From assembly GCF_004010195.1 (NCBI RefSeq), contig NC_057756.1, positions 1,495,476 through 1,559,475 of the forward strand: a DNA stretch of 64,000 nucleotides. The letters are read 5' to 3'. Below the pieces are notes generated by a model. That model worked only from the letters and a program-made list of their open reading frames with translations. It made no database searches and was not told where the DNA came from. This stretch comes from Chiloscyllium plagiosum. Taxonomy: Eukaryota. Shown here piece by piece: positions 1 through 64,000 of this stretch (positions within the stretch are counted from its first letter, which is position 1; every line of letters begins with the position of its first letter). The translations under genes and the position numbers were made by a program.

Positions 1-697
1 GTGCCAGAGTCCCGGTCACTGCAGCTTACCCCTGCTAGGCCGTTCCCCCCAACATTATCCAAAGCGGTATACTTATTGTTTAGGGGAACGACCGCAGGTG
101 ATCCCTGCACTGCCTGCTTCCTCCCCTTCCCACCTCTAACTGTTACCCAGCTACCTCTGTTCTCTGGCGTAGCTATGTCCCTGTAGCTTCTATCTATCAC
201 TCTCTCAGCCTCTCGAATAATCCTCAGTTCATCCAACTCCAGTTCCAGTTCCCTAACTCGTTCTGTGAGGAGCAGGATCTGACTGCATTTCCTGCAGAGT
301 ATCGGTGGTTACCCCTACCTCGAACATTCTGCAGGAGGAACATTCCACTGCCTGCGCTGCCATTACTTTACACCTCGTCTCTGAAAACAAGAACACTGAG
401 TAGCTTACCTGTGTACTTTAAAATTAGGTTAGAGGAGGAGGATGGGAGGGAGGCCCTACTATGTAGGGCCTGGGGTCGAGAACACACCCACTCAAATATC
501 AATCACTTACCTTCCCGACCAGCTCTGCGCTCCAACCTCACTTCCCCCCAGCTCGCGTCGCTCTCTGCTGTGAGAAGACCGTTGGCGTCGAGGTAAGTTC
601 TTTATATATCAGTCACTTACCTTCCCGACCAGCTCTGCGCTCCAACCTCACTTCCACCCAGCTCGCGCCGCTCTCTGCCGTGAGAAGACCGTTGGCA
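1..697 (-). mobile_element. CR1 LINE, 5' end (5'UTR plus start of ORF1)
   Basis: ATG at 363-361 reads MAAQAVECSSCRMFEV; after a frameshift, CRKCSQILLLTERVRELELELDELRIIREAE...SWVTVRGGKGRKQ...PLNNKYTALD. This fits a CR1 ORF1 zinc-finger/leucine-zipper N-terminus. Confidence 0.85.
503..696. repeat. Two near-identical 84-bp copies (period 110) in the CR1 5'UTR
   Basis: tcacttaccttcccgaccagctctgcgctccaacctcacttcc...gagaagaccgttggc at 503-586 and 613-696. Confidence 0.95.
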
Positions 698-782
698 TTA
701 AATTATGTATGTTGTTCAAAAAGTCAATTAATATTTAGTTTCCTCTATTTACTAAGCAGTGAATTAACATAATTTCACTCAC

Positions 783-809
783 CCTTATCTTTTTTGGCCA
801 GTTTTTGTT
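783..809 (-). CDS. Micro-exon, 27 nt: EQKLAKKDK
   Basis: gttaatttcccttAG|aacaaaaactggccaaaaaagataagg|GTgagt. Confidence 0.9.
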
Positions 810-3800
810 CTAAGGGAAATTAACAGCTTTTAAACAGAAAGCGGTGCGCCATGGATGAAACAGAATAGCATGTTTTAAACAATGTAAGCAGAAAATGTCA
901 GTTCCACACTTCATCAATATTTCATTAAATGATTGTTGAATACTGAAGAATGCATTCTTTGCAAAATGGCGAAAACAATGTGTTTTTTTTCCAGGACCTG
1001 ACAAAATACATTTCTATCATATTTCTCTTCTCTTGATTTATTCACTTTTCGGTTGCCTGCAAAATGCAGGACTCAAGTGGACACTGAATTAAATCAAAAT
1101 AATTATACTTCCATGTAGCATATGAAACACTTTGATGCACATTGATTAGAGAGAATGCTGCCTTTCTAATACTGTACATTATAAGGGGCAGCAATTCATC
1201 ATTTCAACTATGGAGTCTCAACCAGAAATTTTGGCTCAAGGCTGTACAATCTTGCATAAATCAATGAGCCAGTCTTTTGGGGAACAAATGGAGCGAACCT
1301 TTGCTTGTCCCTGAGAGAAAAAAATCAGATCTCTATTGTCTTCATTGTTTATTGCATAAGTTTCCACTTTGTTGCATAATTTCTCTCGCATGTGCAAACA
1401 TCTAGCCTGATGTTTCAAGTGTGTATCCCGAGCTCATAACTGTGATCTACTTCTAAGTATGTCCCAAAATTCCCATTGCCTGAAGAACGTGTTCTTGCAA
1501 AAAAAAAAGAATGTACCTCTTTTGTACTTTCAACTCCAATTGCGGAGTGGTTCAGAGGCTCATAAGCTGCGGCCGTGTTTATTAATACTTCACTTGTGGC
1601 AATTGATTTTGCGTATGCAGAATGCATTATGGCAACCTCTAAGTTGGAAGGTTAACAAAGACTGGTTTATTATTTTGTAGATAACGATCGTTCAGCCTAT
1701 TGGATTTTGCTGAACTTCCATCAAAATTATTTTACAGTTTGCTGCTCTACGACCTTCATGCCCAAGTGCAATGGAGGCGTGATTAATTGTAAGTTAAGTT
1801 CGATTAAACCCAAACACTGTCTGCATTGAATGCTGAACATGCTTCCAGGATCAAATGATTTGTCTGCTATTTTAAGTCATAGCACCTGCATTTATCTGTT
1901 TTTCGCATTTTGTATGTTTTTCTTTCTCTGTTTTTGGTTTCATGCTGTTTAAATTTGTATCAATTTTTCTTGCGTTTTGGTCCTTAATAAATAATGTCTG
2001 CAAGTGTTTTTGTTTTCATTTGTAAAACATTGCACAAACCGTTTTCATTTTACATCATGAAACATTCTGATACTTATTCCTTCTGTCTCTTCATTCACAA
2101 TTACATTTGAACTAAATTTATTTCCAACTTATAATTTAATTTACCATGCATTTAGGATTATTTTACTTGAATATTTCTCACGTTCAAATGAACGATCATT
2201 GTTATTTATAATGTTAACTTTGCTCCTGTCTATGTATGCTGCCTATCCCTTTTAAACCTCCTAAAATTTTCATTTAAAATGAAAGTCAGTTCATTTGTTA
2301 AATGGTCACGTTGAAAAGAAAACAAGAAACAGTGATTTGAACTTAGAAATTGATGAATTGAATTAATTATACCTACCCAGTTGAGCAATCTCAGTTTTCA
2401 GTGATTCAGTTTCTGTTAAAGAAAACAATGACTCTCATTAAGGACTGTATGTAGAAATCAGGCTGCTGTAGATCTTTAGAAGCAGGACAGAGTAAAAGTA
2501 ATTATCCATTTGTTTGCATGAATTGTAATTCAACTGTATTCGATAAATTATGCCACATACCAGTGTTCAGGTGGAGACTGCTTGATATAATTGTCATCAG
2601 CCTCAATTATATTTGAATTCCATCATTGTTTACCTCCTATTTTCACGAGTTTTCACTGAATCATATAATACCTATAGTGTGGGGACATGTTATTTAACCC
2701 AAGACGTCAATATGGAACATCCGAAGAGTAACTCACGCAGAACTACTCCTAACATACTACACCTCTTCTACCTACAAATTCCATTACTGGTAAACTATTA
2801 CAATATTTCTGAGTTTCTCAAAGATCTGGAGTCTTTCACAAACTCATTCTGATTGATTCTAACATGGAGCATTGGACTTCAGATATTCAAAAACTGAGCA
2901 CTGAGATTATGGTGTTATCCTTTTCCTCGACCCGCGCTGCTGTCTTTAATGAAAGATCATCACAATGGCCTCTCAAAAAATTGGTTGGGTGCACTAAGGC
3001 CCGTCAAATTTCACGTTGCGGTGGCAGCCAGGTTTGTATTTCAATATGCACCACGAATGTCATCATTGTACAATATTTGTTGATGTACAAAGACAAATCG
3101 CATACAGTAGAAAGTCATTCAGGATAACTGCTGATTGACAAATATATGCATATATCAGAAAAAACTAAACGACGAAATCATGGTCATTTTCGAATACACC
3201 TAACATAAGCAGAATTTGAACCATTCATAAGTGATGTCCTGAAAAGTTGATCGAAGCATATTGTCTGTCCATTGAACGTTTATACAAATGAATGATCGAT
3301 TTAACGGTTCACTGTCCATGTTTTCCATGACATATCACGTTTTCTTAATACCTGATTAGAGATTTAACCCTGACTTTTATTTTTAAAGTCGCCAAACCAA
3401 AATTAGATTTCAATTCCTTTTTTTGGAAACTGTTTGCCAACAATGAAAAGGCTTAACAAGGAGTTACTCATAATGACATATTGACTGTAGTCATTATGAT
3501 CCATCCTTAATATGCATCGTTTTTGATTTGCTGAAACAGAAAGACACTTCCCCTTATCTACGTTGAATAAAGCTGGCATTTCTACCTATTTTCCAGTTAA
3601 TCTTGAAAAATAAATAACATTTGCAGTCTTTCAGCTGCGTTCAGTTGTAAAACAAATTCTGATTGAAACAGACAGAAGTATTTTTTCCTGTTTCCTTGCT
3701 TAACCAGCTGGTTATTTGCTTAAATATATTCTTCATCGACTGTCTCATCTCCTCTGAGGTTTGCCATCCCGTCAAATTTACTTATTTGCAAGCTTACAGC

Positions 3801-6800
3801 TGAAAACTAATGTGAAGCAATTTAACATTTTTAAAAATTAACCAACTTCTGATGTATCTGAAACGTCATTCGTAAAGAAAACTCAGAACCTCCGTTATAT
3901 TTAAGAACTGCTTGCACTTTTCACAATTTGTAACCATTTCAATTGCACACTAATGCCTCATTCCTGTCGCTTACCTTTGCTTTTATTGTCCAACCGAGTC
4001 TCTGGGGAAATAGAAAATAGAAGCAAATTATGCAAAATTAACAGTTACAAGCAGGTTAAAAATCATGTCAGCAACCAAAGGTACAAACAAAACTCTATCT
4101 GAATAAAATAAAATGATATAAAGCACAATGCTCGGAAAATATCCACTCTTCCGATGTACTTTTCTCTGAACTTTCCTCAATAGACTTTTTTTTCAGATAT
4201 CCAGGAAATTCCCTGACTAAAACAACGCATTTACTGTCACCAACTATATTGTCAAATCAGATAAATATAAGTTATTTTCCACCAATGTGATGTTTTTCAC
4301 TTCCTCCATCAGAACTACTTTTACACATTTTAGTTTTGCTCTCGAATACTTTGCCTCAGTTCTCTTTACTTTACTTTTACATTCACAGACTGGTTGTGAA
4401 AATATATTCAAACTTTGAAGGGGAAGCAATAGAAGTAAACACAACTTATTTTGGAACTTCCATAAATACAATGTTAATTTTCATTATTGATGCATCATGA
4501 TTTTCTCTATAAATACCAAATTTATCAGTATGAATGCATAGTGGAACAATTGTCAGTTTAATTATAATTCACAGTGTTCGTTTTTGGGACATGTGTTTCT
4601 CTAACAATTCACCAATTTTATTACCCACGTTATTTTCATTGAGCCATAATGAGTCTTCTTTTACGAAGGTTGGTATGCCGCTATGATTTTAGACGTAGAT
4701 TTCCAATATTTTATAAGAACTATGATGGATTGGAATCAATGAAATTCATCTTGGCGGGACCTTTGATGTGATTGCTTCTCCAGTCACCGATTCAACGTCA
4801 ATGATATTTATGGAGGATATTGATGAGATGTTGCGTTTGACCCTTTCATCTTCCTCATTTCAGTCATGGTTCATCCAGTGTTGATGCCTTAAAACTTTAG
4901 CTGGGCTACGCTATAGTTATTCTTGAGTTTTCTGGGATGATTTTGCGCATTTTGGTTGCTTAAATCAGGCTGAATTCAGAGTCTGAAATAATAGCTTGTA
5001 GATTGAGTAGGAATTGGAAGCATCTTCCGATGTGTACGCCTGTTCGATTTGTTGCTGACAACACTATGCTGCTGTGTAAAAGCTGCAGAACTGCTGTAAA
5101 TATTTCTCCTCGATTATCGGAAAGCATCATAAATTGAGATTCGTGCTTAACTGATTCTCACAAAAGTGAACATTTCTAGTTAGCAGAAAGTCCATGGATA
5201 TTGTTTTTCCCAGTAATTTGTGACGGTGTTTAGCTGCCGGATTAAGTACAAAATGACTTACCAAGATTATCAAAAGCGTTTTTCGTTTTTTCCAACGCTG
5301 TATGCAAAATATAACTCAAATAAGGATGAGTTTGGCAATGTGATTTGCAGGCGCACTCAGAATTAATCTAACCCCGTTGATTTTTTTTATGTTATTGCAT
5401 TGTTTACTTATTCAGGAAAATGATTCTCGATGTCTCAAATGACATCGAATATCTACTCAAAACGTTATTTCGTGTGTTAACAGCGAAACACATTTGAATC
5501 AACGTAGTCCACGTGTCATAATTGAAGTGGGTTGCACAACAATCAAGATCCAACGTGTTTACGTTGTTTTAATTTCACATGGAAACTGTGTAGCCCTTCT
5601 TGAATTACCCTTCAAAAACCAAACACTAGACAGTAGACATTTCGTTCAATAAACTGATGGATTCAATGATATCGATTGTCAAAAAAAAAACATGCGTGGC
5701 TTAACCCATGCATGGAGTTCGAATTTGCAGACCATCAGAAAAAAAATGAGATAGTAACACACAACAGAGAGAAAGCAACAGTAATATTATTGACATCATA
5801 GTTGAGGAAGAATGGTAATGATTTTCAACAGCATTCGGTCTATTTGCATGCGAGCATTAGTGACGTGGATGACTTCTCAAATTGGACAACACGTGGCAAA
5901 ATGCAACTTGAGCAATTGCATAAAATGTTACTGATGATCAACTAATGAATATCAATCATTTGTGCTTCTCATTTCCTGTCATTTCAAAATATAGATAATA
6001 AAAACATTACTTTGCACACAATGGCAGTTAGTCTGTTACATGTTTCATACTCTTGCCGAATATATGCTCCTTAAAGTATCTGCATTTCAAGGGTAAAGCC
6101 GAAATCCACTCTGTTTGCAACGTCTTGAATGTGTAGAGTAGGTTGAACATATATCATCAGAACGAACATAAGAAAAGTTAAATCCCTACTACTATTTCTT
6201 ATATTTGTGTGCATCTAAACTGACAACCATTGCAAACAGAGTAATCCATTTTTGCTTTGTTAGCTCTGATCTCACAAAACCCCAAAATCTAATAAAGTCC
6301 ATTATCGTGACATTTTTGCAGTAATAAAAAAGACGATGTCATTTTTCCTCCATCGTTTCCATAGCATACGTTATAGTAAGTGTGTGAAATTTAGGCACAA
6401 TCATATTATAATTCTGAAGCAGCACATCGTATCAGCTTAACTATTTCTATTCTCTGACGACTGCTGAGTAATGATTAGACAATAGAAACCGGCGAGAAAT
6501 CTTAAACTGGATCTGCTGAAGATAGAGGGAGAAAAATATTTCAAAAAAGTAAAGAAAATCTTGCGAATTTATGGCCAATCAGCACATCCTTCAATGAGAA
6601 AGTTGAGGCTAACAATCTTTTCATAGTGAGGCAAAACATGAAATCATGTTTGGTTTCTTACCTTTTAATTTGTCATTTACGTCGTTTTCTAAGTGCAACA
6701 TATATATAAAACATAGAACATATCTTTAGAGGTGCACCATCGTCTCCATATCACAAAATACAGTCTTTCTCACAATAATAGTTTCTGCATGTTTCATTTA

Positions 6801-9800
6801 ATGAAGAGTAACAGAAAGATATTCACTACGACGATCTTATAGATATATGGGAGTGCTTTATGTTTCAAACATATGAAACATTTTCATTATTTATACATTC
6901 ATCTCAATGTTGTAAAGTAATAATGTTAATAATCTGAAATGTGTGCGCAGCTAGCAAGGCAAGGAGTTCTTGCTCATTCATAATTGACTTGAATTGGCAA
7001 ATACTTGAAATGCTGACAATTATCTGGAAACGGATATTTACAGTTTTATTTGAATCAGAGATGTGCAATTTTGCTTCAGATCTATGGAAAGAAACAGACA
7101 TAACAGAAGCTACGGACTTTAAGTGCGTTGTGGAGGATTACTGTCGTTTGACATTTTGGCTTTTTTCTGTGAGACTTATCGCATTCTAGGATTTTTTGAT
7201 GGAGCCTTGGTCAGTTCGTGTACAAAAAGGGCCTTCACATTGTGATAACCGACGGAAAAATCTTACGCGTGTTAAACAAAGACACATGTTTGAAATTCTT
7301 CTCTGATGATACAAACATTAACAGAATAACAAATAAGGTTATTCAGAGAAACGAGAAACCTATAGTTCATTTGAAGGCATGTATTAAAAAAAAGCGATTT
7401 AACTTGGTTGCAAAGATCATCATGATTTGGCATTCAGAATTTCTTTAATCCTCCGTAGGATTACATGAAATGTTGTTGACCGAAATTTGACATTGACAGC
7501 AGTGAGGGATTCAAGATGTAACAATTATCTGCTTGCTTTTTTGAAAAACAATCTGGAGAAGAATATTTGATTGTTGGATATTTCATAGTATTGCAATAAA
7601 CAATGAGACATCCAAAGTAACTTTTTGATGCAAACAAATTCCATTGTTCTTTTGGCAATAATTTCTAAACTAATAGAAATGACATATCTCACGGGGACAG
7701 AAACAATGAAAAGAACGACCGAATTGATTACCAGCGTTCAAAATAGAAAGACAGGGGCAACTGAATACTTCGTACTCACGGCAGTCCTGGAGTTCAGTTC
7801 TAGATCTTGCCAATTCTGGAATGTGGCAACAATGAGAAATAAGAATGATTATTTTAATTTGACAGAAAACATTTACTGCATAGCTGAAAGTTATCCATTC
7901 AAGTCAATGGCAGCAACAAAATCAATAAAAGCTGCAAAACCACATGGCGTTATTCCCCAAAACAATAATACTGTAAAATCTTCCTTTGAGAAATTATTAA
8001 ATTTAAAATAGGCACGTTGAACAATTGGCAATGACATTGCCAATGATCTATCACTTTGTCACGGAAAAATGAGAATCGATTCAAGGAAAATTAATACATG
8101 TAGAATACTTACAAGAAAAACATAGACGTTAAAAAGTAGTTAGTCAGGGCGATATAACATTTGTAATATTCTAGAAAGCATTGAGTACTACTGAGATAAG
8201 GCAGAGAAATGACAGTGATGATTGGACCGTTAAGTTTTAATTATGGCTTCAGATGTGGTCAACACTGGCATACATGAGTCTAAAATTTCGAAGATAAAAG
8301 AGAAAAATGGTTCCAAGCTACTTTTAGTTCAGAAGAAATATAATTGGACCTGAAACGTTAATTCAACGTTTTTTCCACAGACGCTGCCTGGTCTTTCTCC
8401 CGAATGTTTTTTTCTTTTTCGGTTTTCCAGCATTCGTACTACTTTTAATATTTTAGTTGGAGCTGGGAGTGAGTGATGAAAATTTCCAAGCCCTTGAGCT
8501 TCTCGAACATGTTTTAGAATCGTGATTTTAGTATGAATAAAAGTGTGGGCTCCAACAAGGTTAGCCAGACCTCAGTGATTGGTAAGAGTATACTAATCAT
8601 AGAACTGTGATACAGGGAGCCATTCAAAAGGGTGTGGAAAAGACAACAAATGTTTCTGTAATCGGGGACTGTACAACTAGGGAAAAGGTGATCTCTCGTT
8701 GTCAGGATGGAAAGTACAAAACGCTGCCTGGTGGCCTGGATCAGCAAATATTTTTTGGGTTGAAGAGAAACTTGGATTGAAAGGGGAAGGATTGAGTTGT
8801 CGGAGCCCACATGGGCAAAAGCAAAAAAGGGAGGAAAAGAAAACATGTTCTTCTCAAGGAATATGAGCAGCTAAGGGCTAAATTATAAAACATAACCAAA
8901 AGGAGAATATTCTCTGGATTGCTACCTTATTCACGAACCATGTGGAATCGAGTTTACAAGACTAAAAATGTAAACTGGAGTGCTATGATGAAGATTAGTT
9001 GGAAGACAGAGAATTGAGAATTCTTTAACACAAAGCAGCAAAGGACAAAAAGTCAATAAAGTGTAGAAGATGTAATATGTGAGTAAGTTAGCAAATAATA
9101 CAGAAGAATATGCAGGAGATTTTTTTATATATTTAATAGTAAGAAAGAGGCAAGAGTAGACGTTGCACCACTGAAAATGTCAATTAGCGAAAGTAGCAAT
9201 GCAGGTCAAAAAGTCACGGTTGAACACAAAGGGTACCTTCTATTCGTTTTCATTAAGGAAGCAGTAAACCAGAGCGTTAAGAAATTCAAGGGCAGAGATG
9301 AGTCAAGCGACCATCGCTGAGGACAAGGTACTGTGGTATTTGTAAGTTATGAAGGTTCTGATGCAGGTATCTGAGGAAATCCTCGATGCTTTGGCGGTGA
9401 TCCTTCAGGAATACGTGGAGTCAGGATTGTAGCAGAAGTCCGAAAAATAGCTATTGTAATAATCTCTGCTTTCGGACGGGAGGGAGGCAGAATACCTGAA
9501 ACAAGATGTTGATTAGACAGACCGCAGTGATAGGTAAGATTTTAGACGTTATTATTAGGAATAAGATTGCAGAGTACCTGAAAGTGCTTGTTAAATTAGA
9601 GCTCAGACAGCATGGCTTTGTTACCGAGAGGCCATGCCTGACAAATCAGTTAGACTTGTTTGAGGAGGTAGCATGCTACATAGACAACGGACGGCTGATA
9701 GACAGGATCTTCTTTGATTTCCAAAAGGCCTTTTGCAAGGTCAAGAAGACAGGAGGACAACACAGTGCACAGAATACTGCTAATGTGTTAACGATAAAAT

Positions 9801-12800
9801 ATTTGGCTGGCATGGAGGATTAACTCACTGACAGAAATCAAATAATTGGGTTAAACGCATCCTTTTCAGGATGATAGACGGTGACGATTGGAACTTTGCA
9901 AGAATTCGTGTTTTGCCACAACTATTCATGTTGTGTATCAGTTATTTGGAGGATGGAACTGCTAAGTTCCATCACAAGCACAAAGATAAATGGAGGGACA
10001 GGTAGAGTTGAGAAGTGGAGTTACTGAAGATGGGCTTGCACAGGCCAGAACAGTGAGTACACAAGTGACAAATTGAATAGTATGTAGAGAAGTATGAAGT
10101 TATGCACCTTGGCAGGAACAAATGAAGATTAGACATTTTTCGAAACGGATCAGGAGAAAGTGAGTTTTGCAGATGCTGGAAATTAGAGTCGACAGTGTAT
10201 TGCTGGGAAAGCACAGCAAGTGAGGCAGCATGCTTCATCAGGGCTCTGACCAAAAAGTCGATTCTCCTGCTCCTCCGGTACTGCGTGACCTGCTATACTT
10301 TTCCAGCAACACACTCTCGACTCTTTTTGAAACGGTAAAGTATCTGAAGGACAAAGAGATATGTGCGTCCGATTGCAAGACTCTTTTAAGGTTAGCAAAA
10401 ATGTTCAGCTGGCAGTTAAGAAGGTAAATGCAATGTTAGAATTAATTCCAAGCGGGCTAGATGCAAGAGAAGCGATTTAGGTCTGAGGCTGTAAAAAGGT
10501 TCTGGACTGAAAAACTTCGAAAACTGGAGCAATTTTCAGAGCATATCGAAGGAAGGATTTGCTGAACTTGGAGCGGTGCAGTCGATGAGTCAATGATAAC
10601 GGGGGTGAAACTTGTCATGTGAGGAATGATTGAGAACTCTGGGTCTGTAGCGCGAGGCCATGCCAATTCCAAACTGTTTCATCTGGCCCGTTACTTCAAG
10701 TTCAGCACCATCAGTTCCCAGGAGATGCAGAACTTCGTACGACTGCTCCTGAACAAGTACGTTTTGCCAGAGGGTAAAAAGGCGCAGATAATGTTCACCA
10801 GTTCCAAAAATCAGTCAGAGTCATTTAAAATAATGCCATAGATTCCAAAGACAGATTTGGCCATACCTTCTCTGGTTTGTATCGATGACAGAATGTATGC
10901 ACTTATTTCAAAACTCTCTTAAATTTGATATAACTATGACATTTTCTAGAGAAAAAATATAAGGTCACAATATCATGTGGAAATGGATGGAAGAAATATT
11001 ATCGAACGTTCATTGCTAAGTTTACCTTGGTCATTCCGACGAATTTTTTCATCTGTTAACAAAGAAAAACTTTGGATTGTTCAATATCACCGCTACAAAC
11101 CCTAGATTTACACAGTCTGTAACCATCAATTGACTCTTATATTCAATGAAATTAACGGTTTTCTGTGTAACACATTATTGCGACTGAAACATGTGCGTAC
11201 ATATGTCTTCAGTACACTCTTACTGAATTTAAAATATCTCGGAATCTGATTTCTAATGCCACAAGTTCAGTTGATATTTCCCGTTTAGACCTTATCAATT
11301 GCATCCCTCCTTCATATCTTAGCGATTTATTTTTACAAACATAATTTTAAATTCCTCCTTGTGTAAAAACCTTAAGACTATTTTGGCATTTTCAAATTCA
11401 TGCTTCCATTGTCTTTTCACCTAATTTACTCAAAATATCTTAACGACTGCAACTAAGCATTATTTATGCATGAGCGTTATGGTCAATAAAATCGATACCC
11501 ATTTCTATTGCTCACTATGACTGTTTTCTTGTAATTGCGACCATTTTATTAAATGTATCCGAAGCATAAAATAACTACATAAATACATCTGAGCGCATTT
11601 TTTTACTGGCGAGAAGCATGACGTATATGGCAATTGTATGAACTGAGTTAACCCAAACACATATTTGATTACGGATGAATTTGTCTCACCTAAATCTTGA
11701 AGCTTTTTCTGCAGAGCTGCAATTTCTGCAACCAAGGGGAAACAAGAAGAAATATTACGCATTTCAAGATGTAGAATAGGAAGAGGAAGAGCATAATTGT
11801 CAGTATGGACAAGAGCAGTCTGTTCATATCGTTTTTTTGCACACAGAATGACGATTAAATGATATTAATTGAACAGGTTGCAACTCAAGGTTCACAAACA
11901 GGCCACGCGGTGTCTATTTACATGCTGATGCTCTTTTAATAGAGAATTCAGCTGTCCATGTGTCCGCAGCTTGACAATCTTGTTCTTGGCTCCCTATTAA
12001 AACCATCGAAATATGAAAGGAATTTTTGCTGTCACACATCAACCGTCTATGAACAAAATAATAGAGAACTTCAGGAAACACAGCATGACCCGGTAGGTGT
12101 ACCCCACCTAGGATTACAACTGCATATTACAAAAGAGTCAATTCTTCGAATTTGCATCCACTGTAAACTTGCCACAATGCAGTTTGGTTTATGATTCATG
12201 CTCCCTGTGCAGACGAGGTCAGAGGCTCGTGAAAATAGCAAAATGAGCATAGCAACACGATGTAGCGAAACAATCAAAAGGGTGGAGAAAAGAGAAATGT
12301 GTATTTATTTGGCGACAATTTAGTCGTGGAACAGGCAATGATTTCAATGGTCAGGATGGAGATTACTGAAGGGTGCGCTTTTTGCCTGGTCCTTTAGTTT
12401 AGGATACTTGTTTTCGGCTGTAGACGTACGAGGGAGGTAAAGGGAACACATAGAACATAGAAAAGGGAAAGATCCAGTTATCAAGGTCCACGTAGTCGCC
12501 CACCACTGATCTGGTGAGCAAAGATGAAAGAGGTTTGGCTACCGAAATGTGAACAGCTAGGGACAAATTAAAAACAAAAGAAACAAAAGCTAATAACATC
12601 CAAGTGTTACGTGATATACGAGCTAATTGAAACAGTGTGAATACAATTAAAGAGGTAAACGTGAAGCTAAAAATCGGTATGGGAGAAATGTATTCAAATT
12701 TAGGGGACATTGGCATTAGTATTAGGGAAGAGGGAGGTGTTCCAAATGGTGGCGTCACTGGAAATATGCTAGGACAAGAGTCCTGATAAATTGCAAACTG

Positions 12801-15800
12801 GGGCTGTGGATTGACCTTGAAACTTAAGAGTGCAGGGAGGATGTGGTGTATTGGGATCGAGTCATTTGTGTGGAAACTTTGTGGAGTCATCACCATCCAG
12901 GTTCCTGAGCATGGGGCTAATCCATTTATCAGCTTTTCATTATCCTCATTTCACTTTTTTTTTTGCTTCGCTTTCTCGTTTGTCATTTCTTAGTTACCTT
13001 ATGGATAGAGCCCAGCCATGAAGTGGGACAACATCAGAATATTGAGTCTGAAGCGAAGCTGAGGTTGAAGCTGATAAATCTTTGGTTGCAGGCAAATGAG
13101 TGATCCTGAGTAGTGGTGGGATTCAAAGAGGCTGGCGAACGTGGATGGCAGTCGATGTGAACTAGCTGGTGATCCCTGATAGTGGTCAGCCATGAAACAG
13201 CAGACGAACATGAAAGTAATTCGCAAATGAAATGGACGCCAAATCTAGATGGTAGATGGTGGAGAGGCAGCTGGTACGGGCGGATGGCAGTCAATGATTT
13301 GAGATTTCGTCCAGCGTGGGGGAGAGCGTGCCTTGTGGAGAAAGTCAAGTGTGGACTTCCTGCAGTTGGATCAGACTATAATGTAGAACTTCTGACTTAT
13401 TTCGTTACTTCTCTATTCTGCACCTAAGAATTTGTACCTAGGTGTTTTTGTAACTCAGATGGCGCCAGGAATGGCGACTTTGCGCACTTTTGTCTGTATT
13501 CCTGCACTTCTGTACATTCGAGAATGTTACAATAAGCCTAACTGTAATTCCAATAAAGACATGGCAGGATTGCAGTTTATTGATGGGGTGATTGTTATCA
13601 GAAAGCTGAAGGGAACAAAATATCGTCCTGTGCTAATAAACCATAAAAATGTACAAAATTCAATGATAGAACCAAACTAAAGATTTTTCTATATTAATTT
13701 GCAAAGCGTTCAGTATAAACTGGACGAACGAGTGATGAAAATCGTGGTAAATTGATAAGATCACATGGTCATTAAGGAAAAAAGGTGACAAAAAGATCAA
13801 AACTGAGAAATTAAGATTCTGCGCTATTCGAACTTCAATGAAGAAACGTGGTTGGATTAATATCTAATAAGCAATAAAATGAGATCAGCTATGAAGGATG
13901 ATCTAGGCATGGTTGATGTAAAGTATTTGGGTGAATATAGTAAAAAGAGCAAAGGAAAGAAGACATTTGTAGGAGCTGAGCACAGATGCCAAACAGTCGC
14001 TATTCATTGGGAATTGCTGTATATCAACAAATGAAAGAAGCATGTAAATTTAATAGAGCAATAATTAAAAGTCATGAAATGCCCATACTGATTAGGTTAA
14101 TCAAATTGGAAAATATATCTGCAAAAATGAATGCAGAGAGTGAATTCAGGTTAGTTTGCTGAGTCAACGAAACGGAATGCCATCTTGAATCCGGTAATGG
14201 GAAATAAAGCAGCTTCAATAAATTACACCCAGGTATTATATCCGCTGGGAAGTAGTGATCATTACATGGTATCACGAATGTTTAGCTTGAGAGTGTCAAA
14301 CTTTGATCAGAAATAACTGATTTCACTTAATTAAACAGGAGTACAATGAAAGGGGATAGAGTTAGCTAAACTAAAGTGGACGGAAGATTAGCAGAGATAT
14401 CAGTAATTAAGTAATGTTAGGCATTTAAGGAGGTAAGTCATGACTGTCAGAAAAAAAATCCGACATTTCAGTCTGGAGGAAAGATTTTGAGAGAAAGAGA
14501 AGAAAACTATGGCTAACCAAGGAATTTACAGAGAGTATTAAGTTGAAAGAAAGAAATACGCATAAGGTGGCAACATCAATGATAGTCTTGAAGATGCAGA
14601 TAAATGCAAATTCCAAAAAAAAGTATAAAGCTAAGAAATTAAAGTTGAAAGGCAAGAAAGCGATGGCTATAAACCAGACAACAAAAACAACTTGTTCAAA
14701 GTTATAAAATGGAGAGGCAAAAATGAACAAAGGCTGTCAGGAAATTAATCTACAGGCCAGTTTGCAGTGAAATGAAATCCAGAGCATTTTAGCAAATATC
14801 TCATATCTATCATTGCGGTGGAGGCGATTTCAAGCATCCAATCAATACCAATGAATACACAAGAGGACATACATTCTACCAGAATCACTAAACAAGTATT
14901 GTTTGACCGACTAATGTGGCTAAAGTCTCATTGCCCTGAAAATGTGCACCATAGTATCATTAAGAAAGTAACTGCAGAGACAGCGAATGCATTGATTATA
15001 ATTTTCTAAAAAAAAAATGCGAGTGAGGTTCTCGAAGATTTAAAATCAAAATGCTTAAATCACGGTCCTACTCAAGAATGGAGTGATACACAAAATTATT
15101 AACTATCCATGGATTATCCGAATATGAATTTTTTTGAAAATCATTGGAAACAATTAAAAGGAAGCAATGAGCAGAACATTTGGAAATTCATAATCTGATC
15201 AACCAGAACCATAATGACCATTGCACTAAGAAAAGAATTCTTAGGATATTGCAAAGGAGTATCGACAATAATAAATGAACGGGGAACAGTATTTGTTCTG
15301 TTTGGACTTCGGGCAGTCTTTCGACAAACTATCTCATGAAAAATTAAGCCATCTGATAAGAGCCCATGGTTATGGAGACAGTACATTTGTACTGATAGAG
15401 AATTTGTTCGAGAGCAATGAACAATGGTTAAGGACAATGTTTTCTCTTGGAGTGCTGAGACGTTGCCAGTGAGGCTTCTCGACTGCTTACAATTTACATT
15501 AATTACTTGTAGGAGGAAGTGAATGTACTGCAGCCAAATTTTGTGACCACTTTAAATGGATAGAAAGTCAGATTGTGAGAGGAATACAAGCAGTTCACAG
15601 AGAGAAATGCTGATAGGATTGATAAGTGTTCAAAATTTGGCCAGTCGACTATTATGTAGCCAAGTAAGAATTTGTTAAATATGGAAGAGTTACGAAAAGA
15701 ACAGAATACTAATTTAACTGAAGGAAAACGTGCAGAAAGCTAAAACGCAGAAGCACATGGGGTTGTTGTTTGCAAAACTGTGGCGGCATGGTGGCTCAGA

Positions 15801-18800
15801 GGGTACATCTCCTGCCTAAGAATGCCAAAGACCCGGGCGTGATTCCATCCTCGGATGACTGTTTGTGTGAAGTTTGTGCCTTCTTCAACTGTCGGTGTGG
15901 GTTTTCTCCCACAGCACAAAGTTGGGCAGGGTAGGTGGATTAACTGTGCTGATTTGCCTGTAGCGTGCAAGCGAGGTGCATTGGTTAGGGGGAACACAGT
16001 GTTAAGGCAGGGGCAGATTTGAGTGGAATGTACTTTTGAGTGTTGGGTTTGCCTTAATGGGCCAAATAGTCATTTACTACATCGTAAGGATCTATGAATC
16101 TATGACAAAAAACATGAAGCGAGCACAAACATATAGTGGGTAATCAGGAAATACAAATTCTGGTGTAATGTTAATTATTATTTTATTGATTGTACCTGGA
16201 CTATTTTTAGCTGATTTCTTCCTCTTACATAATGGAGGTAGTACATAGCAGGTACATTGGAATGACCCTTCGTTTAGAGTGATTTGTTGTGAGCAAATGT
16301 TAAACTGTCCGAAGATGTACAGGTTAGGTGGATTAGCCATGCTAAATTGTCCATTGTGTTCAGTGATGTGCAGGCAAGGTGTTTGCGCCATGGGAAAGGC
16401 AGGGCTTCGAGAGAGAGAGAGTGTCTGAGTCTGTGTGGGATGTTCTTTGGAGGATTGCTACGGTCTTAATGGGCCGTAAGGCACGCTTCCACATTGTAGA
16501 CAATATGTGATTCTACATAAGCAGAGTGGAATTTGAAGATTAGAATAATTTTAGGTGATCTATTTGAAATGCACAGAATTTAAAGAAGCTTGAGAAAGCA
16601 AATTCTGAGAACGCAGCCTCTCTCATGCGAGTGTCTGAGTTTAAAGGTCATAATAAACGGACATTAATGTAAGACTGAGGTGAGGAGGAACTTTTTTCTC
16701 GAGGATCGCGAATTTTTGGTACTGTTTGCCACAGGAAGCTGTGGGGGTGAAGTGGGGGGCAGGCTTCTTGTGCATACTTAAAATAGATCCAGTCTTAAAC
16801 CTTTGGGTAATGAACAGTTACTGGTAAGGGGCAGTAACGATATCAGGAATGTCAGCTTAGTCATGATTCAACTGAATGATGTTGAAAGAAGTAGAAAGAA
16901 GTGTTCTACTTCTGCTCCTTTTATAAAATGGACTTACAATACTTTGAAATAAATGTTTATGAAAAAGTAACCTTTAGCTTAGTAGTAAAAGCAAACAGCA
17001 GTTTCAGTGCTATCAAGTAAAAGGATATGTTACAATAATGATTATCTCACTGAAAAGTAATCTGGAATCATGTTTCCATATTTCAAAAGCACATTTTTTT
17101 TTGTTCGATGCCCAGACAGGTAAGACAAACCTGTAGTAAAATCTGAAGATAATAATAAACTCAATCATTCATTCAAATGGCATTTCTAACTTTATCTGTC
17201 CTAAAACTATCAGCACAGGAAGATGAACATTCTTAATAATTGTACCTCCATTCTTTTCACGCATTGCTTCATCTAACGAAAAAGTTGGAAATAATTGTCA
17301 ATAAGTACAAATTTACATACATGTGAACATTGCTTTTGGAAAGCAATAGCAAAAAAAAACTTAAAGAAATTTTATTTTGAAATTTGATAAGGAAATAAAT
17401 GCCCATACTTTACAGTGGTTCGAAATCAGATATTTTCAAAACATTTACATTGCTGAAAGCCAAGGGACCTACCGTGGTTCTGAAAATCCATCTAAAAACC
17501 GCTTCATGGCATTATCTATGTGCTGTGTCTTATGTTCCTGCTCTTCTGAGTGCAGTCTAACCGCCTCCGTCTTGAGCCTGAACATAACTGTTGTTCTTTT
17601 CCCTGCACCTTTTAGTTCTGATATTTCGAGGTTCAGTAAATGCACTGACCGACGATTTTGTTAAGTAAAAATTGGATGAGCATGCATTGTGATGCAATAA
17701 AATTAATTTTCATCTGGTTTATTTATTTAATTAATTTCAGGTTTTGTTTTGCAAATAACTTTTCCTGGCTACACGGTATTTTATTTTCCCTCACTTCATA
17801 TCATTGTAACTCTTCGATATGTTGTTTGAAGCAATGCATGAGGTGCAGCCATGAGGACTTTGTGAGACCCTGGACAGACATCGAAATGAAAAGGAATTTA
17901 CCTCAATAATCTAAATTGACAATGAAAGGTTTTGAAGAGAAGGAGAACATAAAAATGTGTAAGAATCACAAATTGTGTTAAGTTACCATTGTCAAAGGCA
18001 GCATGATCTCGAATGAAAGCATGGAGACGTCGGCAATGATAGCTGAAGTAGCCATTGAGTCAATCGAGTTTGTTCTGGAGACAAATGTGCATATAGTTCA
18101 TCCTCTGCTGTGGGCAGTATTCTGCCCCGAGGTTGATGATAGATTTTTTACATAGAAAAGTATCTCAATCTTGTCATATCATTTGATCACAGCCATGCCT
18201 CATTGAATATTGCACATATTCACAACTCTCTCAGTGAAACAATTAAATCCAATTATCTCAGTTGTAAGTAACTTGTACATTTTCTGAAGCAATATTTTTT
18301 TGTTTCAGCACCGTACTTCCAGCCTTCAGTAGTATCTCCCCGAAGGCAGTATGCCAAACCTGTCACAAGCTTAAAGATATGAATGAATTTTCCTTTAAAA
18401 TTCTCCTGTACAGTGAGAATAAGGTAAATGGAAAATGAGCCGGATATCAGGAATGCAGCTCAGTTCGGCAACTTCAACATAATAGAGGAATCCTTGAAGA
18501 GTGTGAGCTGATACCCCAGGTTGTATACAATTCTCTAAGGAATGTACTCCACGTTGCGAGAGGAGGTAGTGAGTAATCTACAATTGCAGCAAGTGATTGT
18601 CATCTCGTTTTACCATATTTGCAATTTGCACCTCGTAATATCTCATCAAAAGTTTTAAGTGATAGATTTATCGTAATTAAACTGGAGATTTCCATGAAGC
18701 ATACCAATCGAATGCTCTGAATTTTATTTTTCGTATTTGATTGACTTGTGAGGACTTTCTGAAATGCAGCTCTGAATAAACACCTTATCTGCTTCCACCA

Positions 18801-21800
18801 ACCTTCCAGGAGATTCTTCCTTTCCAGATCTAATGAAAATAATTTAAAAATGAGGGAGGTTTAAGATAAATCACAATCCACCTGCTGGTCATTTTGATTG
18901 GACATGATAACTTATACATAGTGTCTAGGCATGTGAAGAATAGGTGTGCTAAAAATGGGAAATGCAGACGCACAAGACGAGGGAAGGGGAGGGTGTATTT
19001 GGACGGGTTGCTGTTCAGACAGTCAGTGTTGACTCGATTGATTCAATGACTTGTTTCCACACTGGAGGGATTCTACTACAAGTTGTGTTGAATATGCAAA
19101 ATATGCTGCTCATGAAAGATGTTTCTTCATGAAAAAATAAGTGAAGCACATGGCAGATATTAAATGTGTAGTGTGCACGTAATGTGAAGGAAAAAGAAAG
19201 GGAGGCTTAGAACCTGGTTTGTAATGTCTCAAAGAAAGAATTTAAAATCTTCAGATTGAATATTTTCGCACTTATCATGGAAAACATTTTGAATGCACAT
19301 TTTAAATAATTGCGTATTAAAAATGTATCCCAGAACCGTGAATAATAACGTGCATTGTGCCCTGTCAGAAATTTCACTTGCAGCAGTTTCAAAAAGATCA
19401 TTCCAACAAAAAAAAATCTGCAGGCTGAAATGACGGGAGAAGTATGTAGTGACTGAATAGCGACAAAGATTATCAGTGGAGTGGCATCAATTCTTAACAG
19501 TAATGGTGGTAAGAATATTAAGAATTAATAAGTGTAAGCTATCATCGTTGTTAGCTTCATTACTTGCATATAATTCATCTAATCACCACATTAATGGAAG
19601 TTACTGCCAAAGAGAATCCTCATAGGTCTAAAATAACACGTTGACCTAGACATCAACGACGGACATGGATAATGATCGAGATTGTGTTTTCAGTTCATTT
19701 TTAAGTAAACAAACTTCATTTTGACAATTCCTCATTAATGTACGTATCATGGATTTAATTATGCACAATGGGATGAGCGGACTTCATGTTCATGCACTTA
19801 GCTCTTCAGGTCAAACATTTCAGAGACTCTAGCACTTTCACAGTCTTTCTTATATTATTAAAGGGCATGACAGGTGCTTGTCCCATGTACCATTTTTTTT
19901 GGTCTCTGCTCTATGTGATATTCAGGCCACTTTTGAACAGTCTTTCCTTTCCCGTGTGAGATGTAAAGGTTGTTCAGAATCGTGAGAAGTGGCTTAAGTT
20001 TAAATATATAAAGAACACGTGAATGAGATGTCAATTGCACAAGTTAAGTCTTTCCAGTGAGCTGAGAGTGCGTTTCTTTTTACATGAATAGCATGTAATA
20101 TACAAAAGAGAGCGAAATTGGGAGCGGATGAATAAGAAAAAATGTCAATGATCTGTTTTCACTGATGTAATTGGTATATCTTGCACCAAGAATCATGATC
20201 TTACCTGCTTTTTGCTTTTCTGTTATGTAGACAGGCACAGAGACACTTATGTAAAACACTATTGTCTATTGTTGAAAAATCCAATACTGTAAAAATGAAT
20301 GCAAACACAAAAGACAGTCAATATTCCTGCATGGCTTTCTAAAGAGGCTGTCTGGCAATGTAGAATTCCGGAGAAAAATTTTGGGTTACATTTTTTTTTG
20401 ACAGGGAGCAAGTGAGGACTACAGTTGCTGGAGCTCAGAGTCGAAGACTGTGATGCTGGAAAAGCACAGCCTGTCAGACAGCAAAGGAGGAGCAGGAGAC
20501 TCAATGCTTCTGGCATAAGCACTTCATCAGGGATGAGATGTGGGGGCCAATGGGGCTGAGAGTTAAATGGGAGGGGGTTGGGGAAAGGGGGCAATGTAGC
20601 TGGGAATTTGATAGGTAGGGGAATGTGGGATGGATCTAATAGATCGGAGAGGAGGGTGGAGCAGATAGGTAGGATGGAGGATGAACGGGTAGGACCGTGT
20701 GGCACCAAGTTGCAATGTTTGGATAGGGTGGAGGGAAGCGAAATGTGAAAACTGGTAAAATATGCATTGATACCGTGTGGTTGGAGGATCGCTAGGTGGA
20801 ATGTGAGGCATTCTTCCACCAAGCATCAGGTGGTTAGGGTTTGGCATGGTGTTTTTAGACAGATTCTGATGCACGTTACCAAAGCACAATAAAAAAAAAT
20901 GTTCACTACTGCGTTTTAATTATTATATATCTGTTATCACAATAAACTCGTGAATCATGCGAGCTGTAGAGTACTTCTGACGTATTATTTTATGTATACT
21001 GATTTTTTTTACTTAAAAACTCTTCAAAATTTGTAAAAAGGGAATGGTTTAGTCAGTGATAGCTCGGGAGCAGCAATAGAGAAAGAAATCTCAATTTAAT
21101 TAATTGTTTAAGGAGTTGCAATTTTTTGTTTGTTGTGTGATGTAGCATAAAAAGTAATGTAACAAAATATAGAAAATTGAATAACTTACAGCATAAGAAT
21201 GTTTCTGCCCTTCACTCATTAATGTCATGAAATAATTTGCGCGATGCTTAGATATTCCAAAGAGGGAACGATTGTTATTGTATTCTGCAGATTTCTAATT
21301 CCCTTGACAGGAAAATTTAGGAAGCAGTAAAAGTTTCTTAATTTGGCTATGTTTTTATAGTTTCACTGAAAAGGACCATTATTGCCTACGCCTTATTCTG
21401 TTGCCCGTTATCTGTCACCCTTCAAAAGTTATTATCGACCCCTCCACCTTTACTTTGCTGTCAAAGTGACACAGGAGCACCTATACTGTAGTTAGCAAGA
21501 ACTTTGTTAACGAAGATAGGATGCAAAAAAACAGGCATTTAATTAGAACTCATGATAATGTGTGACGGCAAAGTATCAATGCAATTTTTGACGTGCATTT
21601 GCATTGGTTTCCTCGTCTTTCTGGGTTGGTTGAAAAAAATACCTCTGTGACATGGAAGAAAAGGGATTTTTTTTGTTTATCCTGACATTGTGTGGCCTAA
21701 CCTTAATGAAATGGATATGCTGGGAAGTAGATGCTTCTTCCAACCATTTCCTTGTCATTTCTTTGAGGTGCAATGGAGCTGCACATAACCAAAGGAGAAC

Positions 21801-24800
21801 CGTTATAGAATCGTGAAGTTTTGTTTTGGTAACTTATTATCTTCTGAACTGTTTCTACAAAAAAATCCATTTATGAGGTTAATGCATTTAGTTGTGCTCA
21901 ATGATCACCCACGCTTTGATATTGAAGAATTCAGTAATCTCAATGCCACATGGTATCTCGGGGAATTTAGATTTTTTTTTAAATTGACGATTGCCATTCC
22001 ATGGTAATTTGTGACATGAATGTTTCCTACCACTTAGAATCGGAAAACCTATTATGCAATGACATTTCTCACATTTGGAGACAGGATACTCAATTATCAA
22101 AGGAGCTTGAAATAGCATTGAATGTTCTATAATTATTAGAAAGCACACTCTCTTCTGAGTTTATTGCAACCTTTGCCTCAGTGATAAAGCAGTTAGAAAT
22201 AGCAGAAATAAAATCACGATCCCCTGAAATTCTGTCAGCTATGTTTCTGGACTGACATTTTTCAAACTGTGCTCCTTGATAACACACTTGACCAAAATGG
22301 TCTTGATCTTAACGATAGCTACTTACATCACATAATTTCCTTTCAGCTATATTTGTCAACTTTTCCCAAATAACGTGTTCGATTTTTATTCTCTCTGTAA
22401 TGCTTTACAAAGCAAATAATTATCAAGCTGGCGTGTATAACCTACAGGACATTAGAAAGCTACTGTCTACAGTTTAGTTATGAAACAACTTTGCATTCTT
22501 TTCCTATCCATTTGCTTATCTGACATCACTTCACCTGTATTGTACATTTGAAATTGCACATTCCCTGTTTTAGCGTATTTATTCTGTTGTTGAGAGAATT
22601 ATGTTGATGAGCTCCCGTTCTGTTATTACCTTTTCTTTTGAATCTGGAAATCTGCTTACCCAATTGTTCAATCTTTTTTCTGATACTTTCAATTTCTTGC
22701 AAAAAAGAAAGATGTCTTGAAATGTTAATTATGAAGAGCTGTGAACATAATTAAATTTAACAGTATTCAGAGATTACGATCTGAAGAAATAACCCTTTTG
22801 TACTGCATGTGGAAGGGCTTATCATTCTGAACGTAAGGTCTTTATGTAGCGCCAACATCTTTTTAGTTTTTTGACATCAGTTATGTGTTTTTTTTGTATT
22901 TTATCAGGAGCTTTCTGTAGCTAAATCAACGAATCAGACACTAATTTGAGTACACTGGAGTAATTGTTGGGAATTATATCGAAATACAATCTTTAATAAC
23001 GATACTGACTTGAAATGTCTTCATCAGATACTACATGATTAAATGAGCATTAATTCGATTTTACAAACCAGCTCACTGTCCAACAATGGCCAGATAGCTT
23101 CCATTTCGATCAGAGTGTGAATTCAAAGGCATTGTACTGGTTCCACATGTTATTTACACCTTCAGCTATTTCATTTTACTGAGAAGAATGGAATGAGCAA
23201 GATGTGTGGAGTGTAATAAATGATCGGTTGAAAGATTCCAAAATAACTGAAAATTCTTCTTTTTTCAGATGTAGGTAGTTCACGCCAAACTGGAAAAGCA
23301 TGTTTGAAACATTTCATGTGCAACAAAATGAAAATAACACAAATATCTCCTTTCAAACAAACAGCAGTTCATTGTGCTGCAAAATGACACTGATAAAATA
23401 GTTTGTATTCGTTTGATTCCCCATCTCCAAAACTAATCTCTTTGTTTTCTATCAGAACAACTGTTTAGTTTGAACATGTCTTTAAAATATTCCACACTCT
23501 GTCCCTCTGTTAAACATTCTAAGTTTTCGTTGCTTAAAAGTGTTGAAAACTTCTTTTTAGTCAGAAGCATGTTACTTTTTCAGGATTAAGTAAACACACG
23601 AATGACGAGTTGTAATGATGAACTTAATATTGACACTTAAATTTGTAATTAGAAACATAGTATAAGTGCTAACAAGGGTACCGATGATGTTTTTTACCTG
23701 AGTCTTTTCCATCCAAACTTTCTTCTGTAAGAAATCCATATAGAATAACGCAGATCATTCGAGGAAAATGAGAGTGAGGGTATGTTTAGTATGCCATTTC
23801 ACACTAAAGAAATCATTGTAATTGTCCAGATTGTTCTGTCAAAAAATGCAGACTGACTCAAACTTTCTTGAACCATGGAACGTGCTCAATTATAAATTGC
23901 AATGTCACGTGTTTCCAAATAAAGTAGGAGCTCTAACGTTTCCTACAAATGATCCCAGAAAATGACGAAATTTACATTCACTTATTCCATCGAATTCAGC
24001 GCACGCAACATAGTAGCAGGAGAAGAAAAAAGGTTTTTTTTTCTCCGTGTATTCTGGCATTCCAAGTTATAACAGATATTCATCTTTCAACACATTATTC
24101 AGGTTCAACTGTTTCCACGTATCCGATTAGTTCATCAGGAACTTCATGTTTGTGCATCCCACCCTTAGATATGTTCCCATTCCTTGATGCAAAAAAGATA
24201 CCCAAACATTTTTTACTGAAATGTATTCCAGACAACAATAACTTACACTCATTCCACCTGCTGGGATTTATTACCTTCAACCACGTGAGACAATTTATCA
24301 TTGTCTACTTTGTCAAGCTGTTTCAGAATCGTTTCAGTGACATCTACTGACGTTACTCTAAGGATCCAATGGAAACCCCATATTTTGTGCATCTCACCAT
24401 AGAACATTGATCTTATTTATGATCTATTTTAGTGAACATTTGCAGTATCATCTCACTCTTAAAATCTGTAGACCAAAATGTCACACAATATTCCAGATCT
24501 AATCTAGTCAACCTTACAGTAAGACAGTTAAATTGTGTATTTCCACGCCCAGTGAAATATGAAGAAATTTGCCTTACAAATCGTTAGATGTAATTGCATA
24601 CTAGCGTTTTGCAATCTTTGGGGATCACTAGTGAGTACGTTTCAATTATAATTGCTGGAGGATTCACAAGCTTGAAGAAAAACATATCTAATCCATTACA
24701 TATGCATTCAACAGACCACTCTCCATGCGGCAAGTGATATATCATGCCTTATCTGCCTATATGGCCATTTGTAATCATCCCTGCATCTAACACAGTAGCT

Positions 24801-27800
24801 TATCTTTCAACCTAACTCATCGGGATCGGAAAAGATTTTGAGGATTAACACCTTGGCTTCATGTATGTCACTGACATAAATTGCAAATAAAAAATGCTGC
24901 AATTCAAGTACTTGAAATACGCCATAGATCACAGGTTTACAGATAGAAAATGCCAAAATATGTGCATGCTCCCTGCATTGTATATGCAAACAAATTATTT
25001 GTCTATGGTAGCGGATCACTTTTCATCTACATGACCAACTGAATCCAAAAAAAACTAACTTCTCAAAGTGAGATCCATTTGTAACGCCCTGTTATGTTTA
25101 TATATTGTGTTATTTTAATGTATTAAAATGTCATTACACTGTATATGTTATGGAGGAGTTCCAGTATTGCTTAAAATAATCTTCACCTTCAGCTGGCAAT
25201 CCTGCATGGCTGATGTATGAGACAGACATTGGTATTAAATTTAGTAATTATCTGGAAATGTCGTCTAGCTAACCATGTAGATTTTCTTTTTTTTGTCTTA
25301 GAGAACTGAAGATTTAAATATTCATGTGTCCAGATATAAACAGAGAGACTGTGTTAAAGACAAAAGGCAGATAAAGACAAACGCATTTTATGGATCATGA
25401 ACACAACATTTCGAGGGTCCGAAGAAACAAATTTTGTTATTTAAGTTGGACTTATTTTGTTACGCTGCAAAACCGATTACAATACGTGTCCTGAATGTGT
25501 TCCTGGTAAAATAGCTATGTAACAGCATTGAACGATTGGTTGCATTCAACCTTTTAACAATGCTTGTACGAGATATTGGCTTTTCAGTACTTACTGCATT
25601 TCTGTCGAACGCCTTCAATTTCTGAAATAGGAAAATGACTCATTGAAGCCGAACAAAGTATTAAGTATTTTGTGTTATATAATAAAAGAAATGTCCTTGC
25701 TATGCAGTGAAAATTGTGGCATTGTGGGATGGCTCCTTTAAATTTACTCCCAATGCTGCGTTTGACCAAGATTCTTTAACTGAACACCAAGACTAATCTT
25801 GATTGATATCCTAGCACAACCTCTGATCAGTGAGTCTGTAGTGACCCAGTGAAAACTATGCTGTTAAGTTAAACATTCACTCTAGAGCAGTATCACTTTG
25901 TGTTTCAGAAATCTGAAAAAAATGAAATGTCGGATCATGCGAAGAGAAAATACCATCTGTAAATGATGATGTTTCATATATTGGCAGCATGCCACTGAAG
26001 TTCTCGTTTGGAAAGAGCACACATACACAGGCAAAGACAGATGCACACACGACACACACGCAGAGACACAGATAGACAGACAGACAGACACACAATAACC
26101 CAAGTTCTGAATAAAATGGGCAACAATGATTTCATTGAATCCTATCTAATCTTTGGTCACCAATGTGTACATAGTTTCATGCAGAAACAATTCTATCGAG
26201 GAACAAATGTCAAATGACGAACTTGTTTCAGTGAAGTGCAATAAATAAGATCATCCAAACCTTCAGGCTGACGTTAAGCAGGCTTTGCAATATCTCATCC
26301 AAAAACTATTGGCTTCTGCCAAAATAAAAGTTGACTTATAGGCTTTTAGTACAACATCCATTATTTTATAGGAGTTCCGAAAATGTTGTAAGGTGTTGTC
26401 ATCTTTCAGTATTAAATGGAGTATAGATTTATGAAGTATTTGAATTCTTTACCTTGGGTTTTCAGCTTCAATTGTTCCTCTGTGATGAAAGAAATACACT
26501 GCAAATCAATGCATGAGAGGCTATGGCATCTCCATTTAAGATTAAAGCCACTTATGAATTTCAAACTTGCTTATGATTCTAGAAGGCATAGATACAAAAT
26601 AATTTTACTTGTTATATAGAAGCGCTAGAATAATTATGGTTGACTATTTATGAAAACTTTCATGTTTCAAATTGGCGAATTTAAAATTCCTTTGACTGTT
26701 TCCCTCAAAATGAAGAGTCGATCTTCTCTACTGGCAGAATTAACTAAAGAATGTCATATGTTGCATGATGCTCTCGAGCATCTTCTGCATATCATTCACT
26801 GTATTTAGTTATATTAATGAATATTCTCTGTCCACAAAAGTAGAACACTTTTGGTAAATAAATGGGAATATCCAATTTTGAGGTATTCTATGCTGAGATT
26901 GATTACTACATGATTGTTATAGATATTGATAGTTGAAATGATATCCATTCGTTTGAATGAAACGTGTCATATGTTGAATTCTATTGAAATTAGTGCAACA
27001 GAATATGTTTTCGAAATGGAGGTGAACAACCAAAGAAAACTCATTTTACTTGTAATTTATTCCATAGATAACAATTTAGTTATACAGGTGATTCGCTTTC
27101 TCTCGATTCAACCTTCCATGCAACACAAACGCCTGGCTAATACCGATAATTTTCCTATAAGGCATTAGCTGCGTTTCTGTGCAACATCGTGCCATCAGAG
27201 ATCTTGAAATGGAAATAATGAAACCTATGGGGGAAAAAGGATTATGGGAGAATCACCAAAAGTAACAATCGAAACATGACTACTAGTTGGTCTAACACGA
27301 ACGATAGCACAGTCGAGTAAACGTTTAAATCATGTATTTTAATGAAGTAATACAGCAAATATAACACTTTAACACTAAAATCATTGCCTTTCATGATGTC
27401 TCTTCATCAGAAAGCAAATGAGCCGATTGACACTGTGAAGCCAACGGGAGTCCCGTACTCTGCGCACTGTGATGCCTTGCGCCTGGGATGGGAATCGGTT
27501 AACAGAACCGAAACAGGATCAGACTGCTGAAAAACAGTACAAAACTCATACATCCTGATCTGTGGGAGATTGTCACACAAATTGAGGCTGTAAAAAAATC
27601 CAAGGCCTCCGAAATTGATAGGTAAAGCCATTTTTAGTAACAATTTAGCACCTCTGCCTTTACAACATCTGTCCCAGAATTTAAAAAAAGAACACGGGGG
27701 AAAATAACATTTTAATGTAATAGCACCGTTCCAAACGTAGGACTGACAAAATTACATAAGTGTTCATTTGATAGTGACGATTAAAACAAAAGCAAAACAT

Positions 27801-30800
27801 CTGGTTAAAGTAGAAAAGAATGAAATAAAAACAAATATCGTGTCTTCTGCGACCTGCCATTGTTATGAAACAGCAAATCGGATTTAATGCATTCAATATT
27901 TCTGAAATTATCGAAAACAGTGAGGAAAAAAAGAGAACAACACGTGTGAATTCTTTTAAACAGTATAATTGTGATTTGTGACATGCGGTCTTGAAATCGG
28001 TGGACAGCGGAAATCAGGCAGTCTGTTGACAACAGATATTTCAACATCAGCTTCCGTCGATTAATGCTAATGATATGATCTATGACATTCTGTTAACAAG
28101 TTTTAATCTTCAAGAATTGTATTATGTGCAATGAGTATCACTGTCGTAAATTACTTCAAATAGCAATAAAATCGATCCATTTCCAAAGTCAGGTAACATA
28201 TTTTAGTGAAGGTACCTTTACTAGATAGATCCATCTTCAAAGGTTCTAGCTCTGATATATGAAAAAATGACAAATTTAGTGCTTGATTTGTTTGCCCATA
28301 CCATTAAATTTGAAACAGTCGTTCAGTATTGTTGCAACTTTCAGTATGGTTACAGCATCACCAGCAGAAACGAATACAAAACTTTACGTCTATTCTCATT
28401 ACTATTGAATTTCGTTGCAGTGTCATCAATTGTCCACGTTAGTCATATACACAATTTGCACCATGATCCGTTAAAAGAGAACACAAATATCAATACCGGA
28501 TTGTTTATTGGAAACAGACATTGCTTCCTTTAATCTTTCCACTGTTTTCTTTGGATCCTTCTTCTTTACCCAGTTTGTGGTTTCTTACATTATGTTAGTA
28601 ATTCTGCATAAATGAACACCTAGTAGCCACGAATTACACGATTATTCCCCCACAGAAGATACCCGATTTGTTTTTTGCACAAGTTTAACATTGTCTATTG
28701 TTATCAATGGTAATAAATGACAATTGGCTTCAATGATTTACTTTGATTTAATTGTCAGGCTTCCTGAAACAAAGACATTAATTGAACTATATTTATCTAA
28801 TGCCGTTCGCGAAAATAATGATAATAAACATATCAATAGAGGTCATGGAATCATCAGCGATATGGCATATGATATCACCTCTTACATACTTTGCAGGGCA
28901 CTCTTAGTGTCGCATATATAAATAGAAACTATTCTAATTTCAAATTGTATTTGTAGAGGGACAATTTGAACAAACATGTATTAATCAAATGCCTGCTTAA
29001 TTGGATTGCCACGTATGAAAATATCTAGAAGCAGCATGCTGCAAGAGATCAATAAAATAAATAAAATGCGGATATCAAAACTATTGAATTGACATAAAAC
29101 GTTCAGAACATAAGATTTAAAGTAACGGATTAGTAAAATCAGGTGGTAACACAATCGATCCCCAGCCAATTTGTATTCATTCATTTGCTCTCGTGAACAT
29201 ATAAAGATTGAAAACTGGATTAGAACTCACTGCTTCATCATTTGAAACGAGATTTCTAAATGCTAATTAAGTCAATCAAGAAACCTTGTTACGTGAATTT
29301 TTCAGATACAGGCTTTCAAATTGCAGCATTATTCTTGTTCACTAGCTATGTGTAGAATAAAATTTTAACCTTTAACATTTCTCCACCCCCCCCAAAAAAA
29401 ACAAGAACTCTGACTAGGGCCTTCGTCCATGGGAATCAGAATGCCAATGATTTATGGCAAAAATGAATTTTGTGTTATAACCCTTAACCTGGAAAAAATG
29501 ATTTGATCTGATCTAATTTACTATTGTTACTGTCACATTGATAGAATTAGTCGATTGAATTCATTATTATTGTAGAGCTGTTTATAAAGATTTCCTGAAA
29601 ATATGCCCAAACGGAAGTTGTTTTATTAAATATTTTAGTTCAGAGGGAATGGGCTTAATTTTATGTCAATAACGTCTGCAAATAAGTCGTGGAATCATTT
29701 CATGCAACATTAAATTTGACATAACTTGTTTTTATCCTCAAACTATTAATGTAAATTTGTGTGCTGCGTAGTGACTCACGCACTGAGAAACAAAATTTGC
29801 CTATCACCAAAAAGGCACAAGTTTGAATTTATTTTCTACTCGTGCATTGCTCAATGCTTTTTCAAGCACAGGCTTGTAGCTTGACAGGTATGGAGGTTTG
29901 ATAATGCAGTTGATTTGGGGTTTGGGTGGTGGGGATGTAGAGATCACGTGCACTCATTTTGCTGGGATATGGGATACAGGGGTGATGAATAGGAAAGAGT
30001 GATAGATAAGAGAAACAAAATCATTTTGTAAAACAATGTAAGCAAATCAGTTAAAGGACAAGGCAGAATGGTAATTCTGAAGGGAGTTCATTAGGAACGA
30101 AATAATCTTGCAGTAACACATACGATTTAAAGCTGCTCACTCACACATAGGGATGTCATGATCTTGCTAACATCGAGACATGGTGGATTGAGGAAAGTAC
30201 TGGCAATTCCATGTTCTGAAGTACAGAAACTTCCCACTAATTGGAAGAGAGGAGCCTAAAATAGAGTCGCAAATTGTTCAAGAAGGGACTACAACAGTAG
30301 TTCGAACGGTATCTCAAAATGTATACAATGTTTTTTAAAAGGGCACTCATTTTGCCAAAGGCCTCCGGTAAAGAGCTCAAGAGCCAAGGTGAGATAATAA
30401 CACAGACTGAAGGGACATACCGGATTCATATTGATGTAATAAATTGGTCAACGTAGAGTATCTAAATTTCCCAATGTTAACTGGATTAAACAACATGCAA
30501 AAGGCGTGGAGGGGACAGAATTCTTAAAATGTGTCCAGCAGGGACTTTTAGCCAGAATGTTGAATGGGCTGTTAAAAACCTATGGATGTGAAATAAAAAA
30601 AAGAAAACCTCTGCTCATTAACAATAACGAAAATCCAAAATATTTTATAAGTATTTTATGCATAAGAAAGTAAAGAGTTAAAGAGTAAGGCTCATTACAA
30701 AGGCAGACATTCCTACTTAAGATATTAGGATCTCATGGATTCCAAGGAAATTTACAAATTAGATTTAAAATTAGCTAAGTGGTGATAAGAAAAAGAAGCG

Positions 30801-33800
30801 GTGAATGGCATTATTGTGACTGGAAACCAATCTCCAGTAACATAGAACAGGATTTGATGCACAGTCCATTATTTTATATGAACACGTTGATGAACTAGTC
30901 ATTAAAATAGGAAATGTGATCTGTAAGCTGAAACATGATGGAAGCAACATGGGATGTTAAATATCGATGATGAAAGCCTTAGTCTGCAAGATGATATGGA
31001 TAACTTGGTAAAAGTGTGTAAGCGTTGGCAAATTGAAATTACTGATGAACACTAGGAAGTGAAGATTTATGATAAAATAAACAGCACAAACAAATTATGC
31101 TTCTAAGTTGGACTTGTTCAGAGGATATGGGTAGCGACCCTTGTCTGAAAGACCAAAGATGTTTTGGCTTTTGTAATGTCGCGTGGACTGTATCTGTTTA
31201 AAGCCACCAAATGTGCAAATAAAATTGACGAAATTTACCTTTCTTTTTTTGACTCAGTTCTTCCTCTGTTAAACAAATGGATTGTACATTACATACAACG
31301 ACAGAATATTGCATACGCTGAACATCCGACGTAATTTGTGTGAGCTGAAAAAACGTTTTAGTTTTGGGCGGGAAAGAAGAAGTCTGACATCAATTTAACG
31401 ACCTTTTGTTAAAATTTATGAGAACGAGAGATATTTAATTTGATGGATGGAATCAGTGCGCTGACGATTTTATTTTAAGAAAAAGATCAATGTATCTTCG
31501 AGATGAGCAAAATGACTGATACAATCCTCAGTGGTGAAGAAACAAAGACGTTTAATAGCGTGCATGGCGCAGCAGCAAAATCCATGTCAAAATGAGGCAT
31601 TAATTCGAACAAAAATTACATGAATGCTATATAAAAGGAGCACGGCAAAAAGAAGAACTGACAGAAAAGGGTGAAGAAAAACGTGAAGGAATAAAAATAA
31701 CAGAAAAAAGATGCATGAGTATATTATAATTTTAACTTGTGAAACTCAATTTCAAACACAAAACGTTTACAAACCACATGCTATTTTACAGGGAGGAAAT
31801 TAAAATCAAACTATGAATGCTCCTGGCTTCAGGATGGAAGAATTTGCTGTTGAATTATATGACAATCAGGAAAATTGTAATCCGAAAGGAACCACTACTA
31901 TGCTTCAGAAATTAATGCACAACTTTATGAATTTGATGACAATGATTGGGAGTTGCATACATTAAGGCGAAGCAAGGACTTTTTTTTTCTCTTATCTAAT
32001 CATGCGCTGTCGTTCTCACTGGGTGGATCAACACTTAATGCAGATTGCTCATTACATGTAAGAAGGTGGTAGTGAACTATCTTCATGAAACTCTGAAGTT
32101 AAAAAAGTTAGATTGAATTACATCCAGTGGTACTTAAGCAAAGGCGATTTGTTTAAATGTCTGGAGAGTAGGTAGTGTTGCAGGGGATCTCGAAGGTGGT
32201 GACATTGCCACATATCTACCGCCATTTTCCTTCATGATTACATTGGTCATCAGTTTGCTAGGTGCTGTTTAATGACGACTGCTGAATTCTGTGTGGTGTA
32301 AATTCATCTGTTGTGGATTGACAATATATTTGCGGGTCTTGTGCTAACCAAGTACAAGCTGTGTTCTCATGGTCTGCCAAATTTCTTGATTCCTGTTGCG
32401 CTGTAGATCGTTTCAGCAGTGGGTACTTTTCTGCCACAGTCATGTCATCAGACTGCATGGTTGAAGAGGATGTTGAGAGACACAAGGAAAGTAAGCTGTC
32501 TAAATATTTCTATCCAGCGATTGTTCTTGTAATCCCAAACACAATAGACAATAGGTGCAGGAGTAGGCCATTCTGCCTTTTGAGCATGCACCGCCATTCA
32601 ATATGATCATGGCTGATCATCCTCAATCAGTATCCTGTTCCTGCCTTATCTCCATAACCCTTGATTCCACTACCCTTGAGAGATCTATCCAACTCTTTCT
32701 TAAACGAATCCAGAGACTGGGCCTCCACTACCTTCTGAGGCAGAGCATTCCACACAGCCAGCACTCTCTGGGTACAGAAGTTTGTCCTCATCTCTGTCCT
32801 AAATGGCCTACCCCTTATTTTTAAGCTGTGTCCTCTGGTTCGGGACTCACCCATCAGCGGAAACATGTTTCCTGCCTCCAGAGTGTCCAATCCTTTAGTA
32901 ATCTTATATGTTTCAATCAGATCTCCTCTCAGTCTTCTAAACTCAACGATACACATGCCCAGTTCCTCCAATCTTTCAACATTAGATAGTCCTACCATTC
33001 CAGGAATTGACCTCGTGAACATACGCTGCACTCCCTCAATAGCCAGAAGTTCTTTCCTCAAATCTGGAGACCAGAACTGCACACAATATTCCAGGTGCTG
33101 TCTCACCAGGGCCCTGTACAGCTGCAGAAGAAACTCTTTGCTTCTATACTCAATTCCTCTTGTTATGAAGGCCAGCATGCTATTAGTTTTCTTCACTACC
33201 TGCTGTACCTGAATGCTTGCCTTCATTGACTGGTGCACAAGAACACCCAGATCTCTTTGTACTGCCCCTTTATCTAACTTACTCCATTTAGGTAGTAATC
33301 TGCCTTCCTGTTCTTGCCACCAAAGTGGATAACCATACATTTATCCACATTAAACCATACATTTATCCTGATTAAGACAAAAAAGGATAACTGCGATAGT
33401 TACGTCATCAGGTCAGATACGGTTGGTTTACAAAAATATAGAAATCCAATCAGGTGTTTGTAATAAGCAATGATTACAACGGTGAATAGCCAACACAAAG
33501 AACGTATAACTGATGCTTTAAAGTATAATGGCCATGGTAATTTGATCACAGTAAAACTGGGTTGCTGGCCTATTCACTGAAAGTAAGAGATAAAACTTAC
33601 AAAATGAAAATATGCACTGAAAGAGGATAAATTGGCATTTGAAAAGTGTGGACTCCTTAAAAACATATTAATGCTATTTTCCGGATCAGGGTAAGGGAAG
33701 TAGTGTGAGAACAAGAAGAAGAGGAGTCGTTCAAATTAGTAGTTGCATAGTCAAAACGTTTTGGAACTCGTATTTTTCCAATTGCCAGAGGTGAAGACAT

Positions 33801-36800
33801 GCTATAAAAATTTTGGTGATGATAGATAAATGAATCTGGTGTAAGGATAATGTTTGATCAAAAGAGTCATTAGTATTGAAAACAGAATGTTCAATACATG
33901 TGTACAGCAGCACAATACAGGGATCCCCCACTATACAAAAGTAGAGCATTTCTATTAATCCTTTCTTAAGCTGAAATGGCATAAAGCGAAGAAGCATTCA
34001 TTCAATTTGAAAAAAAAATCGCCTGTTTTCATCGAAGTCAAAATCCTGTTTGGACTTCTTTTAGTTAGAAAAACAGGTACTAATGTAAGTCTTTTTTGCA
34101 AAAGCTAAGTGGTGTAAAGTGAACTTCGGAAAGTGGGGCACTCCTATACTTTGAATAACTTTCCTCTGAGAATCGACATGTTTGGAACTGCGACAGGATC
34201 TGAAATATTGTGATGTTTCTGCCTCTACCAGATATCTTTTAAAAAATTGTCTTTTTCAATGTCATCAATCACATGTTCACTAAGCATTGTTGTGTCTTTC
34301 TTTACCCATTTGGAAATCTGTGTTGCCTTATACAGTTGATACATTTTTATTTATTCACAGATATCTCCACCCTATATCAGCTCTTCAGTTCGGCATTTCA
34401 TCATTTTCCAATACTTATAATATTAACAATTGCTTTTTTGGTGCTTTCTTACCAGTATCTTTGAGACTCTGGCGCAGATTTTCAAGACCTGAAAGGAACC
34501 AAAGGATTTTAAATTCAGCTAACTGCACATTTATTTAATTTATGACAACAGTTTCATATTTGTAAACAAATATATGTAATGAGAGGTTCAACTATAATGC
34601 AAAATTGCAAATCTTCCCCAACAATTCAGTGTGGAAGAAAACGTTTGGCATGTTTATCAGGGCCAGCACCGCCTTTTCTACCTTCATATTCATGTCTGAT
34701 ATTAATTTTGCATTACTTGGCGTGATATCCGCAGTTTTAACATGTTAAGACGGGAAATGTAGCAACACCATCAAATTATTTTAAAATCAATCGTCTGCTC
34801 CTGACAGACGATCAGTTATTTTTGAGCTTAAGGGTTACTGAAGCTATCTAGCATTGGTCACAATGAAGAGTAATTATGATAATTGATTAAAAGCTACTCT
34901 TTGAGAATGTTTTTTTTGGGATGGGAAATAATTTAGAGCACAAAACTTTACTAGTCTGTAACAGGATTTACACCCTACGTTTGTGATGTGTATATATGTG
35001 TTTGACAAACAATGTCCGATTGACAATCAGAGACAACTTTCCATACAAGTAATAGACATTTATATGAAGTGTACATTCTTGTTATTAGAACCAAGAACAC
35101 AGCACATACAACAGTACAGTGCAGAAACATCCCCCTCTGCCTATCATGCCCGTTTTGAACATAATGCCATTCGAAATTAATCTGTTCTTCCTGCACATGA
35201 TCTGTCTCCTTGTATTTCTTGAGGTACAGGCCTCTGTAGAGGTGCCTCTTAAAATTTACTGACTGATCTGCTTTTGTCACTCCCCCTATTAAAATATTCC
35301 AGCTACCTACCACTCTCTTTATGACACAAAAAACTTCTTTTAACACATTAGCTTTAAACCGTTCCTTCTCATGTTGAACTGATACCATCTAATATTTGGC
35401 ATTTAAACTCGGGAAGAAAGAGATGTAACGGATATATTATCCTAAAGATTCATTGAATATTTTTATATAATTCTATCCGTTCACCACTTCGCCTTAGAAT
35501 CTCCATCTCCTCTGCACATGTCTAATTTGCTTCAACCCAAGCAAAATCCACACAAATCACTTTTGCGCCTTCTCCAAAGACTCTCCATCCCGCCTATAAT
35601 GCGGGTCACAGATTGAAGACAACATTCTGAAACTGGCTGGACTAAAACATTTTGCAGTTGCAACATGACTTAACAAATTTTATACTCAATGCTGCAACGG
35701 ATGAAGGCAAGCGTATAACATTATTCATTTCTTTTGCCCCTTCCTAAGAGCTATTAATTGATCCCGAGCTCTCTGTCTAAATCACTGCAGTGAAAATGCC
35801 TGTCATTGCCTATGTGCTTTCCTTTTGCACTTGACCTCCAGAAAGGCATCACATTACATTTGTCCAGATTAAACTCTGTCCATCATTCCAACTGTTCTGT
35901 ACTTCCATACATTTCTACAGTGTTCAGAACTCCATTGTTTTTTCAAGACATTTGAATGCTTGCTAATCAAACGATCTACATGTTAATCTAATAAAATTTA
36001 ATACCATGCTTTATTTTTTTTTCATTTTTAGTTAATGAATTGATGTTGGATTGATTTGGCAATTAGTCATTCAGAGTACAATGTCAGATTTCCAAAATAG
36101 CAACGCTGATTTATATTTTGGTAACAATTAGATGTGATATAAAAAGAAATCCAGTATAATTGTTGTATCCAAATGAATAATTTTTCTAAACGCATGTCAT
36201 CCTTTATGATTATTCTGACTGACCTCGCAGTTCAGAAGTCACGTAAGCTACTTGTCTTTCTTATAATGGTAATCGAGACAAAAACAAGTAAGGTAGCTTC
36301 AAGTATTAAGTCATTTTGACTTCGTTGTGTTCAGCTTATGTTGGGAAGGAGAAAATAGATCAGAGTAGGAAAAATAAATAATAGATGCCCCACTGTTTTC
36401 ATGTATTAAGAAGTTAATTCGCTCGTTAGCTTTGGAATTCTGGAACATTAAGCTTCCGTTCTTAACACTTTAACTGATTTCCACGAAAATTAGAAGTGTA
36501 AAATTCTTCAGTAACAATATTTACATTAAAGCTTTCCAGTGATTTTATCTAGTAAATGAAACATATTAAAACTAAACTCAGTTTCCAAAAGAAACATTCG
36601 TTCATATTGCAAGGTGATACATGTTATTTAGAATGTAACATGAAATTTCAATGATTGCCTTCCAATACAGCTCGTAGTTCTGTAAAAAGTTGCTCCAGAC
36701 AAATGATCATTAAATTCGACATATTCTGGGAAAGATTACGAACAAAAACAACTTTGGAAATGTTAATCTACTTCAACACTAGATTACATTATTGGTACTC

Positions 36801-36842
36801 TTTTGTGACGTTGCAATGCAAGTTTATTCGATGGTGTGTGTG

Positions 36843-36904
<62 letters not shown>

Positions 36905-39900
36905 CAAACACACACACACATATGCATGGTATTTGTGATACTGAGCAAGCTAACGATAACTTTGTTTTGTCCCATGCAAACGTGCATCGCATTTATTATC
37001 CTGATATGGAAGTCTCTCATTTTATTACTTATGCAGTTTTTTTTCAGAAATTCCCTTTTTATACCTGAAATTAAGAAAGATGATACATTGATGATGACAC
37101 AGAATAAACAAAGGACCTCAGATATGTTTTCATTGCAAGTTGAAAGTTATATTACAATCCCTATAGTGAAGTGTAATTCTAGTAAACACATAATTCCTTT
37201 ACCTTTATCTTTCATCTGCAGCCTTTCTTCTATTTAAATGAACAATAGTATGTATTAGATCTGATTTGAACACATTCTTTAATCTAATAGCAGAAACACA
37301 TATGCACAAACCAACTGAAATAGAAAAAAAACTATCGTTCAATTACTGAACTGAAAACAATAAACTAATTTCATAAGAAATGTTAATCACTTTGCACTCT
37401 TACTATGTTGTAATAATCAGAAGTACAATTCGAATTGTTCATCAAGCATGATGCAGATCAACACCACCGTAAGTGCAATGTTTTTAGACTTTTTTGATTA
37501 GTTAGAGCACATGAATTCATTAATCTGCCTGTCTCAGTTTAAAAGATCATCCGTGCGTGATATTCGCTTTCTGATAGAAGTTGGATTACATCTTCTACCT
37601 TGCTTTTGGATATAACATACGTTGTTTTGGTTCAAAAGCTCATATGGCAATTAATTATGCAACAGGAAATCGTACAATTTTGTAATGTGACAAGAAGCTT
37701 ATCACTCCAGGCTTGGTGATGTCAAAACCGTGTATCTTGACCAAGTTGCATTAATATGCTAAATGATAAATAGATTAATTGCCTACAATATTTTGAAGAA
37801 AACTAATGCGCAGTCAGCAAATTAGAAGGCTTAAGGTGGTGAAGGAAACTGTAATGCTGGCAGTTAATGCTGAGCAACCAGAAATCATTGCACACGTTGG
37901 CACAAATGACACAGGTAGGAATAGGAATGAGATCCTGCAGAGTGACTACGGAGAGCTAGTAAAAAGAAAAGTTAAGAACCATGACCTCGTTAGTGAGAAT
38001 CTTTGGACTACCTCCAGTGCCACGAGATAGTGATGATAAGAAAAGAGGGTATAGCAAAAAAATGCGTGTCTAAAGAAATCGTGCACGCAGCCGGGATTCA
38101 CATTTCTAGAATATCAGGATACTTTCTGGGGTAGGGGTGACATGTTCAAGAGGGATGGGTTGCACCTGAACTGGAATATCTTGGGGACCAAATTTGTTCA
38201 TGCTGCAAGCGTAGGTTTAAACGAGACCGTCGTGCGGGCGTGGTGTTGTGTGGGATCATCACAACATAGAACATAGAACACAGAGCATAACAGCGCAGTA
38301 CAGCCCCATTGTCCCTCGATGTTGCAGCAACCTGTGGAACCAAACTGAAACCCATCTTTCTGACACTCTTCCATTGTTGTCAATATGCAAGAGAATTAAT
38401 ATTGTTGGCGAGTCTACTACTGTTGCAGGCAGTGTGTTCTACGCCCCGACTAATCTCTGAGTAAAGAAACTACTTCTAACATCTGTCCTACATCTATCAC
38501 CCCTCAATTGAAAGCTATGTCCCCTCATGCTAGCCATCGCATCCGAGGTAAAAGGCTCTCTTTTTCCAAACTATCTAACCCTCTGATTATCTTATACATC
38601 TCAAATAATTCGCCTATCAACCTTTTTCTCCCAAACTAAAATAGCGTCGTGTCCCTCAGCTTTTCATTCTAAGACCTTCTCTACATACTAGGCAATATGC
38701 AAGTAAACACACCATACAGCTTCGTAATAGCCCTTTCAACTTGTCTGGCAACTTCCACAGATCTATGTACCTGTACACCGAGATCTCCCTGCTAATCTAT
38801 GCTACAAAGAATATTGTTATTAGCCCAATAATCTTCATTCCTGTTATTCCTTCCAAAGTGAATCACCTCACACTTTTCCACATTAAACTCAATTTTCCAC
38901 CTCTCAGCCCAGCTCTGCACCTTGGGACAAGTAACCATAGTTCTATAAATATTAAAATACTTCCAGAGAGCGACAAAACTAAATTAGAGTAAAACGAATT
39001 TTAATAAAATTAGACAGGATCTCGTTCAGGTTGATTGGACTAGTTTGCTTGCAGTTAGAGACACATCTGACAAGTGGGAGTCCTTTAAAAGTAAGGTAGC
39101 CAGAGATCAATGTCTATGTGTTCCCGTGAGGGTGAAGTGTAAGTTTGGAAAGAACAGTGAAGCCTATTGAATCTTTTAACAGAAGAAGAAAGAAGGAGAC
39201 GTGGCTCATGTACAGGCAGCTGAGATCAAAGAAATATCTGGAGGTACATAGGAATTTTAGGATTTATTGAAGAAGAAAATCAGGAGGTCGAAAAGGCGGA
39301 ATTAAATAGGCATGACTCAGATGAATCCAAAGAGGTATGTAATGTATATCAAAGGAAAAATTAAAGAATAACTAGGGAGAGGACCATCAATGATCAATAT
39401 GGACATGTACGAATAGAACCGTAGGAGGTGGGAGAGGTTCTCAATGAATATTTCTGCTCTGTGTTTAGCATGTAGAAATACTTAGACATTTGGGGAATTA
39501 GTCATGATATCTTGTGCACAGACCATATACAGTCGAGGAGGTGTTGGATGTCAAATGAAGGAGGACAAATCTGCTGGTCCTGACCAGATATATCCAAAAA
39601 CACTGCCAGAGGCTAGAGAAGAAATTGCAAGGGCCTTGGCTGATATTTTTGCATCATCATTAGCCACGAGTGAGATCCGAGAAAGCTGTCGGGTAACCAG
39701 TGTTGTGCAATTATTGAAGAAGGGCTGCAGTGAAAAGTCTGGGAACGATAGACCAATAACCTCAACAACTGTGGTTTGGAAGTTATTTGAGAAGATACTG
39801 AGCGATAAGATGGACATGCATTTGAAAATAAAAAATGGTTTGTTTAGGACTAGTTAGCAGGTTTTGTGAGTGACACATCATAGAACAGAGAACGTAGAAC

Positions 39901-42900
39901 AGTACAGCACAAACCAGCTCTTCGGCCAACGATGTTGTGCCGAGCATTTATCTTAAGAGCAATCTAACCTGCACTCCCCTCAATTTACTGCCATTCATAC
40001 GCTTGCCCAGCAGTCACTTAAATGTCCCTAATGTCCCTGACTCTACTACCACTGCTGGCAGTGCATTCTATGTCCCAACCACTCTCTGAATAAAGAACCT
40101 ACTCTGACAACTCCCCGTATCCTCCTCCATTCACGTTAAATTTATGACCCCACATGACAGCCATTTCTTTCCTGGGGAAATGAATATGGGCATATTATCT
40201 ATCTATGTCTCTTATTACCTTCTACACATATTTCAATTCACCTCTGTTCGTTTTCCTTTCCAGTGTGAAAAGTCCAAGCTAATGCAACCTCTCTTCATAA
40301 GACAAACCCTCCAAACCAGGCAGCATCCTGGTAACTCTCTTCTGCACTTGTCGAAAGTATCTACATCCTTCCTATTATGAGGCGACCAGAACTGGACACA
40401 ATATTCCAAATGTGTTCTAACCAGGGCATAAAACCTCATGGCTCTTAAGCTGAATGTTAATGAAAGACAAAACACCATACTCCTTCTTAGCAATTTTATC
40501 AACTTGAAAGGCAACTTTGAGGAATATATATACGTGGACCCCAAGATCTCGCTTTTCCTCCATATTGCCAAGAATCCTGTCTTTAACACTATTTTCAACA
40601 TTCAAATTTCGAACTTCCAAAATGATTCACATTACATTCATTCAGTTTGAATTCCTTTCAGTCACCTTTCAGACCAGACCTGCATCCTGCCAATACCTCG
40701 CATGTCTCACCAGTCCGTCAGCATTCTTTTAAGGAAGTGATCAGGAAGGTTGACGAGGGCAGGATGGTAGACGTACTCCGTTTGAATTTCAGTAAGGCCT
40801 TTCGTAAGGTTCTACATGCAAGGCTGCTTTGGAAGCTTAGATCGCATGCAATCCAGGGCGAGCTGGCAAACTGGATACAAAATTGGCTGGATGATAGGTA
40901 GCAGGGGCTAATAGCGGAAGGATGCTTTTCAGTCTGGAAGCCTGTATCAAGTGGAGTGCTGCAGAGGGCAAAGTGTTGGTCCCATTACTGTTTGTTATTT
41001 ACATCAATGATTTAATGAGAATGTACAAGGCATGATTAGCAAGTTTTTCTGACATCATTAAAATAGGCGGTAAATATAGACAGTGATGAAGATTATCAAA
41101 TATTGAAGCAGTACGTTGGTCAGCTGGGGAAGTGTGCTGACAAATGACAAACTGAGTTTAAATTAGATAAGTTTGACGGCTTGTATTTGGAAACATAAAA
41201 CAAAGTGGGAGTTTTATGGTGAATGGCAGGGCCTAAGGGGTGTAGTGGAACAGAGGATCTTGGAGTTTGGCTTTATAGTTTTCTGAAAGTGGAGTCACAA
41301 ACAGATTAAGCAGTGACATAAGCTTTCGGAACACTGTCCTTTATCAGTCATCAAACTGAGTATAGAAGTGTCAAAGTTATGCTACAGTTAAATAGGACAT
41401 CGGTAGGCTGTGCTTGGTGTATTTTGTTCAGTTTTGGTCACCTTGTTATAGGAAGGATGCCATTAAACTGGAAGGAAAGCGGAAGATATTTACAAGAATG
41501 TTGCCTGGCCTCTATTCAATGGTTGGAGTTATAGGGAGTGGTTGGACAAGGTAGGACTTCTTTCTTCAGCACTAAGGAGACTGAAGGGGAAACTAATAGA
41601 AGTGTACAAGATCGTGATAGGCATAGTTAGGGTGAATGCACTGAGTCTTTTTCTCAGGGTTGGAGAATCGAGGACTGGACAGCACCAGTTTAAGTTAAGA
41701 AGTGGAAGAATAAAAGGGAACCTGAGGGACAACTGTTTTATTACACAGAGGGTAGAATGCATATGGAATGAGTTGCCCGTGGAAATGGTTGATTTCCCCA
41801 CATTAACAGCATTTAAAAGGCATTTGGACAAATACATGGTTCTGAACGGTTTAGAAGCATATGGGCCAAGGTCAGAGGTATGAGGTTAGCTTGGATGGAC
41901 ATTTAGCTCGGTATGGACCAGTTTATGCCCAAGGGCCTGTCTCCATCCTTTAGGACTCGATAACCCCATAACAATTGTGGGTCATAAATGTACATAACGG
42001 AATCACACTGAAAGGACGATTTTCTTCCTCTGCTGAAGGTGGGTAATAGTAGAGATACACACACAAGAAACGTAACTGAACAAATATCTAAAAAGATCAG
42101 GGCAGAAAAACACTGGAATGAATGAAACAAAGGAGGATATTCATATTAAGACAATAAATGATATCTATAAAAGTTGTCATGAATATGTGTTAAGAAAACT
42201 GTATGGGAAAAATCTGCTGGAATGAGCTTCACATTAGCACAAATATTTGAGGCGGAAATCTGTCATACAAAGAGTTAAACACAATTATGGTTACTGAGGA
42301 ATGATTTTAGGAAAAGCAGAAGTTGGAACTGAATGTGGTAATACGTATTTATTTTCATATAGATATATTGCAAAGTGACAATGTTGAATAGCTTTAATTA
42401 TAAAGTATAACTTAAATTTCAAAAAGGCACAGCTAATGAACGATAGTACTCAAATACCAATCAATTCATAGTAATAAAACAATTAAATGGAAACATGATA
42501 AGCTTATACGTAAACTTCAGACCACTTCATAGATGCAACTGTAAAGGAAACTGTAAAGCATTGCTCTACTTTGGAGAGACCGGACACATTCTCACAGAGT
42601 GCTTCAGAGAACATCTCTGGGACACCGCACCAATCAACCCCACCACCCGTGGTTGAACATTTCAACTCCCCTTCCCACTCTGCAAAGGGCATGCAGATCC
42701 TGGGCCTCCTTCATCACCACTCCCTGACCACCTGACGTCTTGGCGAAGAATGCCTCGTCTTCCTCTTCGGGACGTTTCAACCCCATGGTATCAATGTGGA
42801 CTTCACCAGTTTCCTTATTTACCCTTCCCCATCTTTCCCCAGTTCCAACGTCTCAGCTCAGCACCATCCTCATGAGCTGTCACACTTGACAATCTTCCTT

Positions 42901-45608
42901 CCCACCGATCTGCTCCAACCTCTTCTGCGACCTATCACTTCTTCCCCACCTCCATCCATCTATTACACTCTCAGCTATCTTCTCCATAACTGCACCCACT
43001 TCCACTTATCTCTACACCCACGAAGCACCTAGACTCATTCCTGATGAAGGTCTTTTGCCCGAAACGTCGATTGTTCCTGCTCCTTGGAAGCTGTCTGACC
43101 TTCCATGCTTTTACAGCACCACTCCAATCTTGACTTTTATCCTGAGCATTACAGACCAGTCAGTCTCAAGTCTGTGTTGGGTAAAAATGATGGAGAGAAT
43201 TCTGAGACAGGATTTGTGATTACTTGGAACAACATGGTTTGATTACAGACAGTCAGCATGACTTTCTGAGCGGCAGAAATGTTATTGAACACTTTGACGA
43301 TGCGACAAAACATATTGTTAAATTTAGAGCAGTGGATATGCTGCACATGACTTTTCTTTGTCATTGCATTTGGTCAAGTTTCCCATGGTATGATCATTCA
43401 GAAAGTAAGAAGGTATGGGACACGTAAAAATCTGGCAGTCTGAATAAAGAATTGGCTGGCCCACAGAAGACAGAGGTTGGTGGTACATGGGAAGTATTCA
43501 GCTTGAAGCTTGGTGACCTATGGTGTTCCACAGAAATTGGTTCTGGGACCTCTGTTGTTTGTGATCTTTATAAAAAACTTGGATGAGGAAGTGCAATGGT
43601 GGGTTAGCAAGATTGCCAATGACACGAAGGCTGGTGGAATTGTGGATAGTGTGAAGGGCTGTTGTAAATTGCATCGGAACTTTGGACAGGATGCACAACT
43701 GGGCTGATAATTGACAGATGGAGTTCACCTGAAAAAAATGTGAACTGATTCACTTTGGAATTTCGAATTTCAAAATGCAGGGTTAATGACAGGATTGTTG
43801 GCAGTGTGGAGGAAAAGAGGGATCTTGTAGTCCATCTCCATAGATCCTTCAGAGATACCACTCAAGCTGCTAGGGCCTTTAAGGAGATGTAATGTCTGTT
43901 AGCTTTCATTAGTAGTGGGATTGAGTTTAAGTGCCATGAAGCTATGCCACAGTTCCATAGAGTCCTTGTTACACCACATTTAGAACATTATGTTCAGTTC
44001 TGGTCTCCTCATTATAGAAATGAAGTGGAAGTTTTAGAGACGATGTAGAGGAGATTTACCGGAATGTTGCTTGGACTGGAGGGTAAGGTTGTAAGAGTTA
44101 GGTATTTTCCCATTGGAGAGAAGAAGGATGAGAGTTGGCTTGGTAGCGGTCTGAAAGGTGGAGAAAAGCATCCTTAGATTGACGTTTTCCCAGGGCGGAA
44201 ATGTCAATCACATGGTGCCAATCCTTTTAGGTGATTGGAGGAAGCTTCAGCCGAGGTATCAGATGTAGGCTCTTTAGACAGCGAGTGGTGGCTGCGTTCA
44301 GCAGTCGCAGTAGAGTACTTTAGGGACATCTAAGCGACTCCTGGATAGGCACATCGAAGATAGTACAATGAAAGGTATGCAGGTTAATCCCATTTTGGAG
44401 TAAGATAAAAGGTCAGCACAACGTCGAGGGCCTAATGGATGGTACAGTGGTACACTGTTCTACCTTCTACGTTCTAAGTGGAAGAAATGGGCGTTGTATG
44501 GCAATTTGAAGGTGTTAAATTCAAGGTTTAGTCCAGAAGGATGTAAAATGCCGAGTTTGAAGATGAGATGTTGTTCGTCCATTTGACTCAAGAAACTAAA
44601 ATTGATACACCATTTGTCCTCCAACACCTTACATCCAATAATTCCACCACCGCCACCCCCAACTTAGACCATAAATCTTGTCCTCTCCACACTTCACTTC
44701 ATCTTTGAAGAAGAGTCATGTTCTTTCTACATGGATGCCACCTGACTCTCTGTCAATTGCAGCATTGTTGCTTTCAATATAGCAACTTAGACGAAGCATA
44801 ATTGAAATCACTTGTTTAAAAGTTCATGACTAATATCATGTTCATAGTTTGGTGATATTGGTCAAAATTCCACGCCTTGATTATAATATTATAAACGAAA
44901 AACATTGTGCAAACTCTCGATAATAGAGTGCAAAGTTTATTCGCTGACAAAGAAAAGCCGACAAAAAAATACTTCTCACATGTCATTTATGAGTATGAAA
45001 CATTAGTGAAATCCATGGCACATAATAGGACCTGACTAAATAAAGGATCTGTACAGCGTGTTTTCACGTTATCATAGAATCTGTACAGCGTGGAACCAGA
45101 TCATTCTATCTATAATGTCCATAGCGATATCCAAATGCATCCCACCCGGACCCAGCCAAACCCCATAATCCTGCATTTCTCATGGCTAATGTACCCAACC
45201 TACACATTCCAGGATAATACGGGCCAATTTAGCATGGCCAATCAAATGAATCTGCACATCTTTGGACTGTGGGAGATAACCTGAGCACGCAGAAAAAACC
45301 CACGTGCACATGGGGAGCATATGCAACACTGTCAATATATATGAAAATGAAAACAAAAAAACAACATTCCAAGCGAAATAACAAAGTAAATAAGCAATAT
45401 TTAATTGGAAGATGAACGTAAATAACCCATTTTCTTTAAAAGGTAAAACTGACTTTCTGTAGCAGTTCAAAATTACACCTATTCAAATCACGTTTCGACA
45501 ATTAACAACTGGTTCCATGCCCAAGTCTGCTTAAATCTTCTCACTTCTGCATCAGTTTCCTTTTCGCCTTACCCAGTTCGCTGATCAATTTTTTAAGATT
45601 TTCGACTT
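783..45608 (-). CDS. Partial multi-exon gene: at least 18 alternating 36/27-nt micro-exons encoding a 21-residue-periodic coiled coil (5' and 3' ends not seen)
   Basis: All 18 exons have a pyrimidine-rich AG acceptor and a GT donor, lengths of 27 or 36 nt, and phase 1-1. They join into one stop-free 558-nt frame with heptad hydrophobic spacing. Gene identity unknown. Confidence 0.9.
2377..2412 (-). CDS. Micro-exon, 36 nt: ETESLKTEIAQL
   Basis: cattgttttctttaacAG|aaactgaatcactgaaaactgagattgctcaactgg|GTaggt. Confidence 0.92.
3975..4001 (-). CDS. Micro-exon, 27 nt: ETRLDNKSK
   Basis: ttctattttctatttccccAG|agactcggttggacaataaaagcaaag|GTaagc. Confidence 0.92.
5262..5297 (-). CDS. Micro-exon, 36 nt: ALEKTKNAFDNL
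   Basis: ttatattttgcatacAG|cgttggaaaaaacgaaaaacgcttttgataatcttg|GTaagt. Confidence 0.88.
6662..6688 (-). CDS. Micro-exon, 27 nt: QNDVNDKLK
   Basis: tatatgttgcacttAG|aaaacgacgtaaatgacaaattaaaag|GTaaga. Confidence 0.86.
7780..7815 (-). CDS. Micro-exon, 36 nt: ELARSRTELQDC
   Basis: ttgttgccacattccAG|aattggcaagatctagaactgaactccaggactgcc|GTgagt. Confidence 0.88.
8600..10650 (+). mobile_element. Degenerate CR1 LINE (ORF1 remnant plus ORF2 reverse transcriptase)
   Basis: ORF 9506-9823 has RQHGFVTERPCLTNQLDLFEEV...IFFDFQKAFCKV, matching the CR1 RT motif QHGF...CLTNL...DFQKAFDKV; many stops around it. Confidence 0.85.
10150..10324. mobile_element. Short palindromic Penelope-derived insertion inside the CR1
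   Basis: Inverted arms agagtcgacagtgtattgctgggaaagcacagcaagt / acctgctatacttttccagcaacacactctcgactct, similar to the Penelope 3' ends at 20405-20530 and 43060-43130. Flanked by an apparent direct repeat, tttt(c/t)gaaacgg. Confidence 0.65.
11026..11052 (-). CDS. Micro-exon, 27 nt: DEKIRRNDQ
   Basis: gtttttctttgttaacAG|atgaaaaaattcgtcggaatgaccaag|GTaaac. Confidence 0.9.
11690..11725 (-). CDS. Micro-exon, 36 nt: EIAALQKKLQDL
   Basis: tcttcttgtttccccttggttgcAG|aaattgcagctctgcagaaaaagcttcaagatttag|GTgaga. Confidence 0.92.
   Translation of the reverse strand, partial: KLQLCRKSFKI
13000..13560 (+). repeat. Unclassified probable interspersed repeat inserted at the CR1 ORF1/ORF2 junction
   Basis: GC-richer block interrupting CR1 homology and ending in ...gatggcgcc...tgttacaataag...aataaa; family not assignable by eye. 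Confidence 0.35.
15781..16100 (+). mobile_element. tRNA-derived SINE (HE1-like)
   Basis: Head ggcggcatggtggctcagagg (A-box-like), gacccgggcgtgattcc (degenerate B box), core gtaggtggattaactgtgctgatttgcc, CR1-like tail gggccaaatagtc...ggatctatgaatctatga. Confidence 0.8.
16290..16515 (+). mobile_element. 5'-truncated HE1-like SINE
   Basis: gatgtacaggttaggtggattagccatgctaaattgtccattgtgttcag...gggccgtaaggcacgcttccacattgtag. Confidence 0.75.
17246..17272 (-). CDS. Micro-exon, 27 nt: DEAMREKNG
   Basis: ccaactttttcgttAG|atgaagcaatgcgtgaaaagaatggag|GTacaa. Confidence 0.83.
18895..19080 (+). mobile_element. Degenerate HE1-like SINE fragment
   Basis: Similar to the 3' half of the SINEs at 15781 and 16290, ending ttgtttccacactggagggattcta. 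Confidence 0.5.
20405..20850 (-). mobile_element. Penelope-like element 3' fragment
   Basis: ORF 20259-20822 begins VEECLTFHLAILQPHGINAYFTSFHISL, homologous to LEEERLIFRLGTRQPQGINVDFNSFQISP in ORF 61376-61996. Confidence 0.8.
22660..22695 (-). CDS. Micro-exon, 36 nt: EIESIRKKIEQL
   Basis: catctttcttttttgcaAG|aaattgaaagtatcagaaaaaagattgaacaattgg|GTaagc. Confidence 0.9.
23698..23724 (-). CDS. Micro-exon, 27 nt: KESLDGKDS
   Basis: tggatttcttacAG|aagaaagtttggatggaaaagactcag|GTaaaa. Confidence 0.87.
24060..24780 (-). mobile_element. Degenerate CR1 3' fragment
   Basis: gaccaaaatgtcacacaatattccagatc is the reverse of the LEYCVxFW motif; WN motif region near 24250. Confidence 0.6.
25595..25621 (-). 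CDS. Micro-exon, 27 nt, occupying a 36-nt slot: EIEGVRQKC
   Basis: cattttcctatttcAG|aaattgaaggcgttcgacagaaatgca|GTaagt; peptide aligns with the first nine residues of the 36-nt class (cf. EIESIRKKI). Confidence 0.82.
26019..26093. repeat. Imperfect (CA)n/(GACA)n microsatellite
   Basis: cacacatacacag...cacacacgacacacacgcagagacacagatagacagacagacagacacac. Confidence 0.8.
26453..26479 (-). CDS. Micro-exon, 27 nt: EEQLKLKTQ
   Basis: gtatttctttcatcacAG|aggaacaattgaagctgaaaacccaag|GTaaag. Confidence 0.9.
28216..28251 (-). CDS. Micro-exon, 36 nt: ELEPLKMDLSSK
   Basis: cattttttcatatatcAG|agctagaacctttgaagatggatctatctagtaaag|GTacct (weaker donor). Confidence 0.8.
29870..31150 (+). mobile_element. 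Very degenerate CR1 ORF2 remnants
   Basis: gaattcttaaaatgtgtccagcagggacttttagccag (FLKCVQ-like) and tgactggaaaccaatctccagt (DWKP.SS-like), both CR1 ORF2 landmarks. Confidence 0.5.
31239..31265 (-). CDS. Micro-exon, 27 nt: EEELSQKKK
   Basis: ccatttgtttaacAG|aggaagaactgagtcaaaaaaagaaag|GTaaat. Confidence 0.88.
32541..33365 (-). mobile_element. Relatively young, 5'-truncated CR1 LINE (RT C-terminus plus 3'UTR)
   Basis: ORF 32627-33340: QRDLGVLVH...LYRALVRQHLEYCVQFWSP...RRLRGDLIETYKI...TRGHSLK...FTQRV-like...WNALP, open for about 210 codons, followed by the CR1 3'UTR. Confidence 0.95.
34453..34488 (-). CDS. Micro-exon, 36 nt: GLENLRQSLKDT
   Basis: cctttggttcctttcAG|gtcttgaaaatctgcgccagagtctcaaagatactg|GTaaga. 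Confidence 0.9.
35095..35980 (-). mobile_element. Degenerate CR1 3' fragment
   Basis: ORF 34975-35388 contains KRVVGSWNILIGGV...NFKRHL (WN.LP...FK..LD motif); CR1 tail near 35100. Confidence 0.65.
36835..36921. repeat. (TG)n-(TA)n-(CA)n microsatellite
   Basis: tgtgtgtgtatatata...tatataatcaaacacacacacaca; roughly 60 bp of near-perfect TA. Confidence 0.95.
37203..37229 (-). CDS. Micro-exon, 27 nt: EERLQMKDK
   Basis: ttgttcatttaaatAG|aagaaaggctgcagatgaaagataaag|GTaaag. Confidence 0.85.
38263..38920 (-). mobile_element. Nested antisense CR1 3' fragment
   Basis: Starts with the reverse-complement tail acatagaacatagaacacagagcataacagcgcagtacagcc; RT C-terminal remnants follow. Confidence 0.75.
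39879..40700 (-). mobile_element. Nested antisense CR1 3' fragment
   Basis: Tail catagaacagagaacgtagaacagtacagc; ORF 40233-40601 has ALVRTHLEYCVQFWSPH; host CR1 RT resumes at ~40700. Confidence 0.85.
42555..43140 (+). mobile_element. Penelope-like element 3' end (GIY-YIG C-terminus plus terminal repeat)
   Basis: ctctactttggagagaccgga...cttcagagaacatctctgggacacc...gaacatttcaactcccc, homologous to 61250-61700. Confidence 0.85.
43036..43072 (+). ncRNA. Minimal type-I hammerhead ribozyme motif (Penelope-associated)
   Basis: attc-CTGATGA-aggtcttttgccc-GAAA-c-GTC-gatt: conserved cores, stem II with one mismatch, palindromic ACGT stem III, GUC cleavage triplet. Confidence 0.65.
43150..44478 (+). 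mobile_element. Degenerate CR1 RT 3' portion
   Basis: LITDSQHDFLSGR; GVPQKLVLGPLLFVIFIKNLD...SKIANDTK (FADDTK-like); tail ttctaccttctacgttcta. Confidence 0.9.
45071..45332 (-). mobile_element. HE1-like SINE
   Basis: atcatagaatctgtacagcgtggaa...caatttagcatggccaatcaaatgaatctgcacatctttggactgtgggag...cccacgtgcacatggggag, reverse complement of the SINE core seen at 16290. Confidence 0.8.
45573..45608 (-). CDS. Micro-exon, 36 nt: (E)VENLKKLISEL
   Basis: Minus strand ttttttgctttattctcAG|aagtcgaaaatcttaaaaaattgatcagcgaactgg|GTaagg. Confidence 0.88.
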
Positions 45609-45851
45609 CTGAGAATAAAGCAAAAAACAGGATTTACACGATGAGTAAATAGTAGGTGCAAGAAAAAGAAAATGATGTCACTTTATTTAAAAGTCATTAT
45701 TTGCAATCTTAGTCGTTATAAATATAAAAACACTGGAGCATCAATCATATTTACTATACAATACCGTCAATCGGATGACTAATTTAGTGACTGTGACGGA
45801 CAACAAGCAGCTATTAAAACTGATGTTATTTTTTGTCACTTGATCCTTAAC

Positions 45852-45881
45852 CTTGTTTTTCCCGCTGTTTCAAGCACACAT
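45852..45881 (-). CDS. Candidate upstream micro-exon, 30 nt: (x)VCLKQREKQ
   Basis: ataatatttAG|atgtgtgcttgaaacagcgggaaaaacaag|GTtaag. Phase 1-1 with L at position 4 and R at position 7 like the 27-nt class, but 3 nt longer and with weaker splice sites. Confidence 0.45.
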
Positions 45882-45904
45882 CTAAATATTATAGTTTCAG
45901 AGCA

Positions 45905-46730
45905 ATAGTGACTTACAGCATGACACAGACCCTTCAGTCCAACACCTCCATTTCAATCATATGTCGTAAATTAATCTTGCCCCATTTGCCAGCATTTGTC
46001 CGCTATCCTTCCAAATCCTTCCTGTTCGTATACCCATCTGGATGCCTTTTAAATGTTATAATTGAAGCAACTTCTACCAAATCCCCTGGCAGTTCATTCC
46101 AGGCACATACCACCCTGAGTGTGAAAATGATTCCACTGAGATTCCTTTTAAATCTTACTCCTCTGCCTTCAACGCTCCAGGGAAAATAACTCCAGCCTAT
46201 TCAGATCACCCCATAGATTAAACTATCCATTCCTGGCAAAATCCTTTTAAAACTATGTGTGACACTGTTTAAGCTATCGTTATACGTGGAGAGTTCTAAA
46301 TTCTCACTACATTTTCCATGAAATAAGCTATTCTCTCATGTCTCTCTGAAGCCTCTAGACTTTACATTATACCAAAGCTCCCAGTCAATATTCTCTCCAA
46401 TAAAGAGAAAGAAGTCCTACCTGTCACTCTGATCGCTGCCCCCATACATTATGTACATAAAAACGTCCTCTCTGAATCCCCTGTTCTCGAAGGAAGTTAT
46501 GAGCAGTTTATTTAATCTTTCTTCAGTACTAAAACTATCCAGTCAAAGGAAATACTAATTATTCTCCTGTGTACTTTCTCCGGTGCTCTCCCAACCCTCG
46601 AATACTATGGATTCCAGAACGGCTCACAATAGTTTAGCTGTGGCCGAAGTAACATTTTGAACAGTTCCAGTGTAGCCATCCAGTTATCAAAATCTCTGCC
46701 TTCGTTAATAAAGATAATCCCTCTATTCAA
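45905..46730 (-). mobile_element. Degenerate CR1 3' fragments
   Basis: tacagcatgacacagacccttcagtccaac tail; ggcagttcattccagg (reverse of WNELP); ccagaacggctcacaatagtt (reverse of YCEPFW). Confidence 0.65.
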
Positions 46731-47699
46731 CTACGGCCTGGTGCTTGGCTTCTCTGTGTTTTGCTTTTAATCCTCATACATCGATGAAAAGAAACTGCAT
46801 ATTATCATTGAAAAATCTCATTGTAAAATTTTTAAGTATCAAAGTGTGATTTATGTCTCGAAGTAATCATGTTAATGCGGTCCATATTTTGAAATGAAAC
46901 CTGACATAATTGATCGTGTTTGGAAAACATTAATTTAGAACCTTGGTGAGAGTTCTAATTAATAAATTTCAATGATCTCACTAGCTATTACGATAAATTG
47001 CAATAAACCAAGACAGAATCTGTGAAACTATATGATTACGCAAGCAAACCATATATGAGCACAGCAATCATAGACTCTACAGTGTGGAAGCAGGCTATTT
47101 GGCTCTTCATGTGCCTGACGCTGTGAAGCAGCAATTCTAAGCACTGAGACACCGTGCCAACTAAATGGCTCATTGCTCAGCGTTTAATTAACAAATGTCA
47201 TGAGGTCACCGCCCTTCCGTCGCTGGGGCATTTTGTTTCCTCAAATCCTATTCAAACTTCCTGTTCCTTATCTTAAATCTATGCCCTCTAGTTATTGAAT
47301 TTTACACGTAAGGTGGAAAATGTCGCATCGACCCTGTCTATGTCAGTCATAATGTTATCCTCCTCAACCGTGCAATACCTCAGCTACTGTTGCTATCAAT
47401 GAAAACAATTCCAGACAATCAATCATTGTTCATGGGTGCGCCACTGAGCCACCGCTCCACTGATCAATTTACATACTTAATTTTCATATAAAGCACATGT
47501 CCCCTTAAAAAATAAGAGCGAAAATTTTCTAAAGTCTATGTTTGTTGGGATCACAGATCCCCAGCATACTTAGAGCAAATATATATTTCATCTTAGTACA
47601 TTGCTTCAATACAAAAGCTTAATTTCTTTTGTTGATCAGTAGCTTTATCTTCAAGCAACATTGAATGATTTCTAGGCTTCAGCATACAGAAACATTACA

Positions 47700-47930
47700 G
47701 ATCCAACATTTCCTCATCATATTGGACTTTCCGTCTTCATGGCACAGTAGAGTCAAGAAGCATCAGCACAAGAATAAGTTTCTGCCTATTGGGACTGTGG
47801 GTCAACCCACAGCAGGTGGACTGCAGCAGTTCAAAAAGGTAGCTCACCACCACCTTCTGAATGAAACTAGGGACAGGCAATAAATGTTGGTCAAACAGTG
47901 ACACATATATCTCACAAATGAACAAAATAA
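47700..47930 (+). mobile_element. LINE 3'-end fragment (clade uncertain); a related antisense copy lies near 32020-32500
   Basis: ggactgcagcagttcaaaaaggtagctcaccaccaccttct...ctagggacaggcaataaatgttgg; its reverse resembles gaaggtggtagtgaactatcttcatgaaac at ~32061. Confidence 0.5.
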
Positions 47931-48120
47931 AAAGTCATATTATTTTGATCTGGCAGCTTTATTGCCAAGTCGTAGCGATTTATTACAGTAATGTGAAAAC
48001 AATGTTATCATTTTACAAACATGCTTCCACCAAGGTATTTGAATGGTTTATCGTGGTCTTTTTCTGACGTTTTACTACGTACACTTGATTAACCTGAAAT
48101 AGTCTTGATGTTTTCCTGCT

Positions 48121-51100
48121 CTTATGTATCAGGCTAGACGCCCTCCAAATATTTGAAGAAGAAAGTCGAGACCCTAAACTTTCCACCAGCTTTATGCAAT
48201 TGTTAAAGTAGATATTCCAGGAGTGATGCCACCGATCAAAGCACTCAGTTTTAAACAAGACGTAATTGAACAAAAGAAAACCACACTTGAAATATTTTAA
48301 CTATTTTAAACGCAACCAGATTGTACCACAACTTTATGAAGATGTTCCAAGTACTTGCAACATCCCATAATACACAATTAGGCCACAGTTCTTACAGGAG
48401 AGATATCAGATCGAGAAGCATTAGCAGGGAACTATTTCTGTGGGTCCTGCAGCTTCTCTGCGTTCCCAGTCAAATCCTGACCAGCAGCTGCAAATGAAAT
48501 AGCTTGGAAAACCAAATCAAACCAAACCCTGAATGGGGAGAACTGGCCACCCCCTATCATTGTACAGGTGTGTTTTTTTAAGCAAAAATCAAGCACTGTT
48601 AAAAGTTTCTTCAAATCTACAATGAAGACGTTTCAGAACCTCTGACTTTACAACCCCTGTAAAAACAAAGCTGGATAACTGAACATTGACATAGTATTAG
48701 CATCATCATACCTCCCCCACTCAGTTAAAAAAACCTGAACCATCAATATCCAAAATGGCTTAATATTAAAATCCTTTAATCGCAAATCGGTAGTACACTA
48801 CAACACATATACATATTAGATTGACTATAAACATGCACACGTGCTCTACTGCATTCTGTTTCAGCCTGTTTTCTCCTGACACTGAATGCCTCTGTTTCGT
48901 GTCCAAAACTCAATAATGCGTCAGTGATCACGTTTTCCCATCCTATCTCATGCGCAATTTTCAAGTTGAATGGCTGCAACAACAGGCTTCATTTAAACAG
49001 TTTGATATTTTTGTCCTTAAATTTCCCCACAAAGTTCCATGGGTTACGTTGAATGCATATGATTGTCTCAGATATATTACGCATAAAAAAATGAAATGTT
49101 GTAAATGAAACTGACCGTGTCCTTCTCACCTGTCAAATATTTCAGCTGATAAATGCTCAATCCTCTGCAGAAATACCTATTGGATATTATTTCTTCTCAT
49201 CGTCATCCTGTAAGTGCACTGTGCCGACACCCACGTCACTTGCATGGATAGCCACCTTAAATAGTTTGGCGTAGGTGTGCCCAATACTGGTGCAAAAGAT
49301 AACACAAATTTAAGGCTGTTAGGTGCCTCCTGACAGTCGGCTGTCCACGAGACTTCTTGCCATTCTTTAGTAATTCATTGGGTGGAACAGCCACAATCCT
49401 AAAATTTGTTTCGACTTTCCGATAAACCCCTTCAATCACAGGAAGTGCAAAACTGCTCCTTTTGTCGATGGTATGGGAAACTCCCAAATTCATTTGCCTT
49501 TGAATTCAGTGGGGCCATTTGTCCATGTTGAACAACATGGCACAGGGAAATGACTTAGGCTCTGGCAAATTAGCTTTTAACCAAGTTTATCACCAAGCCT
49601 GATCCTGAAGTCAATCAAACAATTTCAATTACAGTTGCAAATGTTCCTTCACGTGTGTTGACTAATCACCAGGTCATCAACGTCGTTTACACAACTAAGT
49701 CATCCAAAAATATCTTTTTGGTTTAGTCCCTGAAACGTAGCTGGCACATTTTCCATACCAAACGGCTTGATTTTAAATTGATAAAATCCATTTAGCATTC
49801 CATAAGCGGAAATTGACTTCACTTTCTTCTAAAAAAAAAGTACCTACCCGCATCCTCTGATCAAGACCAACTTAGAAATATAAGTTGCTTTTTCCCACCT
49901 GTTCAATAGAGCCGTCCAAGTTTGGACTCGGATATGCATCCATCTTTGTAACTCCATTGACGTTACAATAGTCCACACGTATCTGTTGGGTCCCATCTGA
50001 TTTCGCCAACATTCTGTTAGGTGAACTTCAGTCACTCTAACTCACTTCGATTATGTTGTCTTGGAATATGCATTCAATTTCCCTTTCAACCTGTACCAAC
50101 TTCAAAGGGTTTTGCCGTTAAGACTTTTGCTTAATCAGAACAGCATTTCCAATATCAACATAATGCATAATTAGGTTAGTGATTCCCATGTAGTTTCCAC
50201 GTATCTCCCCATGAGATATCAGTAACTTGTTCAGTTCATTTCGCTTTTTCTCTGGACGGTAACTCAATCACTTATCCCACTTTTTGACAATGTCTTCATT
50301 ATCCAATTTAAATTGAGTATTGTCCAACTCAGAATCCTCTGAACATGGTTCTTCAATCTGTGTTGTAAACAGTAACACAGCCTCTTTTTTGATTTCCTTC
50401 CCTGTCAAAATACCTTTTCAATCTATTCACATGACACACTGTGTAAGATTCCTTTCTGTCTGCAATCCTGAATGCAGTCTGCAGTTCACCTCAATGACTC
50501 TCTTTTCGATATTATATTGCCTACTAAACCATGCTTTTAAAGGTGCATCTACCACTGGATTTAACACTTACACCTTATATCCGATAGTGAAATTGTAAGT
50601 TTTTGATTTCTTGTCTGCTTCCCCTTTTAGTGATTGATGTGACACTATTAAATGCTCTTTTTAACGGTTCCCACAAATTTATCACATCGTCTAAATATGT
50701 GGTATCTGACTTCTGCATTAACAGCTGCTCCTTAATCCATTTTAGCGGTCCTCTCTTTTCATGCCAGAAACCTAATTTAAAAGGACTAGTACATCTCTGA
50801 ATGCAAAAAGCACAAGTCAATTTTCTTTATCTCAATCCTTTGGTTCGTCTTGACTGCTCCCCCAAAGCATGGACTTAAATGTCTGATGCCACTGTTCTAT
50901 CACTACCTCCGATTCTGGAACCGATGCAGTAGATTTGAATTGGCTTATTCTGAAGCTCTCCATAACTTCCTTGATTAATTTTGATGTGAAGTTTGATTTT
51001 TGATCTGGTTGTATCTCTGTGGTTAGCCCATATCAAGTGAAAAAGTTGAATAACTGCTCTGCAATCCTTTTAGCGGATATATTGCATAATGGGATTGCTT

Positions 51101-54100
51101 CTGGAAATCTAGTGAGCACAGCCATGATTGCAAATAAACACTGATTACCAATTTTTGCCTTTGATAGGTGTCCTGCGCAATCAATTAAGCATATTGGAAA
51201 AGCTTCATAAAATGCAGAAATTGGAATTACAGGTTCTGCTTGAGGTTTTCGTATTACTTGACATGTCTAGCAGAATTCAAGTGCATCCTTTTTCAGTCCT
51301 GGTCAGTAAAGATGCTTTTGTATTTTACTTGAGTTTGTCTTATTCCTAAATGACCTCCTACTGGTAGTTCGTGTGCTACCAGCAACACCTCCTTCTATCA
51401 CCTATTGGCAATACGACTCGATGAACTTCTGCACAATTCTCCTGGCTCTGAATATATGGTGGTCTCAATTTACTCATTATTACATCATTTTAAGATAGTC
51501 GCATTAAAAAAATCAAATTCATTTTCGATGTATGCTACCTGATACAATTGGTTCAGTTTCTCATCACGTTTTGCTGTAAATTAGTTAATTTCTCTGAACT
51601 AAACTTGTCTGCTTTGTCATCTACTGTTCGCGGTTTGTCTCAAACATTTGATCAAACAGGTTCTCTGCTAATTGCACTTCAACGTTTTTCGCTGTACCCT
51701 TTGATCACTCCTATTTCAACTGACGATGCTGTTTACTCGTTAACATACAATCAGGAAAACATCCCAGGATATGCTTCTTGTAATCATTCAGTTGTCAAAC
51801 TTTCCACTGGATTTTCAACCACTGTACATAGCATTTCTACCTGTGAACCAGCAATTTCAGTGGCAAGGACGGATTGTATTCCTGGAGCTGAGAGTTTATC
51901 CAGTCCTCTTACCACAACTTCTGCATTATTCACTGGATACTCTAAACACACTCTACATAACTGACCCTTTTTTTCACACCGTGAATTCCCGTTACAAGCA
52001 CTTTTTTTCCCTGACCATTGTCCTTCAGAAGAACATATTTCATCATCTTTCAACATCAAAGATTGAGATGATCCTCCATCTCTTAATAGTGCAACCTCTT
52101 TACCTGTTGCTCCTAGACTGTGTGAGAAACTTTTTCTTTGCAAGCTTAATAATGTCTAGCACATCATCCTTCACCAACCTCCGACCAGGTTGGACATTCT
52201 GATGCAGCTTTTTAGCCTAGACTGTGCTTTCCATTACCACGTCAACAAAATTTACCGTCTTGTCTTGTTTTCCTATAAGCGGTTTTCAGTGCTTTTTGTA
52301 AAATGCCAATTCTTTGATTTCACGTGGCCTAATTTATTGCAGTGAAGTCAACAGAGTTTTTATTAACTTCTATTTTCCTTTCAAAAGATTCATTTGTACC
52401 ATGTGGCACGTTATCATTATGATCTTCTCGGAGATCTACATTTCCCTGACCACTTGAGCTTTTCTCCTTTCCCCAATTTCTATCCCTCATGGTTTAAAAC
52501 TGACATTGGAAGCCAAACTTTGATTTATCAGTGAACTCATAATCATCAGCCAATTCATGCTACTAATCCTGCCGTTTTGACTCTATGCTCTTCCACACGA
52601 GTCCTGAAGTCAATTTTTGAAATCCTCCAAAATAATCATCTGTATAACAGCGTCACAGGTAAGCGGTATTTCGAATGCCCTTATCCACGTAGCAAAATAA
52701 CTTTGTTTGATCATTTTAAATTCAAGGTAGATTTGAACAGGGTCCCTTCTTAGATTCCTGAAATGCTGTTTGTAGGCTTCAGCCACTAACTCATATCACA
52801 CACGTAAGATGGATTTCTTCACCTACTCATACGCCACAGTTACCTCTACTGTAACCCTGAAAGTACCTCACTAACACTACTGACAATTTTGTTTGTTTCA
52901 ACAAAATCCATATGGTCACTGAACATTGCATTTCATTAGCCACGTTTTCTAATCAGATGAAAAAGGCCGCTGCACCCAATTTATCAAATTTTGGCAACGC
53001 TGGATTAAATTTGAAGAGATACCCATCACATCGGTGGCGAAAATGTGTTTGCTCATCCTCATTCTCTTTCTCATAAAGCTTACCTTCAGCCTTCAGGTCT
53101 ATTCTTTTAATCTCACATTCCTGTCTAAGTGCCAGTTTCTGTATTTCAAACTCTTTCTCTTGATTTCTTTTCTCTCTTGCCTTTTCTCTCTCTTTTCTCG
53201 CTATTTCTCTCTCTTCTCTCTCTTTCTCTTTTCTCTGCCTTTCTCTCCATTTCTTTTTAATCTGCGAGTACCTTTCATTCTTTTTCTCTTTCCTCTGTAT
53301 TTACTCGTGGTTCAAGTAGTTTCCTATTTTGTCTTTCTTTTCCTTTTCCCTCTAACTCAAGCTGTTTCGTTCTCAGATGAATTTTAACCATATCAAAAAA
53401 GTCAGATTTAGATGCTGAGTATTGCTGTAATTATCTCTCCCTTTGTTACAGACGAAGATATTGCCAACTCCAGCTTGACTGCCAATTCCAACAGCTTTGC
53501 CTTGTTCACCTTTTATAAAACAGCCAAAATCTCTTCTTCTTATCTGAAAGAATTCGTAGTAATTGAACGAGCCATTACCACACCAAGCAATGTTTAAATC
53601 AATCGATTTCAACACCTGGTACTATACTAACACCGACCACTCGTCGCCTTTGAATCCAACAGCCCTAATCCCAATTGGAGCTATAAAACAAATTGCGCAA
53701 AGATCCCCAATTTGTTGTCGACCACGTCATACCCCTCAAAATATTTAAAGAACGTAGATCAAACCACACCTTTTCGAAGTGTTTACGTAGGTGTTAAGTA
53801 GATATTCCAGGAATTTTAAAACAGGCCCATAACTCATTTTTAAATAAGACAAACTTTAATAATGCACAGAAAAACAAATACAAAATAACATAACTATTTG
53901 AACATCCAAATAACTCTATCGTAACTTAACGATGCTGTTCCCAGTATTTGCAACATTCCATTTTGCAACCGTTGGCAAAAAGATAAATTCAAACGCAGGT
54001 TCTTACAAGAAAGCCGTCAGGGCGAGACAGGATCAGTATGGAGCTGTTTGCCTGTGTCCGGCAGTTTCACTGGGTTCCCAGCTAAAACCTGACCAACAGC

Positions 54101-54314
54101 TGTAAAAGAAAACATCTTGCTTAACCAAAGCCAAGCTAAACTCTAAACTGGGATAACTGGCCATTCAACATCTATTGTACGAGTGTTTTTTAAAAAGCAT
54201 TTGAAACCTTCTTCAACTATGTAAGCCCAGGAATATCAGGATCTCTGCATTTACAATCGCTCTGAAAAATAAACCAAGGGCACCATAACCTTTTAACGGA
54301 GGACCATCTTCACA
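48121..54314 (-). mobile_element. Full-length, decayed Gypsy LTR retrotransposon of Gmr1 type (gag-PR-IN-RT-RH)
   Basis: Diverged ~600-bp direct LTRs (~48121-48710 and ~53713-54314), PBS-like ttggggatct at 53701-53710, PPT ggggagg at 48711-48717. Protease LLRDGGSSQSL ~52080; integrase HELPVGGHLG and TRFPEAIPL ~51370-51090; RT DGTQQIRVDYCNVNGVTKMDAYP ~49995-49930; RNase H LQPFNLKIAH...ENVITDAL ~48980-48910. Confidence 0.9.
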
Positions 54315-54699
54315 CTGGTCTATCCAGCATCCTTTTCAAAGCATTTCCTGCAAAGTCACCGGATCCTATTGCGTCTTTATTTCGTTTGCACGTTAGATTA
54401 AATGAAATCACCTAACTAACATAGCGACCTTTTGCAGCTTTAAGGAAAAAAAAAGTCGATCAGATTTGTCCAGCACAATTTCTGAGCTGGAAAGTTAGTT
54501 TAACACTAGGTTTTTATTGTTAACACTAAGTCATGAGTTCCTGAATAATGGAAACATAATTTCCCTTTTGTTATCATGACGATTAGGATGACGTTACCTG
54601 GACAACACATTTTGTCTATCAATAGATCCGTCTGAGATTGCGCTGCTCAGAGCATATACTGAGCAGCATGATAATAATTAAACTCTGGCCTTGTCCAGT

Positions 54700-55240
54700 G
54701 TTGGTTGTATTCCATTAAAACTAATAACCATACAACCAGATTATGGTCGAGCAGGTTTATTGGGAAGCACTGGCTTTTGTAACACTGCTCCTTCATCAGG
54801 TGGTTGTGGAGCATAAGATTGCAAGACATCGAATTCATAGCAGAAGTTTACAGTGTGATGCAACCGAAGTTAAATATTGAAATAAAAATACCTGGTTTGT
54901 TTGTTAATTCTCTCTTCTTTTAGAAGGACCATGTTTGTTTCATTTCTTTCATAATGGTTCACCACTGAGCCACCATGAAAAAACTGAAACCAAAATGGTC
55001 ATTCTGAAAGATGAAAGACTTAACAAACAATCCATGGCGTTTTCAATGAACAATTTCAGTTGCATGATACTGCAAATTTTTGCTATGAATTCTGTGTCTT
55101 ACGATCTTATACTCCACAACCACCTGATGAAGGAACAGCACTCCAAAAGTTAGTGCTTCGAAATGAACCTGTTGGACTCTAACCTTATGTTGAGTGATTT
55201 TTAGCTTTGCACATCCCAGTCAACACCAGCACCTCCAAAT
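54700..55240. mobile_element. Palindromic Penelope-derived non-autonomous element
   Basis: ~150-bp inverted arms: ctccttcatcaggtggttgtggagcataagattgcaagacatcgaattcatagcag vs ttgctatgaattctgtgtcttacgatcttatactccacaaccacctgatgaagga. The ORF track shows the same peptide (MNS...LHNHLMKEQ) on both strands. Confidence 0.8.
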
Positions 55241-56429
55241 CATTTAAACTAATGTTGGTTTCAAGCTCACATTTACTACTTGATATAAAGTTTCAAACTC
55301 AATGCATTAATTTCATTTTTGATTGATTTCTTTTGCAGTGTACTGTTCGTTATTCTTATGCCATTAAAATCGCAGATTGATGATAAACGTTTTCCCTGTC
55401 AATTCTACACCTATTTATCTAATAACGTATCATTAATAAATAAGGAATGCAGATTAATATTAAAAAAACCTTGGTTCATAAATATCTCCTTCAAACCAAT
55501 AAATTGTTTTCTAAAGCTCGAATAGAAATTACAACATTTTCTTTTCAAAATCACAGCTATTACAATTAATTCAGGTGCAAAATTTCGTTCAATTTATGGT
55601 ATTTACCATTTTCAAACAGTTAATAATTAATTATTATTTTACATTATTAATAATGTCCTCCTCCTAACATATTCCAATGCATTAACATCTTCTTAAATGG
55701 GCAAAATAACTACAAATGATAAATATTTCACATAGTATCTATAGTTAATAAGGTTTCAATCTTTTGTTGTATCTGTGTAGTAAGTGAAAATCAAAATGAT
55801 TTTTAATGCTTCTGATATGCAGCAAATACCAACAACTTTGCAGTCTTTTGTAGCTTGAGATTTTTCTTTAATGACAATTTATTTAAACTAATAATTTTTT
55901 GGTCGACAAACTGGTGTGTCTGTATAACAAAAATAATTAAGGAAATCCATGCAATGACATTTTACAGTTTGACATGCTTAGCTGGTATGGCTCACAAGAC
56001 TGCACCTTCACGTCTTATTTTAAACATTCTTATTTGTCAGTAATATGTGCCATTTATTGTGTTTCTTCTCTAAAAGTTAAAAATAGCAATCGCCTGCAAC
56101 AGCAACTCAGCTCAGATCAGGCCAGATCAGTCTCAGTACTGTGCAGATTGATCTCAAATGACCAACGCACACTTGCAAAGTCAAAAACCATGGTTATGGA
56201 CACATTTCAAATGGTACAGTTTCTCGAGAATGTATTTCTGTAAGATCTTCGATAAACGTTGCTGCCCAGATTGAGTGATTATAATAAAATAGCGTTTACT
56301 AATAACGTTTTTGAAATGACATTTTAGGTCTAACAGTTTCTTCAGCTTATTGTTCTCTCTACTGCCAAAAAAAAACTCCGTGACAAGTGTGGCTTTTGAA
56401 TTGTTCCATCTTACCATTTTATGTCATTA

Positions 56430-57050
56430 CTTGTTGAGAGTCCAGGAGAATCTCAGCTGGACCCTTAACACCAGTTCCATAGCTAAGAAAACTGAGCTGC
56501 GTCTCTACTTTTAGCACGGGTTGAGGTAAGCCCACCTCCCACTCCCATTCTCAACATATTCGGCAGAGCGTTCTTTGCGAGTACCCTGAGCTTCTGCATC
56601 ACTGCCTGATTCCGGAATTGCACCGTCATCAAATTGTAACACCCTACAACGGATAGTGTGGACAGTTGAGAAGATCATCTGGGTCTCTCTCCCCTGCATT
56701 ACAGACATTTACACCTTACGCTGCATCTGAAAGTCGAACGGCATTGTGGAAGTTCCTATACACTGCTCACTTCAAACTCTTCTCCCTCCTGCCGTCTGGC
56801 AGAAATACCACAGCATTCGGTCCCTCACAGTCAGACAGTAGAACAGTTTCTTGCATCAAGCCATCAGGCTCTTTTACACAGTAAAATCGGACTCTTTCAC
56901 ATCCGAAATTCTATGCAGGTCGTCGAATTGTTGCGAAATAAATGTCTATTGTTTATCATGCTTCCATGCAACTTGCATGTTTCACATTTCTTATGCACTT
57001 TAACTCGTGTGCTATTGTATAGTTTGTGCTGCTCATGTCGCACACTGTTC
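56430..57050 (+). mobile_element. Rex1/Babar-like LINE 3' fragment
   Basis: Translates ENLSWTLNTSSIAKKTELRLYFLARLR...CITA...LFSLLPSGR, the C-terminal RT signature of Rex-Babar LINEs. Confidence 0.75.
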
Positions 57051-57949
57051 ATGTTTCATGAAACGAATTGTCATATCACATGAGCTGTCTTTTCCTCTTT
57101 CAATTAACCTTATTCAAATGAATTCAAACGCTTAAAGAGATGTTTTGAGAAGAAATCTGAGGTAAATAAAAGTTTAGATTTATTTTTCTTTCTGGGATAA
57201 TTTTCTACGATTTGCAATCAAAATGGAACCATGGAATTTGAATGCACTTTTCAGCACCATCGTTCTATGACAAAGTTAATATTCCCTGGCATTTCTACTT
57301 CGTTTTACTAGTTAAAAGGTATTTTGTAACACTTGCCTTCTGCTTCAGTCAACTGTTGCTTTTTCCCCTCCCCAAGGAAAATGCATTTTTCCCACTTAGA
57401 GAAAATGGAACATTATGCATTCTTCCAAATTGTGTATTATTAATTTAATTGGTTAACTATAAGTTTTTCTTTTCTATTAATTTCATTCTTCACTCTGTTA
57501 TATATATCTAACTGCAGTTGAAACAAAAGCTCTAAATTCCCTCTATATACATTACATTAAAATATTTTCCCATTCAAGTGAAATGTCTAAATCTGCAATA
57601 CAAAATCATCCTTTTCCAGTGGAGGCGATTGAACGTAGTAAAGTTTTAAGGATACATAAACTAATGCATTTTCTGATTCTATTTATTTGTGGATCATTGT
57701 GTAGTGCCTCACTTCACAATACTTCATTATGTCGGATCTTGTCTCTTTTCCAACGTCTTTATCTTCTTAAAATAGCTAAAGCATAACTAGTAACAGCCTA
57801 AACAACACAAAAGAAATTAATCTGACTGAAGTAAAGCATGTCCCTTGGTGAAATGCCTGCCACCACGTTATTGAATGTTGCATTTGTAAAATGACCCTTT
57901 TTTTATATTTCAGGAAAAGCAGCTCCCAGATTCCATTGTGCTGCGTTGT

Positions 57950-58900
57950 ATTTAAGTATCTCGTCATTTAAGTGACAGCCTATCTTTTAATTCTTCCCAT
58001 CAAAGTGAAGTGGCACAAGCCTGTGTTAATATACAGCTGCCATGTATTTGCTCCTTCTTTAACGTTTTTGTTTCCCCTTGCAGATTAGTTATAATTTTAC
58101 TTTTCGCTTTCTGCGGTTTTATTAATTTCCATGCCATTTTCTATTTCTTTAGTCCATTATCCACAGTGCTCCGGCCTTTTCTTTTGTGAAACATACTGTA
58201 CAGAGTCACGTCAAATGCCTTCCATAATAACAAATTCACAGTAGTCACTATTTAAACTTTATCAACTCTGTTTGTTGTCTTCTCAAAGAAATTAAGAAAA
58301 TCTGTCAAACCAGACATCTCTTTCAGAAACGCATCTTGACTCTCATTAATATTGTTCAACTTTTTAAAATGTGTTGCTGTTTTCTTTAAGAGTGGTCGTA
58401 TACACTTTACCAATGAAGCTGGACTAACTGGCTTGGAGTTCAATGTCTTCCACTACCATTCTTTACACGTTGTGTTTATTTTCCCCATCCACGGGAAACT
58501 ATACACATATATGAATATCGTTTTGAAATTTGAGATTTGAAATCACTTTTCTCCCTCTGTTATTTTTAACACTTCTGAAAATTATAGACAAGAAATCTGT
58601 AGTCCATTAAGAGTGTCCACTGTTTTGGACGCTTCTGGGTTTCATTGCATTGCCTCCCTGAATATCATTAACAACGATGTGTGACTGATCATACTCATCA
58701 AGATAGTCTTTTTGACTTTTTTATGTTGAACGTTATGAATGATCTGTTCAATTGCCAACAATTGTTCATCCACTATCCATTTTCTCAGACATATTTTATT
58801 TCTGTCATGAATAATTCCAAACTCCAAGACAATATTCACCTTCAAGATCTCTTTTAAAATCTACTGTTTTACTTAATATGTTCTACACAGTAGTGCTCGA
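57950..58900 (-). mobile_element. Degenerate CR1 RT fragment
   Basis: ORF 58252-58443: KPVSPASLV...INESQDAFLKEMSGLTDFLNFFEKTTNRVD. Confidence 0.75.
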
Positions 58901-59479
58901 GGAATCTAAACATTATTCTTTAGGATTAGCCTTTGTGTCAACGCTGTTGCTTAATAGGTTTTGTTTCCCATTTTTGTTAGAGAGGTTATAAGACAGAGAT
59001 GTCCAGCAATCTGTTTGTCAATCCAGTAAAGTGAACAGCTTGTGAAGCTTTGGATTTTTTAAACTTGGAAGAAATGATGTAACCTGGATGGGTTTGGCCA
59101 GCTTTCGCAGGATCTTTAGTGTTTTTGTTAGCTTTTATATTGATCAAAAGCTGATAGTGATTTGAAGAAGTAGAGCTATTTCTTCCCCTCTCTCAGTTAC
59201 AGTTAGAAACTAGAAGTTGTCTTTCCATTGCAGGCTTTGCATGTGAGAAAATCTGAATTCTGAATTTGCTTTTATTCCGAAGTTGTGTGATTATTGGATG
59301 TTACTATATTGGAACAGATAATTGGTTACTACACCTATACTGTACTGCACCAATTACTTTTTATGGATATTCCACTTCTTTCTTGCTGAGTTCGGCGGTG
59401 TTGCAGGGTGTCATGGCTCGTTTAAACAGGGTCTTCACAGAGTTCTGTTCGTGGACGTTGAGGTGAATACTCTTGTAAC

Positions 59480-60245
59480 TGAGCATCTGGTCTGTATGCA
59501 TAGCCTTTCTGTACACTCTGGTAAGGAATTCACCGTGGTTCGTATGTTTAACGAATACATCTAAGAAGAGGAAAATCTAAACAAATTATTTGCAAATACT
59601 GGATACCTGATCAGATACATTCGCTAATACCTGGCTTCAAAAAGAAGGCACGAAGAAGACACTGTGCCTTCCAATAAACGGACCACCCTTCCCTACATTA
59701 GAAACGTTTCCGAACTAAGAACAAGTTTTCTCTATTGACTTGGAATTATGACAGCACATGAACCAACAGCAAACTTCACAAGATACTATCCAGAACAAAA
59801 TGCCTCACGCACACAACGTGCAGAGCAAATACGATATATAAAATACCTTGCAGAAAATGCCGGAAATATTATAGATGAGAAATGGGCCAGACACCCACCA
59901 CCAGAATGAACAAGCATGAGCTTGCAACAAAACAACATGACCAGGCCCGCCTCATGTCAATTCACACTAACAATGAAGGACACCAATTCAACAGGACAAC
60001 TTTACGATGCTGGAACAGTACATACAGACACAAGTTCGGTAATTCCTGGATTCATCAACTGGTTCCATAAACAGAAATGCTGCAATATACCCCATCTAAT
60101 CGACTACAACAGACAGAAGTGTATATATTCGGGACAGACCACAATAACAGTGCTTCATCTGGAGGCTACACAACACTGAAGACATCAACCAGGAGGGAAA
60201 TGTTAGCAAGAAATTGAACTAGCTCAGTTATACGACCAATGACTT
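59480..60245 (+). mobile_element. Degenerate Penelope-like fragment of a second family (GIY-YIG region)
   Basis: TLPYIRNVSEL, GIMTAHEPT, YKIPC-like, GQTPTTRMNKHELATKQHD...MSIHTNNEGHQFN. Confidence 0.7.
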
Positions 60246-60829
60246 TAATGGTTCATACTATGAACTGCGTATACTGAGGCCAGTCTTGTAACTTCTTCCC
60301 TTTTTGTTACTTCATTCTAACTGAATTGATTAAACATCACTATATGTTGACACCTCCCTTTTTCAATAAAAGAAAATAAATACAACACACCTCACTTCTT
60401 TCACCTGTTCTTCTTGAACGCCAAATGACATTGAATATTACTTGCGTCTTTGTCATGGTCTTCCTTCGACTCCTCTTTCTTAATTAGCTGTCAAGCACGT
60501 TCATTTATTTTTCCATGTATGATCAACACATTTACCTTGCTGAACATTGCGTATGTATTCAGGGAACACAGCCTCAATTTTATTTTTAAACAAATATCAA
60601 TTACTTCGCTTCTAATTTGTGCTGTTCTTCTGCACATATTTTGGGTCATTTCTGTCACAATCTATTTACCTTTCCCCTCTTCGCTGCTATCCATCTGTGC
60701 TTCTCGTCACATTTTGAATCTTTTTGACTCCAATTTGATGGTATCCTCGCTCTGCACTTATAAGATTGAGATGTTGCCTCCAACACATAGCTCACCAGAA
60801 ACTTTTCCTCGCACAACTCAAATGAAACC

Positions 60830-61790
60830 CATTCCAAGTTTGCAGTACGCTCAACCAATAGCCTTGCAACCGATCTCCCATGAATTGGAAGACATTTCCT
60901 TCCACATAGAATTCGAGAAATGCTTTTCCAGTTCTACTTTTAGATGCAGCACTTTTCCTCGGCAGGAAGTAAGTAAATCAGAGATTGTTGCATTTAAACA
61001 AAAAAAAACTTTCCGTTCCGATCTGCATATGTTGTGCAAAACCTGCGCCACACCTTCCCCTGCCATCATAGGAATTGCAAAACCTGCGCCACACCTTCCC
61101 CTGCCACCACAGGAATTGGAAACCCTGCGTCCACACCTCCTCCCTCACCTCCATCCACGGCCCTAAAGGAGCATTCCACATCCATCAAAGTTTTACCTGC
61201 ACATCCACCAATATCATTTATTGTATCCGTTGTGTTTGATGCGGTCTCCTCTGCACTGGGAGACTGGACGCCTCCAAGCAGAGCGCTTTAGGGAACATCT
61301 CCGGGACACCCACACCAATCAATCACACCGCCCTGTGGCCCAACATTTCAACTCACCTCCCATTCTGCCGAGGACATGGAGGTCCTGGGCCTCCTTCACC
61401 ATCGCTCCCTCATCACCAGACGCCTGGAGGAAGAACGCCTCATCTTCCGCCTCGGAACACGTCAACCCCAGGGCATCAATGTGGACTTCAACAGTTTCCA
61501 AATTTCCCCTTCCCCCACCTCACCCTATCTTCTTTTCCACCTATCCACTCCACCCTTCTCCCTGACCAATCACCTTCAACCCCTCCCCCACTCGCCTGTT
61601 GTACTCTATGCTACTTTCTCCCCACCCCCACCCTCCTCTAGCTTATCTCTCCACCCTTCAGTCTCTCTGCCTTTATTCCTGATGAAGGGCATATGCCCGA
61701 AACATCGATTTTACTGCTGCCTGAGCTGCTGTGCACTTCTAGCACCACTAATCCAGAAACTGGTTTCCAGCATCTGCAGTCATTGTTTTT
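60830..61790 (+). mobile_element. Penelope-like 3' portion (GIY-YIG endonuclease plus terminal repeat), directly upstream of a longer copy
   Basis: ETGRLQAERFREHLRDTHTNQSHRPVAQHFNSP; RRLEEERLIFRLGTRQPQGINVDF; 41-bp internal tandem duplication at 61035-61116. Confidence 0.9.
61675..61710 (+). ncRNA. Hammerhead ribozyme motif, probably inactivated
   Basis: attc-CTGATGA-a-gggc-atat-gccc-GAAA-catc-gatt: perfect stem II, but ACGT has become ACAT, which breaks stem III. Confidence 0.55.
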
Positions 61791-64000
61791 ACCTTGTTGA
61801 TTTTAAACCAACTGCGAATCCTCTTGCAAGGATGACTGCCTTGAAAAACTTTTCCTCCTCTCTACAAGAATCTCAGGGAGTCCATCTCCCACTGCAACTC
61901 CCAGGTCATTTCCTCTGCCCTGAATCTCTTCAACCATGTCCTGAAACAAACTCGCTGCCACAGCCACATTTGCTTCCTCAGTGCCTGCCTCCATAACGAA
62001 TACATCCCACACGGACTCTGGAGCACCTTTAAACCAGCAGAGTTCGGACCCGAACAGGACAAACAGTGCAGACTATAGTTTCAAAAACACCAGCAACGGT
62101 TGTCCTTCAAGATCCTCCGCTCCACGCTCGCAGCAATGCGCCGGCACCTAACCTCTCTACAGTCAGCCCTGCCTCAGTTGAGGGCCACACTCTCTCAGAA
62201 TTGCAAAGGACCCACTCTGTACTACATCCTCAGGAGAATTCATACTCTCAACAAACAGTATTTCAACTCCACCTCAAACATCAAAACTGTAAGTACAATA
62301 AACTTTTATCTACCCATCTCCATAACCAGCGCTCCTCAAACATTCCAGAAGATTCCCACAGCCTCTGGAACTGCTCGGACGCCATTAGCCATGCGGCTGG
62401 TGCAGTTGCCGCACCCACGCTGATTGATGATGTCACTTCTGCTCCCATCATGGCCACTCCCACAGCCACTTCCGCCCCACACAATTCCTCATGCATCACG
62501 CGTGACATCACTTCCGCCCCTCACATCATCGCGATGTTACATGCTCAATGACTTCCGCCACCCCGACTGCCATGCCCGCCACCACTTCCACCCCCACCAA
62601 CACCACTCACCCTCATTCTGCTGACACGCCCCCCACAGATCACACTGTCACCAGTCCCGGCCCCCAAAACCCTGAGGGGAACACCACCCCTGCTCATGAC
62701 TCCACCCCCATTCTCCCCACCATCACAACCACTCCAGTTACTGGCTCCGCCCCCACTCCCAGCTCCACACCCACACCAGATCCCAGCTCCCAGCCCTGCT
62801 GAGTTTTCATCACCCCTCCATGGCCTCCCCCTCACTGAGGACGAACGATCAGTCCTCAGCAAAGGACTCTCCTTCATCCCCCTACATCCACGCATCAATG
62901 AATTTAATACAAGCCGTGACGTAGAAGACTTCTTTCGCTGCCTCCACCTCCGAGATTTCTTTCACAATCAGGCCACCTTCCGAGGACCCCTTCGCCCACC
63001 TCCAACACACTGCATGCGCCTGGAAACCCCACGCTGGCCTATTACCTGTCCTCAACCTCTTCATTTCCAACTGCCGCCGGGACATTGACCGCCTCAACCT
63101 GTCTACTCCCCTCCCCCAATCCAACCTCTCACCCTCACAACCTGCAGCCCTTCAATCCCTCTGCTCCAATCCCGACCTCACCATCAAACCAGCAGATAAA
63201 GGGGGCACAGTGGTAGTCTGGCGGACTGACCTCTACACCGCTGAAGCCAAATGCCAACTCGAGGACACCTCTACCTACCACTCCCTCGACCATGACCCCA
63301 CCCCTCTTCACCACACCATCAACCCCCAGACCATACTGAACCTAATCACCTCAGGAGATCTCCCACTCACAGCTTCCAACCTCATAGTTGGGAACCCCAC
63401 ACTGCCAGGTTCTACCTCCTTCATAAGATCCACAAGTTTGACCACCCTGGCTGACCCATTGTCACAGCATGCTCCTGCCCCACTGAACTCATTTCTCGAC
63501 CCTGTCCTATCCCCCCTAGTCCAGGATCTCCTCACATGCGTTCGAGACAACACACACGCCCTCGACCTCCTCCAAGACTTCCGTTTCCCCGGCCCCCAAT
63601 GCCTCATCTTCACCATTGATATCCAATCCCTCTACACCTCCATCTGCCATGACCAGGGCCTCCAAGCCCTCAGTTTATTCCGCTCCCGACATCCCCAACA
63701 GTACCCTTCCACCGATACTCTCATTCGTTTGGCCGAACTGGTCCTCACCCTTAACAATTTCTCCTTCGAATCCTCCCACTTCCTCCAGACCAAAGGGGTA
63801 GCCATGGGCACACGTATGGGCCCCAGCTATGCCTGTCTCTTAGTTGGCTACGTAGAACGGTCGATATTCCGTAATTACACCGGCACCACTCCCCACCTCT
63901 TCCTCCGTTACATTGATGACTGCATTGGCACCACCTCGTGCTCCCACGAGGAGGTTGCACAATTCATCAACTTCACCAACACATTTCATTCTGACTTTAA
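61790..64000 (+). mobile_element. Penelope-like element, 5' region and reverse transcriptase (frameshifted; runs off the window)
   Basis: LPLTEDERSVLSKGLSFIP; IKPADKGGTVVVWRTDLY; FTIDIQSLYTSI; QTKGVAMGTRMGPSYA; FLRYIDDCIG (YIDD catalytic motif near 63910). Confidence 0.92.

Follow-up and report, generated by a model that had tools for sequence, protein, structure and literature searches.

What do 18 exons of 27 or 36 nt, spread over 45 kb of shark DNA, encode, and are they exons at all? The question was raised by a 64,000-nt stretch of Chiloscyllium plagiosum (NC_057756.1, positions 1,495,476 to 1,559,475), referred to here as the window, in which a sequence-only reading had proposed a hidden gene for a long coiled coil built from minus-strand micro-exons between positions 783 and 45608. 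All 18 micro-exons were present there, each bounded by AG and GT and of phase 1-1, such that the first two bases complete a codon and the last base opens the next. Their lengths, in transcript order, are 36, 27, 36, 27, 36, 27, 27, 27, 36, 27, 36, 27, 36, 27, 36, 27, 36, and 27 nt. As that reading had held, the spliced product is stop free: 558 nt, corresponding to 185 whole codons plus split ends, with 0 stops.

AG and GT were demanded of every candidate, so their presence is no test of exon reality. A fixed filter on splice sites and composition recovered 8 exons of 27 nt and 2 of 36 nt in phase 1 on the minus strand of the window, and 0 exons across the three frames of the plus strand. Under this filter, 200 dinucleotide shuffles, a control that the sequence-only reading had itself called for, gave means of 0.115 (27 nt) and 0.075 (36 nt), or ~0.1 such exons per window, and no shuffle exceeded 1. 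Over 264 kb, phase 1 of the minus strand held 19 exons of 27 nt and 9 of 36 nt; any other length between 12 and 120 nt gave at most 4 exons there, and each remaining combination of strand and frame gave at most 3 exons of 27 or 36 nt. Using a leave-one-out (LOO) position-weight profile that takes in splice context (20 nt at the acceptor and 8 nt at the donor), we found that 17 of 21 window candidates outscored every plus-strand AG..GT candidate (n = 1066 for 27 nt and n = 1124 for 36 nt) (Table 1). The remaining member of the 18, at 25595-25621, lies outside this robust set; it is a 36-nt-type sequence shortened by an earlier GTAAGT donor, which explains the run of three 27-nt exons. Three extra candidates did not rise above background in the same test, and an Rfam search of the window returned no match. 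The 18 tiny exons are real, and their pattern is far beyond chance.

Table 1. Features of the window and of the 3' end of the gene. Plain positions are window coordinates; the fourth and fifth columns give the LOO score and the plus-strand candidates of the same length scoring as high.
Feature	Position	Strand	LOO score	Background as high	Remarks
36-nt micro-exon, phase 1-1	45573..45608	-	26.6	0/1124	strong polypyrimidine/CAG acceptor, GTAAGG donor
27-nt micro-exon	37203..37229	-	35.7	0/1066	
36-nt micro-exon	34453..34488	-	26.0	0/1124	
27-nt micro-exon	31239..31265	-	41.3	0/1066	also genome-wide pattern match
36-nt micro-exon	28216..28251	-	9.2	0/1124	weakest among the 17 robust exons
27-nt micro-exon	26453..26479	-	29.9	0/1066	
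27-nt exon, 36-nt-type sequence, early GTAAGT donor	25595..25621	-	3.6 (27-nt profile)	10/1066	start fits 36-nt class; both splice sites strong
27-nt micro-exon	23698..23724	-	31.3	0/1066	pattern match
36-nt micro-exon	22660..22695	-	31.9	0/1124	
27-nt micro-exon	17246..17272	-	23.4	0/1066	
36-nt micro-exon	11690..11725	-	44.7	0/1124	pattern match
27-nt micro-exon	11026..11052	-	35.6	0/1066	pattern match
36-nt micro-exon	7780..7815	-	13.3	0/1124	final base C, not G
27-nt micro-exon	6662..6688	-	18.7	0/1066	
36-nt micro-exon	5262..5297	-	21.8	0/1124	
27-nt micro-exon	3975..4001	-	26.5	0/1066	
36-nt micro-exon	2377..2412	-	28.4	0/1124	
27-nt micro-exon	783..809	-	26.7	0/1066	
Putative extra 27-nt exon, unproven, outside the 18	18803..18829	-	-2.4	45/1066	open, coil-like, AG/GT-bounded
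Putative extra 36-nt exon, unproven, probably not real	17609..17644	-	-29.2	776/1124	open, coil-like
Putative extra 27-nt exon, unproven	40476..40502	-	-7.2	126/1066	open
Part of 24.5-kb intron of the same gene, with retroelement fragment	45609..64000	-			next upstream exon at window +70091..+70117
Truncated exon	C47:1323840-1323866				in P0158 alignment
Linker exon	C47:1299263-1299289				in P0158 alignment
B30.2/SPRY exon	C47:1296626-1297146	-			open frame of 196 codons; Pfam SPRY E = 4.3e-15

The array runs past both ends of the window, from +98 kb to -170 kb, and includes 63 open profile-positive exons. A scan of 334 kb turned up 64 candidates that exceeded the best plus-strand candidate, 34 with a length of 27 nt and 30 with a length of 36 nt; all but one were open. 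The two lengths alternate in 54 of 62 neighboring pairs; the 8 breaks imply that some exons were missed, were lost, or are of different length. Introns have a median length of 2.9 kb (range, 410 to 24,482 nt). The longest includes the upstream part of the window (45609 to 64000), which holds no profile-positive exon and carries an RVT_1 open reading frame (ORF) on the plus strand at 62925-63998. Altogether, the gene occupies about G000:C47:1,296,626-1,593,823 on the minus strand, roughly 297 kb of the 10.7-Mb contig C47 that carries it and the window. The window is an internal stretch and takes in only roughly one quarter of the array.

The 36-nt exons encode 12 residues with the consensus E-[IL]-E-K-L-K-x-x-L-Q-D-[LT], and the 27-nt exons encode 9 residues with the consensus [ED]-E-K-L-R-x-K-E-K. 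A 36+27 pair therefore supplies 21 residues, or three heptads, just as the earlier arithmetic had it, with hydrophobic a/d positions at residues 2, 5, 9, 12, and 16 of the unit. The sixth core position is a conserved Lys (25 of 34 27-nt exons), an atypical feature for a coiled coil of the canonical dimeric kind. Joining the 63 open exons and 25595-25621 (64 exons) produced a stop-free sequence of 1989 nt, or 662 residues, rich in E (116), K (107), and L (97). Hydrophobic periodicity peaked at 3.5 residues, with a power of 1.57; 500 shuffles averaged 0.18 and never exceeded 1.05. The claim of a hidden gene for a long coiled coil is supported by this open product, its periodicity, and the continuation of the array beyond the window.

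Exon boundaries are equally regular: the final base is G in 60 of 64 exons, 54 of 64 begin with AA, AT, or AG, and the split codon specifies Glu or Asp at 52 of 63 junctions. When the repeats were compared with each other by blastn, no nucleotide similarity was found in the exons or in their 400-nt flanks, and all 8 matches were overlapping flanks of adjacent exons. Information content was 0.57 to 0.79 bit at codon positions 1 and 2, 0.28 to 0.34 bit at position 3, and ~0.08 bit deep in introns, a contrast that is partly circular because seed exons were picked by a residue filter in that frame. Retention of exon length, phase, and residue pattern despite diverged nucleotides bears the signs of protein-level constraint.

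Downstream, the array is followed by linker micro-exons and then by one B30.2/SPRY exon, which is in phase 1. The B30.2 exon beside a paralogous array had C47:1296638-1297162 (minus strand) among its top matches in the same genome, 28.6 kb past the last 36-nt exon; of the interval between the two, ~4 kb (C47:1301500-1305475) lay outside the sequence examined. The acceptor consists of a polypyrimidine tract and CAG and leaves two bases to complete a codon, i.e., phase 1 as in the array, and together with the usual final G of a micro-exon these bases give Val. Pfam PRY was unmatched at E <= 0.001, although the PRY region of relatives can be aligned to the stretch that precedes SPRY. Compared with solved structures, the domain best fits BTN3, BTN2A1, and BTN2A2 (E = 1.5e-26 to 1e-21; 96 bits versus 77 for TRIM7 and TRIM21), and TRIM7, TRIM58, and TRIM21 follow at ~1e-20. 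The suggestion that the architecture is analogous or related to that of BG and butyrophilin genes gains substance from this in-phase terminal exon and its best structural match.

Five B30.2 exons of the genome, including that of this gene, are related at E <= 1e-30, versus ~1e-21 to 1e-28 for B30.2 exons in general, and the frames of the four paralogues are intact (177 to 209 codons). Each of the three on C47 lies ~23 to 32 kb downstream of a cluster of micro-exon patterns in the same orientation. These clusters come from a search of the genome with degenerate patterns of 35 places, the first of which gave 52 matches versus 44 for the reversed-pattern control, so that only clustering on C47 and on a second contig, C37, is informative. 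The other arrays, flanks included, fall at 0.5-1.0 Mb and 3.9-4.6 Mb on C47 and at 20.0-22.3 Mb on C37. Contig C37 also carries very large TRIM and butyrophilin expansions.

Among proteins, the nearest relatives are short chondrichthyan models with a coiled coil and a B30.2 domain, automatically named TRIM39-like, A33-like, TRIM69-like, and TRIM58; they come from little skate (XP_055510696), electric ray (XP_069775384), catshark (XP_038672306 and XP_038668997), elephant shark (XP_042191566), and basking shark (XP_078422387). One of them, little-skate P0158 ("TRIM69-like"), is composed of 9- and 12-residue units and aligns colinearly with this gene from its predicted last coil exon through the truncated and linker exons to the B30.2 exon. 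Weak, repeated matches to a profile built on the 21-residue unit occurred in ray and skate proteins (best domain E = 0.004 to 0.007). Catshark isoforms differ by one 9-residue cassette, and electric-ray isoforms differ by 9-residue and 6-residue cassettes in the coil. For P0021, P0023, and P0031, Pfam reported SPRY alone, without RING or B-box. In a tree of 28 B30.2 domains, nine coiled-coil-plus-B30.2 rows (this gene, a paralogue, skate, ray, two catshark, basking shark, elephant shark, and one unnamed) split from 19 TRIM/BTN rows with support of 100/100; the 26 database rows were hand-picked among the 150 matches listed, as those with scanned architecture. Single-domain BLASTP agreed, with the best scores (120 to 150 bits) all falling to clade members and the others at 115 or less. 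A word-based search of the protein collection, which is weak evidence, found no long relatives (518 to 2000 residues), and such searches for long or near-length relatives returned one teleost TRIM, nothing, or the query's own cluster.

We consider it probable that the locus is a giant minus-strand gene of this chondrichthyan clade, encoding a micro-exon coiled-coil rod, linkers, and a C-terminal B30.2 domain. Nearly all of its coding sequence would consist of symmetrical phase 1-1 micro-exons in which 36-nt and 27-nt lengths alternate. Coiled coils rise ~0.148 nm per residue, and ~32 units would form an alpha-helical rod of ~660 to 700 residues and ~100 nm, followed by short linker micro-exons and the single-exon B30.2 (PRY/SPRY-type) domain. 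Proteins of the clade appear to carry neither RING/B-box nor Ig domains. The rod most likely would pair into a homo-oligomer and, much like the tails of butyrophilins and the coiled coils of TRIM proteins, display two or more ligand-binding B30.2 heads at the end of a long, probably cytoplasmic stalk. All exons are a multiple of 3 in length and share one phase, so that skipping, duplication, or loss keeps the frame; stalk length and sequence would thus be tunable via splicing and unequal crossing-over.

The gene is judged to be genuine and probably expressed. We mapped two single-cell poly(A) RNA runs (X5 and X6), a possible RNA contig set (X7), and a DNA run (X1) to window positions 783-20782. 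With only ~2 to 6% of raw runs sampled, X5 and X7 covered three high-copy repeats only, X6 covered nothing, and no joint fitted any exon pair.

Could the rod instead form the cytoplasmic part of a canonical receptor of the butyrophilin or BG type, with ectodomain exons more than 66 kb upstream or in assembly gaps? The best structural matches are butyrophilins, and heptad micro-exons with split end codons, followed by a B30.2 exon, are the butyrophilin/BG layout in the parts of the literature drawn on here (PMC4046983 and PMC12841164). The gene has introns of up to 24 kb, and P0158 begins with a 17-residue hydrophobic segment, with basic residues after it, that could be the transmembrane exon of a 5'-truncated model. 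However, neither a start exon or leader nor a domain of the Ig, RING, or B-box type turned up in the 66 kb upstream of the first recognized micro-exon (~5.9 kb of it N). Between window +94 and +164 kb, 140 minus-strand ORFs of at least 70 codons were searched; none matched V-set, another Ig, or a transmembrane-associated family (E <= 0.001), and RING and B-box were likewise missing among them. A scan for hydrophobic leaders found one ATG-to-donor candidate, at window +109552, against a chance rate of ~1 per 10 to 17 kb, and tblastn with the N termini of relatives gave no convincing match for a 5' exon. The butyrophilin-type IgC family PF22705, whose exon BG genes lack, had 65 matches in the genome (96 of 96 candidates scored) and 0 on C47. 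A butyrophilin IgV query, taken from a close relative and 84% identical to a C37 locus, had no match near any of the three C47 arrays (93 of 93 candidates scored), and its only matches on C47 were weak ones at 8.5 to 9.0 Mb; a generic V-set search was saturated by 1319 candidates, of which 150 were scored. A canonical butyrophilin was dropped on the lack of both IgC and IgV near the arrays, and the clade's separation from the sampled BTN B30.2 domains at 100/100 also argues against the receptor. We regard such a receptor as unlikely.

It is highly improbable that the array is decaying or silent, i.e., once functional and no longer joined into one transcript in this species. In keeping with decay, one profile-positive 36-nt candidate (window -33596..-33561) has an in-frame stop, the alternation is irregular in the downstream half of the array, and the 5' exon was not found in the 66 kb upstream. 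Against it, 63 of 64 profile-positive exons are open, the final G is nearly always kept, and 17 of 21 window candidates beat the plus-strand background on scores that include splice context. The introns have diverged past recognition, yet exon length, phase, and residue pattern are retained, and the B30.2 exon is intact (196 codons), as are those of the four paralogues.

Equally slight is the chance of an extracellular rod, a secreted or type II membrane stalk that, like the necks of CD23 or langerin, would keep B30.2 heads away from the cell. Phase 1-1 cassette exons, the type found here, are typical of extracellular modules; the hydrophobic start of P0158 could be a leader; and bowfin P0065 shows a type II order of transmembrane segment, long repetitive coil, and B30.2. 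However, the B30.2 domain of P0065 sits on the TRIM/BTN side of the tree, and the relatives in electric ray, catshark, and elephant shark have no hydrophobic leader. Basic residues mark the cytoplasmic side of a membrane protein (the positive-inside rule), and in P0158 they come after the hydrophobic segment, which would place coil and B30.2 in the cytoplasm. The C-type lectin family PF00059, scored in full (133 of 133 candidates), had 90 matches, none of them on C47; a CD23-like lectin stalk was rejected for this lack of a lectin exon, and a TRIM with RING or B-box was rejected because neither was found among the 140 upstream ORFs or, for B-box, on C47 among the 150 of 312 candidates scored. 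The sequence-only reading had envisaged the tail or stalk of a receptor or structural protein; the receptor part lacks support, since no Ig or lectin exon was found for the gene in these searches. Of the exons that it had proposed to look for beyond the window, B30.2 was found, in phase, whereas Ig was missing from the upstream ORFs and the IgC and IgV searches, and lectin was missing from C47.

Returning to the giant coiled-coil-plus-B30.2 gene, a bolder extension, which we hold to be rather unlikely, is that sharks and their relatives possess an undescribed family of giant B30.2 "ruler" genes with tens to perhaps hundreds of interchangeable phase-1 micro-exons over 0.3 to 1 Mb. Combinatorial exon choice would yield rods of many lengths and surface patterns, a splicing-based diversification of innate recognition, and the cassette might be an ancestral module later joined to Ig exons, making butyrophilins. 

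On the main reading, an immune role is plausible, since the genome has several such arrays and those on C37 share their contig with TRIM and butyrophilin expansions. The gene extends the "one heptad, one exon" design of BG and butyrophilin tails to cartilaginous fishes with a different module and on a far larger scale, which bears on how the butyrophilin and TRIM B30.2 families were assembled. Genes of this class escape ORF tracks and, probably, standard gene predictors; the annotated models that come nearest are themselves short or truncated. Long runs of 27-nt exons between introns of several kilobases also offer a natural test case for recognition by the spliceosome.

Some likenesses are analogies of gene design only. 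The stalk of CD23 (FCER2) consists of 21-residue heptad repeats, each encoded by one 63-nt exon, but CD23 ends in a C-type lectin domain; the elastin gene has alternating small cassette exons that share one phase, but elastin forms no coiled coil. Class IV TRIM proteins (TRIM39, TRIM21, TRIM69, and "zinc-binding protein A33") also place a coiled coil before PRY/SPRY; the coil described here is several times longer and is encoded by micro-exons. The short chondrichthyan models share the B30.2 clade, the 12- and 9-residue units, the linker ahead of the B30.2 exon, and the cassette isoforms, but have only 175 to 460 residues and at most a few units, versus ~32 units here. Some of them may be incomplete, as one is a B30.2 exon alone and one opens with retroelement-like sequence.

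Butyrophilins, which cartilaginous fishes possess (PMC12841164), combine IgV, IgC, and a transmembrane segment with only "a few" heptads in the excerpted account of PMC4046983. BTN3A1 and BTN2A1 resemble the present gene in having heptad repeats and then a single-exon B30.2; the differences are that the C47 arrays lack accompanying IgV and IgC exons and that the B30.2 domain falls in a separate, well-supported clade. The sequence-only reading had recognized the two-exon, 63-nt module from no named gene, and our literature search agreed: a 36+27-nt module was not found described, and only BG and butyrophilin papers dealt with such exon design. Chicken BG genes, according to the same excerpts (PMC4046983), are a multigene family in which many very small exons with codons split at their ends encode a long predicted coiled coil of variable length; these exons are of 21 nt (7, sometimes 8, residues), follow the IgV and transmembrane exons, and give way to a 3' untranslated region exon without B30.2. 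The shark gene differs in having no Ig exon found, more than 60 exons over ~300 kb, a terminal B30.2 exon, and 36+27 nt per three heptads rather than 21 nt per heptad. It shares with BG an array of very short exons of whole-codon length that have split end codons and encode heptads, and its design is related to, yet distinct from, those of chicken BG and butyrophilin genes.

Within the window (G000:C47:1495476-1559475), which comes from a 3.56-Gb assembly, 457 minus-strand stretches of 27 or 36 nt are bounded by AG and GT, and 292 of these are open in phase 1; a subset is set apart by acceptors of the polypyrimidine/YAG type, donors matching GTRAG, and translations rich in E, K, and L. Each of the 18 minus-strand micro-exons proposed in the sequence-only reading was identified unambiguously, the first in transcript order lying at 45573-45608 and the last at 783-809; their lengths follow the proposed order, and together they make a 558-nt splice product free of stops. 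One of them (25595-25621) scored only marginally against the 27-nt profile, being matched or exceeded by 10 of the 1066 plus-strand candidates; it is a 36-nt-type exon cut short by an earlier GTAAGT donor, which explains the odd 27-27-27 run in the exon order. Three additional candidates in the window (40476, 18803, and 17609) did not exceed background in a leave-one-out profile test.

Four controls place the exon pattern beyond chance. A fixed filter, which combined acceptor and donor quality with a content of at least 40% E/K/Q/R/D and the absence of C/W/P/F/Y/H, passed eight 27-nt and two 36-nt exons in phase 1 on the minus strand of the window and nothing in any frame on the plus strand. 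Shuffled sequence, against which the sequence-only reading had proposed to weigh its exons, never yielded more than 1 (means of 0.115 for 27 nt and 0.075 for 36 nt in 200 dinucleotide shuffles), versus the 8 and 2 real exons. Among lengths of 12 to 120 nt over 264 kb, only 27 nt (19 exons) and 36 nt (9 exons) stood out, in each case in phase 1 of the minus strand. Finally, leave-one-out position-weight scoring put 17 of 21 window candidates above every plus-strand candidate of their length (1066 for 27 nt, 1124 for 36 nt).

The array is far bigger than the window. About 296 kb of flanking DNA was taken from the same contig (C47), and iteratively trained profiles were scanned over the window plus 270 kb of adjoining flanks (334 kb), with the best plus-strand score as threshold. 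This recovered 64 exons, 34 with a length of 27 nt and 30 with a length of 36 nt. Of these, 63 were open, with 10 on the upstream side of the window, 17 within it, and 36 on its downstream side; the one with an in-frame stop may be a dead exon. The 36/27 alternation holds in 54 of 62 neighboring exon pairs, and the introns have a median length of 2.9 kb. The C-rich end of the window (60001-64000; GC 0.50, GC skew -0.40) carries several long plus-strand open reading frames (ORFs), one of which (62925-63998) matches the reverse transcriptase RVT_1 (E = 7e-7); it is a retroelement fragment within a 24.5-kb intron of the coiled-coil gene. Three short repeats have a very high copy number, with contig depth in the DNA run summing to 46,000-113,000, versus 10-30 elsewhere; when RNA runs were compared with window positions 783-20782, these repeats were the only places that they touched.

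Positions of exons, exon clusters, and other features. "Window +n" and "window -n" continue window coordinates past its right and left ends, the + side being upstream of this minus-strand gene; C47 and C37 are contigs of the shark's own assembly (G000), and L020 is a stretch of C47 upstream of the window.
Feature	Location	Strand	Remark
First recognized micro-exon	window +98313..+98348		profile scan
Last 36-nt exon	window -169689..-169654		profile scan
Stop-bearing 36-nt candidate	window -33596..-33561 = G000:C47:1461879-1461914		profile-positive, in alternation gap
36-nt-type exon shortened to 27 nt	window 25595-25621		by sequence type
36-nt-type exon shortened to 27 nt	G000:C47:1323840-1323866		by sequence type; well-spliced, phase 1, between array and B30.2 exon
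27-nt exon	C47:1299263-1299289		well-spliced, phase 1, between array and B30.2 exon
Two less certain exons	C47 1306360 and 1301098		between array and B30.2 exon
Pattern cluster	C47 1.335-1.573 Mb	minus	this gene
Pattern cluster	C47 0.707-0.971 Mb	plus	degenerate pattern matches
Pattern cluster	C47 3.97-4.55 Mb	plus	degenerate pattern matches
Pattern cluster	C37 about 20.06 Mb	minus	degenerate pattern matches
Pattern cluster	C37 21.02-22.13 Mb	minus	degenerate pattern matches
B30.2 exon	C47:994509-995036	plus	60% identity to C47:4577660 query
B30.2 exon	C47:1296638-1297162	minus	42% identity to C47:4577660 query
B30.2 exon	C37:22229878-22230375	minus	40% identity to C47:4577660 query
B30.2 exon	C37:20720070-20720591	minus	33% identity to C47:4577660 query
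C2H2 zinc-finger frame	L020:404-1132 = window +144404..+145132	minus	243 codons; zf-C2H2 E = 4.6e-32
Very high-copy repeats	window about 10121-10787, 16124-16790, 20126-20782		depth in DNA run X1
Tandem repeat	window 496-696		110 nt, 1.8 copies, 95% matches
(TA)30 microsatellite	window 36843-36902

The 36-nt exons have the consensus E-[IL]-E-K-L-K-x-x-L-Q-D-[LT] and the 27-nt exons [ED]-E-K-L-R-x-K-E-K. Positions 2, 5, 9, 12, and 16 of the unit are hydrophobic, giving the core places a, d, a, d, and a. At the sixth, which is residue 19 of the unit and residue 7 of the 27-nt exon, 25 of 34 exons across the array have Lys instead of the hydrophobic "d" residue that a heptad pattern calls for. 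Joined, 64 exons give 662 residues without a stop, with a 3.5-residue hydrophobic periodicity exceeding that of 500/500 shuffles. The final base is G in 60/64 exons, 54/64 start with AA, AT, or AG, and the codon divided between neighboring exons encodes Glu or Asp at 52/63 junctions. No nucleotide similarity was detectable between different units, flanks to 400 nt included, which implies that the duplications are old; exon length and phase, the splice sites, and the pattern of residues were kept despite this divergence. Information content at codon positions 1 and 2 is two to three times that at position 3, a ratio that is partly circular through the choice of seed exons.

Searching the whole genome with degenerate exon patterns gave scattered single matches and five clusters. 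A SPRY family search matched C47:4577660, just past the 3.97-4.55 Mb cluster and in the same orientation, and this B30.2 exon, used as a query against its own genome, retrieved itself and then four others, with the general B30.2 pool far behind these five and a concordant reciprocal search. Among these five, the one at 1.2966 Mb is located 28.6 kb past the last 36-nt exon of our gene and has a phase 1 acceptor and an intact 196-codon frame (Pfam SPRY E = 4.3e-15). Over all but about 4 kb of the intervening stretch, the profiles found no standard exon. Both shortened exons have a basic residue and Cys at their end, with A as last base, and the same motif immediately precedes the linker of a skate homologue, a possible sign that an exon of terminal type was copied to mid-array.

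Of the domains that the sequence-only reading suggested seeking beyond the window, the B30.2 exon was found, and Ig and lectin exons accompanying this gene were not, within the searches that follow. In the 66 kb upstream, the only domain ORFs were retroelement pieces and one C2H2 zinc-finger ORF, with no Ig, RING, or B-box among them; the latter ORF, on the gene's own strand 46 kb upstream of the first recognized micro-exon, is probably a separate gene. Contig C47 has no butyrophilin-type IgC, no C-type lectin domain, no B-box among the candidates scored, and no butyrophilin-type IgV near its arrays. About ten weak IgV-like matches at C47 8.5-9.0 Mb (27-32% identity to a butyrophilin IgV) are an unrelated Ig-superfamily cluster. 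Exons for B30.2, B-box, and butyrophilin-type IgV and IgC domains are very greatly expanded on contig C37 (about 9-34 Mb), which also bears four tandem single-exon C-type lectin domains (19.235-19.248 Mb); its micro-exon clusters and TRIM/butyrophilin expansions share one contig.

As a HMMER query, the B30.2 exon gave 2687 matches at E up to 0.001. The best single-domain matches were all chondrichthyan (little skate, electric ray, catshark [two genes], elephant shark, and basking shark), with a coiled-coil N terminus and without RING, B-box, or Ig; NCBI names them TRIM69-like, A33-like, TRIM39-like, or TRIM58. In a tree of 28 hand-picked B30.2 domains, they form a clade apart from TRIM and butyrophilin domains with 100/100 support, the bootstrap being short of fully settled. 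Among solved structures, butyrophilin B30.2 domains scored best (96 bits), followed by TRIM7, TRIM58, and TRIM21 (about 77 bits). The little-skate TRIM69-like protein is visibly composed of 9- and 12-residue units and aligns colinearly with our gene from the final coil exons through the linker exon to the B30.2 exon. Catshark isoforms differ by one 9-residue cassette and electric-ray isoforms by one 9-residue and one 6-residue cassette, as expected from skipping of 27- and 18-nt exons. Residues 1-41 of catshark XP_038668997 ("TRIM39-like") match a repeat-like stretch at the left end of the window (132-248, minus strand; tblastn E = 1.7e-6), and that gene model therefore probably begins inside a transposable element.

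We are fairly confident that this is a real gene, whose product would be a coiled-coil rod of about 100 nm tipped by a B30.2 head, probably cytoplasmic and homo-oligomeric, and whose symmetrical cassette exons would let rod length vary without loss of frame. Because of its B30.2 family, the multigene expansion, and the TRIM/butyrophilin-rich surroundings of the two arrays on C37, we infer a role in immune recognition. Literature searches found no description of the 36+27 module, the giant arrays, or the clade, and protein searches returned no long annotated relatives, itself weak evidence. The heptad-exon principle is already known for BG and butyrophilin genes, according to passages in two sources (PMC4046983; PMC12841164), and short members of the chondrichthyan coiled-coil-plus-B30.2 clade are known as automatic gene models.

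What the first reader, a model, noticed from the sequence alone, without database searches (positions are those of the whole stretch)
783..45608. Conserved 21-residue code with a recurring lysine at a core heptad position
Seen: 36-nt exons are mostly hydrophobic at positions 2, 5, 9 and 12 (e.g. EIAALQKKLQDL, EIESIRKKIEQL, EVENLKKLISEL). The nine 27-nt-class exons all have a hydrophobic residue at position 4 (L,L,L,L,M,I,V,L,L) and K at position 7 in eight of nine (N in one). The spacing 2-5-9-12-16-19-23 is a 3-4 heptad pattern that runs across exon junctions, with Lys at every third d position (LxxKxxEIxxL). Nucleotide identity between exons is low and I saw no obvious similarity between introns. 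Inference: an old tandem duplication of a two-exon cassette kept by protein-level selection. The periodic polar core residue may set oligomer state or register.
Basis: partly seen in the sequence, partly recalled or inferred. Interest (0 to 1): 0.7.

Follow-up and report, generated by a model that had tools for sequence, protein, structure and literature searches.

The report
Lysine-punctuated coiled coil from shark microexons
Twenty tiny segments scattered over 45 kb carry exon-type splice signals and would together encode a 200-residue helical rod with a lysine in nearly every third 'd' position of its core, likely a periodic weak layer in a long two-chain spacer; this is a modest twist on a known gene design, and splicing, fold and function are untested.

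Summary
Observation confirmed, slightly overstated. Twenty minus-strand phase-1 segments (45608..783; mostly alternating 36 and 27 nt) read as 200 residues without a stop; the other two phases give 11 and 23 stops. On splice signals alone, 27- and 36-nt candidates are enriched (12 and 8 against a mean of 2.3). Hydrophobic period is 3.52; a positions are hydrophobic in 26 of 29, d in 14 of 28. Lys sits at position 7 in 8 of 9 typical 27-nt exons (p 3e-4), but in 7 of 11 candidates taken without curation (p 0.024). The 21-residue beat breaks twice (18, 35). Introns keep no trace of duplication; synonymous sites are near saturation. Best reading: the middle of a long, parallel, likely two-stranded coiled-coil spacer, with Lys snorkelling out of a weak core layer. 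Trimer, partner-code and splicing-enhancer readings remain open. No RNA, orthologue or fold test was possible. Earlier scan notes report many such giant microexon rod genes nearby in this genome, one ending in B30.2 about 153 kb downstream (unverified); none mentions the lysine code. Polar core residues are common in coiled coils, so interest is moderate.

The parts
45573..45608 (-). Exon 1, 36 nt, phase 1-1; 12 residues, register g-a-b-c-d-e-f-g-a-b-c-d
   Evidence: splice scores 8.7/3.7
37203..37229 (-). Exon 2, 27 nt; Leu at a, Lys at d
34453..34488 (-). Exon 3, 36 nt
31239..31265 (-). Exon 4, 27 nt; Leu at a, Lys at d
28216..28251 (-). Exon 5, 36 nt; holds the only Pro and an extra Lys at d
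   Evidence: donor weak (1.6)
26453..26479 (-). Exon 6, 27 nt; Leu at a, Lys at d
25595..25621 (-). Exon 7, 27 nt but of the 36-nt type, three codons short; gives a 3-4-4 stutter; Cys at a
   Evidence: 58% nt identity to exon 9, at most 38% to any 27-class exon
23698..23724 (-). Exon 8, 27 nt; Leu at a, Lys at d
22660..22695 (-). Exon 9, 36 nt (AAG acceptor)
20205..20219 (-). Exon 10, 15 nt, atypical; with exon 11 adds two heptads in register; Lys at a
   Evidence: strong donor 7.4; less certain
18803..18829 (-). Exon 11, 27 nt, atypical (Leu at d, Asn at a, Glu at d)
   Evidence: weak donor 1.9; least certain member
17246..17272 (-). Exon 12, 27 nt; Met at a, Lys at d
   Evidence: found by profile scan; donor score -0.1
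11690..11725 (-). Exon 13, 36 nt
11026..11052 (-). Exon 14, 27 nt; Ile at a, Asn at d (the one exception)
7780..7815 (-). Exon 15, 36 nt; Cys at d
   Evidence: found by profile scan; donor score 0.0
6662..6688 (-). Exon 16, 27 nt; Val at a, Lys at d
5262..5297 (-). Exon 17, 36 nt
3975..4001 (-). Exon 18, 27 nt; Leu at a, Lys at d
2377..2412 (-). Exon 19, 36 nt
783..809 (-). Exon 20, 27 nt; Leu at a, Lys at d; the gene would continue beyond the window's left end

Best explanation
Twenty stop-free, in-phase 15-36-nt segments with splice signals are likely exons from the middle of a much longer gene and would encode about 200 residues of a heptad rod, predicted to be a parallel two-stranded coiled coil in which a Lys at every third d position likely forms a periodic weak, register-keeping core layer. 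Shown in the sequence: splice signals, length enrichment, one open phase, the a/d pattern, the Lys column, charge complementarity at g-e'. Inferred: splicing and translation; that exon symmetry (all lengths divisible by 3, all phase 1) let a 36+27-nt unit multiply long ago and lets exons be gained, lost or skipped in whole three-heptad steps; that five hydrophobic layers (a-d-a-d-a) hold two chains together while the sixth is filled by the Lys chain with its amine turned out towards acidic neighbours (Asp at e in 4 of 9, Glu at the next g in 6 of 8); that this lowers stability per unit, penalises out-of-register sliding by one or two heptads and disfavours larger bundles. The rod (about 30 nm for this stretch at a recalled 1.48 A per residue) would act as an intracellular spacer; a C-terminal B30.2 domain is taken from an earlier unverified note only.
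For: Splice-signal-only scan: 12 candidates of 27 nt and 8 of 36 nt on the minus strand against a mean of 2.3 for the other 44 lengths, and 0 and 2 on the plus strand (Poisson p 6e-6 and 0.003). 0 stops in phase 1, 11 and 23 in the others. Strongest hydrophobic period 3.52. a hydrophobic 26 of 29; d 14 of 28; b, c, e, f, g 1 to 3 of 28-29 each. Register kept across the exon 10-11 insertion (14 residues) and broken only by one 3-4-4 stutter. g-e'(i+5) pairs: 13 attractive, 2 repulsive of 28, shuffle p 0.0016, as expected for in-register parallel self-pairing. Ile 7 at a against 1 at d, Leu 11 of 14 hydrophobic d, a dimer-type bias (recalled rule). No R-h-x-x-h-E trimer motif (0; motif recalled). 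Long polar side chains can reach solvent from dimer cores but often not from trimer or tetramer cores (PMC13580157 abstract). AA under the Lys is not a general donor-distance signal: 9 of 9 in the 27-class, 1 of 8 in the 36-class (p 4e-4). One aromatic residue, two Cys, one sequon in 200 residues, net charge -4.
Against: No RNA support: no joint listed in three RNA or possible-RNA runs, which did not cover the exons (no test). No orthologue, fold or complex prediction was obtained. The a/d imbalance (about 10% polar at a, 50% at d) resembles trimeric autotransporter stalks (5% and 45%) and is the reverse of bZIP dimers (35% and 5%) (PMC13580157 Introduction); Lys is not among the common d residues of bZIP dimers (PMC4335062 passages). 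The uncurated Lys signal is modest (p 0.024) and cannot be told from an AA dinucleotide (p 0.15). Third codon positions are also more alike than composition predicts (0.41 vs 0.28; 0.39 vs 0.29), and exons are GAA-rich (7.3 vs 2.1 per 100 nt), so splicing enhancers or shared ancestry explain part of the pattern. Many g residues are junction codons, which weakens the salt-bridge test. Four exons have weak donors (5, 11, 12, 15). Neither end of the gene is in the window.
Confidence: 0.5

Rival explanations
1. Real coiled coil, but three-stranded: polar residues concentrate at d as in trimeric autotransporter stalks, and three Lys either snorkel out or surround an anion.
For: Polar fraction about 10% at a and 50% at d matches the 5%/45% of trimeric autotransporter stalks (PMC13580157); the one substitute for Lys is Asn, the classic trimer d residue; Leu-rich a (14 of 29).
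Against: The polar d residues named for those trimers are Asn, His, Gln, Asp, not Lys; long charged chains are hard to solvate in trimers; no R-h-x-x-h-E motif.
Confidence: 0.15
2. Partner code: Lys against Lys destabilises the homodimer so that the chain pairs with a paralogue carrying acidic residues at the matching layer, as KKK against ETE does in BTN3A1/3A3.
For: BTN3A juxtamembrane precedent by mutation and modelling (PMC10665462 passages); earlier notes list several paralogous microexon rod genes within a few Mb (unverified).
Against: Self g-e' pairs are complementary, 13 attractive to 2 repulsive of 28; acidic residues flank the Lys in the same chain; no paralogue sequence was available to test.
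Confidence: 0.1
3. The rod is real but the Lys column is not a structural signal: it is an ancestral residue of the founding exon, kept by A-rich splicing-enhancer needs of microexons and tolerated like any polar core residue.
For: AA invariant in 9 of 9, AAA in 7; exons 45% A and GAA-rich; invariant third-position A at nt 8 of the 36-class; about a quarter of a and d residues in coiled coils are polar anyway.
Against: AAA use is no higher than at other Lys codons (p 0.26); the 36-class lacks AA at the same distance from the donor (1 of 8) and has it in 4 of 8 at the same distance from the acceptor; synonymous sites are near saturation, so ancestry alone should have decayed.
Confidence: 0.14
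4. Antiparallel dimer as in TRIM coiled coils, or a segmented helix in which the second half of each 27-nt exon is a hinge rather than a core layer.
For: Position 20 holds D, N or S in 6 of 9; B30.2 proteins with long coils include TRIMs, whose coils are antiparallel (recalled).
Against: Mean helix cost at positions 17-21 (0.30-0.56, recalled scale) is no worse than at 4 and 11 (0.74, 0.55); heptad phase continues exactly across the Lys layer; g-e' pattern fits parallel pairing.
Confidence: 0.07
5. Not a working gene: chance splice-like sites or a recently dead gene.
For: No RNA junction seen (no test); no database protein found.
Against: Length enrichment on one strand, one open phase, heptad pattern in uncurated candidates (p 2e-5 and 2e-4), GT-AG intact at 20 of 20.
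Confidence: 0.04

Closest known systems
Chicken BG genes (butyrophilin family); PMC4046983 and PMC5938342, passages read
   Same: Long run of tiny exons with a split first codon that encodes heptads presumed to form a coiled coil; true heptads span exon junctions; exon number varies (13-36).
   Different: BG exons are 21 (sometimes 18 or 24) nt, one heptad each; here two exon types of 36 and 27 nt make a three-heptad unit with a Lys layer, spread over introns of 0.6-8.3 kb. No IgV or transmembrane exon was found in the window.
Butyrophilin BTN3A juxtamembrane coiled coil; PMC10665462 passages, PMC7348870 passages
   Same: Lys residues at a coiled-coil interface ahead of a B30.2 domain steer pairing.
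   Different: BTN3A has about 40 residues and one charged patch; here at least 200 residues with a periodic single Lys. Homology not shown.
Trimeric autotransporter adhesin stalks with polar d layers (N@d); PMC13580157 abstract, Introduction and passages
   Same: Repetitive rod with polar residues concentrated at d and nearly none at a.
   Different: Bacterial, trimeric, small polar residues binding ions; here Lys once per three heptads in an animal microexon gene. Analogy only.
CD23 (FCER2) stalk (recalled, no call)
   Same: 21-residue three-heptad repeats, each encoded by a symmetric exon.
   Different: One 63-nt exon per repeat and only 3-4 repeats, extracellular, ending in a C-type lectin; here each repeat is split over two exons and there are at least nine.
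Giant microexon coiled-coil (plus B30.2) genes of this same genome (earlier scan notes)
   Same: 27- and 36-nt phase-1 exons, long rod, same chromosome piece within about 0.15-2.9 Mb.
   Different: AI notes, unverified here; none of the listed lines mentions a Lys layer. Whether this window is part of the gene ending in B30.2 about 153 kb downstream could not be checked.

Membership tests
Canonical heptad coiled coil | 3-4 hydrophobic repeat at a and d with charged e and g | tested here: met
   a 26 of 29, d 14 of 28 hydrophobic; period 3.52; e and g 1 of 29 each
Canonical heptad coiled coil | Knobs-into-holes structure and defined oligomer state | not testable with these tools
   The spliced product could not be given to the folding tools and no homologue was retrieved
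Chicken BG / butyrophilin | Heptads encoded by small symmetric split-codon exons | tested here: met
   20 of 20 exons phase 1-1, lengths divisible by 3
Chicken BG / butyrophilin | 21-nt one-heptad exon unit (BG) | tested here: not met
   Lengths are 36 (8), 27 (11) and 15 (1); one 21-nt candidate by splice signals, background level
Chicken BG / butyrophilin | N-terminal IgV domain and transmembrane helix | tested here: inconclusive
   None of 34 relaxed exon candidates in 45700-64000 reaches a 19-residue hydropathy above 1.5; the 5' end lies outside the window
B30.2 (PRY-SPRY) proteins | C-terminal B30.2 exon in the same gene | not testable with these tools
TRIM | RING and B-box before the coil; antiparallel coil | tested here: inconclusive
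   No such exon in the window; best match among 120 B30.2 proteins is 16 bits, below an unrelated repeat protein at 21 bits, and none of the 120 has two Lys-layer motifs 21 apart
Type II C-type lectin stalk (CD23-like) | Transmembrane exon upstream, lectin domain downstream, 63-nt repeat exons | tested here: inconclusive
   No 63-nt candidate on either strand; ends outside the window

The most novel reading that the evidence does not exclude
Cartilaginous fishes carry a family of giant genes that build coiled-coil rods from interchangeable two-exon, three-heptad cassettes, in which a Lys at every third d layer is a selected registration code: it fixes chain alignment and partner choice among many paralogues, while exon skipping in whole cassettes tunes the length of the spacer that holds a B30.2 recognition domain.
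Probability: 0.15. Interest if true: 0.75.

Novelty: new variant of a known kind. Interest (0 to 1): 0.42.

Why it matters
It marks 20 likely exons that ordinary ORF calling cannot see and that no database protein searched here covers at near identity. If the Lys layer proves to be selected, the gene is a natural, many-times replicated experiment on what a charged d residue does to coiled-coil oligomer state and register, and on how exon symmetry shapes protein repeats. If it is only an inherited A-rich splicing signal, the finding is one more window of a microexon rod gene family that this scan has already noted repeatedly, with an ordinary heptad pattern.

Tried and rejected
Whole-genome look-up: none held. 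RNA: no RNA holder listed; laying X5, X6, X7 and DNA run X1 on 600-20500 gave 33 reads from about 2% of X5, 0 from X6, repeat-type pieces from X7 and no RNA joint: no test. Homologue searches with exon-level profiles: 0 of 5792 candidates (local check showed this profile scores only 10 bits on the window's own product, so it was blind); 0 of 1946 (sensitive only to about 90% identity or more and 71-2000 residues); 7 hits among 1.84 billion representatives, all unrelated repeat proteins. Atlas search of a 43-residue read-through: no usable hit. A B30.2 query from two non-shark vertebrate loci returned 120 of 4154 proteins; the three from cartilaginous fish are TRIM-type or fused models and none matches the product. 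Look-ups of earlier findings near the window, for relatives, by sequence and for the lysine wording gave nothing. Rejected exon candidates: 59560-59534 (reads like part of a retroelement RT, by eye), 36259-36224 (weak signals, breaks the alternation, 33229-33200 lies in a LINE-like ORF), 54916-54890 (no GT), 674-621 and 567-511 (in a repeat pair). Cassette co-duplication signal: not detected. Pfam on 10 intronic ORFs: only RVT_1 on 62925-63998. PMC9523718 passages held nothing on Lys at d. No structure or complex job was sent, because only 12-residue pieces of the product are contiguous in the window.

Full report
1. Observation. Scans on splice signals and then on a residue profile (which added 17272-17246 and 7815-7780) gave 20 segments from 45608 to 783: eight of 36 nt, eleven of 27 nt, one of 15 nt, 600 nt over 44,826 bases. 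All have AG and GT, all lengths divide by three, and read in phase 1 they give 200 residues with no stop, against 11 and 23 stops in the other phases. A control without any reading-frame filter counted 12 candidates of 27 nt and 8 of 36 nt on the minus strand, against a mean of 2.3 over the other 44 lengths from 15 to 60, and 0 and 2 on the plus strand (Poisson p 6e-6 and 0.003). The splice weights were my own simple, recalled ones. Four donors are weak (exons 5, 11, 12, 15).

2. The 21-residue pattern. In the eight 36-nt exons 27 of 32 residues at positions 2, 5, 9, 12 are hydrophobic. In the nine typical 27-nt exons position 4 is hydrophobic in 9 of 9 and position 7 is Lys in 8 of 9 (any-column shuffle p 3.4e-4). 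The spacing 3-4-3-4-3-4 fixes position 19 as d. Over the chain, a is hydrophobic in 26 of 29, d in 14 of 28 (9 Lys), the other positions in 1 to 3 of 28-29; the strongest hydrophobic period is 3.52. Because the nine-exon class was defined by its look, I repeated the test on every stop-free candidate from the signal-only scan, dropping none: Lys 7 of 11 (p 0.024), hydrophobic position 4 in 9 of 11 (p 2e-4), heptad fit of eight 36-nt candidates p 2e-5. So the heptad is strong and the Lys column real but modest. Exon 7 is a 36-type exon three codons short (58% identical to exon 9), giving a 3-4-4 stutter and an 18-residue module. Exons 10 and 11 add exactly two heptads with a polar core, giving 35 residues; with both or neither the register holds. 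The Glu of the quoted motif is a junction codon largely set by splice context.

3. History. None of 14 self-BLAST hits is anchored on exons, and 400-nt flanks of same-class pairs score no better than different-class pairs. Between paralogous exons pS (0.63, 0.67) is near the codon-shuffled level (0.71, 0.74) and pN (0.52, 0.50) well below it (0.70, 0.64); pN/pS is 0.33 at the two core columns of the 27-class, 0.87 at the rest, and 0.71 against 0.91 in the 36-class. Position 4 uses CTG, TTG, ATG, ATT and GTA, the mark of selection for a hydrophobic residue. This supports old duplication with protein-level constraint. Against a purely protein reading: third positions are more alike than composition predicts, exons are 45% A with 7.3 GAA per 100 nt against 2.1 in introns, and the Lys column is AA in 9 of 9 including the Asn codon; 8 Lys to 1 Asn has p 0.15 if only AA were fixed. 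For it: the 36-class lacks AA at that distance from the donor (1 of 8, p 4e-4), and AAA is no commoner here than at other Lys codons (p 0.26). No co-duplication signal of 36- and 27-nt partners was found (Mantel p 0.27, 7 modules).

4. What gene. Neither end is in the window. Upstream, 18.4 kb hold no convincing exon and no transmembrane-like candidate among 34 relaxed ones; much is retroelement (RVT_1 on 62925-63998, 1 of 10 ORFs scanned). No PRY-start pattern is present. No genome was held. RNA gave no test. Protein searches with single-exon profiles found no relative, and local checks showed they see only near-identical proteins. A detour through a vertebrate B30.2 query returned 120 of 4154 proteins, none matching. 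Earlier scan notes describe many genes of 21-, 27- and 36-nt exons within a few Mb in this genome, call the animal a bamboo shark, and place a B30.2 exon at the end of an array of about 66 exons some 153 kb downstream of this window, on the side to which this gene reads. I could check none of this; it is a lead that raised my odds for a B30.2 end over a lectin end.

5. How it likely works. About a quarter of a and d residues in coiled coils are polar, so a polar core residue is not surprising in itself; bZIP dimers put them at a (35% against 5% at d), trimeric autotransporter stalks at d (45% against 5%) (PMC13580157, Introduction read). This rod has the autotransporter-type imbalance but with Lys, and the same paper's abstract notes that long polar chains reach solvent from dimer cores and often cannot from trimers. 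In-register parallel self-pairing is favoured by g-e' charges (13 attractive, 2 repulsive of 28; p 0.0016, weakened by junction codons and by module relatedness). Ile prefers a (7 to 1) and Leu dominates hydrophobic d, a dimer-type bias by recalled rules; the recalled trimer motif is absent. I therefore commit, at about 0.5, to a parallel dimer with five hydrophobic layers and one Lys layer per module, the Lys reaching acidic neighbours (Asp at e in 4 of 9, Glu at the following g in 6 of 8), giving a long, moderately stable spacer that resists slipping by one or two heptads. All of this paragraph beyond the counts is inference. Rivals: trimer (0.15), splicing or ancestral relic (0.14), heterodimer code as in BTN3A, where swapping ETE for KKK abolished cooperation (PMC10665462, passages; 0.10), antiparallel or hinged rod (0.07), no working gene (0.04).

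6. Comparison. It is built like the chicken BG tail, where 13-36 exons of 21 nt encode heptads that span junctions (PMC4046983 and PMC5938342, passages), but it fails the 21-nt unit and shows no Ig or transmembrane exon in view, so it is not filed as BG or butyrophilin. The CD23 stalk (recalled) has the same 21-residue unit on single 63-nt exons. Other papers: PMC4335062 passages (Lys common at a, not at d, in bZIPs), PMC7348870 passages, PMC9523718 passages (not useful). No supplements were read. Five searches for such a gene in sharks listed 6, 0, 0, 0 and 5 papers, none describing it by title or abstract start; three searches on polar core residues listed none on a periodic Lys at d. The library lacks most subscription papers, so this is limited evidence.

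7. Verdict. A real and fairly striking sequence pattern in a likely unannotated microexon gene; a new variant of a known design. The gene family has been noted repeatedly by this scan, the heptad is ordinary, and the special role of the Lys rests on nine related modules with no orthologue, RNA or structure. Interest 0.42.

Noticed in passing
window 496-586 and 606-696: A 91-bp tandem pair, 96% identical, 87 bases past exon 20, each copy with a strong donor-like site; it draws RNA reads and high-depth contigs, so it is a repeat, probably the 5' end of a LINE-like element whose ORF (3-308, minus) runs off the window.
   Followed up: partly
window 48141-54194: A direct-repeat pair (48141-48581 and 53733-54194, 66% identical) brackets about 5 kb of decayed coding-like sequence: probably an old LTR retroelement in the long intron upstream of exon 1. 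No Pfam hit on two of its ORFs.
   Followed up: partly
window 59400-64000: Retroelement on the plus strand with a 358-residue open RT frame (RVT_1), Penelope-like by eye; shorter related pieces at 42576-43093 and 20450-20839.
   Followed up: partly
36-nt exons, nt 6-8: Codon 3 is G-(A/C)-A in 8 of 8, with an invariant third-position A: a candidate splicing enhancer near the acceptor.
   Followed up: no
window 600-20500: DNA run X1 differs from the window at about 186 listed places (near 1%); none of the 40 rows shown falls in the six exons of 783-7815, where under one would be expected, so this says nothing.
   Followed up: partly
exon 7 (25621-25595) and exon 15 (7815-7780): The only two Cys fall at core positions (a and d) at exon ends, and these are the only two exons not ending in G; they could cross-link a parallel dimer.
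   Followed up: no
L001 504-1178 and L002 714-1259: Two contigs of a public metagenome set carry vertebrate B30.2 exons (L001 is 97% identical to a bird TRIM protein): host DNA in the collection.
   Followed up: partly
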